Positions 1 through 64,000 of a stretch of DNA of 64,000 bases are shown here, one piece after another; position 1 is the stretch's first letter; each line of letters starts with the position of its first letter. The position numbers were made by a program, and so were the translations under genes. The DNA lies in IMG/VR virus record IMGVR_UViG_3300021387_000357, positions 1 through 64,000 of that record. One strand, given 5' to 3'. This DNA comes from a virus. Taxonomy: Duplodnaviria > Caudoviricetes. Under the pieces are notes generated by a model. It saw only the letters and a list, made by a program, of their open reading frames with translations, did no database searches and had not been told where the DNA came from.

Positions 1-231
1 TATTTAATTACTGGTGTTGAAGATGGATGGATAAAAGTTGATAAAGCTACATGGGATGATTATCAATATTTAAAAACAAAAGAAAGAATGGAAATAGAGC
101 AAAAATTAGCTAATGCAAAATTTGCTTTATGGCAATCTGAGAATAAAATAATGAAAAATGAAAAAATGTGGGAAAATATAAGTTTGCAAGAAACAATTAA
201 GATGGCTTTTCCGCGGGATGGGATAAAATAA
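1..231 (+). CDS. 3' end of hypothetical protein (partial)
   Basis: Open frame from base 1 to TAA at 229-231 (YLITGVEDGWIKVDKATWDDY...). Confidence 0.6.
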   Translation, partial: YLITGVEDGWIKVDKATWDDYQYLKTKERMEIEQKLANAKFALWQSENKIMKNEKMWENISLQETIKMAFPRDGIK

Positions 232-389
232 GGTATTGGAAGCGAAAACCGCAAGCTTATACTTTAGAGAAGGCTCTTGAAACTTTGCAAACAATGTTGG
301 CTACACAGGACATTAATTTAATGATAGATTGGGCATATAATGAATTTATTCCACCTAATTGTGTGCATAGTTTAAAAATAAAATGAGGA

Positions 390-641
390 GTGGTAAATTT
401 GTTTAATAAATGTTTTTGTACATTAATTAAAATTAATAATAAAGAATCTGGTTATCTTGGATATAGTGATAATATAATTGATGATAGTATATCTATTGGT
501 AGTGATGATAATTGGACTCAATTAAATTTTGGAATTCAACATAATGGAAAATATATTCTTTGGGCATCTGGAGAGGGAAGATCAGAGTATTATCCAAAAT
601 ATTGCCCAGAGTGTGGAAGAAAATTAATATGGAAAAAATAA
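390..641 (+). CDS. hypothetical protein with C-terminal CPxCG zinc-ribbon motif
   Basis: ORF track; GAGGAG RBS upstream; CPECG motif. Confidence 0.6.
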   Translation: MVNLFNKCFCTLIKINNKESGYLGYSDNIIDDSISIGSDDNWTQLNFGIQHNGKYILWASGEGRSEYYPKYCPECGRKLIWKK

Positions 642-853
642 TTAAAGGATGCTTTAAAAATAATGGAGAATATAAAGAAGATGATAAATATACTCCTATT
701 TTAAATAATGGTGCGGTTATAGGTTTTATTGAATCGGTAGAAAAAGAAAATGTAAATTTTATATTATGGGGAAGATATATTTCTAAAGAATATTTAGCTG
801 GTAATCCTTTATATGGGACAGGAAAAGTTCTTCATTCAATTTCTTTTTGTTAA
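629..853 (+). CDS. hypothetical protein
   Basis: ATG at 629 overlapping previous gene end, in frame with ORF 560..853. Confidence 0.5.
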   Translation: MEKIIKGCFKNNGEYKEDDKYTPILNNGAVIGFIESVEKENVNFILWGRYISKEYLAGNPLYGTGKVLHSISFC

Positions 854-1288
854 ATCGTTTTTTAAATTGAAAAATATTTTTGGAGAGAGAAAATAATTTC
901 GTTTTTTTTGATTTGATAATGGTCTTGGAGAGAGATCGTTTTTTCGATTCAAAAATGCTTTTGGAGAGAGAAATGTGGAGACCAAATCATTTTAACAATT
1001 TCAAAAAATTTTCTTCCCAAAATACACCCCCCGGTATATTAACTACCTTGAGAAAATTCAAAGAGCCTTGGATAAATCCATAGGCGGGCAGCCCTTAATA
1101 AAATAATTGACCGCCAAACAAAACAACATTAATTACAGTCAATTGTTAGACAAATAAAAAGATAATGAATTAAATTTAATATTTATTTCATTATCTTTTT
1201 TAGCTTTAATTAAAAAAAATTTTTCTTTAATTATAATATGATTTACGTATTTGCTCGGCGCGCTTTTAAGCACTTTGCGCCGCTGTTT

Positions 1289-1460
1289 TGTCAAGTAGTA
1301 ATATTGCACAATTTTTCGCTGGATTTTTTGTGCAATATTACTACTTGACATTTCCCAAATTTTGTGCTTATTCGTCATAATGCACAAAAAAATTTTTTAT
1401 TTTTGTGCAATCTGCCTATTGGCATGAAGGAGTGGGGTTGTCAATAGGCAGATTGCACAA
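1289..1460. repeat. two long inverted repeats built from TGTCAA and TTGCACAA motifs
   Basis: 1289-1311 / 1328-1350 perfect 23-bp IR; 1403-1424 / 1439-1460 22-bp IR with one mismatch. Confidence 0.9.
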
Positions 1461-1891
1461 AGATGAGTCACTCTATTTGTGCAATATAACTAATAAAACA
1501 ATGAAAAAGTAAAAGTCAAGAAAAAAAGTATACAAAAATCTTTATAATTTTTTGTGCATTTTGTCTGTTGACAAAGTAAATAAGGTGTGCTATTATTAAG
1601 TCAAGAGAAAAGGAAAGGAGCGAAAGAGTAATGACTGAATACTTAGTTGTAATACAGTTAAATCATACAAAAATGATCTACAAGAAAACAAACAATGTTA
1701 GGTTAATAAAAGAGTTTATTAGAAGACTGTCAAGGACTTATAATGTAACTTCAGTTAGATGGATTAAACTTAATTCAAATAGAGCAGAGAAGGAGAATAG
1801 AGAATGATAGAAAATTTCTATCATTCTCTATCTTGACAATGTAAAAGTCTTTTGTTATAATTGTATTATCAAAAGAAAGGAAGTAAGTAGA

Positions 1892-2200
1892 ATGAAAAGA
1901 AGAACTGTTAAAAAAATTAAAGAATTTTTTGCACAGGTATTTGCGGCGATCTTGTTCCTTACTATCTTTTGTGGTTGCTCATGGTATGAAACACATTACA
2001 CCAAAATAGCAACAGTCATTTCAGTCTATGAGAATGTTGTAACAGTCAAGGATACGTTTGAAGAAGAATGGGAGTTCGAGGATGATGAGAGACAGTATTA
2101 CAAAGGTGATAAAGTTAAACTTACAATGAACTCATTAGGAACAGTAGACAATATCTATGATGATAGAATTGAAAGTGTGAAAAAAATAGTTGACAACTAA
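1892..2200 (+). CDS. hypothetical membrane-anchored protein
   Basis: Promoter + RBS; N-terminal hydrophobic segment; similar in plan to 8687..8977. Confidence 0.75.
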   Translation: MKRRTVKKIKEFFAQVFAAILFLTIFCGCSWYETHYTKIATVISVYENVVTVKDTFEEEWEFEDDERQYYKGDKVKLTMNSLGTVDNIYDDRIESVKKIVDN

Positions 2201-2590
2201 CTACGTAGATGATATAATACAATCAGAAAGAAACAAGAAAGGGGAATAAAATGAAAGCTTATATTACATTCTTTAATAAAGATAACACAGTTACTAAAGT
2301 TGTTTGGACACTTGATGAAGCTAAAAAAAATCTGAAAAAGAAAGACTTCGAAAAGCTGTGTGATTGGGTAGGGATCCACAATTCAAGAATGACAGGATAC
2401 ATTGCATAAAAAGAAGCTGAAAAGCTTCTTTTTTTATTTATTACAGTACATGGATTGTTAAAAAAATAACAAACGCAGGCGGCCGGGGGGAGGCCGAAAA
2501 AATTATACCACACATGGTTGCAGTTTGTCAAGACTAACTTTGTGGTAATTTTGTACAAATTTATCTTCCTAAAATTGTGCAGTTTTTTCA

Positions 2591-3030
2591 CTTTAACACA
2601 TTAAAGTATTAAAGCTATGATAGTAGCAAGATTGTTAAAAAATTAACACACTTTACTATGTTAGCAAGCTGACACTTTAACGCGTTAAAGTATTAAAGAA
2701 GTAACGCGTTAATGTATTAAAGTATTAAAACTTTAATACTTTAAAGTATAACAGTTTAACACATTAACGCGTTAATACTTTACTATGCTAGCGGGCAAAC
2801 TCTTTAACGCGTTAAAGCGTAACAGTTTAAAGTGTTAATGCAGTAATATTTTAACGTATTACAGTAGTAAAATTGTTAAAAAATTAATACACTTTACCAC
2901 ATTAAAGCATTATTGTATTAAAACTTTAACGTATTACAGCACTAAAATTGTTAAAAAAATAACATACTTTAACGCTTTAAACTGCAACACTTTAACACGT
3001 TAATAGACTGAAGATTGTTAAAAAATTAAC
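2591..3030. repeat. non-coding array of degenerate ~9-bp units with TTAACGCGTTAA palindromes and ATTGTTAAAAAATTAA motifs
   Basis: Units such as TTAACGCGT/TTAAAGTAT/TTAATACTT recur in register; four (T/G)TAACGCGTTAA; four ATTGTTAAAAAA(T/A)TAA. Confidence 0.85.
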
Positions 3031-3144
3031 GAATGTATAAATATTCATTTTATGAAAATGAAAAAAATGATTGACAGATTAAAATAGATGTGATATTATT
3101 ACTACAGAAATTGATAAACAAATAAATGCAAGGGGGATAAAAAA

Positions 3145-3363
3145 ATGACTTATACTTATTCAATCTCTTTCATGGATAAAAACGGTTCTTTTTCTAAAGT
3201 AGGAATGGGGACTGAAGAACAGATGTTCGAAACTGCTTTGGAAATTGACAAACTCGGTGGAGAGCTGAGAACAGTTGTTCGAGAAGTCTGGGAACAAGTC
3301 GATGGAATCATCCGCCTTGTAAAAATTCAGCCTTATAAAATGGGAAAACCTACCGATAAATAA
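3145..3363 (+). CDS. hypothetical protein
   Basis: Promoter, GGGG RBS, hairpin at stop. Confidence 0.7.
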   Translation: MTYTYSISFMDKNGSFSKVGMGTEEQMFETALEIDKLGGELRTVVREVWEQVDGIIRLVKIQPYKMGKPTDK

Positions 3364-3473
3364 AATCGGTAGGTTTCCAAAAAAAAATATCAAAATTGCA
3401 AAAAAAATGATTGACAACTAACTATGCAGATGATATAATACAATCAGAAAGAAACAAGAAAGGGGAATAAAAA

Positions 3474-3665
3474 ATGATGAATAGATTTGAAGAAGAAATG
3501 CTCTGGAGTGAAATGGAAGAAATGGGAATCCTTCCCATCGAAACAAATGTTCTTTCTGAATGCGCCATTTATCAAAGAACAGAAACCAACCATCACGGAA
3601 TAACCTATGAAGTATGGAAGGGAGTGAGCGGAAAAATTTACCATCTTATTAAAGAAAGAAGCTGA
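3474..3665 (+). CDS. hypothetical protein
   Basis: Promoter, RBS, hairpin at stop. Confidence 0.7.
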   Translation: MMNRFEEEMLWSEMEEMGILPIETNVLSECAIYQRTETNHHGITYEVWKGVSGKIYHLIKERS

Positions 3666-4289
3666 AAAGCTTCTTTTTTTTTAGTAAAAACATTATTAAA
3701 TTTTTAACGAACTCGATCAGTAACTGCCGAAAAATTATATCACACATACAATCAACTTGTCAAGAGAAAAAATGCAATTTTTTAGAAAAAAATTTGCTTT
3801 CCCATTATTGACAAAATAAAAGGAATAGTATATTATAAGGGTACAAACAAGGAAGGAGAAAGAAAATGACTTACAAAGTTTATGAAAAATGCGGAAAAGA
3901 TACAGTTTTGAGAATGGCAACTGAAAACAGAGAACTTGCAATTAACTACCTTGATTTTAAGCGGTCACACTGGGCAACAGTCTGGATGGAAGTTGAAAAA
4001 GAAGCCTAAAAAAGGCTTCTTTTTTTTATAAAAAATTTTAAAAAAGCTTGACAAATAATTTGATCCGCGTTATAATACAATCAGAAAAAGAAAGGGGAAC
4101 AAAAAAATGACAGAACTTGAAATAATGGTTATCGCCGGAGCAAGCCTTGCAGATCTTCTTAGAGAAGCGGGAATCACTCCTGAGGAATGGGAAGAGGGTT
4201 AAAAACCTCTTCCAAAATAAAAAAAGTTCTTGACAGATCAAAAAGCCTATGATATAATAAGTACAGAAAACAAGAGAGGAGATAAAAAA

Positions 4290-4454
4290 ATGTTAAAAAT
4301 TTACACAATTAATAATGGGACTGCATACATGATTCGCCTGACAGGTCCAAAATTTACATGGACTTCCAAAATCTACAACATTGCTACAGAAGCTCAGGGA
4401 AAGACTTTTTCTTCTAAGGAACAGGCTCAGGCATGGATTGATGAGAGACTGTAA
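4290..4454 (+). CDS. hypothetical protein
   Basis: GAGGAG RBS before ATG 4290; hairpin at stop. Confidence 0.65.
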   Translation: MLKIYTINNGTAYMIRLTGPKFTWTSKIYNIATEAQGKTFSSKEQAQAWIDERL

Positions 4455-4559
4455 AGTCTCTCATCTTTTTTGAAGAATACAAAGTAAATTGAATAAAAAA
4501 GCTTGACAAATATCTTACCATTTGATATAATATAATCAGAAAAGGAAAGGAGAAACAAA

Positions 4560-4751
4560 ATGACACAGAATGAGATGATGAAATACGATCAAATGGTAGA
4601 ATGGAACATTGCAACCACTGAGGAACTGAACCTTGCAAGAAATCTTCTGAGTGGTAGTTGGAATGAGGTTCTTGATGCGGTCTGCTATGTAAGAACTGGA
4701 TACAGAACATGGGAAAGCTTCATTGAAAATGAGATGGAAGAAGAGGACTAA
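4560..4751 (+). CDS. hypothetical protein
   Basis: Promoter, AGGAG RBS, hairpin at stop. Confidence 0.7.
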   Translation: MTQNEMMKYDQMVEWNIATTEELNLARNLLSGSWNEVLDAVCYVRTGYRTWESFIENEMEEED

Positions 4752-4776
4752 AAAAGTCCTCTCTTCTTATGATGAA

Positions 4777-4915
4777 AAATTCTATTATAGATTTTTTCTA
4801 TTATAGAAATTTTCTATAATAGAATTTTTCTATTATTAATTTTTTCTATTATAGAAATTTTCTATAATAGAATTTTTCTATTATTAATTTTTTCTATTAT
4901 AGAAATTTTCTATAA
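4777..4915. repeat. tandem array of ~16-bp imperfect palindromes (TTTTCTATWATAGAAA)
   Basis: About 8 units with a 48-bp higher-order period, directly readable in the sequence. Confidence 0.9.
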
Positions 4916-5114
4916 ATTTCGTCGCGCCGAGGGCGCGCGGGCTCTGCCCGATCCTCAATTATACCAGATCCTTGCAGATTTGTCTATAGGCAATTTGCAC
5001 AAAGATTCTGCTCAATTTTTTCCCAAAATTGTGCAATATTTTTTCAAAAAATAGTTGACAGGCGACCGCCCATGTGATATACTACGTACAGAAAGGAACA
5101 AGAGAGGAGAAAAA

Positions 5115-5351
5115 ATGAGAAAAATGAAATCTGAGCCTTTTATTGGTCTTCCTATTAGATTCGTGCTTTTATTGATTGTGTTGGTTTTGGCATGGTACGC
5201 ATATGGCATCTATAACTATAACCACGGTTTTTGTAGAAAATGCAATCACTTATATGTAACTAATTAGTGGGTTTACAATGGAAATTCTTTTACTAATTAT
5301 CATTGCAATAATTGCGGGAATCATGGCATTGTTTTAGATATATTAAAATAA
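5115..5351 (+). CDS. membrane-anchored zinc-ribbon protein (one in-frame TAG)
   Basis: CRKC...[TAG 5265-5267]...CNNC; second CxxC pair only reached by TAG read-through; ends TAA. Confidence 0.65.
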
Positions 5352-5366
5352 AGAAGGGAAGAAAAA

Positions 5367-5552
5367 ATGAGAAAATTTAAAAAACACTATCACACTTGGC
5401 CTTTTATCCATACATTAACTCTTGTTTTCATTGTTTTAAAACTTTTTAATGTAATTACATGGTCATGGATTTGGGTATTTTCTCCAATATGGATTTCTTT
5501 TCTTATTGGTATTATTTGCGTAATTCTTTTAATAACAGTTTTTAAAGATTGA
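5367..5552 (+). CDS. transmembrane fragile-X-F-like small membrane protein
   Basis: Motif LTLVFIVLKLFNVITWSWIWVFSPIW typical of this phage membrane family. Confidence 0.7.
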   Translation: MRKFKKHYHTWPFIHTLTLVFIVLKLFNVITWSWIWVFSPIWISFLIGIICVILLITVFKD

Positions 5553-5654
5553 TTTTAAAAGACTATGAAAAATTATTTTTCATAATCTTTTTTCTATTGA
5601 CAAATAAAATAAAAAATGATATAATGTACTTACAAAAAAGAAGGGGGAAATAAA

Positions 5655-5840
5655 ATGGCACTTGATAAAGCAATTCAGCACGGAAAAGAGCATAGAAAAC
5701 CCTATACTGGAAGCAAGTCAGTTGATAAAACTTGTAGAAATCATGGAGGATGTCCTTGGTGTGAAGAAAACCGCAAATATAAAAATATAAAAAGATTGCA
5801 AAAAACGCTTGACAAACTCAAAGAGATGGGATATAATTAA
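5655..5840 (+). CDS. conserved phage hypothetical protein (DKTCRNHGGCPWC motif)
   Basis: Promoter, RBS, Cys/His motif. Confidence 0.75.
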   Translation: MALDKAIQHGKEHRKPYTGSKSVDKTCRNHGGCPWCEENRKYKNIKRLQKTLDKLKEMGYN

Positions 5841-5869
5841 GATACAGAAAAGGAAAGGGGAAATAAAAA

Positions 5870-6310
5870 ATGACAGCTACAATCTTCTTTGATATGGATG
5901 GAACTATCGCCGATCTCTACGGTGTCAAGAATTGGCTTGATTATCTGATTGCTTCTGATACACTTCCATATGAAATTGCGAAACCTCTTGTAAAACTCAA
6001 TTCTCTTGCAAGAATCCTGAACAGGCTTCAAAGAAATGGTTACAGAATTGGCGTTATCTCGTGGCTGTCAAAAAGCGGAACAGATGATTATAACAAAGCA
6101 GTTACAGAAACTAAAAGAAATTGGTTGAAAAAGCACCTTGCAAGCGTTAACTTTGATGAAATCCATATTGTAAAATATGGAACTCCCAAACAGATGTTTG
6201 CAAAAACCGTCAATGACATCCTTTTTGATGATGAAGAAAAAAACCGTACTAACTGGACTGGAAAAGCATTTGATGTTGATTCTATTATCGAAATTCTCAA
6301 AGGGATGTAA
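5870..6310 (+). CDS. HAD-superfamily 5'(3')-deoxyribonucleotidase-like protein
   Basis: FFDMDGT motif I and LFDDE motif IV. Confidence 0.8.
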   Translation: MTATIFFDMDGTIADLYGVKNWLDYLIASDTLPYEIAKPLVKLNSLARILNRLQRNGYRIGVISWLSKSGTDDYNKAVTETKRNWLKKHLASVNFDEIHIVKYGTPKQMFAKTVNDILFDDEEKNRTNWTGKAFDVDSIIEILKGM

Positions 6311-6381
6311 AAATCCCCTTGACATTTTCAAAAACATCTGATATAATTAAACCATCAAAAAAAGAAAGGAAAAATTTAAAA

Positions 6382-6573
6382 ATGAGACTTGTAAATTATG
6401 AGGCGAAGACGGCAGATGGTTCTAATTTTACCACCACAAGATACGCGGAAGCTACTACGGCCGGAAATCGCATCACAAAAACTTTTCTTACCGAGTATGA
6501 GAAGACCCCGGAAAAACAGCAGGAATGGTTTAAAAAGCACCGTGAGAAGGTGCGGGAAAAGTTCAATTTTTAA
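6382..6573 (+). CDS. hypothetical protein
   Basis: Promoter, RBS before ATG 6382. Confidence 0.65.
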   Translation: MRLVNYEAKTADGSNFTTTRYAEATTAGNRITKTFLTEYEKTPEKQQEWFKKHREKVREKFNF

Positions 6574-7119
6574 AAATAAAATTTTAAAATCCCTTCTTAA
6601 TTTTTATTTTAGAAGGGATTTTTAATATGAATTTTTCATTTTCCCTCTTGACAAATGGCGGGGCGCCAGCGTTCCTCTGGCGCCGAAAAATTTAATTATA
6701 ACGCACCCCGCACATTTTGTCAAGTGATTTTTGTTCGGTAGATTATACAAATTTTTTCCCAATATTTTGTGCAATATTACCACTTGTATTTTTAATACAA
6801 TCTGCTATAATTATAATTGTCAAGGGGAGAGGTAATAGGTGCGGACGTCCACTAAATGCACAGCCTCGGAAACCGTCAAAAAAATAATCGTAAAACCCCT
6901 TGACAAATAAATAAAAATCTGCTATAATAAAGTTACAAAAGTCAAGAGAACGACAGAGATGAAGTCATTGAAAGTGAGAAATGTGTATCCGCGGTAACAC
7001 AGCTTCCACTTCCCCAACAAATAAAAATCTTGAAAATTCTTCTTGACAAACAACTGAATATCTGCTATAATAAAGGTACAAAAACAAAAGAAAACCAAAA
7101 AAGAAAGGAAGTATGAATC

Positions 7120-7464
7120 ATGACTAAGAGAGAGATGTTCGCAGAAATCCGTAACGCAGTTATCGACAACGCTGAGATGGTTGCTTTCATCGACCATGAG
7201 ATCGAGCTTCTGGATAACAAGCGAAGTGCTTCTAAAAAGCCCACCAAGACCCAGATTGAGAATGAGGGCTTCAAAGCAACCCTGATGGAGTATTTTACGA
7301 GAGTGGATGCCCCGAAGACCATCAAGGAGATTCAGGCAGAGGTGCAGGAGATGGCTGATCTTACCAACCAGCGCATTACCCATCTGCTTTCCGATCTTGT
7401 CAAGACCGGTGTTGTTACCAAGGAGTATGTAAAAAAGGTTCCCTACTTCTCCATTGCCGCCTGA
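7120..7464 (+). CDS. winged-helix-like protein, MTKREMF paralog 1
   Basis: Clear similarity to 10116 and 11822 ORFs; C-terminal T-x-K-E-I...NQRITHLL...VKK pattern fits wHTH (inference). Confidence 0.75.
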   Translation: MTKREMFAEIRNAVIDNAEMVAFIDHEIELLDNKRSASKKPTKTQIENEGFKATLMEYFTRVDAPKTIKEIQAEVQEMADLTNQRITHLLSDLVKTGVVTKEYVKKVPYFSIAA

Positions 7465-8319
7465 GCGGTAACGTAAAGACAGCTACTTTTAGTAGCTGTC
7501 TTTTTTATTGGACGTCGCGCGAGCACCCGCCGCGCGACGAAACTCCATTATAACATACCTCGCCCATTTTTGTCAATAGAAAAATTGCACAAATTTTCAT
7601 TAGTTTTAATCCCAAAATTTACGCTTGACAAACAAATATTTATTTATTATAATGTACTTACAAAAGAAAAGAAGAGGAAAATAAAATGTTAAGATTAGCT
7701 ATCTTATTAGATACCAACCCGGTTATGTTCTGGTTTTTAATTGGTTTTATTCACTATCCTGCAATTATGATTATTATTTTTGCAATTATTGATAAAATTA
7801 AAAGAAAATAATTGACAAATTATCCGGTATCTGTTATAATAAATACAGAAGATAAGAAAGGAGATAACAAATGTTTTACCTTACTTATGATTTAGGAAAG
7901 TGGAATGACGAAACTGTTTGTGAAGAATTCGAAACAGTGGAAGAACTCCTCGAAGAGTATGAAGAAATTAAATGGGAAGCTTGTGAAATCGAAGCATGGA
8001 AAGATGATAAAAAAATCGCTCCATGGTACAAATAATGCTTGACAAACAAACCGGAATCTATTATACTTAAATCATCAAAAGAAAGGAAGTAATAAAAATG
8101 AAAACTTATACAGAAGATGAGATCAAAGTTTGGTTTGATGAAAAGAAAAAAAAGTATCCTAACAGTGTTACTCTTAAGCACTTGGAAGCAATAGAATTCA
8201 TGATGTTTAATAAAAGTTTTGGTGATAGAGATTGCTTGGAAAAAATAAAAGAAAAGAGTTGACAAATAAACCGGAATCTGTTATAATTAAATCATCAAAG
8301 AGAGAAAGGAAAAATAAAA

Positions 8320-8604
8320 ATGGAAGAAATGATTAATCCCGCATACGCTAAACCAATTATTGATCTTGCTAATCTTTGTACTGAAGACAATATCCCTTGC
8401 ACTATCAATCCTATTTATGATGGTTTTCAGATTCGCTTCCCTTGGAATAATGGAGACATGGTTTGTCATAATTTTTCTTATGGTCATGCTGAGGGGTATG
8501 TAGAATCTTACGGCTGCCCTTGGGATGAAGGTAATGTATCTTGCCTTTCTGTTAAAGAAGCATTTTTTAAACTTGCTTCTTGGTTTAGAGAAACTGAGAA
8601 TTAA
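8320..8604 (+). CDS. hypothetical protein
   Basis: Promoter, RBS, hairpin at stop. Confidence 0.75.
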   Translation: MEEMINPAYAKPIIDLANLCTEDNIPCTINPIYDGFQIRFPWNNGDMVCHNFSYGHAEGYVESYGCPWDEGNVSCLSVKEAFFKLASWFRETEN

Positions 8605-8686
8605 TTCTCAGTTTCTCTAAAGAATCCTTGACAAATAATTTCATCTATAGTATACTTAAACCATCAAGAGAGAGGAAAAAATAAAA

Positions 8687-8977
8687 ATGTTTACAAAAAT
8701 TATGGCTCTATTATCCCTTATTACAGCTCTTGGCGGCGCCCCTGCCCAGGAACATTCAATCTACATGCGATGTATGGAAGTTACAAACCTGAATTATAGA
8801 ACAGATGTTGTAACGTGCGTTGATTCTGTGGGTTTTGAATGGAAGTTTACAGGATGTGAGGACTATTGTGAAAATGATATTGTCTGCGCTCTAATGGATA
8901 CAATGGGAACAGAGGATACTATTAAAGATGATGTTATTTTAAAAATCAATTACAGCGGTTATAACAGAGCAAATTAA
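8687..8977 (+). CDS. hypothetical secreted/membrane protein
   Basis: Signal-peptide-like N-terminus; promoter, RBS. Confidence 0.7.
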   Translation: MFTKIMALLSLITALGGAPAQEHSIYMRCMEVTNLNYRTDVVTCVDSVGFEWKFTGCEDYCENDIVCALMDTMGTEDTIKDDVILKINYSGYNRAN

Positions 8978-9294
8978 TTTGCTCTGTTTTTTTTTATCGC
9001 CGCGCTGGCGTCCGAGCCAGCGCGGAATTTCCATTATACCACCTGCTGCACTTTTTGTCAAGTGAAAACCGCCAAAAAATTGCACAAACTTTTATCCCAA
9101 AATTAGTGCAAAATTACCTCTTGATTTTTTAAAAAACTTTTGTTATAATGTATTTACAAGGTAAGGGAAAGAAAAAGTAAGGTGGTCGGCAGAGCATGAC
9201 GCCTTCTGATTATCTGAAAAAACTTTTAAAAAACCTTGACAAAACAAAAAGCCTATGATATAATAAAGGTACAAAAGAAAGAGAGGTAAACAAA

Positions 9295-9489
9295 ATGACA
9301 AAGACTTACAAGATTGTTACTATTGAAACGGCAGATATTGATATTCAGCGTTGCATAGGTGTTATGATGGATGCGCTTAGAGATCATCTGTATGATGAAT
9401 ATGAAATTGATTATCATAAGCATGAACAGATCATTCCTGAACTTATGAGAGACATTGCTGAATATCTTAAGAAACCTATTGACAAATAA
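9295..9489 (+). CDS. hypothetical protein
   Basis: Promoter, GAGGT RBS. Confidence 0.7.
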   Translation: MTKTYKIVTIETADIDIQRCIGVMMDALRDHLYDEYEIDYHKHEQIIPELMRDIAEYLKKPIDK

Positions 9490-10115
9490 AAAAAATTTGT
9501 AGTATAATAAAAATACAAAAGAAAAGAAAGGAAAATAAAAATGATTAAGAGAATTAAAGTATACTTTTTCCTTCGTAAACTTGGTGTAAAAAATGCGTGG
9601 AAAGCAAGTGGTGATAAAGAATTCATTCAGTTTTAAAAAGGAGCGATAATATTATGAGAGATCCGCCGAATTAAACCATTTAAAAATTAATTTAAAAAAA
9701 ATAAAAAACTCTTGACAAACTTCCCAGAGTGTGGTACAATAAGTTTAGTCAAGAAGAAAGGTTGATAAAGAAAGGAGACAGGTAATGCGGAAACCGAGAG
9801 ATTGGGTTTAGTTCTTTTGGCTGAGTAGAAAAGCTATCACATCAAAATTTAATAAAAAATAGATAAAAACCACCTACGATAAGAAAAGAGGTTTGGTATT
9901 ATGGTTGGACGATTTAGGATTAAAGGGTTGAGTGCCGCCCGATGACACAAAAAGGCACAAGGGATAGATACGCCAATGGCGGACAGATTGAGAAAGTGGC
10001 TACCGCGGAGCCTTCCCGATATAAGGATTTTTAAAAAACTCTTGACAAACTTAAAAAAATAAAGTATAATAAAGATACAAAAGAAAACAAATAAAAAGAA
10101 AGAGGTGCTTACACT

Positions 10116-10475
10116 ATGACTAAGAGAGAAATGTTTGCTGAGATTCGTAAGGTTGTTGCTGATAACGCTGAGATGGTAGCTTTCATCGACCATGAGGTTG
10201 AACTTCTGGACAAGAAGAAGTCCGGTTCTCGTAAGCCCACTAAAACGCAGGTTGAGAATGATGGGTTTAAGGCTGACATTCTCACAGCTCTTGCAGAAGT
10301 TGACGAGCCTGTCACCATCAAGGATCTGGTTGAGATTTGCCCCACGCTTGCAGACCTCACCAATCAGCGTATCACTCACCTGCTCACCGACCTTCGCAAG
10401 GATGGCAAGATTGCCCGTTCCTACGTTAAAAAGGTAGCCTACTTCTCCCTTGGCTCTGAGGATGAGGTAGAGTAA
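10116..10475 (+). CDS. winged-helix-like protein, MTKREMF paralog 2
   Basis: Paralog of 7120/11822. Confidence 0.75.
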   Translation: MTKREMFAEIRKVVADNAEMVAFIDHEVELLDKKKSGSRKPTKTQVENDGFKADILTALAEVDEPVTIKDLVEICPTLADLTNQRITHLLTDLRKDGKIARSYVKKVAYFSLGSEDEVE

Positions 10476-10518
10476 GGCGAAAGGGGTTTGCGGTCATCCC
10501 TTAAAACCGCACTTTTCT

Positions 10519-10603
10519 GGGGGTTTAGTGTTAACTGGTGGCACAGTTTTGCGGTGTTCGCACGTAAGCAAAACAAGGACAGGTTCGATCCCTGTAACCC
10601 TCA
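10519..10603 (+). ncRNA. tRNA-like RNA with anticodon loop replaced by a UUCG hairpin
   Basis: Acceptor GGGGGTT/AACCCTC, D arm GTG/CAC, T arm ACAGG-TTCGATC-CCTGT; 7-bp stem GTTTTGC/GCAAAAC closes GGTGTTCGCACGTAA. Confidence 0.7.
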
Positions 10604-10937
10604 TTTTACTGACTATATTTCGTTCCTCCTTTCTTGGGCATCCCCTTCGGGGGATGCTTTTCTGTCGGGGCGTTTTTGCGCGCAAAAACGCCGAAATTCC
10701 ATTATATCACACCGCTGCACTTTTTGTCAATAGGAAATTTGCACAAATTTTTCACCTAAAAAATCCCAAAATTTGTGCAAAATTCACCCTTGCAATCTTC
10801 TGCTGGTTGTGGTATATTATACTTGTCAAGAGGACAGGGGAACAAAAAATAAAAAAAATAAAAAAACCTCTTGACAAAACTCAAAAGTATCTGCTATAAT
10901 AAAGACATGGAAAACAACAAGAAAAGAGGAGAAAATA

Positions 10938-11627
10938 ATGGATAAGAGAATTACTTACTATATGGGTCTGGATACTGAAACTTGTAATGGTATCATGGTC
11001 AATGATAAACTTGATCTGTCTCAGTCTCTTGTATACGATATAGGATGGGCAATTTGTGATAAAAGAGGAAACGTATACAAGACACGTTCATTCGTTCTTT
11101 ATGAAACTTTTGTGGGGATGAAAGATGTTATGAGTTCCGCATATTATGCGGAAAAGATTCCGAATTACTGGAAGGAAATTAAATCAGGAAAGAGACAGCT
11201 TGTCAGCATCTGGACGGCATGGAAAATTTTCAAAGATGATCTTGCGGAATATGGCGTAAAAAATGTATTCGCTCATAATGCCGGATTTGATGTAAAAGCG
11301 CTTAATAATACGATTAGATACATTAGCAATTCAAAGTTTCGTTTCTTCTTCCCTCGCAATATCGAAATTTGGGACACTTTAAAGATGAGTCGTCAGGTAA
11401 TCGGAAAACAGAAAACATATATCCGCTTCTGTAATCAGAATGGTTACATGACTAAACACAAGGTTCCTCAGTGTAGACTTACGGCAGAAATTCTTTACAG
11501 ATATATCTCAGGTATTGATGATTTCGATGAAGCGCATACAGGACTTGAAGATGTATTAATTGAAACTGTAATTTTTGCACATTGTCTCAGACAGCACAAG
11601 AAAATGGAAAAGAGATTGTATGTTTAA
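10938..11627 (+). CDS. DEDDh 3'-5' exonuclease
   Basis: LDTET (ExoI), AHNAGFD (ExoII), HTGLED (ExoIII). Confidence 0.85.
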   Translation: MDKRITYYMGLDTETCNGIMVNDKLDLSQSLVYDIGWAICDKRGNVYKTRSFVLYETFVGMKDVMSSAYYAEKIPNYWKEIKSGKRQLVSIWTAWKIFKDDLAEYGVKNVFAHNAGFDVKALNNTIRYISNSKFRFFFPRNIEIWDTLKMSRQVIGKQKTYIRFCNQNGYMTKHKVPQCRLTAEILYRYISGIDDFDEAHTGLEDVLIETVIFAHCLRQHKKMEKRLYV

Positions 11628-11821
11628 AAAACATACAATCTCATACCAAAAAAACTCTTGACATTTTAAAAAAAAATTGATATAATTATTTTACAAGGTA
11701 AGGAAAGTCAAAGAAGTCAAAAACAAAAAATAAAAAAATAAAAAAGTTCTTGACAAAACAAAAGCCTTGTAATATAATAAATACATAAGAAAACAAAAAA
11801 CAAAAGAAAGAGGTGCTGATT

Positions 11822-12163
11822 ATGACTAAAAGAGAGATGTTTACCACTATCCGTGCTATCGTTGCTGATAATGCTGAAATGGTGGCTTTCATTGACCATG
11901 AAATTGAGCTTCTGGATAAGAAAAAGACTTCCGCAAAAAAGCCTACTAAAACTCAGATTGAGAATGAAGGTTTTAAGGCTGATATTATCGCCTATCTCAC
12001 CGAAGCAGATTCCCCTAAGACCATCAAGGAACTTCAGGCAGAGGTTGATTCCCTTGCGAGACTTACGAATCAGCGCATCACGCATCTGCTTACCGATCTT
12101 GTAAAGTCTGAAACGGTGACTAAAGAGTATGTGAAAAAGGTTCCTTACTTCTCCATTGCCTGA
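11822..12163 (+). CDS. winged-helix-like protein, MTKREMF paralog 3
   Basis: Paralog of 7120/10116; GAGGTG RBS. Confidence 0.75.
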   Translation: MTKREMFTTIRAIVADNAEMVAFIDHEIELLDKKKTSAKKPTKTQIENEGFKADIIAYLTEADSPKTIKELQAEVDSLARLTNQRITHLLTDLVKSETVTKEYVKKVPYFSIA

Positions 12164-12261
12164 CGATTTAAAAAAGAGATGGGAAGAAAAATTCTTCCCA
12201 TCTCTTGACAAAACAAAAGGGATGTGATACAATATAGTTACAAAAGAAAGAGAGGTAAACA

Positions 12262-12675
12262 ATGACTTATAATCTGAATGGTAAAAACATCCGCATCCCT
12301 GACGCTGAAATCACTGAATACATGAAATCTTTAAACCTTCCTAAAGATGAAGCTATCAAGGTTTGGCTTGAAGATGAGGGGTATCTTGAAAATGAAGTTG
12401 TAGAAGAGTTAACCAAAAAGGCAAAAGAAAATAAAATCAATCATGAAGCAAAATCAGAAAAGCCCCGTAAAACTGTCAGAAAAGAGCGGAAACCCGATGA
12501 AGAAAAGGAAAAATTAATTGAAATTTTCGCAAATTGTCTGTTAAATACCGCCGATAATTCAGATTTTAACATCAATTCCGTAAAAATCACCAATAAAAGC
12601 AAGGTAATTGAGTTCAATGTTGGTGAAAATCACTATAAACTGGATTTAATCAGACAGCGGCCGCCTAAAAAGTGA
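12262..12675 (+). CDS. conserved phage hypothetical protein
   Basis: Promoter, GAGGT RBS, 137 aa. Confidence 0.75.
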   Translation: MTYNLNGKNIRIPDAEITEYMKSLNLPKDEAIKVWLEDEGYLENEVVEELTKKAKENKINHEAKSEKPRKTVRKERKPDEEKEKLIEIFANCLLNTADNSDFNINSVKITNKSKVIEFNVGENHYKLDLIRQRPPKK

Positions 12676-12928
12676 ATAATCTGACAATTTTCAAATGGTT
12701 TTTCGTCAAAAAACATGACGAAAAACCATTTTTTTTGTACATTTTGCCTATTGACAACCGCATTTTTTTGTGGTATAATGGGCGGCCCGCGCACAACCAG
12801 CGCGGGCCCGAGCTCCAAGTCAATATGTATTTTGCATAAAATTATAACAGATTTTTGTCTAATTTTTCTTATTGACATTTTCCCAAAATCTGTTATAATT
12901 AAATTATAAAAAGAAAGGAAATACAAAA

Positions 12929-14126
12929 ATGAAAATGAATTTTAATAATGCTATTATTAGATATACAATTACAAAAATGGCTGAACTTGCACAGTCTTAT
13001 TCTGAACCTTTTGATGAACATGATAAAGAAGCATTTAATAATAATAATGATTTGCGTATCAAATGGGAAGTTTACGAAAAAATTCTTTTTGATGCCATGG
13101 GAAATAATATTTAAAAAATTCTTGACAGATAAAAACTAATCTGTTATAATTAAAATATCAAAAGAAAGGAAAATAAAAATATGAAAACGACAATGACTAA
13201 AAAAGATGCGTATGATATTATAGTAGGTCTTGTTGAAACAATTGAAAATAAAGATTATGCAGGCGTAGAATATTTTTATGGTTTTACAAGTCTTGACGAT
13301 CCTCATTATGGAGAAGACTATTTAGAACAGAGAGAAAAATTTTTTGAAATTTTAAGAAAAGCACTTGACATCACTGTTTAACTATATTATAATTAAATCA
13401 TCAAAAGAAGGGGGAAGAAAAAATGGATAAAAATATGATTGAACTGAGAATTGATTTTCTGAAACTGATGGATGAATACATTTCTAAACATGGAGACACT
13501 GAAATCTGGAAAGAGTGGCTTCTCAATAGTTGTAAAAAGGAAATTTTTAAAGCTATTGCTGAAAATACTGGCCGTTGGAATTGCATTTGTAAGTTGTTTG
13601 GTGAATTAACTGAAGAGGATGATGAAGATTAAAAAATTTCCTTGACATTTTAATCTTAATCTGATATAATTAAATCATCAAAAAAAGAAAGGAAAATAAA
13701 AATATGGAAACGTGGGAATCAAGAGCAAAGTGTGTTGAACAGGTCTATGGTGGTTATGTAGATTGGGAAGAGCGGTTTTTTGTATGTCCTCAGTGCGGTG
13801 ATGCTGTTTTTGAATGCGATTGGGATGAAAGTGAGTTTCATGATGTGATTTGTCCCATTTGTTGGTTTTATGATGAAGATGAGGAGTAATAAAAAATGTT
13901 AGTTTATCTTAATGATTTGAAAAAAGTTATTGAAGCTTTAAATAACAAAGTTCCAAATCTTAAAACTTTTTGTTCAATTGAAAGTAATTCTCATGGTGAT
14001 TTTGTTATTCATGATGAGAATGCTTACAATGATATTGATACATGGATTGTAAGACATGATGATTTCTCCGTTTGGCATCTGGAAAAGGGTAAATACAAAT
14101 GGGGTGATTGGGTTGAGGTTGAATAA
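12929..14126 (+). CDS. five small hypothetical genes (12929..13114, 13181..13381, 13423..13632, 13704..13889 with CPxC...CPxC, 13896..14126)
   Basis: ORF track; most have their own promoter and RBS. Confidence 0.65.
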
Positions 14127-14481
14127 CCTCAACTTTTTTATTTTTTAAAATTAGTCTTGACAAACCGTTGCGGCTGTGGTATAATTGTCGGGCCGCGGGC
14201 TACCGCCCAGGCCCGCTCCGCCCCTTCGCATCCTATATGGGCTTTTTTTCTAGAACCTTGGCTTTTTCGAATCGAATCCCTAGATTCCCAAAATTCATGC
14301 GGGCGGCAGCGGGACCAATCCTTTTCTTTTATATGGCCGCTGCCGCCAGATTCTTCCGCTTGACAAAATATAAAATTTATAATATAATATAAAAAAAGCC
14401 TTCCTTGCTGACCGCCACTACTTGAAAACTCAAAAAATTTTTGTTATAATATATTTAGAAAATAACAAAGGAGAAAAACAT

Positions 14482-14799
14482 ATGGATCTATATGAAGCAC
14501 TGAAGTCGGGTACTAGCGCAGATGAACTTACTCGTAAGTTTCACGATGAACTGGCTGCTGCCCAGAAGAAGATTAAAAAGGAGAATGGGCTATCTAAAGC
14601 AAGAACTTATCTTGCTGATGCAATCTATGAGTACATGTATGAGCTGACTGGAACAAAGGGTATTTTTTCAGCAAAAGACATTGAGAATGTTATCGAAGAA
14701 GTCATGGAAAAATCTAATGATTTTATGAAGGGTTTTAACAAGAGTCTCAGTGACACTGATGAAGATATTATTAATGCTTTTCTCAAAAGTCTAAAGTAA
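14482..14799 (+). CDS. hypothetical protein
   Basis: AAGGAG RBS before ATG 14482; terminator hairpin at about 14827-14848. Confidence 0.75.
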   Translation: MDLYEALKSGTSADELTRKFHDELAAAQKKIKKENGLSKARTYLADAIYEYMYELTGTKGIFSAKDIENVIEEVMEKSNDFMKGFNKSLSDTDEDIINAFLKSLK

Positions 14800-14940
14800 T
14801 ATTTATAATAATTTAATATATAACAATAGCCAGGGAGAGATTCCTGGCTTGTTGTAGTTGGCGTAAACGGTCGTCTTATCGCTTTACGGTAGCGTATAGG
14901 TCACTGGTCCCGCGCCTGACACCTCACACAATTTTTAGCA

Positions 14941-15215
14941 ATATTATCCAATTTTTAATGATATTATCCAATTCTTTAATAATATTATATAATTTTTAAT
15001 AATAAATAATATTATATAATTTTAATAATATCATACGTCTTTAATAATACCCTATAATTCTTAATAATACTATATATTCTTTAATAAATAATATTATTTA
15101 TTTATTTATTTTTAATAATATTATATAATTTTAACCCACTATCTAATTTCCAATAGCATCATATAATTTTTAACGATTTCCCGTCTCATCTTATAATATT
15201 TAATAATATTATATT
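14941..15215. repeat. AT-rich ~20-bp imperfect tandem repeats (ATATTATATAATTTTTAATA-like) at the strand-convergence point
   Basis: About 8-10 degenerate units, followed by a strongly C-skewed stretch to 15440. Confidence 0.75.
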
Positions 15216-15440
15216 ACATCCCACATCATAATCAATTCCCCCGTCCTCTTCCTCTTACTTCTCCATACAATAGCAAAAATTACCTAAGAAACTACTCCCC
15301 AAAATACCCAATACAACGCAATATACACAAAAGCCAACATCATCTCTCTTCCCTTATAATCAACACAACAACCCCAACCGCAAAAATTAAATAAAATTTA
15401 ATAAACTATTCCAATACCCGCTAAATCACCTCAAAAAACA

Positions 15441-15695
15441 TCAATACTCTTTATATTCCTTTATTCCCCCAATAGCATCAATAACATCAAAATCCTTCCT
15501 TAACCCCTCAAGACTCTTATATCTAGTATACATAGTAACTCCATCATAACTAGTCACATTAATCAACATACAATCCCCCTCTATCTTTATCTCATCAATA
15601 GCATAAGGTAAATCGTTGCGGGCATGCAGCTTGTTGTCACCATTCTTCGCCTGTAAAAATTGCATTTTTATTTCCTCCTTCAAAAAAATTTTCAT
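15441..15695 (-). CDS. hypothetical protein
   Basis: ORF track; GGAGG RBS before MQFLQ. Confidence 0.6.
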   Translation of the reverse strand: MKIFLKEEIKMQFLQAKNGDNKLHARNDLPYAIDEIKIEGDCMLINVTSYDGVTMYTRYKSLEGLRKDFDVIDAIGGIKEYKEY

Positions 15696-15988
15696 TTCAT
15701 TTTTTCTTAGTTACCTTTTGATGCGGTTAATTATACCCCTTTATTTTTATTCCGCCCTCATTTTCAAATCATTTATTTAAATATGCGGGATTTTTAATTA
15801 CTTTTCTCCATCTCTCCCATATATCTCCGACTGATTTTTAATTACAATTAATTTATTAGCGATTTCCGTCCAATTTTTCATTTCGATTTTCGCAGTGGGT
15901 CCCTCTCCCTCACATACCTTACCAAAAATTCCAATTTTGTTGCAAACATCTAATTTTTAATAAAATATTTAGGGGCGAAAAGTTTCTC

Positions 15989-16134
15989 TAAAGGACTGAT
16001 TATCTTGAGCGAAGCGAAAGATAATTCAGTCCTTTATTACTTAAAAAATTACTCTCTTATTACTTAGAATTAAGTAGTTTTTTCCCTAACTAACGTAGTT
16101 TTTTACCCATGACTAACGTAGTTTTTTACCCATT
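15989..16134. other. putative replication origin: 18-bp stem with GAGCGAAGCG loop plus iteron-like direct repeats
   Basis: Hairpin 15989-16036; ACTAACGTAGTTTTTTACCCAT twice (16089-16134) plus a partial copy; related repeats at 16879-16930. Confidence 0.55.
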
Positions 16135-16145
16135 TTAATAAAATA

Positions 16146-16781
16146 TCATTTGACAAAATTTGTCTTATAATCATATGAAAAATTTATTAACCGTAATTTA
16201 GGTATACGCCCCTCATAATAAGAAACAAATTCAATTAATCCATTGTTCATTAAAGCATCTAATCCATCTTTAATAAAAACTCTACTATTCTAACTATTTA
16301 CACTTAACCCCAAATGTTCTGCAATTTCTTTTAATGTAAAAGAATATTTAAAATTATTAATGCTTGCATATTTATATCTTTGCCCTAAATAAATATAAAT
16401 CTTAATAACATCTCCCTTAATAGTATTTTGAATAAATCTTAAAGTCTCCAATGGAATTTTAAAAAAGATAGTTTCTTTTTTAGGTAATAAATAATACTAA
16501 CCCATATCCTATACATATCCAGTATTAATTAAAATATTCAAATATTTTCTTAATGTTTTTGTTGATTTTATTTTTACAGCTTTACAAAAATCACTCTGAG
16601 AACCTATTTCAAATTTATCTACTCTAGTTTCATAATTTTTAATACCATCTTTTTCAATCATTATTGGCATTGATTTACTTTGTAAGTAAGCATATAATCT
16701 ACCATCTATATTTTTATTATTTAAAAAAGTTAATATCTCCATACTCGTATCGGCAGGGAAATGTTTTTCAATAATTGACAT
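16146..16781 (-). CDS. double winged-helix protein, replication-initiator-like (three in-frame TAG)
   Basis: ORF 16509..16781 continues through TAGs to TGA at 16146 (211 aa); HTH-like STKTLRKYLNIL and FTLKEIAEHLGLS; flanked by iteron-like repeats. Confidence 0.65.
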
Positions 16782-17126
16782 ATAAAATCCTCCTAAATAT
16801 ATTCCTTCTACATATATTTAAAATTATTTTATATAAATTAAACATTTTTACCCAAAAATTTTAAATATTTACCCAACAACCGTAGTTTTTTCCCTAACAA
16901 ACATATTTTTTTACCTAAAATTTTTACCCTTTAATAATGCGGCGATCGTAGGTATAAAGCTTCACTTAACGAGCCCCGCCGCATTTAAATTCAAAAATAC
17001 TCACGCTTGAACTTTTTATTTTTAATATCCACAGCCTTATCCAATGCCTCTCTAACATAAAAAATATAATTTTCTAAGTTTCTCATTGGCAGCATTTACA
17101 TTTTCAATAGAAAAAAGCAAATTTAA

Positions 17127-18139
17127 TTAATCATTATAAATTTCATCTTCTCCATTATCATTACCGCCCTTTTCTCCATCATTTAATATTTCATCATCAA
17201 AAACATAATAATTTTCAGCAATATCCGCAATTTTTTCAACCACCCGCATCATATCTTTTTGATTATTATTCCATTGCTTTTGAAACATCTCTTCTAAATT
17301 ATCAACCGCCTTTTTAGCACCATTTTTCAAAGTTTTTCTATAATGCGGATATTTTTTCATCATTTGTCTTCTTTCTTGTCTATTCACTTACAATCATCCT
17401 CCACAATATAATAAGGATGTATTTTATTCATAGCTTTTATAGCATCTTCAATAGACATCTATATAATAGTATCATGATTTTTCTTTAATTGTTTTTCAAT
17501 TGCAGATTCTTTTAATAAAATACTAACTAAAATCTAATGATTATTATCTAAACATTCAATAATATTATTCATTAATAACACAAAAATAAAAATAACAACA
17601 AATCCAATACCTAATAACAAATATTTCATGCGGCGTCCCCGTTTAAGAGATCTCTTCGACGGGTTTTACCTCCTCTCCATTCTCTTCTTCTATGACGTCA
17701 TGAAGCTCATTTTCCGCAACATTAATAATAACTATATTCTCTTTTTCATCTGTCTCTCTTGATAAATCCCTTTGGATATATGCGTGATTTCTTTTTACAA
17801 AAATTGTTCCGCAAGTTCCATTATCATTTATTTTTACAACTCCTCGCTTAGCGCAAAATGCCCCATCATTATAGGGGCATATTTGCACATCACATTCTAT
17901 CACTGTCATTCTTTTTCCTCAGCTAATTTCACTTTTTCTTTTGCTTTTCTTTTGTCAATTAAAACGCCCCAAATAGAGACACCATCTTCATCCTTAAATT
18001 CAGCCACACCAACAGCCGCATCAATCATATCTACCATTTTTTCAGCAGATTTTTCACTTCTATCTTTTGGATAAACTACTGCAAATAAATTATTATCTAA
18101 CATTTCCTTTATGTACTTTTCAGTTGTATTATCGTTCAT
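17127..18139 (-). CDS. small hypothetical genes (17127..17387, 17643..17909 with Cys motif, 17906..18139)
   Basis: ORF track; RBSs; overlapping stop/start. Confidence 0.6.
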
Positions 18140-18285
18140 ATGAACACTCCTTTATTTTTATTTTTCTATTTATATTATATAATAAAATTTTTGGTTTGTC
18201 CAATCTTCTCTTCCACTTATCTTCTTTTCTATTGATTTTTTAATAATTTTTTTATATAATAACAATATAAAAAGGAGAAATAATT

Positions 18286-18792
18286 ATGTGGACGATAGAT
18301 AAAATTACCAATCTTTGCATTGAATATTGCGGGAAGGCAGATGTGAAGTTCAATTCACCTGTGGTTATCAACGGAAGGCTAACTCGTACTCTTGGAAGAT
18401 GCTTCTATGAAAGAGTGGGAACTATCTGGAATCCCATAAAAATTGAAATTTCGCGGCAACTTCTTGAAACATCTACTGATGAATCTATTGAAGCGGTTAT
18501 TGCTCATGAGTGCGCCCATTATGTAGTTTGCGCACTTACGCATGAAAGTCATGGACATGATTCTACGTTTAAATATTATTGTAATATAATTGGAACTAAT
18601 AATAATATGACCCATTATGATGATCTTCAGCGTACAAAAGGTAATGAAGAGATTTATAAATACACTCTCTATTGTTCAAAGTGTGGAAAATTTGTTGGCG
18701 GAAGATCTCGTGCTTGTAATATTACTAAAAACCCTGAAAATTATTTTACAAAATGTTGTGAAGCAAAAGTTGAAGTTATAAAAAATTGGTGA
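18286..18792 (+). CDS. SprT-like zinc metalloprotease
   Basis: INGRLTRTLGR, HECAH, HGHD and C-terminal CxxC, the SprT pattern. Confidence 0.85.
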   Translation: MWTIDKITNLCIEYCGKADVKFNSPVVINGRLTRTLGRCFYERVGTIWNPIKIEISRQLLETSTDESIEAVIAHECAHYVVCALTHESHGHDSTFKYYCNIIGTNNNMTHYDDLQRTKGNEEIYKYTLYCSKCGKFVGGRSRACNITKNPENYFTKCCEAKVEVIKNW

Positions 18793-19156
18793 TTAAAGAT
18801 GAAATGTGATAATTGTGAATATTTAAAAGATGTATTTGGTAATTTTGTTCAATGTATAAAAACTGGAAGATTTCTTAATTATGAATATTGGAATAATGAA
18901 GATCCTACAGACTGTCCTTTAAATTTAAAAGAACAAAATATAAAAAAGGAGAAAAAATAACTGGAGATGAATTAATTGGTTTTATTATTGCAAACCATTT
19001 AGAAGATTATGAATTTGTAAGATATGAGTATGGAGATATAAATGATATTTATCCAGAAATAGATGATGAAAATCATCGAGTATTAATTTAATTTATTGAT
19101 TTTTTAAAAATTTTATTTTATAATATATATAGAAAATAAAAAGAGGTGATTTAACA

Positions 19157-20507
19157 ATGTATAAGTCTTATAGAAGAAATCGTAAACAGCATCGTATTAA
19201 TGGAGATAAGAGAAATCGAATTGGACTTCCTACTGGTATTCTTGCTTCTGATGGAAGTGAGTTACTTACCGGAGATAAAATCTTTTTTAGTAAGAGCGTT
19301 TGTATTGTTCTTTATGGGGGCAGAGATCTTAATACGTTTGAGGCTTGTCCTGTTAAGTGGTGTTGGTTTGGAGAGAAGAATCTTATGGATTATCGTTGTT
19401 ACAGCACTTCTTTCACTCTTCCAAAAGATAATGGTGCTAAGATGACGATTTTTAAAATTGATTAAAGGAGCTTATTATGAATACTTCTTATGCAGCTGTT
19501 GAGATGGCGGTTAATCTTGTTATTGAAAATCTTGAAGCAAATCATATTACCAGTGATACCAACAGTATTCGTAACAGAGTTCTTAGTTGGTATAATCATT
19601 CTGATATTGTAGATGCGGAAATGCTTGCGAGTTGTACTCTTATGGGAAAAGATTGGTTTCCTGGAGCTACTTATCAATATATGGTAGATGCCAAAAAGTG
19701 GTGGTTCCCGCAAGATCCTTATGACAATATCTCTATTTGGGAAATTGAATCCGCGCAGTATGATGCAATGTGGAGGTGAATAAATGGCATCTGAAAATAC
19801 GATAATTAAAAAACCCCCATTGGGAGCGCCGCCAGCTTATATTATGATTGAAGCAAGAATTAAAGAGTTGGGTGAAGCTATTGGTCGATATGATAGCTTG
19901 ACACAAACAACAGATCAGATCAGGTCTTGGGCAAAAGAAGTTTTAATTTATTGTGATACAAGTGATGCAATAAAAAATATTCAAAAAGAAACAAAAACCG
20001 AAGAACCACTTGAAGTTATAACAGAAGAAAAATCTAATTGGGGTTCATTTTCTTCTACTTTAATAAGAGAGTATTGTCCTAAGTGTCATACCCAAATATT
20101 AGAATATTTTTATTCTGATAATGAGCGAATGACTACAAAGTATTGTTGTAATTGCGGACAGAGGTTAAAATTTACTAAAAAAATATACAATTAAAAAGGA
20201 AAAATTATATAATATGCAAAAAGAAAATGAATTAATTACAAAAATTGCAGCAATTAACGCTGCAATTGAAGCTGTTGATAGCTGGTGGGATGGAGTAACT
20301 AGCATTGGACGGCAGAAACGGATTGAGAAAGCTATAATGGCACTGCCGTCCGCACAGTATGGGGAAGATATTAGAGCAATGTGCGGCGAGTGTGATGCAT
20401 GGAATAAATATAAGAATTATTCACAATCAGAGCGATTTAATCCATGCACCGTATGTCAAGAGTTTGATTGTACAGGATGTAAGTTTAAGAGGACTAAAGG
20501 ACGGTAA
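19157..20507 (+). CDS. four hypothetical genes (19157..19465, 19477..19779, 19784..20194, 20214..20507)
   Basis: ORF track; RBSs; tight spacing; two carry CxxC pairs. Confidence 0.7.
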
Positions 20508-20512
20508 ATAGT

Positions 20513-22082
20513 ATGAGTGAAAAAGATTTAGACATTGCCATCGAAAAATGCAAGCGCATCATGGAGTTTGATACGCGAACGCTGAAAAATCCCGAGTCAG
20601 AAAATGGATATATATTTGAAAAAGTTTATGATTTGCTTCAGTTTCTTTCGCAATTCCAGCTTGAGACAAATACAGAAGTCAGCGGCATGGATTCCTCCCA
20701 GACCGCTGATACTCGTCCAGTAGTGCATGGGAAGTGGATTGGTAGTGATACGCAATGTGGTATTGCGTGTTCAGTGTGCGGTACACCTGTGGACGATTTT
20801 TGTGGAAGTATTGACTATATTCTTTTGGAGTATAAACCAAATTTCTGTCCCCACTGTGGTGCTGACATGAGAGAGAATGATGAATGCGATTGTAGTTCTT
20901 CATGATGCTGATTATAAACTTGATCACAATGAAATAACACTTGAAGAATATTTAAAGTTAATTAAACCATTGGAAGATGTAGTTCCAGTAATTAGATGTG
21001 AGAACTGCACCTTTTGGGATAGAGATCATATTTCTCGTAAGGGTTTTGCTAAGTGTCGCACTGGAGAGGGTGGAATTAGATATCGAAATCGAAGTGATTT
21101 TTGCAGTAAGGGAGCGAGAATGGATGGCAACGGAAACGACTGATAAAAAATATTGCGAGAATTGTTGTTATACTGGGGCAGGATGGATACATTATCCTAA
21201 TTATATAGTTTTTCCTTGTGAATGTAAAGATTCTCCATATTATGGATTTATAGTTTCACGTAAAGACACATGCGAAAGGTGGAAAAAAGAAGATGAATAA
21301 TGACACGATCAGTAGAGCGGCGGCGGTTAACCTTGCAATGTGTTACTGCCCAAATGATGATGGAACATGTGATAAAGGCGGTAAAGATTTGCGAGATTTA
21401 CTAGACGATCTTGAGAACTTGCCGCCCGCACAGCAGTGGATTCCGGTGACGGTAAAACTACCAGACGAAAGCGGAACATATCTGGTTACTATCAGTTATA
21501 AAGACGGAGGTAGTGATGATACTGACTTGATCTGGTACAGCTCTCATTGGAGAGAGTGGAATGAAGGAGAGCTGTCCGGTGGGAAGGTGATCGCATGGCA
21601 ACCTAAACCTAAACCGTGGAAAGGAAGACAGGATGACACTTGATGAAGCAATTAAACACGCAGAAGAAGTGGCAAAGCAAAATGAAGAAGATGCCATTAT
21701 CTACTCAAATTGTAAAAATCACAAAAAGAATCTTTGTGAAATAAAATTAGTCGAAAATGCAGAAAAGAGGTGCTGCAAATGTGCTGAAGAACACAGGCAG
21801 CTTGCAGAATGGCTGAAAGAATTGAAGCAACTAAGAGAGCAGACAAGGTGGACTCCGTGCAGTAAGAAACCGCCTGAACCATTTAAACCTGTCTTTATAC
21901 AGGATTTTTGCGGAGGTTATGATCTCGCTAGGTATATACCGCCAAGAATAAAACCTCAAAAGTATCCAAACGGATATTGGGGAGAAATAGATAGTGTTGA
22001 TTACGATTATTTCGATGTTGAAGCGTGGTATCCACTACCTGAGGAGTATCACCCGGAAGGAGATAAGGATGAAAAAAATTAA
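20513..22082 (+). CDS. zinc-ribbon/DUF551-like accessory genes (20513..20905, 20877..21143, 21293..21643, 21633..22082)
   Basis: HGKWI...CSVCG...CPHCGADM; WIPVTVKLPDESG...VIAWQPKP (DUF551 pattern); overlapping stop/starts. Confidence 0.65.
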
Positions 22083-22305
22083 ACCCTGTCCATCCTGTGG
22101 AGGTAAGGCGATTCTTGTACACATCTCATATGATAATTTATATTGGGTAAGCTGTAATGATCCAAACTGTCTTATGCATATAGGTACATATACTAGAACG
22201 GAACCAGAGGCAGCAATTGAAATTTGGAATCACCGCCCCGGAGAAGAGGAAGCATATCGCCGTGGAGTGCAGGGATTGCCGATGGAAGGAGATGACACAA
22301 TATAA
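22069..22305 (+). CDS. Lar-family (restriction alleviation)-like zinc-ribbon protein
   Basis: IKPCPSCGGKA...VSC...C...AAIEIWNHR pattern. Confidence 0.65.
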   Translation: MKKIKPCPSCGGKAILVHISYDNLYWVSCNDPNCLMHIGTYTRTEPEAAIEIWNHRPGEEEAYRRGVQGLPMEGDDTI

Positions 22306-22308
22306 TAA

Positions 22309-22515
22309 ATGACTAAATATATATTGATAGTTTCTGCGTCTATTGGCGTGATGTTTATTTATGTGCTTATAATCGGATTAATTAGTTTGTTTTTTACAGA
22401 TCTTAAGACAGATGATACATCAAGTGATTATGATTATGCTATAACTGCAAACATTTTTCAAGCCATTATTGTCTTTTGGATAATATGTGAAAAAATAACT
22501 GAATTAATGAAATGA
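22309..22515 (+). CDS. small membrane protein
   Basis: Two hydrophobic segments. Confidence 0.55.
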   Translation: MTKYILIVSASIGVMFIYVLIIGLISLFFTDLKTDDTSSDYDYAITANIFQAIIVFWIICEKITELMK

Positions 22516-22534
22516 ATGGAAGGAAATAATAAAT

Positions 22535-22885
22535 ATGGAAAAAATTAGATCATGTCCCTTTTGTGGGGCGCCTCCGAGAGTAACTACCTGGGATCATGGA
22601 GCTTATGTATCATGTTGGAATCCTGCTTGTCCATGTGTTCCTTCAACGCTTGTTTGCCGTACCGCAGAAGAAGCTATTAATTTTTGGAACCATGGACCCG
22701 AAAAAGTGGATGTTGTTAAAGTGATTAAATGTAAGAACTGCAAACACAGACCGACGGGAGAGAATAGGGATAATTTAGAATTCCCTGATGATAAATGCCC
22801 ATGCAAATGTGAAGATTACTGGTATTCATGGAAACCAGCGGATGATTGGTTTTGTGGAAATGGCGAACGAAAAAATGATGAATAG
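22535..22885 (+). CDS. Lar-like zinc-ribbon protein fused to a second Cys-rich module
   Basis: CPFCG...EEAINFWN, then VIKCKNCKH...DDWFCGNGER. Confidence 0.65.
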   Translation: MEKIRSCPFCGAPPRVTTWDHGAYVSCWNPACPCVPSTLVCRTAEEAINFWNHGPEKVDVVKVIKCKNCKHRPTGENRDNLEFPDDKCPCKCEDYWYSWKPADDWFCGNGERKNDE

Positions 22886-23044
22886 GAATAATAGTTATTA
22901 TACAGATAAAAATTAAAACAACTTAATAATATACTATAACCTTATAATTTTTAAAATAAAGCTGTAAATCCACAACTTTATTTTTTTTTAAATTTTTTAT
23001 ATAATATATATATAAGATAAAGAAAGAAAGATGGTAGTAAAAAT

Positions 23045-23227
23045 ATGCGGACAGTTCCAAAAAAAGATATGATATGTTGTTATCCTTCTGATATGAGAAT
23101 ATCTAAAGAATATCCCGATGGAGTCTATTGTAAATGTGGTAATATTATTAAATTTAAAAATAGAAAACCATATGAAACTGTTAAGGTTATATGCCCAATT
23201 TGTAATTTTACAATAATTTATGGATAA
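23045..23227 (+). CDS. small Cys-rich hypothetical protein
   Basis: Promoter, RBS, CKCG...CPIC. Confidence 0.6.
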   Translation: MRTVPKKDMICCYPSDMRISKEYPDGVYCKCGNIIKFKNRKPYETVKVICPICNFTIIYG

Positions 23228-23256
23228 ATCAAATTGAGAAAGGAATGGTGGTGAGT

Positions 23257-24171
23257 ATGGGAAAAATTTTTGTAGCTGATTCTTACAAGAATATGCAGAT
23301 TGTTTCTGAGCCTTTTGAAAATGAAAAGGGTAAAAAGGTAGTAAAAGTAAAATGTAAATGTGATAGATGTTCTGGTCTTGGTATCATTGTGGCAAGAATT
23401 GAAAACAATCAGTATATTCCCATTCCTGTTGATGGCGGTGTGTGCTATAAGTGTGGAGGGACTGGTACAGTAGAAAAAATAGTCCGCACTTATACTGAAA
23501 AAGAATACAATGCGCTTCAGAAAGCTAAAGAGAGAAATACTCAGAAGAAGGCTGAAGAAAGAGCAAAAAGAGAAAAAGAACTTCTTGATAATGCCGAAAA
23601 GTATAAACATGAAGTCGCTTTAAAACTTGGTTTTGGTGAAGATGAAAAAGTTTATCTTGTTTATGGCGACGATACTTATGCCATTAAAGATGAGCTGAAG
23701 CGACTAGGAGCAAGATTTGACCCTACTCTTAAATGGTTCTTTTCTAAAGAGGTTGAACTTCCTGAGGGTTATAAACTTTATGGGATGAGTTTTGATGAAC
23801 TTTATAACTACAATCCGCTCTCAAAATGGGCAGAGTTTAAAGAGGACGCTAAATCTATTGTTTCTCGAAAAATGATCGAGTTAAAGGGACCGTCTACTTC
23901 TAAATTCTATCCTGGTGTTGAGAAAGAACGTATTCGTAACATTACTGCAAAGGTAAAAAGCATCCGCGGTTTTGAGGGTACATATGGCTATACCGCCATT
24001 TACACTTTTACTTCTGAGGATTATGTATTTGTTTGGATGTCCTCTAAGTGCGATGTTGATTTTGCTGTTGGTGATACTGTTGACCTTGCTGGTACTATCA
24101 AGAAGTTTGATGAGTACGCTGGTGTCAAAAATACATATCTTACCAGATGCATTATTAAACCTATTCAATAA
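23257..24171 (+). CDS. DnaJ-type zinc finger + C-terminal OB-fold protein
   Basis: CDRCSGLG and CYKCGGTG repeats; C-terminal GDTVDLAGTIK OB-like strands. Confidence 0.65.
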   Translation: MGKIFVADSYKNMQIVSEPFENEKGKKVVKVKCKCDRCSGLGIIVARIENNQYIPIPVDGGVCYKCGGTGTVEKIVRTYTEKEYNALQKAKERNTQKKAEERAKREKELLDNAEKYKHEVALKLGFGEDEKVYLVYGDDTYAIKDELKRLGARFDPTLKWFFSKEVELPEGYKLYGMSFDELYNYNPLSKWAEFKEDAKSIVSRKMIELKGPSTSKFYPGVEKERIRNITAKVKSIRGFEGTYGYTAIYTFTSEDYVFVWMSSKCDVDFAVGDTVDLAGTIKKFDEYAGVKNTYLTRCIIKPIQ

Positions 24172-24251
24172 TTTTTATCAACGGAAGATAAAGATCTTCC
24201 GTTGATTTTTTTATAAAATTGTTATATAATATATATAACAATAAAAAAATA

Positions 24252-24947
24252 ATGAATAGGATAACATATATGACTTTTAACAACGAAGCAGTAAATGATA
24301 TTTTAGAAATTATTTTTCCATTGCCTGAAAGATTTGGATTATTTAAAGATGAACCTGTTAATTTTGAATCAATACAACAGTTAATAAAAAGTGTTGATTT
24401 AAGAGCTAAAATTAATTTTGGTGTATCTAAAATTGTTATTACTTCTCCAAATTTTAATAATGTTGTAATAAAAATTCCTTTTAATGGAGAATTTTGTTAC
24501 GATGGTGACTGGGAACCATTTCATTGGGCGCCAGGATCTGATAGTTCAGATTATTGTTTAGCAGAATATGAAAAATATCTTCAACTTAAAGAACTTGGAT
24601 TAAGTTGTTTTGTTGCAAAAACACTTTATTATAAAACAATAAATAATACTCGTGTTTTTATTCAAGAGAAAGTTATACCAGAAGATAATGTCTGTGTTTT
24701 TGATTTTCTACCTTCTTTTAAATCTAAAGAAATTGCGGATGAATGGCAAAAGGAAGGTCAATCTGTATTTAATGCATATTGGACTGCCAATTGTTTAGAT
24801 AAGTATGGAAAATCAAAAGTAGAAAAATTTTTAAATTATTGTAATGAAGTAGACCTTGATATTCTGGAAGATATGCACTCAGGTAACTACGGATATCGTA
24901 AAAATGGCACGCCCGCCATTTTAGATTATTCAAATTTCTTAGATTAA
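24252..24947 (+). CDS. protein-kinase-like fold protein
   Basis: GVSKIV, VVIKIP, DMHSGNYG catalytic loop, ILDYS. Confidence 0.65.
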   Translation: MNRITYMTFNNEAVNDILEIIFPLPERFGLFKDEPVNFESIQQLIKSVDLRAKINFGVSKIVITSPNFNNVVIKIPFNGEFCYDGDWEPFHWAPGSDSSDYCLAEYEKYLQLKELGLSCFVAKTLYYKTINNTRVFIQEKVIPEDNVCVFDFLPSFKSKEIADEWQKEGQSVFNAYWTANCLDKYGKSKVEKFLNYCNEVDLDILEDMHSGNYGYRKNGTPAILDYSNFLD

Positions 24948-25077
24948 AGGAGTAAATTATGCAGTACGTTTTAATGGGTTTTTTATGCGGAATTCTTACT
25001 GTTGGAGTTATTAAATTAAATGATATTGCTTTCGAACTGCATGAAATTGCAAAAAAGATTAAAGGAGAATAATAAAA

Positions 25078-26728
25078 ATGACTGAACGTGAGGTGGCTTG
25101 TATTTATTATATGTATGAAGGCGGTTGTTCTAAAGGAAAAAAGGGAACCTTTAGAGAAGCTTGTCAAATTTGTAAAAAGTACAAACCCAGAACAGGAACT
25201 GCGCCTGCCCGCGCAAATCTAAAAAAGAAAAAAATGGAAAAAATTAGAGAACGTGATATTCGACAGATGTTGCGTGATTATTAATTTATTCATTCTCTTT
25301 TGATTTTTTTAAAAATATATTATATAATATCTTTAGAAAATGAAGAAAGGATTTTTATAAAATTTCTATTATAATGAATTTTTTCTTTGAAAGGAGTAAT
25401 AATGAGTAGAAGTCCTTATTTTTACGTTGAGCGATTTGATAGAAATACAAATAAATATGAACTTCAGCATCCAATCGTTTGGAATTATAATCATACAAAA
25501 CAGGAAATAGCAGATCTATTTCCCTACAATGGAAATCATGATCTTTTTTCTATTGTAGAACAAAATGGTGATTTTTCAGAGATGCATGGTATTCATAGCG
25601 GGCTTCCAATGAATGTATCAACAGAAATTGAACAGTCTTATAATGATTGTTGTGAAACAATCTCTGTAAAGGGAGAAAAAAGAACCTTTTCTCCTACAGT
25701 AAGATGGTTCACCTATTCAGATATGTATATTTATTGTCTTAAAAATCCAAAAGTGTTGGATTATGAAGCCATGGATATGCAGCCTGATGAAAAAGAAATT
25801 TTTAAAGATAATCCAATGATGGGTCTTAAAGAACGCATAGATGCTTTTCTTAGTGTAATGGACAGTTGGAGTTGGGAGGATGATTACAGTTTAATTCGTA
25901 TCGTTTATTGGATTATGTAAAGGAGCAATTAAATGATTGCGTTTATTTTGGGGATCTGGGTAGGATTTTGGCTCGGTGTAATATTTGGATGTATTAATTT
26001 TTAAAAAAGGAGATCATTATGATATATTCTACTTCTTTTTGTATTCATATGAAAACTATGACTGGATCATATTTTGAGCCACCAGAATCTTGGTGTGAAT
26101 TAAATTCTGAATATGACTGCAACAGCTGTCCACATCGTTATTCAAAAGAAGATTATGAATGTGATAGGGCAGATTATGAATATGACAGATATAGAGACTC
26201 CCTTGAATTTTAATAAAAATTTTATTATAATATTTATATAAAAAAGGAAGGAAGTATTTATATGAATGATATTTGGTATTATGAATATATTGTAAAAATT
26301 TGGGATGATGTTGAAGATAAAGAAGAAATTCGTTGCGGCGTTGTTCCGGCAGAGTCTATGATTGAAGCAACTAAAGAAATTTGTAATTATTATCCAGAAG
26401 AAATCATGGAGATTCAGATGCTTAAGGCAATTGTTGATGGAAAAGTATTTGAATTTAATTATGCAACTGAGGATACTGATTTTGATTTTCGTTTCATTAA
26501 AAAGGAGTAAATGAAATGATTTTTCCTGAATTACTTTTTTATGCGGAAGCCGAAGGATTACTACCAACAAGAGCAGGAAAAATTAATGCTATTATTAATG
26601 AAATTAAAAATTATCCAGCACCAGTAATAGATCAGACGCATTTTGAAAGAATTTTAAATTGCTATGGATTGAGTATTAATGATCTTTCAAATCGAGAAAT
26701 TAATTATATCAATGCTAGTATTCGCTAA
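25078..26728 (+). CDS. hypothetical genes (25078..25284, 25402..25920, 26019..26213, 26262..26510, 26516..26728)
   Basis: ORF track; RBSs; TTGATT-type promoters. Confidence 0.7.
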
Positions 26729-26836
26729 GAGGTGGCGATAAACAGACCGCCGCTTGAAATTTTAAAAAATTTTTAGTATAATATATATGTAAGATAAAGA
26801 AAGAACAAAACACAAATAAAAAGGAGATTATACGTT

Positions 26837-27241
26837 ATGGAAAATACTGTTAAGAAGACTAAGGCTATGTATTTTGCGGAGCTTCGTGAGATGGTGCTTG
26901 CGGCTGTTGAGGATCAGGCGCAGCAGGATGAGCTGATTGATTTTATTGATAAGCAGGTTGAGACTCTAAATAAGCGTAAGATTGCCGCGGCTGATCGTGC
27001 AGCTAAGAAGAGAGCAGAGTCTGATGCTCTTACTGAGGAGATTCTGGGAGTAATCGGTGTCAATCCGATGACTGTTGATGAAATTGTTCTTGCACTTGAT
27101 AATGAAGAGGTTACGCGTAATAAGGTAACAGCTCGTCTTGGCAAGCTTGTAAAGAATGAGTCCATTGTCAAGGTCGATGTTAAAGTCGATGGTAAGAAGA
27201 GAATGGCTTATCAGTTGCCTAATGCGGATGTAGATGAGTAA
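26837..27241 (+). CDS. winged-helix-like protein, distant MTKREMF paralog 4
   Basis: ELIDFIDKQVETLNKRK matches AFIDHEIELLDKKK; C-terminal wHTH-like segment. Confidence 0.7.
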   Translation: MENTVKKTKAMYFAELREMVLAAVEDQAQQDELIDFIDKQVETLNKRKIAAADRAAKKRAESDALTEEILGVIGVNPMTVDEIVLALDNEEVTRNKVTARLGKLVKNESIVKVDVKVDGKKRMAYQLPNADVDE

Positions 27242-27310
27242 TTTTGAATAAAATTGAATTAAATAAAGGGGAGATATAATAGTCTCCCCTTTATTTGCAT
27301 AGGAGAAAAT

Positions 27311-28105
27311 ATGTTTTGTTTAAATTATTATCCATCTTAGAAATACTTTTAGAATATAGATGAATTAAAAATTAAGTATCGCCGCGCTGACCGTACTTTA
27401 CCAGATTTTTTAGAAAAATATAAAGATAAGTCTATCGTTATTGATGTTTCAGATTCATTTGAGGATATTGATGCAACACTTTTAAAAGGACTAAGTGAAA
27501 AATATAATAATATAAAAATTATTTTTGATTTTTATAATGAAGATTTTTTAACAAGAGCAAAAAATTATAATATTCCATTCTTTTTTTTAAATCCAGTTAC
27601 AACGATAGATCAATTACATGGATTTTTAAATCATCATCCTACTGATATGTATATTTGTTAGGAGTTGGGTTTTTCATTAGATAAAATTAGTAAAATATTA
27701 CACGATCATAATATAAAAGTGCGGGTATATCCTAATATTTGTCAATCTAGTTTTTCAAAAACACCTAGTATAAAAACTTTTTTTATTAGACCAGAAGATA
27801 TTTCAGTTTATTCTGCTTTTGTTGATGTATTTGAATTAATTGCAGATGAAAAAAGACAACAAGTATTATTTAAAATTTATCAACAAGGTAAATGGTTTGG
27901 TAAAATAAAAGATTTAATTCCAACTTATAAAGGAGAATTGGATAGCAAATATATTCTTAGTTCTTTTGGTAAAATTAGATGTAAATGCGGCAAGCGGTGT
28001 ATGTATAAACCTGAAAGCTGTTCTATATGCGACAGATTTTTAGAACTTGCTGACACTCTAAAAGAGAATAATATTATAGTACGAAAAGAAAAGATTAATA
28101 ATTGA
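27311..28105 (+). CDS. peptidase U32-like / TIM-barrel phage protein (three in-frame TAG)
   Basis: ATG 27311 with AGGAG RBS; frame joins ORF 27665..28105 through TAGs; C-terminal CGKRC...CSIC. Confidence 0.6.
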
Positions 28106-28151
28106 TTTTTTAAAATTTTTTTGATATAATATATATATAAGATAAAGAAAG

Positions 28152-28319
28152 AATATCGGTAGACAAGCATTAAAAGTCGTGAAGAGAATAAAGCTGGTTA
28201 TACGTAAGAACGCAGAGGGGAGACACCTCATAGAGCAGGGGAAGTTCCGTAAGATACTCTAAAAACGAATCGTGCAATCTTACTCAGATGCGTGTGATTG
28301 AAACTGCACACCCGATATT
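28152..28319 (+). ncRNA. candidate structured RNA
   Basis: Directly after a promoter; closed by AATATCGG/CCGATATT; internal hairpins. Confidence 0.35.
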
Positions 28320-28342
28320 TAAATAAAGGAAGAGGTAAAAAT

Positions 28343-29835
28343 ATGAGTGCAAAAGGTTCAATTTTAAAACAGGAGATTGCAAGTAAAATTCTGGCGACGT
28401 TTCCTGGAAGTTTTTTGTATAATGATGGTAAAGAAATCCGTATTAACGGGACTGAGAATGGAGAAAAGTTGCAAATTAAGGTAACTCTTACGGCGGCTAA
28501 GGTTGCTGTTGAAGGTGGAAGCGACATTACTCTACCTGGAGAGGCGGCAACTGTAGATGTAAAACCCGCAGGAATGAATGAAAAAATTCCTCAGGAACCG
28601 ACCGCAGAAGAGAAAGAAAGACTTACCACTTTATTAAATAAATTAGGATTATAAAATTATGTTCAATAGTGGAATAAATAAAGATATTCATTATAGAGTT
28701 ATTTTATATGATGACCACGGAGAGGTAATTGAAGATACTACAATTATAGGCCAAGATAATGCTTATAATTATGGAGAAAAAAGAGCTTTGGAATTAGGAA
28801 AAAGAAAAACCGATTTTACTGTAAAAGTTTGTTAAGGAGATAATTATGGGAGCAGGAGTTCATCTTTATCAAATGACTTGTTGGGAATCAGTAGGACATT
28901 GGTATGTAAATGATGTTAAAAATCTTAGTGGACGCTCTGCTAAATGGTATACTCCTATGCGAATCTTAGAAGTTTCTGTTGAGGAATATGTTGATCTTTT
29001 ATTAAATACATTTCATGCAAAAGGATTAAGTTATTATGCTTCCACAGATTATTTAGCTTTTTATTTCTCAAAAGAAAAAGACGCTAAGGCATTTTGCTCA
29101 TATATAAACAAGCAGGCACGGATTAAAAATTATTGTTGTGCATAAGGTGATATTATGTACTCTATTGTTAATGAAAAATATTATAAGCTTTATGATGCAA
29201 AAGTTCATGAATTTATTGATTATTTTTATTCAAAAGATGAATTAATAAATTTTATTGCTAAATGGTATCGTATTAGTGAATGGGTAGACAATTTCTTTAG
29301 GTATCATAAAAGTGTAAATAATTCTTTTATTGAACAGTGTACTTGTGATGTAAATGAATTATTCAAAAGCAGTTGGGATCAGTATTACAGATGTTATATT
29401 CTTTATGATAATTTTGATAGAATTATCAATGTTCACGATTTTGAATCGGATGCTTTAAAGTTATATCAAAATTGGAAAGCAAAAGATAAGATTAATACAT
29501 ATAGTTGGTCATTTTTTACATGGAGATTATGGAGACGTCGTTTAAAATCTCATAAATATGAGTTCTTGAGAAGGATGAATTCTAATTATAGATATAGAAA
29601 AGATCCAGTTCCTCATACACGAAAACGGCGCGGCGGTCCGAGCCATTCTTCTCCGCACACTGTAAAACTTATAAAAATATATAAAAATCCTGAATATAAA
29701 ACATTTAATCGCGGTTCTATTCATAATATTCCAACTTGGTGGGATGATAGAACTAGATGTGTTCAACGCTCTTGGAAAGAGCAATCAAAAGCTAGACATC
29801 AATGGCAAAGAAAAAAATTAGGACAAGTTTTGTAA
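28343..29835 (+). CDS. hypothetical genes (28343..28654, 28846..29145, 29155..29835)
   Basis: ORF track; RBSs. Confidence 0.7.
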
Positions 29836-30051
29836 AATGAATTAATTAAATTTTAAATAAGAGTAGTCTTCTGAAACATCTATTGATTTTTAATAAAAAT
29901 TTTGATATAATATATACATAAGATAAAGAGAATATGATTGTTTCAGAGGTTAAAGTTGCTTTTGCGGGGGTTGAGTCAAGCGCCGATTCCCGCAAAAAAC
30001 AAAAAACTTGAAGATTTTAAAAATTTTTGATATAATATATATACAAAGTTA

Positions 30052-30212
30052 AAGACAGTAAAAACAGCAAATATAAATTAATTCAGATGAATTCTTGTTT
30101 AATTAAACACTTTTTTGATGGAAGGTTAAGTAAAAGGATTAAAATTTTATTTGTTTTAATTTTATATAATCGCCTAAATTATGGGAAAATAAAAAAGGAA
30201 CTTACTGTCTTG
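30052..30212 (+). ncRNA. ACAGCAA-motif RNA copy 1 (Y-RNA-like candidate)
   Basis: AAGACAGTAA/TTACTGTCTT terminal stem + ACAGCAA; right after promoter 30008-30036. Confidence 0.65.
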
Positions 30213-30216
30213 TTGA

Positions 30217-30290
30217 GGATTGGTAGCTCAGTTGGTTAGAGCGCGCGCCTGTTAAGCGTGATGTCGCGAGTTCAAGTCTCGCCCTTTCCG
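30217..30290 (+). tRNA. trnN: tRNA-Asn(GTT)
   Basis: Cloverleaf, loop CTGTTAA; two T-T mismatches in acceptor. Confidence 0.85.
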
Positions 30291-30481
30291 CTCATGGTTT
30301 GAAATTTATCCATTTGTCAAAAAAAATTTCTAAGTTTTGAGTATGAAACCGCTTTCATGATTGGATAAAGTCAAGAAATCATGTGCTTGTAAGTTAAAGG
30401 AACTTACCCGTCGATCAGCGGCAGAGTGATTGGGGCTGCGGGAGCCCAGAAAAGTACGAAGGGTGACGCCATCCGCAATAA

Positions 30482-30555
30482 GCCGCTGTAGCCGAATTGG
30501 CATAGGCGCTAGTCCTAGGAACTAGAATTTGAGGGTTCGAATCCCCCCAGCGGTA
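30482..30555 (+). tRNA. trnL: tRNA-Leu(TAG), short variable arm
   Basis: Cloverleaf; loop CCTAGGA (C33 atypical). Confidence 0.8.
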
Positions 30556-30781
30556 TTTAGTGTTCGTTCAAGAACTTAACACTTAAAACTTCAGTTCTTG
30601 TGACTTTGGAGATTGCTTGCAAGATCCTCACCAGTTTAATAAGAACTTAAAGATGGCGAAAGCCTTTAGCTGAGAGTGTTTTTGGGAGGTTTTTGACCGT
30701 ACCATTACTGAGGAAGAAAAACTGACATCTCATGAGAGCGCTTTACTAGTGCGTCCCTTAAGGGGGAAACTAGTAGATTTT

Positions 30782-30855
30782 ACTTCCGAAGAGGAACAAG
30801 CAGACTCATCCGCCTGTCACGCGGAAGATAGCGGGGGCAGCACCCGTCGGGAGTG
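30782..30855 (+). tRNA. trnD: tRNA-Asp(GTC), atypical D/T loops
   Basis: ACTTCCG/CGGGAGT acceptor, TCCGC-CTGTCAC-GCGGA, T loop GGCAGCA. Confidence 0.75.
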
Positions 30856-31184
30856 CTTCAAGGAGCGTAAAGCTTGAATTAACAAGATATGACGTGCCAC
30901 ACGAATTAAATAAGGTGGCGCACGAACGGTAATCATTCCGTGTTTAATGTAGTGGTCTCGTGAGCGACGAACGCGGCTCCTAGGGTTTTTTTCGTTTGTA
31001 CCTAACAGTTCCAAAAACAAACATATATTAGAGGTCTTAACACGGATTTAGCACTTCAACTACCACCAATCTGCGGGGTATGTGGCATAGCGGAAAAGCC
31101 TCTCTAAAAAATAAAAAGCGAAGTAAAGTGCATTCCTCCAGTTTGGCGGAGTTCATCGAGGAGGTAAACCTAAACCGCCATTTT

Positions 31185-31258
31185 GCTGAAGTGATGGAAC
31201 AGGCATACATACCAAGCTCAAACCTTGGGTTTTACGAGTTCAAATCTCGTCTTCAGTA
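31185..31258 (+). tRNA. trnL: tRNA-Leu(CAA), short variable arm
   Basis: Cloverleaf; loop CTCAAAC. Confidence 0.85.
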
Positions 31259-31431
31259 TTTATCAATAAAAGAATGAGGGGAAGCCTAGCGACAGGGGAG
31301 GAAGCGATCCAATAAGTCCTCGTAGGCACTAGCAAAACTATAAATTGGTATACATCGTAACCAACATCGCGGAAAGTAGTTCTTTTATTGATATTTTTAA
31401 AAATTTATATTATAATATAAATATAAAAGAT

Positions 31432-31546
31432 AAGACACATACAGCAAAAATACATTGTAGGTTTAGCCAAAAGGAAAAGGCATATTTAATTTATTAATAC
31501 TATTATTGGTTCGAATCCAATAACCCACTCACATGTAAGTGTCTTG
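31432..31546 (+). ncRNA. ACAGCAA-motif RNA copy 2, enclosing a full tRNA-like cloverleaf
   Basis: AAGACAC/GTGTCTT stem; inside: GTAGGTT/AACCCAC, D arm GCC..GGC, ATTGG-TTCGAAT-CCAAT; degenerate anticodon arm; follows promoter 31388-31416. Confidence 0.7.
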
Positions 31547-31552
31547 ATTTTT

Positions 31553-31625
31553 GGCCCCGTCGACAAGCGGTCTAAGTCGTCGCCCTTTCACGGCGGAATC
31601 GTGGGTTCAAATCCCGCCGGGGTCA
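31553..31625 (+). tRNA. trnE: tRNA-Glu(TTC)
   Basis: Cloverleaf; loop CTTTCAC. Confidence 0.9.
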
Positions 31626-31757
31626 TTTAAATTATAATTCAATTTAATATATAATAAATAGTGGTGCCATGAGACGGGTATCTGGCTTAATTCTCCCCCG
31701 CAAGTACGCGCGAATGAAATTCTTGGAACATAGCCATTACTTATTATATAATATTTT

Positions 31758-31830
31758 GGTTTCTTCGACTAATTGGTAAGTCAATAGCCTATCACAGCTA
31801 ATTTTGTGAGTTCGAATCTCTCAGAAACCA
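31758..31830 (+). tRNA. tRNA with 8-nt anticodon loop (CTATCACA), identity unclear
   Basis: GGTTTCT/AGAAACC acceptor, GAC/GTC D stem, TTCGAAT T loop. Confidence 0.6.
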
Positions 31831-31832
31831 AT

Positions 31833-31906
31833 TGCGAGATAGAGCAGTCTGGTAGCTCATCAGTCTCATAAACTGAAGGTCGAAGGTTCAAGTCCTTCTC
31901 TCGCCA
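31833..31906 (+). tRNA. trnM: tRNA-Met(CAT), initiator-like body
   Basis: 1:72 mismatch and fMet-like D/variable sequence, but the anticodon stem lacks the three G-C pairs. Confidence 0.85.
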
Positions 31907-31911
31907 TTTAT

Positions 31912-32001
31912 CTAACAATAGTTTAAGTATGGTGCCAAAAATAAATCCATAGGAAAAACACCTCGCGCAAGGAGATAATAGTTCAAATCTATTTTGTTAG
32001 G
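31912..32001 (+). ncRNA. degenerate tRNA-like element with hairpin inserted in D loop
   Basis: CTAACAA/TTGTTAG acceptor, GTTT/AAAC D stem with TATGG..CCATA insert, AATAG-TTCAAAT-CTATT. Confidence 0.5.
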
Positions 32002-32005
32002 TTAA

Positions 32006-32079
32006 GGCCCGGTAGTGGAGCGGTTTAACACAGCTGACTCTAAATCAGCGGAACCTGGGTTCGAACCCCAGTCGGGTCC
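32006..32079 (+). tRNA. amber suppressor tRNA (anticodon CTA), tRNA-Glu-like body
   Basis: GCTGA-CTCTAAA-TCAGC anticodon arm; GGCCCGG/TCGGGTC acceptor; canonical T arm. Confidence 0.9.
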
Positions 32080-32312
32080 CCTCGATAAACATAATCTTTA
32101 CGCAGATATGTATTATCAAAAAGTTTTTTACCTTTTGTTCTTTAAAAACGTAAAGGTGACTAAAGAAGTCAAAATGCACTTCTTCCCCTGCTTGGGGTGA
32201 AAAGTGGTTATTTAATGATTCCTGCCAGAAGACGAATCATTACCCTCCGATGCGTAAAAAGGATAGAGGGTGCGAATATCTATCTTGTATAGTGTATCGG
32301 AACTATACATTT

Positions 32313-32386
32313 GGAACCTTAGTTCAGTTGGTTAGAGCAATCCCCTCATAAGGGATCGGTCCTTGGTTCAAATCCAAGAGGTTCCA
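32313..32386 (+). tRNA. tRNA(CAT), elongator Met or Ile2
   Basis: Cloverleaf; loop CTCATAA. Confidence 0.85.
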
Positions 32387-32691
32387 TTTAATGATGGCTG
32401 AAAGTTTGGAGTATTAACGAAAACCATATAAGTAAACAATATAGAGCTTTTATGCCCCCAATCAGTGAAAAAAGGATAATAGATGTAGCAAGCTGTGATG
32501 CTCAGATACTATAATAGAGGGGTTTGGTATAACATAAAAATCTTCGCCCCAAAGATCTGATTAGAAAATAATAAGAGATTGGACATAACAGTAATTGAGT
32601 GATACGAATATGAAGGACATGAAGTTAAAAGTAGCCAATAAGTGAACATGCTCTGAGAAATCTAATATAGTTCTATCATTAATTTTTAGCT

Positions 32692-32766
32692 GCTCTTCTG
32701 GCGCAATTGGTAGCGCACGGCACTTGTAATGCTGAGGTTGATAGGGTTCGAGTCCCTCGGGGAGCT
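32692..32766 (+). tRNA. trnT: tRNA-Thr(TGT)
   Basis: Cloverleaf; loop CTTGTAA. Confidence 0.85.
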
Positions 32767-32768
32767 TT

Positions 32769-32855
32769 AAGATGCATACAGCAATTATTTCAAGGTTAAA
32801 ACAAAAAATCTGAAAAATTTTTAGTGAGAAAGTTCAAATCTTTCATTGCATCTTG
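32769..32855 (+). ncRNA. ACAGCAA-motif RNA copy 3 with Phe-type anticodon arm and T arm
   Basis: AAGATGCA/TGCATCTT stem; AAAAT-CTGAAAA-ATTTT; GAAAG-TTCAAAT-CTTTC. Confidence 0.7.
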
Positions 32856-33140
32856 TTATTATAAAAATTCTAATTCTCAACCAAATAATCAGGAACTTTT
32901 CTAAACAGCCCGCCTGATGGCGTGAGAATTTTATGGACGCGTGATGGAATGGGTATACATACGGGACTTTTACTTAGCAACATAAAAAGAGCCTTATGTA
33001 GGAAACTATATGAGTGGAGGTGGCTAATTCGGCGAATAGCTAAGAGAACGCCGAGCTAAAATTTTTGGACAAAACTTAAAAATTTAATTAAAATTATTTT
33101 AATATAATATAGAAAAAATAATTTTAAGGAGATTTTTAAT

Positions 33141-33575
33141 ATGGCTGAAAAATATACATTAAGTGAAGTTTTTGTAAAAAATAGTCCTGTCACACAAAAA
33201 GTTTTACGAGGATATATTACTAGACACAGTGTAATTCCTTATAAATGTAAAATTTGTGGGTGTGATGGAAATTGGCAAAATGGACAAATTTCATTATAGT
33301 TGCATCATGAAGATGGTGATAATTCTAATAATGAAATTTCAAATCTTTGTTATTTATGTCCTAATTGTCATGCTCTAACAGATAATTACAGAGGAAGAAA
33401 TAAAGATATTGATAGTCAAAAATAGCCAACTGTAATTTCATAGGAATAGTTTGTTAATGCTTTAAAAATAAAACCAAATATTCGACAAGCATTAATATTC
33501 TTAGGACTTGCTCCAAAAGGAGCTAATTATACAAGAGCAAATAACTTAATTGAAAAATATGGCATCCAAAAATAA
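33141..33575 (+). CDS. intron-encoded HNH homing endonuclease (four in-frame TAG)
   Basis: CKICG...L[TAG]LHHEDGDNSNNEISNLCYLCPNCHA; AAGGAG RBS; ends TAA. Confidence 0.85.
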
Positions 33576-33650
33576 ATGTGTAGAGACTATATACCACCTA
33601 CCTAAGTCAATGATGATATGGTAAAGACATAGTCCAGACTACAACATATT

Positions 33651-33762
33651 AAAAAGTATATAACGATATTAGTTCAATTGGTAGAACGCACTATCGTTTG
33701 GCTTGAAAAAAGTTTAAGTAGTGTAACCTTGGTTCGAATCCATGTAAGTTATATACTTTTTT
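33651..33762 (+). ncRNA. tRNA-like domain nested in intron P9 region
   Basis: AAAAAGTATATAAC/GTTATATACTTTTT stem; GTTC-AATTGGTA-GAAC D arm; CACTA/TAGTG stem with enlarged loop; TTGG-TTCGAAT-CCA T arm. Confidence 0.65.
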
Positions 33763-33895
33763 ATATGGCTATGGTGACATAGAGTAGTAAGAAAATCCCG
33801 GGAACGCAAGTTCATGTGGGTTCGACTCCCATCGCGTCCACTATTGATACGATAGAAATATCGTATCAAATTTTTTTGCAAAAGGAGAGTTTAAA

Positions 33896-35368
33896 ATGAA
33901 AAATAAGTTTGTTTAGACAGGCCTCATTGCTTCTATGATTTCAACTATGATGCTTTCAACGGCGTTTGCCGCAAATCATTGGAGTGATGAGGACGGAACT
34001 TGGAAGTATTTTGACAAAAATAATACAGTAATTACTAATAGTTGGGCGAAGTCAGGTGAGAACTGGTATTATGTAGACGATCAAGGTAATATGCTTATTG
34101 ATACTCTATTTGAAGACGATGATAACTATTACTATTTTGATTCTACTGGTGCTATGGTTCGTAACACATGGATTAATTATGAAGATAATTGGTATTATTT
34201 TAAAGAAGATGGAAAGGCATATACGACTAAGAAAGATGAACTTACTTCATCAAATTTAAAGACTATTAATGGTCAAAAGTATGCTTTTGATTCTGAAGGA
34301 AAAATGCTTTATGGGTGGATTGATGCTTCTAGCTTGACATCTGTTGATGAAGATGATTCAGATGGATGGAAATCCGCAATGTATTATGCTGGTGAAAAAG
34401 ATGATGGAGCCATTAAAATTGGCTGGTATCAAATTGAAGTAGAAGATGATGATGAATTAAAGGATTATTGGTTTTACTTTAAACCAACAGGGAAAAAGTC
34501 TTTAGATGAAAAAAAGACTATTAATGGTTCTACATATCGCTTTGATACAGAAGATGGTCATATGTTGAGTGAATGGGCGGCAACCGCATCTTCTTCAATT
34601 GCTTCATCTAGTAATATGACTTATATGAACCCAGATGGTATAATGATTAAGAAAAAGTGGTTTTGGGCTATTCCAGATGAAGATTATATCCAAGAAGATT
34701 ATGATAATGATGAATATTCTTGGTGGTATGCTGATAATAGCGGTAAGATTGTAAAGAGTACAATTAAGAAAATTAATAATAAAAATTATGTTTTTGATGA
34801 TATGGGACGTATGCTTTATGGTCTTGTAACTTTTGAAGACGATGAATATACCAATAAATCTGGTGATACAGAGTATATTGATATGTCTAGTGACCAAATT
34901 AAGGAATTAGATTTTGAAAAACTTTATTATTTTTCAACAGAAGAAGATGGTTCTCGTAAAAATGGTACAGTAAAAATTGAACTTGCAGATGATACATACG
35001 AATTTTACTTTAAGAATAATGGCGAAGCTGAGAATGGCTATGTTTCTAAAATTAAGAAATTTGTAAAAAATGGTATTATTCTTGAAGCTAATGCAAGTGA
35101 AGGTAAGTTTGCAGGAATTGATGCTGACTACGATGGCGGCTATAAATTAAATAGTGGAACTATTTCCTATGGAAGCGATATTGCAGAGGGGCAGATCTTA
35201 GTTAGTACAAATGGATCAATCGCTAAAAATAAGAACAATGTTAATGATGGTAATGATATTTATATCTTTACTGATAAAAATGGGGTAGTCCTTTATGCTG
35301 GTGAAAAATTAAAGTCAAGAAAAGATGGTTCCATTGAAATTAAGGGAAAGACATACGAAATTGATTAA
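33896..35368 (+). CDS. secreted cell-wall-binding (choline-binding-like) repeat protein; TAG at codon 7
   Basis: GGAGAG RBS before ATG 33896; signal peptide; repeated W..W.Y.F..G units typical of Lachnospiraceae surface proteins. Confidence 0.8.
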
Positions 35369-35451
35369 TTATTTTACAAAGGGAAGAAAAAATCTTCCCT
35401 TTGATTTTTTATAAAAAATTTTATATAATATTATTATAGTTAAGGAGGAAT

Positions 35452-35958
35452 ATGAGAAAATTAATTTTTATGAGTTTGCTAATGTGTTCTTTAATTGCTA
35501 TTGACTCAAATGCAGCAAAAAGACGTCATGTATTTTTAAATAAAGAAAGTCGACCATATTATGTAGAGCCAATTCCAGAGGAAGAACCAATAGAGCAAGG
35601 ACCTCCTGAAGCTATTGATGGTACTATTAATGAAGTTTATGTTGAAGCTTTAAAAGAACCAGAACCAATTTTAGAATCTATTGGAAAATATAAATTAACT
35701 TTTTATTGTCCTTGTCGCCAATGCTCAGGTGGATGGGGATATCAAACATCTTCAGGAGCAACTTGTCAAGAGGGTGTAACTGTAGCGTGTGCAATTCTTC
35801 CTCCAGGAACCCAAATTTATATTGAAGGTTATGGAAATAGAGTTGTTCAAGATACTGGCGGCGGAGTTCGTGGAAAACATATTGATATTTTTATGGAAAG
35901 TCACTCTGAATGTTTAAGACATGGAGAAAAATATGCGGAAATTTATCTAGTGAAATAA
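35452..35958 (+). CDS. 3D-domain (lytic transglycosylase-like) protein
   Basis: YKLTFYC...TVAC..LPPGTQIYIEGYGNRVVQDTGG..HIDIF. Confidence 0.85.
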   Translation: MRKLIFMSLLMCSLIAIDSNAAKRRHVFLNKESRPYYVEPIPEEEPIEQGPPEAIDGTINEVYVEALKEPEPILESIGKYKLTFYCPCRQCSGGWGYQTSSGATCQEGVTVACAILPPGTQIYIEGYGNRVVQDTGGGVRGKHIDIFMESHSECLRHGEKYAEIYLVK

Positions 35959-36047
35959 AAGTTTTTTGATTTTTAATAAAAATTATATTATAATATTTAT
36001 ATAAGATAAAAAACAAAACAAAATAAAAAGAAAAGGAAGTAAAAATT

Positions 36048-36371
36048 ATGGCAAAGTATAAGTTTATTCACAATGGTAAGGAAACTATTTGTATTTCTTC
36101 ATATGCTAAGAGAACTGTTAAGGGTGTGGCAAAAGCAAATCCCAATGATTCTTATGACAAAGAAAAGGGTGAACTTCTTGCCAAGGCAAGATGTGATTAT
36201 AAGGTGGCTTGTAAAAGAGTAAAGAATGCTTCAAATAGACTTCATGAAGCAGAAACTTTTGTAGATGATGTAACCACTTATTACAAGAGAATGATGGATT
36301 ATTATGATGATGCAATGAGTGAGATGACAATGGCAAAAAATAATCTTGAAAGTTTGCTTGAAAGTCTATAA
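36048..36371 (+). CDS. conserved phage hypothetical protein
   Basis: Promoter, RBS; DSYDKEKGELLAKAR motif. Confidence 0.75.
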   Translation: MAKYKFIHNGKETICISSYAKRTVKGVAKANPNDSYDKEKGELLAKARCDYKVACKRVKNASNRLHEAETFVDDVTTYYKRMMDYYDDAMSEMTMAKNNLESLLESL

Positions 36372-36596
36372 AATTATCTGTTGATTTTTAAAAAATTTTT
36401 TGTTATAATATCTTTAGAAAAAGTTAACAATCATATTTGAAAGAGAGGTAGCCATATGTTTACTGTTATTTATCTTGATGACTTTAACCGCAAGCACTTG
36501 ACTGTTGTAAAGAATATGATGGAACTTAAGTTTTTTAAGGATAGGTTTTTCGTTGTTGAATATCATGTAATTGAAAAGTAACACATAGTGTTACGT

Positions 36597-36669
36597 AGGG
36601 ATTTAGTGTTAGCGGATAGCACACTGGTCTCCAAAACCAGAAGGATTGGTTCGAATCCAATAGTTCCTG
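36597..36669 (+). tRNA. trnW: tRNA-Trp(CCA)
   Basis: Cloverleaf; loop CTCCAAA. Confidence 0.9.
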
Positions 36670-36674
36670 TTTAT

Positions 36675-36760
36675 GGCGCGGTATCGAAGTGGTCATAACG
36701 AGGCTGTCTTGAAAACAGCTTGCCTGAAAGGGCACGGGGGTTCAAATCCCTCCCGCGTCG
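36675..36760 (+). tRNA. trnS: tRNA-Ser(TGA)
   Basis: Cloverleaf, long variable arm; loop CTTGAAA. Confidence 0.9.
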
Positions 36761-36849
36761 CTTCGAGGTTAATTAGCTACTAACTAAGAACGAGAATGAA
36801 ACCCAGGAAAACCGCGAAGTATCTCGTTAATCACTACGGCGGTACGCGT

Positions 36850-36939
36850 GGCGTCGTAAACCTAATAGGTAAGGTAAAGGATTGCTAATCCTTGAGTAAT
36901 CGAGTAATCGGTGTACTGGTTCAAACCCAGTCGACGTCG
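36850..36939 (+). tRNA. trnS: tRNA-Ser(GCT)
   Basis: Cloverleaf, long variable arm; loop TTGCTAA. Confidence 0.85.
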
Positions 36940-37291
36940 TTTAAAATAGATAATATAAAGACGTTTAAGTTGCTTATTATACGGAGAACAAAACACATGG
37001 ACCCTGGTATTCGCCGAGACCGAGGCGGTGTCATATTCAATATCGGTTAAAGGTATAATTATTATCTATTTTAAAATAAAAAAGGAAATTGTTATGATAA
37101 AAAAAATTATTCTTTCTAAAAAAGATTCAATTAATTTTATTTCTTCTTTAATTAAGCCTTCAATTAACGAAATTAAAATACATAATAATCAAATAAATAA
37201 AATTAATAATAATATTGTAATAAATTATAATGATAATGGATTTGAAGCTACTATTGTTGATTTAGATTTATCTTTTTTAGATAATTTATCT

Positions 37292-37376
37292 CGGAGAGTA
37301 GACCGTTAAAGTAGACGGGTGAGTCTGTAAAACTCATGACCTTGGTCCCGAGTGGGTGCGATTCCCTCTTCTCCGA
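37292..37376 (+). tRNA. trnY: tRNA-Tyr(GTA), atypical D and T loops
   Basis: TGAGT-CTGTAAA-ACTCA; long variable arm. Confidence 0.75.
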
Positions 37377-37472
37377 CTTGGGTATTGCTTCCCAAAGGAA
37401 CACATGTGGAAAATTAAAGTAAAAACTTGTTTTAGTGACAAGAACGTTTCAGTAAAAAACATCTTGTTAACA

Positions 37473-37548
37473 GGGGCTTGGGACTGCAAGGGGTGGTCAT
37501 CTGTTTTGCAAACAGAAAATCAGATGGGTTCAATTCCCATAAGCTCCA
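37473..37548 (+). tRNA. trnA: tRNA-Ala(TGC)
   Basis: GGGGCTT/AAGCTCC acceptor with G3.U70; loop TTTGCAA. Confidence 0.85.
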
Positions 37549-37853
37549 TTTAAAATTTTATTTGATTTTTAATAAAAATTTTAATATAATATATATGTAA
37601 GTTAAAGAAAGGAAAATAAAGAAATGACTGTTAGAGAATTGATTCAGACATTACTTTTAGAAGCACCTGATCTTGATGCGAATATATATATTGAAAGTGA
37701 ATTAGATGAGATTGAAATGTATAACCATAAAATTCTTAATATTTCATCTCAAGGTTCAAATGATAGTGTAATAATTGAGATTACAAGATAATAAAATTGT
37801 TTTTTTAAAAAATTTTTGATATAATATATAAGTAAGATAAAAAAGGAGAGAAA

Positions 37854-38180
37854 ATGAAGGTTTGGATAGATGATATTCGTCCTATTCCAGAAGGATATGA
37901 TATCTGGATTAAGAGAGTAGATGAAGCTATTGATTTCATTTCTACTCACAAAGATGAAATTTCTCTTCTTGATTTAGATCACGATGCTGGTGATTATTTT
38001 TGTTATGGCGGAGATTATATTAAAATTTTAGATTGGATGGAAGAGGAAGGTATCTCTATTCCTGTTTCTATTCATAGCGGAAATCCATATGGTATTCAAA
38101 AAATGTGGCAGATAATTCAGCATTGTGGATGGAAATATGTAGAGTCTCCTGATGAATATACGCTTGATGTAATTTTATAA
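37854..38180 (+). CDS. cyclic-phosphate-processing receiver-domain-like protein
   Basis: KVWIDDIRPIP...ISLLDLDHDAG...IHSGNPYG pattern of this family. Confidence 0.7.
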   Translation: MKVWIDDIRPIPEGYDIWIKRVDEAIDFISTHKDEISLLDLDHDAGDYFCYGGDYIKILDWMEEEGISIPVSIHSGNPYGIQKMWQIIQHCGWKYVESPDEYTLDVIL

Positions 38181-38192
38181 AAAGAGGGAAAA

Positions 38193-38459
38193 ATGAAGTT
38201 ATTACATAATGTTAATGATGTAAACAATTTTTGGGAATACATTGATAAATGTAAAGGACCAGTTCTTTTAATAAAAAATGATGGATCTGAAACATTAAAT
38301 TTAAAATCAACTCTTAGCCGTTATATTGCAGTTGGTGAATTGCTTAAAGAGCATGGCGATGAATATGAACTTTTTTGTGTAGAAAAAAATGATGAAATTT
38401 TAATGTTAAATTTTTTCGATTATTTACATTCAGAAAGAAGAAATAATAGTGCAAATTAA
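38193..38459 (+). CDS. small HPr-like-fold protein of Clostridia
   Basis: IDKCKGPV...LNLKSTLSRYIA pattern. Confidence 0.55.
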   Translation: MKLLHNVNDVNNFWEYIDKCKGPVLLIKNDGSETLNLKSTLSRYIAVGELLKEHGDEYELFCVEKNDEILMLNFFDYLHSERRNNSAN

Positions 38460-38647
38460 TGATTGTGCGTTTTGAAATCAGTTTAACGATGTTAAACAAT
38501 AAATTTGTCTCTTGTGGGCACAGACATTAAAAAAAACCTTCTGAACAACTAACGTTGAGGGCTGGAGCATACTGACAAGTCAAGTATGGGAAAGATTTTC
38601 TCCAGAAGAGCGGTGGTATCGTCTCAAATATTGCTATATTGCATTTA

Positions 38648-38719
38648 CGGGGCGTAGCGTAGCGGTGACGCACTAGTTTTGGGAACTAGGTCAGGCAGGT
38701 TCGACCCCTGTCGCCCCGA
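38648..38719 (+). tRNA. trnP: tRNA-Pro(TGG)
   Basis: Cloverleaf; loop TTTGGGA. Confidence 0.9.
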
Positions 38720-38722
38720 CTA

Positions 38723-38838
38723 AAGACATATACAGCAAAAATAACAAAAAAATTTTGTATCGTGAGTTCGAATCTCATCTAATGTGCTTAACATTTGTAG
38801 CCAAGTTGGAAAGGCAAGAATTTTATTAATATGTCTTG
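38723..38838 (+). ncRNA. ACAGCAA-motif RNA copy 4 with circularly permuted tRNA domain (YrlA-like topology)
   Basis: AAGACATAT/ATATGTCTT stem; then T arm GTGAG-TTCGAAT-CTCAT, loop-closed acceptor CTAATGT-GCTTA-ACATTTG, D arm GCC-AAGTTGGAAA-GGC. Confidence 0.75.
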
Positions 38839-38858
38839 TTTTTAAAAGGAGAGAAAAA

Positions 38859-39128
38859 ATGTTTCATAATATTGTAATAGGAAAACCATTAGTTGAACCT
38901 TGGGAGCTTATTTCTTCTTCAAGAGAAGAATTTGAAAAATTTGATAAAAGAGATACTCTTTTTACTAATGAAAGATTTCTTCCTGCAATTTTAGTTGAAG
39001 CTGGAATCGTTCCTTCTCGCGGAGAAGTTAGAAGGAATAAACCTGAATTATGTAAAACGCTAAATGAATTGGATTGCCTTTGGGTTAAATGGGGTAAGAA
39101 AAAAATTTACATTATTGTTGGAGAATAA
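38859..39128 (+). CDS. S4-like RNA-binding domain protein (TyrRS C-terminal-like)
   Basis: AILVEAGIVPSRGEVRRN; AAGGAG RBS before ATG 38859. Confidence 0.65.
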   Translation: MFHNIVIGKPLVEPWELISSSREEFEKFDKRDTLFTNERFLPAILVEAGIVPSRGEVRRNKPELCKTLNELDCLWVKWGKKKIYIIVGE

Positions 39129-39192
39129 AATATCATAAATAATCCTGCGCGTGTCACCTAGGGGCTAGGGTAACGGACTTTTTGTACATTGT

Positions 39193-39265
39193 GAAGGTGT
39201 AACTCAGTTGGTAGAGTATCAAACTTTTAATTTGAGAGTCGCGAGTCCAAGTCTCGTCACCTTCA
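39193..39265 (+). tRNA. trnK: tRNA-Lys(TTT)
   Basis: Cloverleaf; TCAAA-CTTTTAA-TTTGA. Confidence 0.9.
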
Positions 39266-39290
39266 CAATGTACAAAAAGGAGTTTTATAT

Positions 39291-39713
39291 ATGAATAGTA
39301 AAGATAAAGGAAATATTGGAGAAGCAATTGTTCTTGCTTAGTTTGTAAAAAGAAATATAACTGTTTCAATTCCATTTGGAGATAATGCTAGATATGATTT
39401 AATAGCTTAGTTTAATGGAAAATTAAATAAAATTCAAGTTAAATATTGTCATCAAAAGATTAGTGGAACAGGTTCTATTTCTTATCCTTGTTCAAGTAGC
39501 TTAAATCATACAACAAATAAAGTAAGAACAACTTACGAAAATGAAATTGATTATTTTGCCTTTTATTTAGTTGAATGGAATAAAGTAATTTTAGTTCCCA
39601 TTGATGTTATTGGTTCTAAAAAAACTATTATGTTTAGATTAGATACACCAAAAAATAATCAAGGAAATTATAACATTGTTTCTGATTATGAATTTGATAA
39701 AATATTGAATTAA
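39291..39713 (+). CDS. free-standing PD-(D/E)XK homing endonuclease (two in-frame TAG)
   Basis: KGNIGEA...PFGDNARYDLIA[TAG]FNGKLNKIQVK; AAGGAG RBS; missed by ORF track. Confidence 0.8.
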
Positions 39714-39718
39714 TTAAT

Positions 39719-39833
39719 TATACGGTGGCGGAATAGGTAGACGTACACATGATGAAGCCCATTACGCTGAGTGTGTGAACATAGATAAGAGATTGCGATT
39801 GTTTATGTAAGGTGCAAATCCTTACCTGTATAA
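39719..39833 (+). ncRNA. tRNA-Leu-like element with expanded anticodon and variable regions
   Basis: TG-GCG-GAATAGGTAGA-CGT D arm; CACAT/GTGTG stem with 20-nt loop; TAAGG-TGCAAAT-CCTTA. Confidence 0.55.
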
Positions 39834-39894
39834 TTCGCAATATAAGAATAGATTATTGCGTAAAATATTTTTTGTGAAAGGTAGGAATTTTACA

Positions 39895-40200
39895 ATGAAG
39901 ATTCTAAGTGAAAAGACAAACAAGTATTATGCAACAGTAGAAGAGTGCCAGGCCGCGGAAAAGGCATTTGACGAAGCCGAAGCAAAGAAAAAGGCAGATA
40001 CTGAAAAGCTAACTGCCGCGCGAAAGGAAAGAGCAAATGAAGTAGAGAAGGCATATAAAGAAAGTCTTAATGCCTCTAAACATTATCATGATTTGCTTGA
40101 TGCTTTCGTAAAGGATTATGGTAGTTTTCATATGACGGTTCATACAGGAAACCTTAATCCTTTTGATTCATTTTCTCATTTTTTTGATGCTTTCTTTTAA
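39895..40200 (+). CDS. conserved coiled-coil phage protein
   Basis: RBS before ATG 39895. Confidence 0.75.
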   Translation: MKILSEKTNKYYATVEECQAAEKAFDEAEAKKKADTEKLTAARKERANEVEKAYKESLNASKHYHDLLDAFVKDYGSFHMTVHTGNLNPFDSFSHFFDAFF

Positions 40201-40350
40201 GGTTTTATAAAATCTTAATTGATTTTTTAAAAAATTTTTGATATAATATATATATGAGAAATGAAAAAGTATTGAAACTTCTGTTGTTAAGTTAAGGAGA
40301 ATTAAAACTAACTACTTTAATTTTCTGATTTAAAGACAACAATAGTTATA

Positions 40351-40434
40351 AAGATACTTACAGCAAAAATAATTTTATAAAAAACATTATTAATCTCTTA
40401 ACAAGATTTAGTCAAAAAAATAGGTAGTATCTTG
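40351..40434 (+). ncRNA. ACAGCAA-motif RNA copy 5
   Basis: AAGATACT/AGTATCTT stem + ACAGCAA; internal AATCT-CTTAACA-AGATT hairpin. Confidence 0.7.
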
Positions 40435-40440
40435 TTTTAA

Positions 40441-40514
40441 TGGGGTATCGCCAAGTGGCTAAAGGCGGCGGACTTTGACTCCGCAATACGTTGGTTCGAA
40501 TCCAACTACCCCAG
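40441..40514 (+). tRNA. trnQ: tRNA-Gln(TTG)
   Basis: U1-A72, G73; loop CTTTGAC. Confidence 0.9.
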
Positions 40515-40662
40515 CTCAAGGTTATTAATGAAATTCTCAATAAAATCATAGATAAACCCAGTAGCAATAGACTTTATGAGAAATCTCATTAACAATTGAT
40601 CTTGATGTGAAAATCAAGTCACTAACATATGACCGTGACAGCCGGTAAAATGATTTTATCAA

Positions 40663-40735
40663 TGGGCTATCGCCAAATGGTAAGGCAATGGATTCTGATT
40701 CCGTTATTGTGAAGGTTCGAATCCTTCTAGCCCAG
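40663..40735 (+). tRNA. trnQ: tRNA-Gln(CTG)
   Basis: U1-A72, G73; loop TTCTGAT. Confidence 0.9.
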
Positions 40736-40738
40736 CTT

Positions 40739-40811
40739 GCGTCATTAATGTAATCGGCTAACATATTTGCCCTCCAAGCAAAAAACGTGAGTTCAAATCT
40801 CATATGACGCT
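40739..40811 (+). tRNA. trnG: tRNA-Gly(TCC)
   Basis: Cloverleaf; loop CCTCCAA; U73. Confidence 0.85.
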
Positions 40812-40821
40812 CTATGATTAA

Positions 40822-40886
40822 TAGACATAAACAGCAATAATAATTATGGGATCAACTTTTAATTGATACAGCCAATACGTGTCTAG
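40822..40886 (+). ncRNA. ACAGCAA-motif RNA copy 6 carrying a tRNA-Lys(UUU)-type anticodon stem-loop
   Basis: TAGACAT/GTGTCTA stem; ATCAA-CTTTTAA-TTGAT; last copy before the TROVE gene. Confidence 0.7.
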
Positions 40887-41057
40887 TTTAAAATTAAAGA
40901 ATATCATAGAAGTAACACACTTCAACTCCCTTTCTTTTGATTTTGGACTAGGTATTTATGCAATTTTAATACCTAGTCCTATCTTTTTTAGAAGAGATGT
41001 AACTATTTTATATAAGGCTTTTGATGAAAAATTTAGAGATAAAAGGAGATTAAAATT

Positions 41058-42545
41058 ATGAATACTTTTCTTAATCAAATGAAGAAAGATAATAATTTTG
41101 CTTATACTGAGAATGGTGCTTTAACTCATAGAACTACTAATTCAAAGGTACTTGATATGTTTGCACTTGGTGGAGCTTATAGAAATCGTTCTGATGCAGA
41201 GGTAATTCTACTTTTTAAAAACGCATTTGAAGAGGACGCTAACCTTGCAATAAAGTGTCTTTTTTACCTTAGAGATGTGCGAGGTGGGCAGGGAGAGCGT
41301 CGATTCTTTAGAGTTGCATATCGTTGGTTGTGTGATGCTTATCCTGAAACTGCAAAGAAAAATCTTGAAAACATTAGTGAGTATGGTCGTTGGGATGATC
41401 TAATTTATATCACAGAAGGAACAAAGTGTCAGACTGCCGCATTTAAGATTATTAAGCATCAGCTTGCTCTTGATATTCAGTGCAAAACTCCCTCCCTTCT
41501 CGCGAAGTGGATGCCTTCTCAGAACGCATCTAATGCAGATACTAAGAGACTTGGAGTTGCTCTTGCTAACTTCCTTAACATGACTAGCCGTGAATATCGT
41601 AAGACTCTTTCTGTACTTCGTGAGCGTATCAATGTTCTTGAGCGTCTTATGAGTGCAGGTAGATGGGATGAAATCGAGTTCGATAAAATTCCTTCTAAGG
41701 CTGGTCTTGTGTATCGCAATGCCTTTGCTCGCCGCGACATTCTTGCGAAAAAGTATGAAGAGTTTGCTAAAAGTGAAAACACTAAAGTAAATGCAAAAAC
41801 TCTTTATCCTTATGAAATTGTTGAAAAAGCTATTTCAAAAAGGTACAATAATGATCTTAATGATACAGAAAGACTAATGATTAATAAATATTGGTCTTGT
41901 CTTCCTGATTATCTTAATGGTCAAGATTGCAGTATGATGTGTGTTGTTGATACTTCTGGTAGTATGCACGGCATGCCCATTAACATTGCAATTAGTCTTG
42001 GAATGTATTGTGCTGAAAGAATTGGTAAACCTTTTAAGAACCATTATATCAGTTTCAGTTCAAGACCTCAGTTAATTTCTATTGAAGGTATTGATTTTGT
42101 AGATAAGGTAGAACGAATTTACAGAACCAATCTTTGTGATAATACTGATCTTGAAGCGGTATTTAATCTTCTTCTTGCTACGGCAAAAAAGTCGGGAGTA
42201 AGAAAAGAAGATATTCCGAAGCATGTGGTTGTTATTTCGGACATGGAAATTGATGCAGGAACCGGTAATTGGTATTCAGGTTCTAAAAGATGGACTAAAG
42301 AAGGAGCTTCCACTGAAATGGAGAAAATCCGTAAAAAGTGGGCGGCAGAAGGTTATAAACTTCCTCATCTAACTTACTGGAATGTAGACGCTAGAAACAA
42401 TAACATTCTTGACTCTGGTCCTAATGTTACTTTTGTTTCAGGTGCATCACCTGTAATTTTTAAATCAATTCTAACTGGTAAAACAGCCTGGGATTTGATG
42501 ATTGATGTTATTTGCGGCAAAAGATATGAGCCTGTTGTTGCGTAA
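41058..42545 (+). CDS. DUF2828 / TROVE (Ro60-like) protein with C-terminal vWA domain
   Basis: YTENGA, LFYLRDVRGGQGERRFF, YGRWDDL, LLAKWMPS, VVDTSGSM (MIDAS), ISDMEID, YWNV. Confidence 0.85.
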   Translation: MNTFLNQMKKDNNFAYTENGALTHRTTNSKVLDMFALGGAYRNRSDAEVILLFKNAFEEDANLAIKCLFYLRDVRGGQGERRFFRVAYRWLCDAYPETAKKNLENISEYGRWDDLIYITEGTKCQTAAFKIIKHQLALDIQCKTPSLLAKWMPSQNASNADTKRLGVALANFLNMTSREYRKTLSVLRERINVLERLMSAGRWDEIEFDKIPSKAGLVYRNAFARRDILAKKYEEFAKSENTKVNAKTLYPYEIVEKAISKRYNNDLNDTERLMINKYWSCLPDYLNGQDCSMMCVVDTSGSMHGMPINIAISLGMYCAERIGKPFKNHYISFSSRPQLISIEGIDFVDKVERIYRTNLCDNTDLEAVFNLLLATAKKSGVRKEDIPKHVVVISDMEIDAGTGNWYSGSKRWTKEGASTEMEKIRKKWAAEGYKLPHLTYWNVDARNNNILDSGPNVTFVSGASPVIFKSILTGKTAWDLMIDVICGKRYEPVVA

Positions 42546-42553
42546 TATATATT

Positions 42554-42586
42554 GAAGGATATGCAAATTTTGCATATCCTTCTTTT
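42554..42586 (+). terminator. intrinsic terminator after TROVE gene
   Basis: GAAGGATATGCA-AATTT-TGCATATCCTTC + T-run. Confidence 0.8.
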
Positions 42587-42802
42587 TTTATATATGCAAA
42601 AATTTCTTAGAACCTAGTAAATAGATCTTTGAGGCGGCTCGGCGCGAAAGCACTCGTATTCTGAAACTAAAAATGGGTTTAGAATTTTTTTCTTTAGATT
42701 TTATGAAAACTGATTTTTGGTCAAAAACAAATAATAAAATTAGAAGAATTTTAATATATAATTGTAAGAGTAATCTTAACAACAAGAGGGAGGGACTACT
42801 AA

Positions 42803-43276
42803 ATGATATTGCTCTAGCATTATTCCTTATCTGATATTCTTATGTTTACTATTTTTTTAGCATTGTCAATTAAAAGTTTAATTTCTTTTTTTGATTGGGC
42901 TTATGTATATATAAAAAAAGCATTTAATATAAAATATTCTAAGATTACATAGAAATAGGAATTAGAACGTCGTTTACAAAAAGGAAGCGAAGTCATGACA
43001 GAATTAAAACAAAATCAATAGGCAACGGATAAAATTTTAAAAGATTTATCTACAAAAATTGATATGTTAATTAATTCAGATCGAGATGACATAAAATCTT
43101 ATATAACAAGATAGCATCATTATTTCTGTTATAAATTAGGATATATTGATGATTTTAGTCTTGATTGTATTGAAAAAAGATTTAAACATTATTCTGATGA
43201 AGGCGGCAATTCTTTTATAGAAAATTTTATGAAAGATTTAAGAGCTTTACCAATTCAATCGCCAAAAGAAGAATAA
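42803..43276 (+). CDS. membrane protein, holin-like (five in-frame TAG)
   Basis: GAGGGAGG RBS; N-terminal TM; SDRDDIKSYITR[TAG]HHYFCY...YSDEGGNSF; ends TAA. Confidence 0.65.
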
Positions 43277-43309
43277 TAAGTTTTATAGAGAAAAAAGGAG
43301 ATTAAGGAT

Positions 43310-46300
43310 ATGGCAATTACTTCAAATTTATATCCGCCTTTAATTAATGATACGTTGCCAAGTTTTATAAGAACAAAAACTTGTAGAATTTATTTTTCTC
43401 TTTCTAATTATAATTCCGCAACGGATATAAAAAATGTTCAAATTTCTTTAATAAATCAAAGAACAAACCAATCTGCTTTTGATACAATAAAATATCCTTC
43501 TGGAATAAAAATAGCATCAATGATATATGATTCTAATATTCAAAATGACTTTAATTATTATGTAGAAATACCAGTTAAAGATTTAGCTGAAGGCGTTTTT
43601 GGTTTAAATCAATTTTATAAAGTTCAATTGCGTTTTACATCAAAATCAGCATCAGATCCTCCAAGTTTAGGAAAAGGATTGGCGACTTGGTTATATAATA
43701 ATATGCAATATTTTTCAGAATGGTCAAAAGTTTGTTTAATTAAAGGTATTGAACAACCAATTATCACTATTAGAGGTTTTGATAATACAGAAGCTAACCA
43801 AGAAACAATTTTAACAAATGCTATTATAGACATAATTGGATAGATGCATTATAAAAATGGAGTAGCAGAAAAAGAATATTTAAAACATTATAACATTAAA
43901 ATATATCAAGATAATGATTTAAATACGGTTCTTTTTAATAGCGGAGAAATTTATACTAATTAGTACAATCCTAATGAAATAAATTATGAATTAGGATATG
44001 ATTTATCTGATGGAGTTAATTATATTCTATCTTTTACATATACAACAAATAACTTATATACAGAAACAATTAATTATAATTTTGCTATTATACAAAGAGG
44101 CATTGATAAATTAAATGCAACCATTACTGCAACACCAGATGAAGAAAATGGTAGAATAAAAATTAATATTGTTTCAACTGATAGTGAAAGATTTATTGGA
44201 AATATAACAATTAGAAGAACTTCTTCTAAATCAGATTTTCATAAATGGGAAGATATAAAAACTATTACTTATGTAACAGGACAATAGTTAAATTATTCTT
44301 GGTATGATATTACCATTGAAAGTGGGGTTTGGTATAAATATTGCGCTCAACGCCGCAATGCACGGGGCGATAGGGGAGTAATTATTCAGATTGAGAATCC
44401 TGTTATGTGTATATTAAATGATATATTTTTAACAAGGAATGATAAACAATTAAAAATAAAATTTAATCCCTCTTTAAATGAGATAAAATATAATGTTACT
44501 GAATCTCAACAAGTAACTATTGGTTCTCAATATCCATATATAAAAAGAAATGGAAATAATTATTTTAGAACATTTCCTATTGGTGGGTTAATTAGTTCTT
44601 TTATTGATACAACAAATTGGTATGACCCACATTTTTATGATGGAGAGTTTCATAATAATGAGAATGAAATAGGAGCTTTTACTTCTAAAAATGATATTTA
44701 TGGAGAATCATAGAGTTTATATAATAATTATAATAATAAAAATAATATAACTTAGTATAATGATTATATTTATGAAAGAGAATTTAGAAAAAAAGTTTAT
44801 GATTTTTTATATAAACATGATGTAAAACTTTTCCGCTCCACAACAGAAGGAAATATTTTAATTAAACTAATGAATATAGATTTTCAACCTGTTGAATCTT
44901 TGGGACGAATGTTATATTCTTTTACTGCAACCGCAGTTGAAGTAGATGCAGCTACTATATAGAATTATCAAAAATATGGAATTCAAAATGTTGGAACTTA
45001 TGAAGATTATATTACATATGAACATGAAATATTAGGGCAAATTCAAGGCACTTATAATGAAAATAGTGGAAATATCTTAACCAGTATTATTAACTCAAAA
45101 TATAGTAATCAAGCAAATAAAGGATTTTTAAATCAGGTAAATAACTTAAAATGGTTAAAATTAGAAATTAGTTCAGATCCATATCTAATTATTGAAGAAA
45201 ATGGATCACTTATTCAAGCAGATAAAAATTCTAATATAAACATTAATAATGCAACAGTTGGATATATTGTAGAAATTAATGGTGTATAGATGATTATTCA
45301 TCCGAAAATTATTAGAAGGACAGAAAATGCGGTTGATGGAACTGGACCTATTACAACTTCATATATAGGTTATTTTGAGTTAAAAGAGTCAAATACAAAA
45401 ATTACATCTTTAAAATTTAAGTATCCGACAACGGTTTCTATTGATTATATTGCTAATCTTAAAGAAATTGAAGATACTTCTCAATTAGCTAGTAGAATTT
45501 ACTATTTACAAAAACCTGGTCAGATATATGGAAATTTTGAACCTAAAGACTCTATTTTCCGTAAAATTTATAATAAATATCTATTAAATTATAAAAAATA
45601 TTATCAGAGATTGATAAGTATAACTTAGATACAAGTAGAAGGCTAGCCGGGAACAGTCGTTTATGTAAAAGATTCTAAAGACACAGAAGCTTCACGTCAT
45701 ATCTTACAAAATGGATATTTACAATTAAAATAGGATGAAGTTTTTATTGAAGGAATTTATTTTTGCGGCAAGCATCTTACTCAATGTACTGATCCGCTAT
45801 AGATTTCAACAGTAAATGGAATTCAAGATTTTATATTACAAGAAGGAATATATGATAATTTAAATGACATTAGTAATCCTATTAATGGTGGAATATATCA
45901 AATAAAAACTTATGGCATATCTTCTTCTGTTTTAAAAATGCAAAATCAAAAAATATTATTAGTTCCAGAAAATTTAACAGAAAAAATTGAAATTACACCA
46001 GACAATTTTTATACATTATTACTTGAAACAATAGATGATGATAATATATTAAAATTTGTATATTATTATGGTTGCTGGTATGTTTTAAATTAGGCTTTAA
46101 AGAAAAAAGTTGAATTATTAAAAAATGATATTCGACATATTAGAGATGATGAATATATTTAGACAAATGAACGATATGATGATTTTTCTGAAATAAAAAA
46201 TCCTATTAATAATGGAGTATATTGGATTTCTGATTATGCAGTAATGCACTCTATTTCTTTTGATAGAAATACGGGATTATTAACAATAGAAAAAGAAGAC

Positions 46301-46480
46301 GCTATATTAAAAACAGACCAAAATTTTGCTTTAATTGTTCAAAAATTATATGAAGCATCAAAAAATAGATATATCTACTATCATAATAATTGGTATTTAT
46401 TTACGCCAGACAATGATGTATTATGTCCAATAGATGGAATAGTTAATTATTGTTGTGAAATCGTGAAAGGAGTGTATTAA
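43310..46480 (+). CDS. large virion/baseplate-associated protein (~1056 aa, multiple in-frame TAG)
   Basis: ORFs 43310, 44405, 45290 and 46244 share one frame and, where read, are separated only by TAG. Confidence 0.75.
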
Positions 46481-46482
46481 TT

Positions 46483-48516
46483 ATGACACATAACTTTCCA
46501 TATTTAAAAGATATTAATTTTTTAAAATTATTTGATTAGACTAAATTAAAATAGCAATTTGTAAAACTAATAGTTTTAAATTTTAAAGAAATGCCAATAA
46601 CTGAAATTCAAGGAAAAGTAATAAGCGGGAATCTTAATTTAGACGGGTCTTCTGGAATGAGAAGGACTGGTAATATTACTTTAGTAGCGGATGAATATTA
46701 GAATGATCTGACAGATACTAAACATTTATTATCAATTAATAAAAAAATTTAGTTATTAATTGGTTTTACTAATACAACAAAATAGTATTCTGATTTTCCT
46801 ATACTATGGTTTCCACAAGGAATTTTTGTTATTACTGCACCAAATATTTCACATGGAATGGGCGGGATTAATATATCTTTAACATTACATGATAAAATGG
46901 CTTTGTTAAATGGAGAATGCGGCGGGACTCTTCCCGCCTCAGTCATTTTTCATTAGGTTGAAGATATAGATGAAAAAGGATAGATTTATATACGACAGCC
47001 AACAATATATCAAATAATTCAAGAATTAGTTAATCATTTTGGCGGATAGCAGTTGGGGAAAATTATTATTAGTGATATAGATAATAAAATTAAAAAAGTA
47101 ATGAAATGGACTGGTTCTACTCCATTGTATTTATACCAGAGCCTAGATAAAAGTAATGGACAGCTTTTAAATCATTTTAGCACTAATTATAATGAAGCAA
47201 AAGAAGGTTCTGGTACTATACAAGAATTTTCATATGGAGAAGATGTTGGATATATTTTAACAGATTTTACATATCCTGGTGAATTAGTTAGTAATGCAGG
47301 AGACACTGTTGTTACAATATTAGATCAAATTAAAAATGTTCTTGGTAATTATGAATATTTTTATGACATAGATGGTAATTTTAGATTTCAAGAAATTAAA
47401 AATTATTTAAACACATCATATTCCACTTTTAAAATTAATGAAATAAATGAAAATAATTATTTAGTTGATTATACAAGTGGAAAATCTGTATATACTTTTA
47501 CTGATGCAAATATAATTACTGCATTTTCAAATTCTCCTCAATATCAGCAAATAAAAAATGATTTTATTATTTGGGGAAAAAGGCAAACAACAGATGGCAA
47601 ATAGGTTCCTATTAGGTATCATTTGGCCATTGATAAAAAACCGTAGATAGGAAATGAATATAAGGTATTCTTTTTTACAGATCCGGATGATGGAATAGTA
47701 AAAGCAAAAAAACCTGTAGAATTTGATAATAGAGAAAGTTTCCCAACAAAAGGATAGGTTGGTAATTATTATCTTGCGGCAGATACTGCAATTATTTATA
47801 AATGGGCGTCTGATGTTCATAAGTTTGAACAAACCTCCTACACTATTTAGACAATAAAAACAACCGATTATAGAACTGAATTATATATGGCAGGAGTTGC
47901 TAGTTAGCCTTTTGGATTGAATAGTAATTATTATTATACTGAATTAAAAAATTAGTGGCCTAAATTATATAATGTGAGGGGGTCAAATCCAGGTTTTTTT
48001 GAAGAAAATATCTTACAACCAAGTAATATTGATTTCTTTTTAGATTTTATTGATACTAATTCTGCTTTAGAAGAATTTAATATTAATAATATTGGAAGAA
48101 GAACTGTTGTTTTAAATGATGATAAAATTAATTGTATTTTTTAGCCAAATAATCCAGATATAGTGATTATATAGGCTGGAACCTTAGATACAGATACAAT
48201 TAGAGAAGAATGTGAAAATAGAAAACAAGAATATGTACAAGTTAGATCTTAGTTATATTCTCTTTTAATGAATGGTGGTTTTTTAAGATCTGCTTATGAA
48301 TAGATGAGAAAAGAATTATATCAATATACCAATTATAATTAGCAAGTTTCTTTAACTACCTTACCGATATATTATCTTGAACCAAATGTAAGAATTACAA
48401 TTCGAGATGTTGAATGTGGTATTTATGGAGATTATATGATAAAATCTTTTTCTATTCCATTAGATGTAAATGGAACAATGTCTATTTCTTGTACAAAAGC
48501 ATTAGAAAGAATTTAA
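46483..48516 (+). CDS. baseplate hub/tail-associated protein (~677 aa, multiple in-frame TAG)
   Basis: In frame with ORF 47053; LDGSSGMRRT, WFPQG, YFYDIDGNFRFQEIKNY, LPIYYLEPNVRI motifs. Confidence 0.75.
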
Positions 48517-48539
48517 GAGTTAAAAGGAGAGCAATAAAT

Positions 48540-49238
48540 ATGTATCAAATTGGACAATTTAGAAAATCTCAAATGGATTCTTATTCGACTCCTTTACAAA
48601 TGACAATGGGATAGCAAGAAACAACCATTTCTTCTGAAGGAGATGTTATTTTTTATAATATATGTGGGAATTTAATAGGCGATAATGTCGTTAATAGTCA
48701 AAATTCTTATTATTTACGTTTTGGAGTTAGACAAAGAACCGATTCTGAACAAAGATTTTATTTAAAATTAAGAAATATTACTGAAATAGAAGATAATGAA
48801 CAGTTGTTAGAAGAATTTGTTGTTCCTAGCGGAGTTTCTATAATATATTTTGAAATAGTATTTACGCCTAATTCTACTTACAATCAAATACTTTGGGAAT
48901 TACAAAGAACTATTTTAGATTATCAAATGTTAAATACAAATAATAATCATTATGGTAGAGTAATGAATGTTGAAATACAAAGCTTTACTAGATTAATAGA
49001 TGTTATGACCACATTAAAAAATCTTTATCCTAATATGAATTATTTAAGTAAAATCGGGATTCAAGGCCCACCATCTATGTTAATGTGTATAAATGGAGAA
49101 CAGATAAGAATAGGAAAAAGCGGTATTTACGAAATTAATAATGGAATAATTAAAATTATTTCTATTAGTTTTGTTCCTAAATAGTCAACTCTTTCTTCAA
49201 ATCAAACAGATTATTTTATTATGGATTTTGAATATTAA
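48540..49238 (+). CDS. putative virion protein (in-frame TAG)
   Basis: AGGAG RBS; in frame with ORF 48804; ends TAA. Confidence 0.7.
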
Positions 49239-49255
49239 TTAGAGGAGGATTAAGA

Positions 49256-51109
49256 ATGTATTCTTTTTATGGCGGACAACCAGGTAATTCTTTTATAATT
49301 ATTACAACATATAGAAGTATTGCTGATATGGTTGCTAAATTTAAATTAGGATCAGAATATACCGCAGTTCATTTTGATTAGCATGTAATGATTAATACTG
49401 TTAATAAAAATGATCCAGATAATGGTAAAATATATAGACGCGGTTACGATTTTAATAATGATATGGGTGGAGCCGAATTTGTAGGTACTATAGTGGGTCC
49501 CGCAGGAAAAGCTCCAATGATAGAAATGACAACAATAGCAGATGTAAAAAGAAAACAATCATCTTAGGGTTATAGCTAGCGGCGTTCATCTGGAAGCTAT
49601 TCTGTATCTGAAAACAATCTAGTTCCTGGTAAAAAAACTGATGGAACTTTTAATGACGCAATTACATGGGAATGTTGCTCTATAAGAAATCAAAATAATG
49701 AAGATACTACTGCATATGTTGGTTTTACTTTTCCATATACTGTAATTGATGTAGAAGCAAAAACTGTATAGCCATATTCCAGTGGTAGATATGCTGATAT
49801 GAGCGGCGCCACCCGCATTGATGATTATAAACATCCCTTTTATGAGAAATGGCGATTAGATATTCCGAATGGAGTAAAAGGAGATAGTTTTAAAAATTTA
49901 AAAATTCAAGTTGCAGATTCTACTATTGAAGAATATTAGGGTCAAGCAGATGATATAAATAATAATCGTGAAGTTTTAGTATATGAATATTATAATTATG
50001 AAACTTTAAAGAGCGGAAATCCAAAAAAAATTTATTTAGGTGATTATAATAATATTGATAATATTTCTATGTCTTAGGATGGAACTATTACTATTGAATA
50101 TAGTCATGATAATGATAAAATTTTTAATAAAACTATAAAATGGATTGATGATATCGCTGTTGCAAATGATGGTACATTAACTATTTCTTGGAACAATGGA
50201 ACAGCTGATACTGTTTTTAATAAAAAAATAAAATGGATAACATCAGTTGTAATGTCTTCTAGTGGAAATGTTTCTGTAAATTATAATACCGATTAGAGTT
50301 TTATAATTGGACAAGTAAAATGGATTCATTCAATTGAATTAAACAGCGATGGTACTTTAGCAATTAATTATAATACTGGAGAAAGACAACTTATTGAAGA
50401 TCATAAAATTAAATGGATTGATAGTGCTCAATTAACAAATGGTCATGTGCTTATTTTTACATATAATGATGCAACTTCAGATACTTTTAACTTAATTCTT
50501 CCAAATAATGTAACTATAAATACAGGAACATTGTAGGGAGAAGGAACTCAAAAAGTAAGAGTATCTTGGACTAATGGAGAATATGCAGAAATTGGTAATC
50601 CTATTAATTATATTATGTAGGCAGCTGTTAATGATAATGAGCATTTACTGGTTCGATATTCAGATCCTGTAAGAAGAGCTTTAAGTACAACAGTGAACTG
50701 GGATGGAAAATCAGGCTGGACAGATATTGGTAGTTTAAAAGTTCCATATATATATGGAGATCCTGCGGCAACTAATTTAAAATGGTCTGGTATGGGGATG
50801 ATAACCGATTCTGAAACAGGACATTTAAGTGTTGTTTTTACAATGCCATTAACTCAATTATTAGATCAAAATATTACCGCGGTTAACATTACCAATGGTA
50901 GATTATATGTTGATTCTCAAAGTAGTATTCATGATTTAAATAATTTTGTAATGAATTCTACAAATACCACAGTAACTAAAACATTAAGTGGTTTAGAATT
51001 TCAAGTTCAAACAGAATATGAAAACTCAGGTGGCGCTTCAATAGAAATTGCAACAATTTTTATAAATCAATTAAGTTTATCATTCGTAAGACCTATAGGG
51101 GAGGGGTAA
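49256..51109 (+). CDS. putative tail protein with internal IKWI...DGT repeats (in-frame TAG)
   Basis: GAGGAGG RBS; in frame with ORF 50693. Confidence 0.7.
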
Positions 51110-51112
51110 TAA

Positions 51113-51433
51113 ATGACTAATGGTTATTTTGGAGTGATACAGGGTCCATTTATTGCAAACGAAGAAATTCTTACAAAAATTCAAGAACAGTGTTTATATT
51201 AGATAGATTATATTTCTAAAATAGGAATTATATATAATGGAGATTTAAATTTAGATGTGAATAACACTGTTTCTCCAAAAATTATAGTTATTATAAATGA
51301 CATATAGTTTCAAATTGGAAAAACAAAAATATTAGAATTAGAAGATACAGAAATTAATTCTATAAAATTTAAAGAAAACACTGATGATAAAATTTATATT
51401 GATTATCAATATTAGAAAATTAGTAATGAATAA
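51113..51433 (+). CDS. putative virion protein, resembles C-terminus of 48540 gene (three in-frame TAG)
   Basis: GGAGGGG RBS; SKIGI...IN...IGK motif shared with 48540. Confidence 0.65.
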
Positions 51434-51475
51434 AAAAGGGGATAGATATAAATTATCTATCCCCTTAATTTTTTT
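51434..51475. terminator. bidirectional terminator at convergence of structural operons
   Basis: AAGGGGATAGAT-ATAAATT-ATCTATCCCCTT with A- and T-runs. Confidence 0.8.
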
Positions 51476-51613
51476 ATATATTTTATAAATTATATTCAAC
51501 TTTTGTAATCATTAAATAATATTTAATACTGATTTAAAGTGTCCTTTAAAACAGTGTTAATTTGCTCTACCATCACTTACAGGAACATATTATTATGTTA
51601 CTCAATAATCACT

Positions 51614-54022
51614 TTAATCATCAATATACTTTTTCATATGACTAAAAGCTTCTGGATATGAAACAATTTCAATCCCATGATTAATAATATATTGAATTAA
51701 ATTATTAAAACTTGGATACCCTACTTGATAACCATTTTCATCTAATGAAGTATCCCATTCTTCCGTGCCCCAGGCATTAAAATGCGTACACAGAACAAGC
51801 ACTCCGTTTCCGCCTTCTTTTACATATATATCAATGAGACTCTTAACAGCATCCAATCTAGAATACTGATCACCTTCAGGATCATAAGCTTGACGCATAA
51901 TTCTGTATTTATCAATATGCTCATAGTTGTTATAATACCTATCGGAGGTAGTTATAACACTATCAAAATTAAAGAAACGACCTAACTTTTCTGTTCTTGC
52001 TTCTTTTCTACCGCCAGGAACCACCCAATGGTTTGAAGAAAGTAATCCATTTGTCTTCATAAAACGAATGGCTTTTGTTAAGTCTTTTCTTTGTTCATCT
52101 ATATTAGGACCAGTCGGTCTCCAATAACTATTATTCTGATTTGAACAATGTAACAACATGCCAAACCCATCGCCTTCATATTCTAATAACTTGTTAATGT
52201 CAACATTATTATCCTCTATATGTTGTGTCATTACGGCATAATTTCCCACAACTCCATTATGCTTACAAGCATTATAAAATCTATCAACATATTCGTTCCT
52301 GGAGGTATCGTCATCTATTATAGTGCATATATATCTGTCATATATTGGTGCTTTTGATTTTCTTTTATCAACTCGATATAATTTTATATTAGAAATACTT
52401 CCGTTAACCGTTGACAAATGATTAATCTTAATCCTCATATAGAATCCAACGGTAGTTATTGGAACGTTAAAAACAAATGGCTTGTGATTGATAAACAATG
52501 TAGAAGACCCATTTTCAAAAAAGCAGCCAATTTCAAATAATATATTATCATCGCTAGAATCAAAAATTATTTTATAAGCTTGACCCGGAATTAACCAGTC
52601 TGGAATCGTTGTCTGTTCATAATATAAGTTAGTAAGTGCATTGGAAGTGGTTGTTCCAGTCACAACACATTCTGAATTATCTTCGTTCCACGTAAAGGTT
52701 ATACCATTAACGGTTCTTGAAATATATGTAATATTATCCATATCAACATATGTTTCATTAGTTCTAAATAACTGTATAGTGATAATATCGTCAAAAACGA
52801 TTTCGTGAGCTATTATATACAATCGCATATTAATACCAGTAACAGATTCATCAACGCTGAAATCAAAGTCACTATATGAATTAATATATTCAATGGTATC
52901 TCCCCTATAAAGATACAATCTGCATACTATTTTGAAGTTGGCATTGTCAAAACGCACATGGTATTTTTTGTTTCGCTCAATCCAACTAGGCACCATTTCT
53001 GGGCTATAAATAATGTTTTTAAAAGACTGAGATGCCTATTGCGAAAGCGTACCATTTACTTTCCATATACCATTTTTTCTATACGTGTATGTAATGCCTT
53101 GCAATTCTGAACTATCCGTAACTCCAAATGCATCTAACAAATCCGTCCCTAACAACGTAAAATTATTTGTAACGCTTTCATTAAGAGTATCAATTTCATT
53201 AGCTAATTCAACATTTGTTTTAGCATTCAAAACTGCGATATTATTAACAACCACATTGACAGTATTGTTCGGATTAACTATAAACCGTATAATCATCCCT
53301 GTACAATTATCGGGAATATTCAATTTGCCATCAGCTTTAAATATTACTTCTCTACCGCCAGTCGATGCACCGTCAAAATATAATAAAAATACCAATGAAA
53401 CAATACGATTATCACTTATATAGCATTTTACTCTATAACTATTACCGGGTTCAATTCCTTCTGGTAATTTATTATAATTTACGTAGAGATTGTAGTTTGC
53501 TCGACTGCTTCCAGTTGTACCGACGACGGAGCATTCTGTTTTATCTGAATTCCAAGTAAAACTTACTCCTCCCGTTGTTTTATCAGTATATGTTACATTC
53601 TTCCTAAATAAATCCATAGGATTAAATTGGGAAAGATTATTTAAATCTTTCTTTAAATCAGTAATATTATCACCAACAACCTTACTATCCGCAGCAGAAC
53701 CACTTATAGTCAGACTCTAATCAACTGTCACCGCACTTCCAACAGGATTAACATTATTACTTAACCAATTAGTTACATCTATGCTAATCTGACTAGCTAT
53801 ATAACTATTCAAATCCGCAATATTTAATTTTCTATTATCTAATAAAGTAATTTGACTTTGAATAGATCCATTAGTATCTAAATCAACCTACCCAATTATA
53901 TCTACTATTGAATTAGAAGATGTCTCATCCCAAACAACATTTTCTGCTAATACTTGGACAGGTATATCGTCAGAATAAGTACCATCATCTTGTTTAATTC
54001 TAATACTTGTTAATTTATTCAT
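51614..54022 (-). CDS. tail fibre/spike with C-terminal polysaccharide-deacetylase-like domain (~802 aa, in-frame TAG)
   Basis: ATG 54022; ORFs 53036 and 51614 joined via TAG; TIIDDD...LLHC...WVVPGG NodB-like motifs. Confidence 0.7.
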
Positions 54023-54195
54023 TTATGTTTTTTCCTTTCTGATAAGGGATATTTTAATAATTTGATGATATTTTAAATATCCCTTATCTTTTTATATTTT
54101 CTAAGGAGGGAAATTTATTTAAAAATAATTTATAGAAAATAATAAACTATAAATATTTTTTATTTATTTTTACATGTTTCATTTAAAATGTACAT

Positions 54196-54345
54196 TTATT
54201 TAGTTTTAATTTTTAAACCAGTGATAATGTACCTATCACCATTGGTATCGTAAAAAATACCGTCATCTTTTACTGCCATTACAAACACGATCCCCATTTC
54301 CTTCAGAATTTCTTCTAACTTTTTTAAATTCTCGTTTGTAATCAT
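54196..54345 (-). CDS. small hypothetical protein
   Basis: AAAAGG RBS before MITNENL. Confidence 0.5.
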   Translation of the reverse strand: MITNENLKKLEEILKEMGIVFVMAVKDDGIFYDTNGDRYIITGLKIKTK

Positions 54346-54358
54346 GATTATACCTTTT

Positions 54359-56884
54359 TTATACCATCGGATTAAATACATCTCCATTGTATGTATAACA
54401 CTCCGTAAATTTCAATGTAGTATTCCCAGATTGAGTTACTGTATCTTCTACCTCACTATACATAGAGCATCCGCTAAATGTAATAGTTTTTGAATTAGTA
54501 ATGGTCATCGCTATAGCACGACCGAATTGGCAGTTTGCAAAACGGATTGCTGTACTTGCATCAATGATGATACTACCAAAGTGTATCTGCATACCTGTAA
54601 ATATTTCTCCATTCCCCGCGTTTAACAATTTAATGGCAATACCTGCGTTTGCCGTTCCATCTGCACCTGCGCTATGATTGATAGTGCAATTTGCAAACGA
54701 TCCATGTGAATTATTGGGAGATTTATTTCCTGTATTATCAATCATCACACCGATACGATTAGCTGAAAAATCACAGTTAGCAAAATTATTATTACCGCCA
54801 TTGTCGATACAACCATAGTAACATTCCTGAATAACACAATTTGAAATGCGATGGAATTCTGAGTAGTACGCTATATTCAGTCCGGCACTGCATCCGGCTA
54901 TCTCACAGTCTGAAATCAGCATATGAGTTGACATCGTAAGACCCGTTCCACTACATAACACACCACTTCCTGAGAAATTCTCAATAGTGCAGTTAATAAT
55001 GCGCCCTCTATACTGCGTAGTGCCATCAGACTGCCCGGAAATTTTCGTTCCTTCCCAGATAATACCATTCCTTGTACCTATCTCAGATTGATCTTTATAG
55101 TTTGTACTACCGCCCCTGATACGTAAATGCATTACCGTTGAGTATGACTTAAGTTTAACCGTATATCCATTAGTTACAGATTCGTTTAATGTCAGCGTGG
55201 TCTTGTTTCCGCACCCCGTCAGCAATCCATATGCCGGGATCTCTATACCTGTTACTACAAAATTGCCAGGACCAAGCTTGCAGACCCCTGTGGTATTAAG
55301 CATCGTCTGAATGTCCCCAGTGCGATCGGTATTATCATTTGTGGATGCCAGATAGTTGTTTGTGTCTGTGGTGATAGTAGGGGAACAGGTAATGTTATAG
55401 GTATTCTCGTAATGATTCGTTTCGTAGGTATTGTTGTATGTCGTGCCATTGACAGACATCCAGAACTGCGCACCATCTGAAATTCTGCGTATACCAACAT
55501 AAAACTAACTGTATGATGGGCATACAAGGTATAAAATGCTGTAAATCCTGATTAACTGATAAGTTACATTATCATGCCATGTTATATCCTGTATATCAAT
55601 AGCGTCCTTGAATTTTTTTGACAGTCCTGAATAAACGCAAAATTCTGTCATATCAATAAACGGATCAAATGTGACATCATCAGTAAAAAATGTAACTAAC
55701 GGCTTTCCTGGTTCAATATCACTGTTCGGTCGTGCATTAAGCAGAGCCATGTCTGATACAACTGCCGGAGTAACGGTAAGATCAGTTCCAGATTTAGTGA
55801 CAATAGATAGATTCAACCGTACAGCATTTGATGGTATTTTAATTGCTGTATCAACTTTCACCGAATTCTACTGAACTATATTAGACCCAGCATCATAGAA
55901 CAGATAGCGCAAATATACATTGTCATTGGTTGTCTTACATCGTGCAAAGTAAATCTAACCAGGCACAAGATATGACGGTAGACTTTCATTATAAAGCAAC
56001 CTGACGCTTGTGCTTGTTGCCAATCCGCTTGCAATGCAGATGTTACCACTCCAATTATATGTAATTCCATTATGACTTGTACTGCCTGTGACATGGTTAA
56101 ACCAATCACGGCACATATCATATACGTTAAAACGTACCAGATCATCTCTAGTAATCGTATTAAGGTTGCTAACTATAGTAATGGTACAGTTATAATCTGA
56201 AACAGCCATATCAACAACATCGTCTTTTCTGCATATAATAGTCAAATATCCATCTTGTGGGACTGTATAAATCGCATTAACTTTTCCTTTTGTCTTCCAC
56301 CCTGATGTAACAAATCCTGTTGACCCGGAGTTTTCGGTTTTCGGTACTCCAAAGTATACGTCCAAAGTCGGATTGGTATAGTAAATCTGCATCCCTTGTT
56401 TTACAGGGATCATGTTCATTAGTCTGATACGCTTTGTATTTGCAGATTTAGTCGTATAACTCCATGACCCAGACTCAAACATACTTACATCAAACTCAAA
56501 ATTACCAGTGTTCACAAATGATTCAGTTACACTTAATTGGTTTTTTAAATTTATATTTTCATTATCTAATCTATTTTTTAAAATATTATATATTGTACCA
56601 TTAGATCCGACTCGTGCATCAATTACTTCAGTATCCTAAGTAGCAGCAGCAATAATATTATTAAATCTGGTCTATAAACTATTAACACTAGCCTGTGTAG
56701 CTTTAGTATTTACTAAATTAATTATTTGATCTTGAATGGATGTTGAAATATCAACTTCCCCTAGCACATCAACAAGAGTATGAGAAGCATCCCAATCAAC
56801 ATTTTCTGCCAAAACATTAATTGGTATTTCATCACCATATGATCCATCATCTCTTTTTATTTTTATAGCATATAATCTATCCAT
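54359..56884 (-). CDS. tail fibre/spike with C-terminal right-handed beta-helix (pectate-lyase-like) domain (~841 aa, in-frame TAG)
   Basis: ORFs 56672, 55955, 55505 and 54359 join in one frame via TAGs; N-terminus paralogous to 54022 gene. Confidence 0.75.
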
Positions 56885-56978
56885 TAAAAAAGAAATCTCC
56901 TTTCTTTTTATTATTTTCAAATTTATATAAAAGAAAAAAGGCTATTAATTATTAATAATTAATAGCCTTTCTTATTAT

Positions 56979-57293
56979 TTAAATATTGCCTAATTTTGTA
57001 AAAATCTTATTTGTAATATAAACAATTTCTTCCCCATAAGTAGAAATTAAATCAGCAACTAATTCTTCTTGCTCAAGAGAAAGACTAACATTATAAGAAA
57101 ACATTGCGGCATGTGTAATTTCATGACACAAAACTTTCTTCAACAAATTTCCTTGAAGATTTTCATTAATATAAATTGTTCTAGTTAAATTATCACACGC
57201 ACCTATAGAGTACTAACCATTTAGCCTTTGTAACAAAGGAAAATCTGGTGCTACAAAGGCTAATTTCCAATACACATTGTTAATTAAAAACAT
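56979..57293 (-). CDS. small HExxH zinc-metallopeptidase-like protein (one in-frame TAG)
   Basis: KKVLCHEITHA; TAATG overlap with upstream gene. Confidence 0.7.
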
Positions 57294-60076
57294 TAGGCTA
57301 TTTTACTAGCAAGTGTAGTCATCTTCTGATGAAGAGTAGCTCTTTCCTCAGGAGATGCATCCTTAATCATTTCAGTAATATCTGTTGACAATTCTTGTAA
57401 ATATGCTTCTAATTCACGAAGTTGCGAATTAGGATCATTATGCATTTCTTTACCTTCCATATACATGCGGCGTCTCATTGGACTTCTACCTTCGCGGGGA
57501 TCCCGCCACATGTCACTAGGCATCTCAGTATAATAATTTGTGCCACCGCGGTTTCCGCCAGAACTAGAATTTGAGCCAGAACCAGAGTTACTACCATTAC
57601 CACCACCATAATACATATACCCATTATTTCTTTCCATTTCTCTATATGGATCAGTATACATCATTCTATTATAATTCATTGGTGTGGTGTAATAATTAAT
57701 ATTGGTTTCACTCTTATTTTCTTCTTTACTTTTTTCCATTGACTCAGTAATGGTACCATAATAAATAGCTTCAGCCAAATCTTTAATCATATCAACGGCT
57801 TCACTAAGTTCATGTGAATCGGCTTTAGAGATATCCCCAAGTTGTCCCTGAACACAGCTTGTCAATTGATCTTTCATCATTTTTAAAGTTTCTGTTGCCA
57901 TAATTCCTTATCCTCCTTAAGCTATTCTGTTTACTGATAATTCAGCATTACGTCTTATTTGAATAGACGGAGTTGGTGTTGTAGCTGCATCATCTTCAGT
58001 TCCATCCACGTATGTGGCAGATATAGTTACGCAGCATCCGCAAGGAACAGTAACAAAAGCTGTGGTATTAACATGCCAGTATTCTTCCGCCGCAGTAGGT
58101 GTTATTATTGCAACACTTTCTGGTATTACAGCACCATTAATAGTAATACCAACTGCAATTGGGGTCACAGCTCCGCCAGCAGGGATTTGAATATTTCCCT
58201 GAAGAGTAACTTCATATCTTGCAAAACGATTAGAGGTATTGCCATTTAAGTTAAGAATTCCAGGAGCAAGGGGAATAACATTCCCCTTGTTGCACGGAAT
58301 AGAAACACTATTAAATGGAATTGTACCATTTAATGCTACTAACGCATCTGTTGTTGTTACATAACTAGCCATAAGCGTGCCTCCTTATCAGTTATAGAAC
58401 GCGTTATTTCCGCATCCACAACCGCCATTATTGCAGGTAAAAATTGGAGTTCTACCATAAACAGGAGTAGAAGGAACTGGGCAATTGCTTAAACGATTGT
58501 AGAGTTGATCGACTTCATTAGAAAATCCTTGCTGAATGAAGGCATTTTGTGCAGTTTGAGATGCTGCAAGATCTTTCATAGCGATTTTCTGGCGAAGATT
58601 TGCAATAAGTTCATTCTTAGCATCAAGCTTATCCTGGCAAAGTTGGTCTTTAATAGACTGAATACCGCCATTAATAGTGTTAAGTAATGCCTGAGTATTA
58701 GCAACGCCCTGTGCGGTAACGTCTCTAAGAGCACCTTCTACAGCAGCTCTATCAGCACAGGCTTCAGTGGCAACAGTATACTTCAAATCAGCAACTGACG
58801 CACGATTTTCGCAGCAACAGTTCTGCTGATTCATTGCAAGAGTATTAAGTTGATTAGAAAGACCAGTTTGTAAACCAAATAATTGATTCATATTAGCAAA
58901 CTGACGTCCATTTTCAGCGATTTCTGCCTGAGCAAAGCCGTTTGCAACTCCTGCAAAACCTGAACAAAGAGCGCTATTAACACCAGCAAAACCATTAGTA
59001 ACTGCACCAGTAATAGCACCAAGGTCACTCATAATAGCTTGCTGGTCAAATCCATGCTGCACTTCGCTAGTAGTATTGAAAACATAAGGCACGAAACCGC
59101 CGCCTCCATTACCACCACCATTACCGCCATTGTTCCAGCCGTTATTATTACCCCAACCGCCTATTAAAATTATAATAAGAAGAAGGATAAGACCGCCATC
59201 GCCAAGGCCGCCCCAGTTACCATTATTACCGCCATTTCCAGTAGCTGCTGCAATATCTGCTAAAGAATAACCATTATTATTATTAAACATTATAAAATCT
59301 CCTCTTACTTTCCAAAAAGATAGTGATATTTACAAGTTACTTACATAAATTGGTTCCTAAGATTTGCTAATTCCTTATCAAAGTCCAAACCTCTTTGCGC
59401 CGCAAGATTACGTCCTAACATCTATAACCCAGATATATTACCCTTTTGAGCCATTTGTAAAGCATTATTGATAATAGGATTATTTTGACCTCTTTGCTGT
59501 AAAATACTCATCAAAAGTTGTTGTGGATTGCTCCCGCCTTTTATCATTTGAACTAATTGCATTGGATTTACATTATTCATAATAAATCTCCTTTAATTAA
59601 AAAGTCATCGGAGCTTTTGTTTCAGAATTATTCTGGGCTTGTTGCTCTTGCACGGGGTGTATCGCTGCCACCAGTGTTTGAATTGTTTTATTAAATTCCT
59701 CTTTTGTTACATATTCAGTAGAAGAATCATAAGGATTTTCATCTTTAACAAAAGCATAAGTCTTAAAAGCTGCGGTTCCATCATTATTAATCTGCTTAGT
59801 ATAAATTTTGCCATTACCTAAATCAGTAAACACCCAAAGAGAACCGTCTAAATCAATCTGACAAGCTCTAGCTTCATCTTTTGATGAAACTGGTCTACAT
59901 TTGATGTATTGACGAGATAACAAATCTTGAGAATTCATTCGTTGATTTCCCATATAATTGTCATATGGAATGTTGTTACTCAATAACATGTTATTGTTCC
60001 CATAGGGAGTTTGCATTTGCGGCTGTTGCCATTGAGGCTGCTGCAAACCTAGATTAGGATTATTGTAATTTGCCAT
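57293..60076 (-). CDS. conserved Clostridia-phage gene block: 57293..57901, 57917..58372 (BclA C-terminal-like), 58388..59290 (Gly/Asn-rich, CCCENR), 59341..59580 (one TAG), 59597..60076
   Basis: ORF track plus TAG read-through; GGAGG RBSs. Confidence 0.75.
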
Positions 60077-60281
60077 TACGTTTCCTCCTGTTGGTATACC
60101 AAAAATTATTAAAAATTAAAATACGCGCATATTGTAAGGATAAAACAATTAACTCTTTTTATTCCTACATCTATATATAAAAATTATTAACAATAAATTG
60201 ATTAAGTTTGACCAAAAAATTTTCACCTTGACAACTATAAAAATTTTTGTTACAATTGGCGTAGAAAAGGAGATTAGAATT

Positions 60282-60770
60282 ATGAAAGTTTTATCATTAG
60301 ATTTATCAACAAAATCAACTGGCTATTGTATTGGTTAGAATTAGATTATCATATCACATGGATGTGTTACCGCCAGTTCAAAAGATGTAATGAAACGTAT
60401 TATAAAAATGAGAAATGAATTATCTAAAATAATTAAAGAAAATAAAATATAGAAAATTATTATGTAGTAGGTGCGGCCAGATTTTAATTCACATACTGGT
60501 AAAATATTAATGTGGTTGCAAGGTATAGTAACAATGGCCGCATATGAAATTAATTCAACAATAGAATGGGATTTTATTGGGGCTTCAACATGGCGGGCAG
60601 CCCTTAAAATTAAACAAGGCCGCGGTATAAAAAGAGATGATCTCAAACCGCAAGATATATAGTATGTAAAAAATAAATACAATATTATAGTAAATGATGA
60701 TGAGGCTGATGCTATATGTATATTTGATGCTTATAATGAAAAATTTAATAATGAGATAAATTGGGAATAA
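60282..60770 (+). CDS. RuvC-like Holliday junction resolvase (six in-frame TAG)
   Basis: LSLDLSTKSTG (first Asp), KIIM[TAG][TAG]VRP (catalytic Glu position), DDEADAI (last Asps); sigmaA promoter and AAGGAG RBS. Confidence 0.85.
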
Positions 60771-60806
60771 AAAATAGGGATAGATTAATTCTATCCCTAT
60801 TTTTCT
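60771..60806. terminator. bidirectional terminator
   Basis: AAAAATAGGGATAGA-TTAAT-TCTATCCCTATTTTT. Confidence 0.8.
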
Positions 60807-60914
60807 TCTTTATCCTATTTTCGTACTTGAGCATTTATATAATTAATATAGCTTTTTTCAACATCAGAATAAATATCTTTTATAATATAATATATAACAA
60901 TTGGAGGCAATTCT

Positions 60915-62330
60915 TTAGAGTTTAATAATATAGTGATCTATTTTTTTAACTTCTCTGCTGTCAATGAAATCGTTTCCATTTACAATCCTCTTTTCTTCTC
61001 TTTTCTTAAATAATTGATAAAAATCTCTTAATCCTTTTTCTATTTCAAATTTTCTAAAATCAATACTGTATTCATCGCACCAAATATCAATTTCACAATT
61101 TTTTAACGTATTACATAATGGTTTATAAAAACAACTTTTACACTCTTCTTTTAATGGTGTTTTCTCTGCCCATTTGTTTATTTCATCTAAATCATAAGGA
61201 GTTTTATTAATATTTAAAGTATAATATCCATCATATGGATGATGCTCACATGTACTAATATATCCATTTGGTGCAACAACAATACTAACACCGTCATCCG
61301 CCATGCAATGAGTTCTTTTTATCCCTCTTTGTAAATGGATTTCTTTATTTAAATAATTAATCATTTCTTTATAATTTTCAAAAATTTTTTTACGATCTTC
61401 CTTTTTATTATTAGCTGAATTAAAATTAATTAAATCATAAATAGGAGAAGAATAAATTGAAAAATTAATATTTTTACCAAATTTATTTATTAAAAAATCA
61501 GCTAACTCTTTTTGCTAATTTACATTATTATAATCCAAATTCATTCTTATAACAACTTTTATATGATTTTTTAATAAGAAACTAATATTATTAACAATAG
61601 TTAAAAAAGGATTTTCTTCCTTTTTTATATTTTTATAGTTTTTAATTTTATTATATGCTTCTTCATATCCATCTATTGTAATTTGAAAAGTTTTTACATT
61701 CCATTTTTTTAAATCCTATTTAGAAAGATTTTTTATTAAATATCCATTAGATAAGAAAATAGATTGATATTTAATATTATTTTTATTTAACTGATCACAC
61801 ATATAATTAATAATTTTAGTATTTAAAAGAGGTTCTCCACCAAACCACCTTAGTTTTAAAGGAGACTATATTCTACCGCCTTTTCCACTTATAAAAAATT
61901 TTATTAAATCATCTATGACTTCAGTTGTCATAAACTAAGTTTTTATACCTTTTTCATAACAATAGTAACATTGAGCATTACATGCGGTTGTGGTTAATAA
62001 AGTACATGTTTTTATTCTATTAAATCTTTTTTTTGGGAAACGTCGTTTTAACTCCTGTATTGATAAATAATATAAAGAATAATCATCTATCTAAATTGGA
62101 ATTTTATACCAAGACTCTACTAATATTTTCTATATTTCTGAATTAAACTAATTATACTATATATTTGTTAATACTATAATTTCACCAGTCCAAAGATTAT
62201 ATATAATATATTCATCATCTTGTTCTATTGTATAAATATATTTTAACCATTTATATTTTTTAGTTGAATCATATTGTTGTTTTAAAATCGTCCTATCCAT
62301 TGTTGTATAACTATTTTTTATAACTTTCAT
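60915..62330 (-). CDS. radical SAM/SPASM-domain protein (in-frame TAG)
   Basis: CNAQCYYC, WFGGEPLL, QITIDG, C-terminal C..C....C..C...C cluster; GGAG RBS before ATG 62330. Confidence 0.85.
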
Positions 62331-62346
62331 AATTTAATCTCCAAAA

Positions 62347-64000
62347 TTACCAACCAGGTCCATAACATTCAGTATCACAACTGCATTCCCATTCATCACA
62401 CTCTGATGGTGGAGTATAATCACATCCGCCACACTCCCATTGACCACACTATTCATCACAGTCCTACTAACATTGGCCACCACATTCTGTATCTATATCA
62501 GAAATAGCTTCCCAAATATTTTTAAATTCTTGAGCAATAGAACCGCCATCATTGTCATAATTATTAAAACCACTTCTATTAATATTAATTAAATCCATAG
62601 AATAAAGTGCACGTCCAAACACCTGTCCGCTACCATTCACAACAAAATCATAATCAAACGGATCATCACTTTCTCCCTATCCATCACTACTAAACCACAT
62701 CCACCATTCATCTGAATCATTTAATTTTGCAGAAATTGCCATAGAAGGATCTTCACTTTCATTAGCTAAAATATTTCTATGATAATTATCACTAATAACA
62801 AAATCACCTAAATTAATTTCTTTACTAGTAACATTAAAAAAGTTTTGACTACCAATGTTAATAGAAAAATTATCGCCATCATATCTTAAATAATTTCTTG
62901 ATGATGATGTAAAATCAAATTTACCATCTGCTCCTAAAAAAGCACCTGCATTACTACTTGCAAAAGCATTTTTATTAACAGTATGTAAAGAATTTGCCTC
63001 AATAGTCCATCCGCCTATTGTACCTGCAGTAGATTTTATACTACCATCAGAATAGACTTTAAATAAATTATTAATATTAAATCTTAAAGATTTTCCGTCC
63101 TATGTATGTTTTTCATTTGCATATAAAATACTTTTATTGTCATTGCTTGAGAATGAATCAGTATTAATTTTCCATCCAGCTATTGTTGAAGTTCCACCAG
63201 GAATCAACTTAATTTGTCCCTAACCTGCTCTACCAAAGGTGGCATTGCCAGTATCTGCATCTAAATAAATACTAGTAGCACCTTTTGAAAAACCAAGTAA
63301 ACCATTATATGTAGTTGCATTACCGCTATTTAATTTTACAGCACCCATTACAATCCCTGTAAATCTATTGTTGCTGTCTTTAACTCCAGCCCCCATTTGA
63401 GGAGCTAAAATATATCCACCTTCTTCGTTAATTTGAACACTATTACCATCCCAAGCATTTAAACTGGCTAAACCATAACGGTTCAATAAAAAATGAATTG
63501 GAACACTTAATCTACCAATAATAACTCCTTTTTGTGTATATACACAAGTAACCGCATTATTAATACACTATCCATCATATTTAGAATTAGGTTTATATTT
63601 CCATTGATTTTTATTTAATTCTTTTCTATATGCTTCACTTGATAACAAAATTAATAAATTAGAATTAATTAAATCACCAGCCTTATTTCTTTTTACATTC
63701 CCGCATGATCCTGGCGTATAACTAATAGAATGACTTCCATTAACTAAAGAAACATCTTCCCAAACATTATTAATTTTTTCTTTACAGATAAATTCAAAAG
63801 GATGGGAATTATCATACTGCGGTGACGTACCATCTGGCGTATATATAACATATCTAAAACCAGTATAATCTGCTAAAAATACTCTAAAATTACTATTATA
63901 TGTCCATGCTGTTGTAACAGGAATGGTTCCATAATATGTTTTATTTTCATATGTAATACTACATTTAATAGTATTAGCTAAAGGCGTATTTAATGCACTA
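62347..64000 (-). CDS. 3' part of large tail protein ending in a Cys/acid-rich tail (partial; in-frame TAG)
   Basis: In frame with ORF 63220; LNRYGLASLNAWDG, GTIGGWTI motifs; C-terminus CGGQC**DCDE*CGQWECGGCD... Confidence 0.7.

What the first reader, a model, noticed from the sequence alone, without database searches (positions are those of the whole stretch)
16146..62520. TAG appears reassigned to glutamate, not glutamine
Seen: about 20 genes are interrupted only by TAG, while the intact genes checked end in TAA/TGA. Positions favour Glu. (1) RuvC-like 60282 has KIIM[TAG][TAG]VRP where RuvC needs its catalytic Glu, and there is no other Glu there. (2) Internal paralogs align DIIG[TAG]VD (54022 gene) with DVLG-E(GAA)-VD (56884 gene). 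(3) Acidic tail CGGQC[TAG][TAG]DCDE[TAG]C. (4) From recollection of family patterns, YDLIA[TAG]FNGKL, L[TAG]LHH.DG, YIC[TAG]ELGF and GL[TAG]MLGRNL usually have E. Established: recoded gut phages (Lak, crAss-like) are described with TAG=Gln (code 15) or TGA=Trp; UAR=Glu is known from some ciliates and Blastocrithidia. I know of no phage with TAG=Glu, so this may be a new phage genetic code.
Basis: partly seen in the sequence, partly recalled or inferred. Interest (0 to 1): 0.95.

Follow-up and report, generated by a model that had tools for sequence, protein, structure and literature searches.

The report
Phage reads TAG as glutamate
This gut/rumen-type phage uses the stop codon TAG inside its structural and lysis genes as a codon for glutamate rather than the glutamine reported for other TAG-recoding phages, and one base pair in its own suppressor tRNA probably decides which of the two amino acids goes in.

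Summary
Confirmed by comparative sequence evidence; no proteomics. The window comes from an 82.8-kb partial phage genome distantly related to Phass-1. It has 99 in-frame TAGs in 19 genes (165 in 21 genes genome-wide), on both strands, and none in 27 other genes counted. All 12 TAGs at strongly conserved columns fall on Glu columns; none of 36 conserved-Gln columns carries TAG. The same pipeline calls Gln for sister phages and Trp for TGA-recoded ones. Independent assemblies share the TAG sites, so sequencing error is unlikely. All six near-complete Glu-type genomes carry such a suppressor; no GluRS or release factor was found. No Glu-type suppressor has U1-A72, whereas three of four well-called Gln-type ones do, including one 59/73 identical to a Glu-type suppressor. 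Inferred mechanism: host GluRS charges the suppressor with Glu, and GatCAB converts it to Gln only when U1-A72 is present. About 20 contigs in two clades share the code. I found no published phage with TAG=Glu; this scan noted it before on other genomes.

The parts
32006..32079 (+). Amber suppressor tRNA (anticodon CUA): G1-C72, G2.U71, U11-A24, 5-nt variable loop, C73, CCA not encoded. Proposed Glu acceptor.
   Evidence: ARAGORN; Rfam RF00005, 57.7 bits; one base different from the copies in G001, G002 and L186
31553..31625 (+). Phage tRNA-Glu(UUC); shares G1-C72, G2.U71 and U11-A24 with the suppressor
40441..40735 (+). Two tRNA-Gln genes (UUG, CUG) with U1-A72, G73 and C11-G24, unlike the suppressor
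16146..16781 (-). HTH-like protein, 3 in-frame TAG
27311..28105 (+). Conserved unknown protein, 3 TAG (site 117 is E in 3 of 4 non-TAG relatives)
33141..33575 (+). HNH endonuclease, 4 TAG
33896..35368 (+). Choline-binding-repeat protein, 1 TAG at codon 7 (the start codon is uncertain)
39291..39713 (+). PD-(D/E)XK endonuclease (PF11645), TAG at codons 17 and 40 (E in 117/120; D/E in 118/120 homologues)
42803..43276 (+). Membrane protein heading the late operon, 5 TAG
43310..46480 (+). Probable virion protein, 1056 aa, 13 TAG
46483..48516 (+). Tail/baseplate-hub-like protein, 677 aa, 19 TAG (sites 24, 189 and 620 are E or TAG in all aligned relatives)
48537..51433 (+). Three further late-operon genes with 2, 9 and 3 TAG
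51614..56884 (-). Two paralogous probable tail-fibre-like genes with 3 and 5 TAG; the TAG at codon 45 of one aligns to GAA of the other
56979..57293 (-). Small conserved protein, 1 TAG
59341..59580 (-). Small conserved protein, 1 TAG
60282..60770 (+). RuvC-like Holliday junction resolvase, 6 TAG; the conserved acidic EE motif (codons 62-63) is TAG TAG
   Evidence: RuvC model 21.2 bits with E, 17.4 with Q
60785..62330 (-). Radical SAM/SPASM gene (8 TAG) and a small downstream ORF (4 TAG)
62347..64000 (-). 3' part of a 1382-aa probable tail protein (18 TAG, 7 inside the window); upstream, outside the window, is the 2884-aa tape-measure-like gene with 53 TAG

Best explanation
This is a phage of the Phass-1-related, Agate-like group that has reassigned TAG to glutamate. 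(Shown by alignment) TAG behaves as a third Glu codon, mainly in structural, lysis and nuclease genes; most early-region genes have none and end in TAA or TGA. (Shown) The phage encodes a conserved CUA tRNA with tRNA-Glu-like acceptor and D stems, and no GluRS or release factor was found. (Inferred) The host uses the standard code. Once the phage tRNA is made, a host GluRS charges it with Glu; a non-discriminating GluRS, which tolerates a change at anticodon position 36, would fit best. Because the tRNA lacks U1-A72, host GatCAB does not amidate it and Glu is delivered at UAG in competition with RF1. Sister phages whose suppressor has U1-A72 get Gln by the same route. (Inferred, by analogy with published recoded phages) Readthrough delays late proteins until the suppressor has accumulated.
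For: Residues opposite window TAG in 59 related loci: E 44%, D 9%, TAG 8%, K 8%, Q under 4%. This resembles GAA columns (E 58%) and not CAA columns (Q 50%). Against non-TAG relatives, lnL is -47 for E and -94 for Q, with Glu fraction 0.95 (CI 0.75-1.0); the controls G023, G038 and G039 come out as Q. At strongly conserved columns the window gives 12 E and 0 Q; five Glu-type genomes give 147 E and 0 Q. Nuclease and RuvC motifs agree. A suppressor is present in 6 of 6 near-complete Glu-type genomes and absent from the three standard-code and one TGA genome read in full. With the anticodon masked, 7 of 10 Glu-type suppressor sequences are nearest to tRNA-Glu. Prediction test: G049 has a U1-A72 suppressor 59/73 identical to the C1-G72 suppressor of Glu-type G010, and reads TAG as Gln (46 Q against 1 E). 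GatCAB needs U1-A72 (PMC2811023, PMC9976931). No GluRS or release factor was found.
Against: There is no peptide or aminoacylation data. The window's own suppressor scores Asp 30.0 against Glu 28.4 in the classifier. It has nucleotide 47, an unusual C73, and lacks U34 and C36, which are E. coli GluRS determinants (PMC9976931). The host and its GluRS, GlnRS and GatCAB set are unknown. Gln-type G038 has a G1.U72 suppressor (with G73), so U1-A72 is not the only route to Gln. At weakly conserved columns three Glu-type genomes show a 10-15% Gln-like component. G051 and G058 have 2 and 1 TAG at conserved-Gln columns.
Confidence: 0.92

Rival explanations
1. TAG is read mostly as Glu with a minority of Gln (ambiguous decoding through partial amidation or some GlnRS charging), or the Glu code arose from an earlier Gln code when the suppressor lost U1-A72.
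For: With the two nearest relatives, window TAG faces CAA 10 of 93 times, against 4 of 256 for GAA. The mixture fit gives 0.85-0.90 Glu with CI below 1 in G001, G018 and G021. Homologous suppressor bodies occur in both Glu- and Gln-type phages.
Against: No TAG falls on any conserved-Gln column in five Glu-type genomes, about 420 columns in all. TAG and CAG differ by one transition, which can explain extra Glu/Gln exchange at tolerant sites. The deep tree is unstable, so no order of events can be read from it.
Confidence: 0.12
2. Ordinary code 15 (TAG=Gln).
For: All published TAG-recoded phages that I could read are Gln (10.1101/2021.08.26.457843, PMC9523058, PMC10607447). A public gene call translates a 97%-identical copy of the 39291 gene with TAG=Q, but that is a pipeline default.
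Against: lnL is 47 units worse than Glu. It would place Gln at the RuvC acidic motif and at columns that are Glu in all relatives. The same pipeline does detect true Gln phages.
Confidence: 0.03
3. Sequencing or assembly artefact (GAG read as TAG), or decayed pseudogenes.
Against: 550 GAA codons in the same genes show no conversion to TAA, and 82 GAG codons in other genes are untouched. TAG genes lie on both strands. Independent assemblies share sites: 35 of 93 with L001/L002, both sites in Logan contig L180, and the RuvC double TAG in five other loci. A conserved suppressor tRNA is present.
Confidence: 0.01
4. The host bacterium itself reads TAG as Glu and the phage merely follows the host code.
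For: Unchecked notes of this scan describe gut Clostridia with in-frame TAG possibly read as Glu. A few genes outside the late operons carry TAG (16146, 27311).
Against: Most early and replication genes are TAG-free, and the phage carries its own conserved suppressor. A GTDB pattern scan found such tRNAs in tRNA arrays of four MAG contigs; the two read in full are 140-kb phage genomes of this family. This rival concerns the host only and is compatible with TAG=Glu.
Confidence: 0.07

Closest known systems
TAG-to-Gln (genetic code 15) phages: crAss-like, Lak, Agate and others (Borges et al., 10.1101/2021.08.26.457843; MS validation in PMC9523058)
   Same: In-frame TAG concentrated in structural and lysis genes, phage-encoded CUA suppressor, presumed standard-code host, usually no phage synthetase; standard, TGA and TAG codes mixed within one clade.
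   Different: The amino acid is Glu and the suppressor lacks U1-A72. Borges et al. state that they observed only TAG-to-Gln and TGA-to-Trp in phages whose code differs from the host's.
phAss-1 and the proposed 'Phassvirus' group (PMC10607447; GenBank OQ749652)
   Same: Homologous baseplate-hub-like gene (32% identity over 99%); about 135-kb genomes, large tRNA arrays, amber suppressors, no synthetase.
   Different: Distant, so not shown to be the same genus; phAss-1 is reported as TAG=Gln.
Eukaryotic codes with UAG or UAR = Glu (NCBI tables 30 and 31; from my own knowledge, not tested here)
   Same: UAG read as Glu.
   Different: Nuclear and genome-wide, with TAA also reassigned. Here TAA and TGA stay stops and only part of a phage genome uses the change.
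Indirect Gln-tRNA pathway (non-discriminating GluRS plus GatCAB; PMC2811023, PMC9976931)
   Same: U1-A72 against G1-C72 decides whether Glu-tRNA is amidated.
   Different: Here the same switch is proposed to set the meaning of a recoded stop codon; this is inferred, not shown.

Membership tests
Stop-codon-recoded phages | Coding density rises by more than 10% with the stop read as sense | tested here: met
   0.45 to 0.72
Stop-codon-recoded phages | Recoded codon concentrated in structural and lysis genes | tested here: met
   replication genes of G001 are mostly TAG-free, with a few exceptions
Stop-codon-recoded phages | Phage-encoded suppressor tRNA for that codon | tested here: met
   32006-32079
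Stop-codon-recoded phages | Host uses the standard code | not testable with these tools
   Host not identified; inferred from TAG-free early genes
Genetic code 15 phages | TAG aligns to Gln columns | tested here: not met
   12 E and 0 Q; none of 36 conserved-Gln columns carries TAG
Genetic code 15 phages | Suppressor with Gln identity (U1-A72, G73) | tested here: not met
   G1-C72 and C73
Bacterial tRNA-Glu identity set (E. coli rules) | G1-C72, U11-A24, U35, A37 | tested here: met
   Sequence; rules from PMC9976931
Bacterial tRNA-Glu identity set (E. coli rules) | U34, C36, U2-A71, absence of nucleotide 47 | tested here: not met
   Anticodon CUA; G2.U71 as in the phage's own tRNA-Glu; 5-nt variable loop, although several sister suppressors have 4 nt
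Bacterial tRNA-Glu identity set (E. coli rules) | Charged with Glu by GluRS | not testable with these tools
   Needs an aminoacylation assay
Agate clade (Borges et al.) | Placement in the Agate terminase clade | not tested
   Reference genomes not on hand; size of 130-145 kb and the mix of standard, TGA and TAG codes resemble it
Phassvirus genus | High nucleotide identity and synteny with phAss-1 | tested here: inconclusive
   Only one protein compared, at 32% identity; nucleotide identity not computed; probably family-level kinship only
Pyrrolysine system (ARAGORN label tRNA-Pyl) | TAG decoded as Pyl at specific sites by a tRNA-Pyl with PylRS | tested here: not met
   Canonical cloverleaf matching RF00005; TAG columns are Glu; PylRS itself not searched

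The most novel reading that the evidence does not exclude
A widespread rumen phage code in which TAG means Glu while TAA and TGA remain stops. Within this one phage family the first base pair of a shared suppressor tRNA toggles TAG between Glu and Gln through host GatCAB, so an already recoded codon can change its amino acid by a small tRNA change or a tRNA swap between phages.
Probability: 0.6. Interest if true: 0.95.

Novelty: new variant of a known kind. Interest (0 to 1): 0.87.

Why it matters
It would add a third amino-acid outcome for stop recoding in phages of standard-code hosts, beyond Gln and Trp, and I know of no NCBI table that matches it. Pipelines that default to code 15 mistranslate these proteins, conserved acidic motifs included; a public gene call already does so. 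One phage family holds four codes (standard, TGA=Trp, TAG=Gln, TAG=Glu) with homologous suppressor tRNAs, which makes a directly testable natural experiment on how a codon acquires or changes meaning. It also supplies natural bacterial Glu-inserting amber suppressors.

Tried and rejected
A PDB sequence search for the RuvC-like protein gave nothing useful, so the catalytic role of the Glu rests on profile matches and general knowledge of RuvC. Pfam scores with E against Q were uninformative for most genes. Folding the tRNA did not recover the cloverleaf and is not evidence either way. BLAST of the suppressor against isolated phages found no close match. The suppressors of phAss-1 and of G024, G031, G045, G047 and G048 were not located. 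Eight loci first used as 'standard' references turned out to be TGA=Trp; they carry essentially no in-frame TAG, so the inference stands. A single origin of the Glu code is weakly rejected (p-AU 0.03, simple model), and the deep branching differs between gene sets, so no order of events is claimed. Pyl, Tyr, Lys, Ser and Asp were rejected by column likelihoods. Literature searches found no TAG=Glu phage; the library lacks most subscription papers.
Full report
Setting. The window is bases 1-64000 of an 82,767-base viral record, about 62% complete, 31% G+C, with 21 tRNA calls. Relatives in IMG/VR are phages of up to 130-155 kb. I read many of their sample numbers as rumen metagenomes from memory; one related contig is labelled ruminal. 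The nearest named record is Phage Phass-1 (32% identity on the 46483 protein); Enterococcus, Enterocloster and Thomasclavelia phages are weaker matches. The host is unknown and probably a Firmicute (inference).

Observation. Reading TAG as sense raises ORF coverage from 0.45 to 0.72. Nineteen genes in the window hold 99 in-frame TAG and the whole record holds 165 in 21 genes. In these genes TAG is used at 15 per 1000 codons, more than GAG (6.5) or CAG (5.9). In widely conserved genes the TAGs lie inside regions aligned to homologues, and genes end in TAA or TGA. Most early-region genes have no TAG. In the 99%-complete relative G001, most large replication genes and the probable capsid and tail-tube genes are TAG-free, with a few exceptions (gene identities from position and size, not tested).

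Which amino acid. I searched with TAG translated as Q so as to bias against the claim. In 59 loci, well-aligned residues opposite window TAG were E 44%, D 9%, TAG 8%, K 8% and Q under 4%. GAA columns gave E 58% and CAA columns gave Q 50%. Using only relatives without TAG recoding as reference, the window's TAG columns gave lnL -47 for E, -81 for D and -94 for Q, with a Glu fraction of 0.95 (CI 0.75-1.0). The same script called Q for G023, G038 and G039, and an equivalent tally gave W for TGA in eight other loci. At columns conserved in at least 80% of six or more genomes, window TAG fell on E 12 times of 12 and on none of 36 Q columns. Over five Glu-type genomes the count is 147 E and 0 Q. Two single genes agree. 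In the PD-(D/E)XK nuclease, TAG 17 is E in 117 of 120 homologues and TAG 40 is D or E in 118 of 120. The RuvC double TAG is EE in nearly all relatives without TAG, and the RuvC model scores 21.2 bits with E against 17.4 with Q.

Artefact. A G>T error would turn GAA into TAA more often than GAG into TAG, yet 550 GAA codons sit in full-length frames. TAG genes are on both strands. Independent assemblies share sites: 35 of 93 aligned with L001 and L002, both sites in a Logan contig 412/423 identical, and the RuvC double TAG in five other loci. Raw reads were not available.

Machinery. A tRNA with anticodon CUA lies at 32006-32079 and differs by one base from copies in three other assemblies whose flanks differ. 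It has G1-C72, G2.U71 and U11-A24 like the phage tRNA-Glu, whereas both phage tRNA-Gln genes have U1-A72 and G73. All six near-complete Glu-type genomes have a CUA tRNA; the three standard-code genomes and the TGA genome read in full have none. With anticodons masked, 7 of 10 Glu-type suppressor sequences were nearest to tRNA-Glu, in a classifier that recovered 17 of 17 true tRNA-Glu with no false Glu call. The window's own suppressor came out Asp 30.0 against Glu 28.4, so its origin from tRNA-Glu is likely but not shown. In L181, L182 and L184 the suppressor follows tRNA-Glu(UUC) and tRNA-Glu(CUC) in the array. No GluRS-family gene was found in 18 relatives (the window's own record was not in that search), and no release factor in 19 records.

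Mechanism and a test. Bacterial GatCAB amidates Glu-tRNA with U1-A72 and disfavours G1-C72 (PMC2811023; PMC9976931). This predicts that a suppressor with U1-A72 gives Gln and one without gives Glu. A pattern scan turned up a U1-A72 suppressor on a 142-kb phage contig binned in a MAG (G049). I fetched it, and its TAG falls on Q 46 times and on E once at conserved columns. Its suppressor is 59/73 identical to the C1-G72 suppressor of Glu-type G010. G051 and G058, whose suppressors lack U1-A72, read as Glu (22 and 23 E). Across about ten distinct Glu-type suppressors none has U1-A72. Of four well-called Gln-type genomes, three have it (G023, G039, G049). G038 is the exception, with G1.U72 and G73, perhaps charged by a GlnRS. 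The sample is small and related, so this is suggestive only. Charging by GluRS despite C34 and A36 is inferred; a non-discriminating GluRS would make it easier.

Distribution. About 20 contigs show TAG=Glu, a few of them on very few sites. They form two supported groups, the window's group (19 rows, SH-aLRT 100) and G030 with G058. A single origin is weakly rejected (p-AU 0.03) but the deep topology is unstable. G058's suppressor is nearly identical to those of G009, G019 and G021 in the other group, which suggests tRNA exchange between phages.

Residual doubt. At weakly conserved columns three Glu-type genomes show a 10-15% Gln-like share, and the window's TAG exchanges with CAA more often than GAA does among near relatives. 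The single transition between TAG and CAG explains this most simply, but minor ambiguity or a Gln past is not excluded.

Comparison and novelty. Borges et al. (10.1101/2021.08.26.457843) report only TAG-to-Gln and TGA-to-Trp for phages whose code differs from the host's; phAss-1 is reported as Gln; current tools assume code 15, and a public gene call translates a near-identical gene with Q. My searches found no TAG=Glu phage. Notes of this scan report the same on other genomes and a Glu-like suppressor on this genome; I treated these as leads, not support. Verdict: a real and well-supported new variant of phage stop-codon recoding; confidence about 0.92 for Glu and about 0.6 for the base-pair switch.

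Noticed in passing
window 41058-42545 (+): DUF2828 + DUF7788 protein directly after the tRNA array, TAG-free, with homologues in 13 genomes; other notes of the scan call it Ro60/TROVE-like with upstream ncRNA repeats.
   Followed up: partly
window 60915-62484 (-): Radical SAM/SPASM gene resembling peptide maturases (TIGR04463, below cut-off) just downstream of a probable tail protein that ends in a Cys-rich acidic tail.
   Followed up: partly
window 7120, 10116, 11822, 26837 (+): Three, probably four, paralogous 110-135 aa ORFs (three begin MTKREMF), with homologues in 10-11 related genomes.
   Followed up: no
window 31758-31830 (+): Asp/Glu-like tRNA with an 8-nt anticodon loop (ATCA), also seen in L186; possibly degenerate.
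   Followed up: no
L189 (G049:C2, 142 kb) and L190 (G051:C44, 140 kb): TAG-recoded phage genomes of this family are binned inside GTDB MAGs (Anaeroplasmatales, Endomicrobiaceae) and could be mistaken for recoded bacteria.
   Followed up: yes
L027, L030-L032, L035, L038, L039, L052: Members of the same family read TGA as Trp, so the family holds four genetic codes.
   Followed up: partly
L053, L055: Few in-frame TAGs; two align to Ser and one to Glu, so the meaning is unresolved.
   Followed up: no
G021 90222-90296 (L023, L064): An AT-rich tRNA-like gene with anticodon UUA (ochre) near the amber suppressor; probably degenerate.
   Followed up: no
G023, G024, G031, G039, G049: tRNA-Ser with the unusual anticodon ACU was seen in several TAG=Gln members and in none of the other full genomes listed; G023 and G039 suppressors have long variable arms.
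   Followed up: no
G030: Eight TAGs at conserved Asp columns besides 50 at Glu columns.
   Followed up: no
G050 (L207) and G052 (L196): More distant phages, each with two adjacent CUA suppressors.
   Followed up: partly

Follow-up and report, generated by a model that had tools for sequence, protein, structure and literature searches.

A phage amber suppressor tRNA with an acidic-type body and a probable TAG = Glu code

The stretch of DNA analysed here (the window) covers positions 1-64,000 of a contig of 82,767 bp from a gut or rumen phage (GC 31%; CheckV completeness 62%). It carries an array of 21 tRNA genes at 30.2-40.8 kb, within which ARAGORN and Rfam RF00005 concur on a tRNA with the anticodon CTA at 32040-32042. 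The features on which the argument draws are the following.

32006-32079, + strand: amber suppressor tRNA(CUA), 74 nt, with a canonical cloverleaf (ARAGORN; Rfam, 57.7 bits; covariation in 11 homologues)
32006-32012, + strand: acceptor 5' strand GGCCCGG, with G1 paired with C72 (32078) and G2.U71 as in Firmicute-type tRNA-Glu
32015-32031, + strand: D arm of 17 nt, with U11-A24, G13.A22, a long D loop and the extra bases 20a and 20b
32040-32042, + strand: anticodon CTA within the loop CTCTAAA (32038-32044), invariant in 11 of 11 homologues, with A36-A37-A38 present
32050-32054, + strand: variable loop GGAAC, 5 nt, Asp/Lys-like; 4 nt in the local tRNA-Glu and in 4 of the 11 homologous suppressors
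32079, + strand: discriminator C73; every Glu-code suppressor has A or C here, and none has G
31553-31625, + strand: phage tRNA-Glu(UUC), used as comparator (GGCCCCG/CGGGGTC, G1-C72, G2.U71, A73, 4-nt variable loop)
40441-40735, + strand: two phage tRNA-Gln genes (UUG, 40441-40514; CUG, 40663-40735), both with U1-A72 and G73
42803-51109, + strand: late/virion genes containing 48 in-frame TAG, 19 of them in 46483-48516
51614-64000, - strand: further TAG-containing genes (51614-54022, 54359-56920, 60915-62330, and 62347 onward past the window end)

The match to RF00005 spans 32006-32079 on the + strand with 57.7 bits (E = 1.4e-10; gathering score 29). The acceptor stem GGCCCGG/TCGGGTC contains the pairs G1-C72, G2.U71 and G7.U66 and is followed by U8, A9 and the 17-nt D arm GTGGAGCGGTTTAACAC, whose 3-bp stem includes U11-A24 and G13.A22 and whose loop AGCGGTTTA holds G18G19 plus two extra bases after position 20. 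The anticodon stem GCTGA/TCAGC encloses the loop CTCTAAA, the T arm is CTGGG-TTCGAAC-CCCAG, and C73 is followed by CC. The marks of an elongator tRNA are present, namely a 7-bp acceptor, G18G19, a 5-bp anticodon stem, a 7-nt loop with U33, and a TTCRA T arm. The first-pass annotation, which had been made from the letters alone, had the anticodon, G1-C72, U11-A24, C73 and the 5-nt variable loop right, as judged by ARAGORN, Rfam and segmentation of the gene; it had also likened the acceptor and D loop to those of the local tRNA-Glu, a likeness that stands (GGCCCGG/TCGGGTC against GGCCCCG/CGGGGTC, with a Glu-like D loop), and had ascribed U1-A72 and G73 to both local tRNA-Gln genes, as their segmentation bears out.

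Eleven distinct homologous CUA tRNAs, found in the tRNA arrays of related IMG/VR phages, align readily. Among them, 99.1% of the cells of the cloverleaf are paired and 15 of its 20 pairs show compensatory changes, a level of covariation that none of 500 shuffles matched and to which slid structures likewise did not come close. At the level of sequence, these comparisons confirm, far beyond chance, that 32006-32079 is a real, conserved and apparently functional tRNA gene. It has what would be expected of a phage amber suppressor: a CUA anticodon, many in-frame TAG, and homologous CUA tRNAs in 12 related contigs. In the arrays of the relatives, tRNA-Met(CAU) lies directly 3' of the suppressor gene in 10 of 11 cases, with tRNA-Thr between the two in G004, and the suppressor gene often adjoins tRNA-Glu or tRNA-Asp. 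A scan for promoters and terminators around the gene gave nothing above the shuffled background and no site directly upstream. ARAGORN labels the gene tRNA-Pyl because of its anticodon only. That identity was ruled out: the cloverleaf is canonical, the traits of tRNA-Pyl (a short D loop without G18G19, a 3-nt variable loop and a 6-bp anticodon stem) are absent, and searches for a PylS C-terminal domain in the contig and three complete relatives found none.

Reading TAG as sense opens long frames in the late region, such as those of 1056 aa with 13 TAG and 677 aa with 19 TAG, and a frame of 2884 aa with 53 TAG beyond the window; 151 in-frame TAG are spread across 14 long ORFs. No comparable opening of frames is seen when TGA is read as sense, and in-frame TGA is unused in this phage genome. 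TAG-free genes sit between the TAG-containing genes of 51614-64000, where a gene on the + strand (60198-60770) also has TAG. In the TAG-containing genes, GAA, GAG and TAG account for 4.95%, 0.66% and 1.51% of codons, or 7.11% together, as compared with 7.14% for GAA plus GAG in the TAG-free genes. GAG is rarer in the former than in the latter (0.66% versus 1.50%), and AAG and CAG are likewise depleted (42803-64000 and the contig beyond). This suggests that TAG has largely replaced GAG in an A/T-ending codon regime.

The meaning of TAG was read from the 677-aa tail-like gene, aligned with 59 relatives, some of which use the standard code and others of which have recoded TAG or TGA. In the columns of the window's 19 TAG, E occurs 467 times in the 59 relatives, N and K 94 times each, D 66 times and Q 33 times; compared with the 18 standard-code relatives, these columns hold 34-45% E and 3% Q. 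The log-odds at TAG against the 18 relatives without in-frame stop are +14.3 for Glu and -20.9 for the next-best residue. The same method yields Gln for five relatives (L025, L026, L034, L042 and L046) and Trp for TGA in eight others; these calls in sister clades provide an internal control, so that the method can be said to separate E, Q and W on one alignment. Furthermore, a tblastn comparison of five window genes with standard-code loci gave E 190, N 63, D 56 and Q 31, and the fit per residue of the TAG columns to the window's own columns was best for Glu (-2.44), followed by Gln (-2.90), Lys (-2.95) and Asp (-3.23), with two Gln-code relatives coming out as Gln when their empirical column profiles were used as controls. 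Tail-gene log-odds, five-gene tblastn and column profiles all favour Glu over Gln, as the first-pass annotation had supposed. Among translations of TAG as E, Q, D and K, that with E has the highest Pfam score for RuvC (21.1 versus 20.2, 18.8 and 18.4, respectively) and for Radical_SAM (39.3 versus 37.6-38.2), a support that is weak because the margins are below 2 bits; a PDB sequence search with the RuvC-like protein gave no usable match. On these alignments, the reading of TAG as Glu in this phage, and not as Gln, is well supported, and some mixed decoding, in which Glu is accompanied by a little Gln, Lys or Asp, is possible.

It could be argued that the suppressor nevertheless ends up with Gln, the usual 'code 15', and that the Glu columns reflect the ancestry of TAG from GAG and not its decoding. 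In all published recoded phages, TAG has been interpreted as Gln (10.1101/2021.08.26.457843, PMC9523058, PMC10607447): in phages with a code unlike that of the host, the preprint of Borges et al. reports only TAG->Gln and TGA->Trp (10.1101/2021.08.26.457843), Peters et al. (PMC9523058) and the phAss-1 paper (PMC10607447) take TAG as Gln, and a 2026 jumbo-phage survey assumes the same. Our full-text literature search returned no report of TAG = Glu in phages, the searchable papers giving only TAG = Gln. Moreover, the GlnRS of E. coli readily takes CUA anticodons (PMC9976931). However, TAG occupies strongly conserved Glu columns, one column of the tail gene showing, among 58 relatives, 50 with E and 8 with TAG, and the same alignment and method clearly give Gln in sister clades. 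In addition, the suppressor has G1-C72 and C73, as against the weak 1:72 pair of the phage's own tRNA-Gln and of Gln-code suppressors. We consider decoding as Gln to be most improbable.

The first-pass annotation had described the suppressor as having a tRNA-Glu body. Because similarity to phage tRNAs alone is ambiguous (Asp 0.66, Lys 0.63, Glu 0.61), bacterial reference tRNAs were added, which were picked by D arm and are hence biased toward Glu and Asp alike. With the anticodon arm left out, the nearest neighbours are bacterial tRNA-Glu (0.81-0.77) and then tRNA-Asp (0.77-0.75; leave-one-out accuracy 0.85). Isotype profiles (leave-one-out accuracy 0.81-0.85) place Asp slightly ahead of Glu for the window copy (-47.2 versus -52.2), with Gln far behind; Glu is top for 8 of the 11 suppressors and Asp for the window's subclade, and for the G001 copy, one T-loop base from the window's, Glu exceeds Gln by 19.8 log units. 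In a maximum-likelihood (ML) tree of 160 tRNAs, all 11 suppressors fall in a clade with 31 Glu and 23 Asp tRNAs (support 0.905) and with no Gln, Lys, Asn or Cys tRNAs; two of them nest with tRNA-Glu (0.72), and the other nine, including the window's, form a group of their own (0.85). The tRNA phylogeny that had been proposed as a check thus sets the suppressors apart from Gln and in the company of Glu and Asp, and the sister group of the window's nine is compatible with either a Glu or an Asp ancestry.

The 19 nt from U8 to C25 of the window copy (the D arm plus U8 A9) are identical to those of Staphylococcus tRNA-Asp. Among the D-arm variants found in bacteria, GTCA..AGAC, which some of the homologous suppressors have, is typical of tRNA-Glu, and GTGA..ACAC occurs in both Glu and Asp tRNAs. 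The underlying pattern scan covered 185,579 species genomes and found no bacterial amber suppressor; its matches outside tRNAs were due to chance in coding DNA or to tRNAs cut at contig ends. BLAST of the window copy against 101 Clostridia genomes matched only tRNA-Lys(CUU), over positions 26-64 (anticodon and T arms). Neither the D-arm scan nor the 101 Clostridia genomes yielded a close bacterial parent, such as a near-identical tRNA-Glu, and nothing in them was closer than about 80%; blastn against 50,697 phage records gave only five weak partial matches (mycobacteriophage tRNA-Gln/Glu and Listeria phages).

At the level of single identity elements, G1-C72 and G2.U71 of the acceptor are as in local and bacterial tRNA-Glu; E. 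coli has U2-A71. The augmented D helix required by E. coli GluRS is incomplete: the suppressor has U11-A24, but it has G.A at 13:22 and a variable loop of 5 nt. Among the anticodon-loop determinants U34, U35, C36 and A37 of GluRS, CUCUAAA keeps only U35 and A37, a loss that is unavoidable because of amber reading. The identity set of E. coli AspRS comprises G73 with G34, U35, C36 and C38; the suppressor has C73, C34, A36 and A38. Nor is it of the Gln type, having G1-C72, C73 and a 17-nt D arm with two extra bases. With tRNA-Glu and tRNA-Asp of Firmicutes it has in common the acceptor GGCCC../..GGGTC, G2.U71, U11-A24, the D loop AGCGGTTTA and the T arm, and it differs from them by the CUA anticodon, A38 and C73. 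The upper body is best called acidic-type (Glu/Asp) and is clearly unlike that of tRNA-Gln; the anticodon arm appears reshaped for UAG. Of the proposed tRNA-Glu body, the acceptor, the D loop and the placement in the Glu+Asp clade hold up; a specifically Glu origin is at odds with the slight lead of Asp, the D arm of Staphylococcus tRNA-Asp and the Lys(CUU)-like anticodon and T arms.

The same features raise the possibility that the suppressor accepts Asp or Lys, or is promiscuous. In support of this idea, apart from the profile scores, the D arm and the BLAST matches already given, the variable loop is Asp-like, the anticodon arm is Lys(CUU)-like, and many E. coli amber suppressors with U35 and A73 insert Lys (PMC9976931). 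Against it, the TAG columns in standard-code relatives hold 7% D and 9% K, whereas D makes up 64% of the Asp columns and K 42% of the Lys columns; the AspRS determinants G73, G34, C36 and C38 are all absent; and C73 takes the place of A73. Charging with Asp or Lys thus appears very unlikely. The body of the window copy alone would not assign Glu over Asp, and it is the codon evidence (Asp 7% at TAG columns) that decides for Glu.

The 11 suppressors comprise those of the main TAG-recoded clade and of the pair L029/L033. The Glu call is firm for most of the 11 contigs and weak for G008 and G010, and G011, with only one TAG in its tail gene, is assigned solely by its place within the TAG = Glu clade. 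Their 1:72 pair is C-G in five, G-C in three and G.U in three, with U-A or A-U in none, and their position 73 is A or C and never G; all of them have a long D loop of the Glu/Asp type. The lack of U1-A72 and G73, which had been pointed out for the window's suppressor, therefore extends to 11 of 11 Glu-code suppressors. Four Gln-code contigs carry suppressors with U1-A72, A73, 16-nt D arms and long variable arms. In phAss-1, for which three suppressors and TAG = Gln were reported (PMC10607447), the two suppressors in the stretch examined have A1-U72 with G73 and a long variable arm, and U1.C72 with G73. These two genes, both Gln-type in keeping with the published reading, are adjacent at L297:1486-1654 (-), about 62.4-62.6 kb of OQ749652.1. 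The TAG-meaning test on the phAss-1 tail gene itself gave no signal at 6 sites, and since that gene is too diverged, the authors' Gln reading was used. A weak or mismatched 1:72 pair is thus found in 0 of 11 Glu-code suppressors and in 4 of 4 distinct Gln-code types, cases that are not phylogenetically independent; the comparison left out G039, G049 and G051 (tail genes L044, L056 and L058), where the meaning of TAG was not called.

This split fits the published preferences of GatCAB and GlnRS (PMC2811023, PMC9976931). [quoted passage not shown] For position 73, G73 serves GlnRS and AspRS, the latter together with three anticodon bases, A73 serves LysRS, and no discriminator is required by E. 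coli GluRS (PMC9976931). Because E. coli GluRS is indifferent to this position and C73 avoids the bases used by GlnRS, AspRS and LysRS, C73 may be a specificity feature; the base, raised by the first-pass annotation as a caveat, is real and probably poses no problem.

How, then, would the suppressor be charged? Some hints suggest a Firmicute host: a lysin-like protein contains choline-binding repeats, and the phage is a distant relative of phAss-1 (tail proteins 32% identical) and of Enterococcus phages about 140 kb in length. Six-frame searches of the contig and five complete relatives found no class-Ic synthetase or release-factor domain, so that the lack of such genes noted earlier for the window holds for the rest of the contig and these relatives as well; a 99%-complete relative, whose suppressor is one T-loop base from the window's, is also without synthetase and release factor. 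The first-pass annotation had reasoned that the tRNA escapes amidation by GatCAB. The U1-A72 requirement on which this was based agrees with PMC2811023, but the argument is too narrow: at least 91 of the 150 genomes sampled from the class Clostridia have a GlnRS that scores above the curated cut-off, which makes rejection by GlnRS as plausible as escape from GatCAB. The decision between Gln and Glu may be taken by GlnRS rather than by GatCAB, and the features of the suppressor fit both routes.

We suggest that this tRNA is the phage's own UAG decoder, that it is charged with Glu by the host GluRS, and that it inserts Glu at roughly 150 TAG, a reading to which we would give a probability of about 0.7 from sequence comparison. 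The suppressor would be transcribed with the tRNA array that precedes the late genes and charged with glutamate by host glutamyl-tRNA synthetase, and Glu would go in at the roughly 150 in-frame TAG of virion and lysis-side genes. Acceptance by GluRS would be due to the acidic-type upper body (G1-C72, G2.U71, U11-A24 and the Glu-type D loop) together with U35 and A37. The tRNA would stay a Glu tRNA because the marks for GatCAB (U1-A72 and a short D loop) and for GlnRS (a weak 1:72 pair and G73) are absent; C73 may further disfavour LysRS (A73) and AspRS (G73), and the loop CUCUAAA with A36-A37-A38 is probably adapted to a codon that starts with U. Several points speak against charging with Glu. 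Of the determinants of E. coli GluRS (PMC9976931), the window copy has neither U34 nor C36 nor the U13-G22:A46 triple, and it has a base 47 where none is expected; its profile is slightly more Asp-like, and its anticodon arm and variable loop resemble those of tRNA-Lys(CUU).

These missing determinants (PMC9976931) also bear on a different explanation, in which Glu is real but its charging needs an unrecognised phage factor, and not the unaided host GluRS. Such a factor might be a synthetase-like protein of a new kind, might modify the host GluRS or the tRNA, or might inhibit RF1, GlnRS or GatCAB. Many phage genes are without known function, and 38% of the genome is missing from the contig. 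The searches for class-Ic synthetase, release-factor and PylS domains described above, however, found none, and an engineered E. coli tRNA-Glu amber suppressor, as Normanly and colleagues are said to have found in 1990, inserts mainly Glu with no helper. We regard the involvement of such a factor as unlikely.

Charging by the host GluRS can be placed in the wider context of the phage family. In the tail-gene tree, which is based on one gene and may be affected by recombination, the main TAG = Glu clade is monophyletic, includes the window and has a TAG = Gln clade as its sister; the second TAG = Glu pair, L029/L033, lies among standard-code and TGA = Trp phages. The loci L001-L059 of this one family cover four codes: standard, TGA = Trp, TAG = Gln and TAG = Glu. 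It would be tempting to infer that, in this family of large Firmicute phages, a few identity nucleotides of the suppressor set the meaning of TAG, a 1:72 pair containing G or C without G73 leading to Glu and a weak or mismatched pair to Gln, and that the Glu/Gln machinery of the host feeds both. By this means the family would have passed between its four codes, TAG = Glu having arisen at least twice, and TAG = Glu would be an undescribed phage code. We put this forward tentatively, judging the odds of the whole to be a little short of even.

Recoding of stop codons by suppressor tRNAs is known in phages; what would be new is the meaning TAG = Glu. The 'code 15' phages (crAss-like, Lak, Agate-type and phAss-1) have the same placement of a CUA tRNA in a tRNA array without a phage synthetase, the same use of TAG as sense in late, structural and lysis genes next to TAG-free early genes, and the same low GC and standard-code hosts. 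They differ in that TAG is taken as Gln there and aligns with Glu here, where the tRNA combines G1-C72 and C73 with a body of acidic type; in the suppressors of phAss-1 the 1:72 pair is A1-U72 or U1.C72, together with G73, and in those of the Gln-code sister clades it is U1-A72. A counterpart in its charging is the suppressor 'GluA' attributed to Kleina, Normanly and co-workers (1990), an E. coli tRNA-Glu with a CUA anticodon that is reportedly charged mainly with Glu despite its lost anticodon determinants. Both have CUA on a body of Glu type or, in the phage tRNA, of Glu/Asp type, and the phage tRNA would likewise be charged by a resident GluRS. 'GluA', however, is a laboratory construct in which only the anticodon differs from tRNA-Glu, whereas the phage tRNA occurs in nature, has diverged, serves an entire set of recoded genes, and has a 5-nt variable loop, G13.A22, C73 and A38. 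In the nuclear code of peritrich ciliates (NCBI table 30), TAA and TAG are read as Glu through tRNAs with stop-reading anticodons. That code is eukaryotic and genome-wide and goes with an altered release factor specificity; here, in contrast, a virus would impose the reading on a standard-code bacterial cell and in part of its own genes only.

TAG is translated as Gln (NCBI table 15) in the recoded-phage papers that were searched and in the underlying databases. Should its meaning be Glu in a sizeable group of phages from gut and rumen, their deposited proteins would carry a neutral residue in place of an acidic one, including at catalytic and metal-binding sites. The family could further serve as a natural experiment on tRNA identity, in which homologous phages with the same gene order have suppressors that differ at the first acceptor pair and the discriminator, and codons that differ in meaning. 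A few tRNA mutants would suffice to test directly how a stop codon is given an amino acid by a virus that relies on the enzymes of its host alone, and such tRNAs are candidate parts for Glu-specific amber suppression in Gram-positive bacteria.

Several further observations concern tRNAs of unusual form. Three TAG = Gln relatives have CUA suppressors of 99 nt (L170:14465-14563; L171:10559-10657, -; L172:14666-14764, -) with U1-A72 and A73, in which the variable loop is replaced by a perfect 6-bp hairpin whose 7-nt loop, CTCTGAC, is the anticodon loop of tRNA-Gln(CUG); ARAGORN labels these genes both as CUA readers and as tRNA-Gln(CUG). Possibly, the hairpin acts as a decoy for the anticodon arm and thereby ensures the Gln identity of the tRNA. 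In the unrelated IMG/VR contigs L064, L066, L071, L087, L090 and L098, the CUA tRNAs are 84 nt long, with a long variable arm and an identical 17-nt anticodon stem-loop, GCTGACTCTAAATCAGC, and other body types occur in L074/L077/L085 and in L099; these unrelated types may stand for other meanings of TAG. The complete TAG = Glu relative G021 also has a tRNA with the anticodon UUA, of the ochre type (L137:12223-12297, +).

Within the window, few ORFs longer than 150 aa are found at 1-22000 under table 11 or with TAG or TGA as sense, so that this part has either many small genes or an unusually low coding density. Directly after the tRNA-Glu gene lies a tRNA-like gene (31757-31831, +; Rfam 46.8 bits) with an identical copy at L131:5781-5855. 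Its body is Glu/Asp-like and its anticodon loop, CTATCACA (ARAGORN 'atca'), has 8 nt; the gene might be a copy in decay, might read four bases (as a frameshift suppressor would), or might be a UCA reader in disguise.
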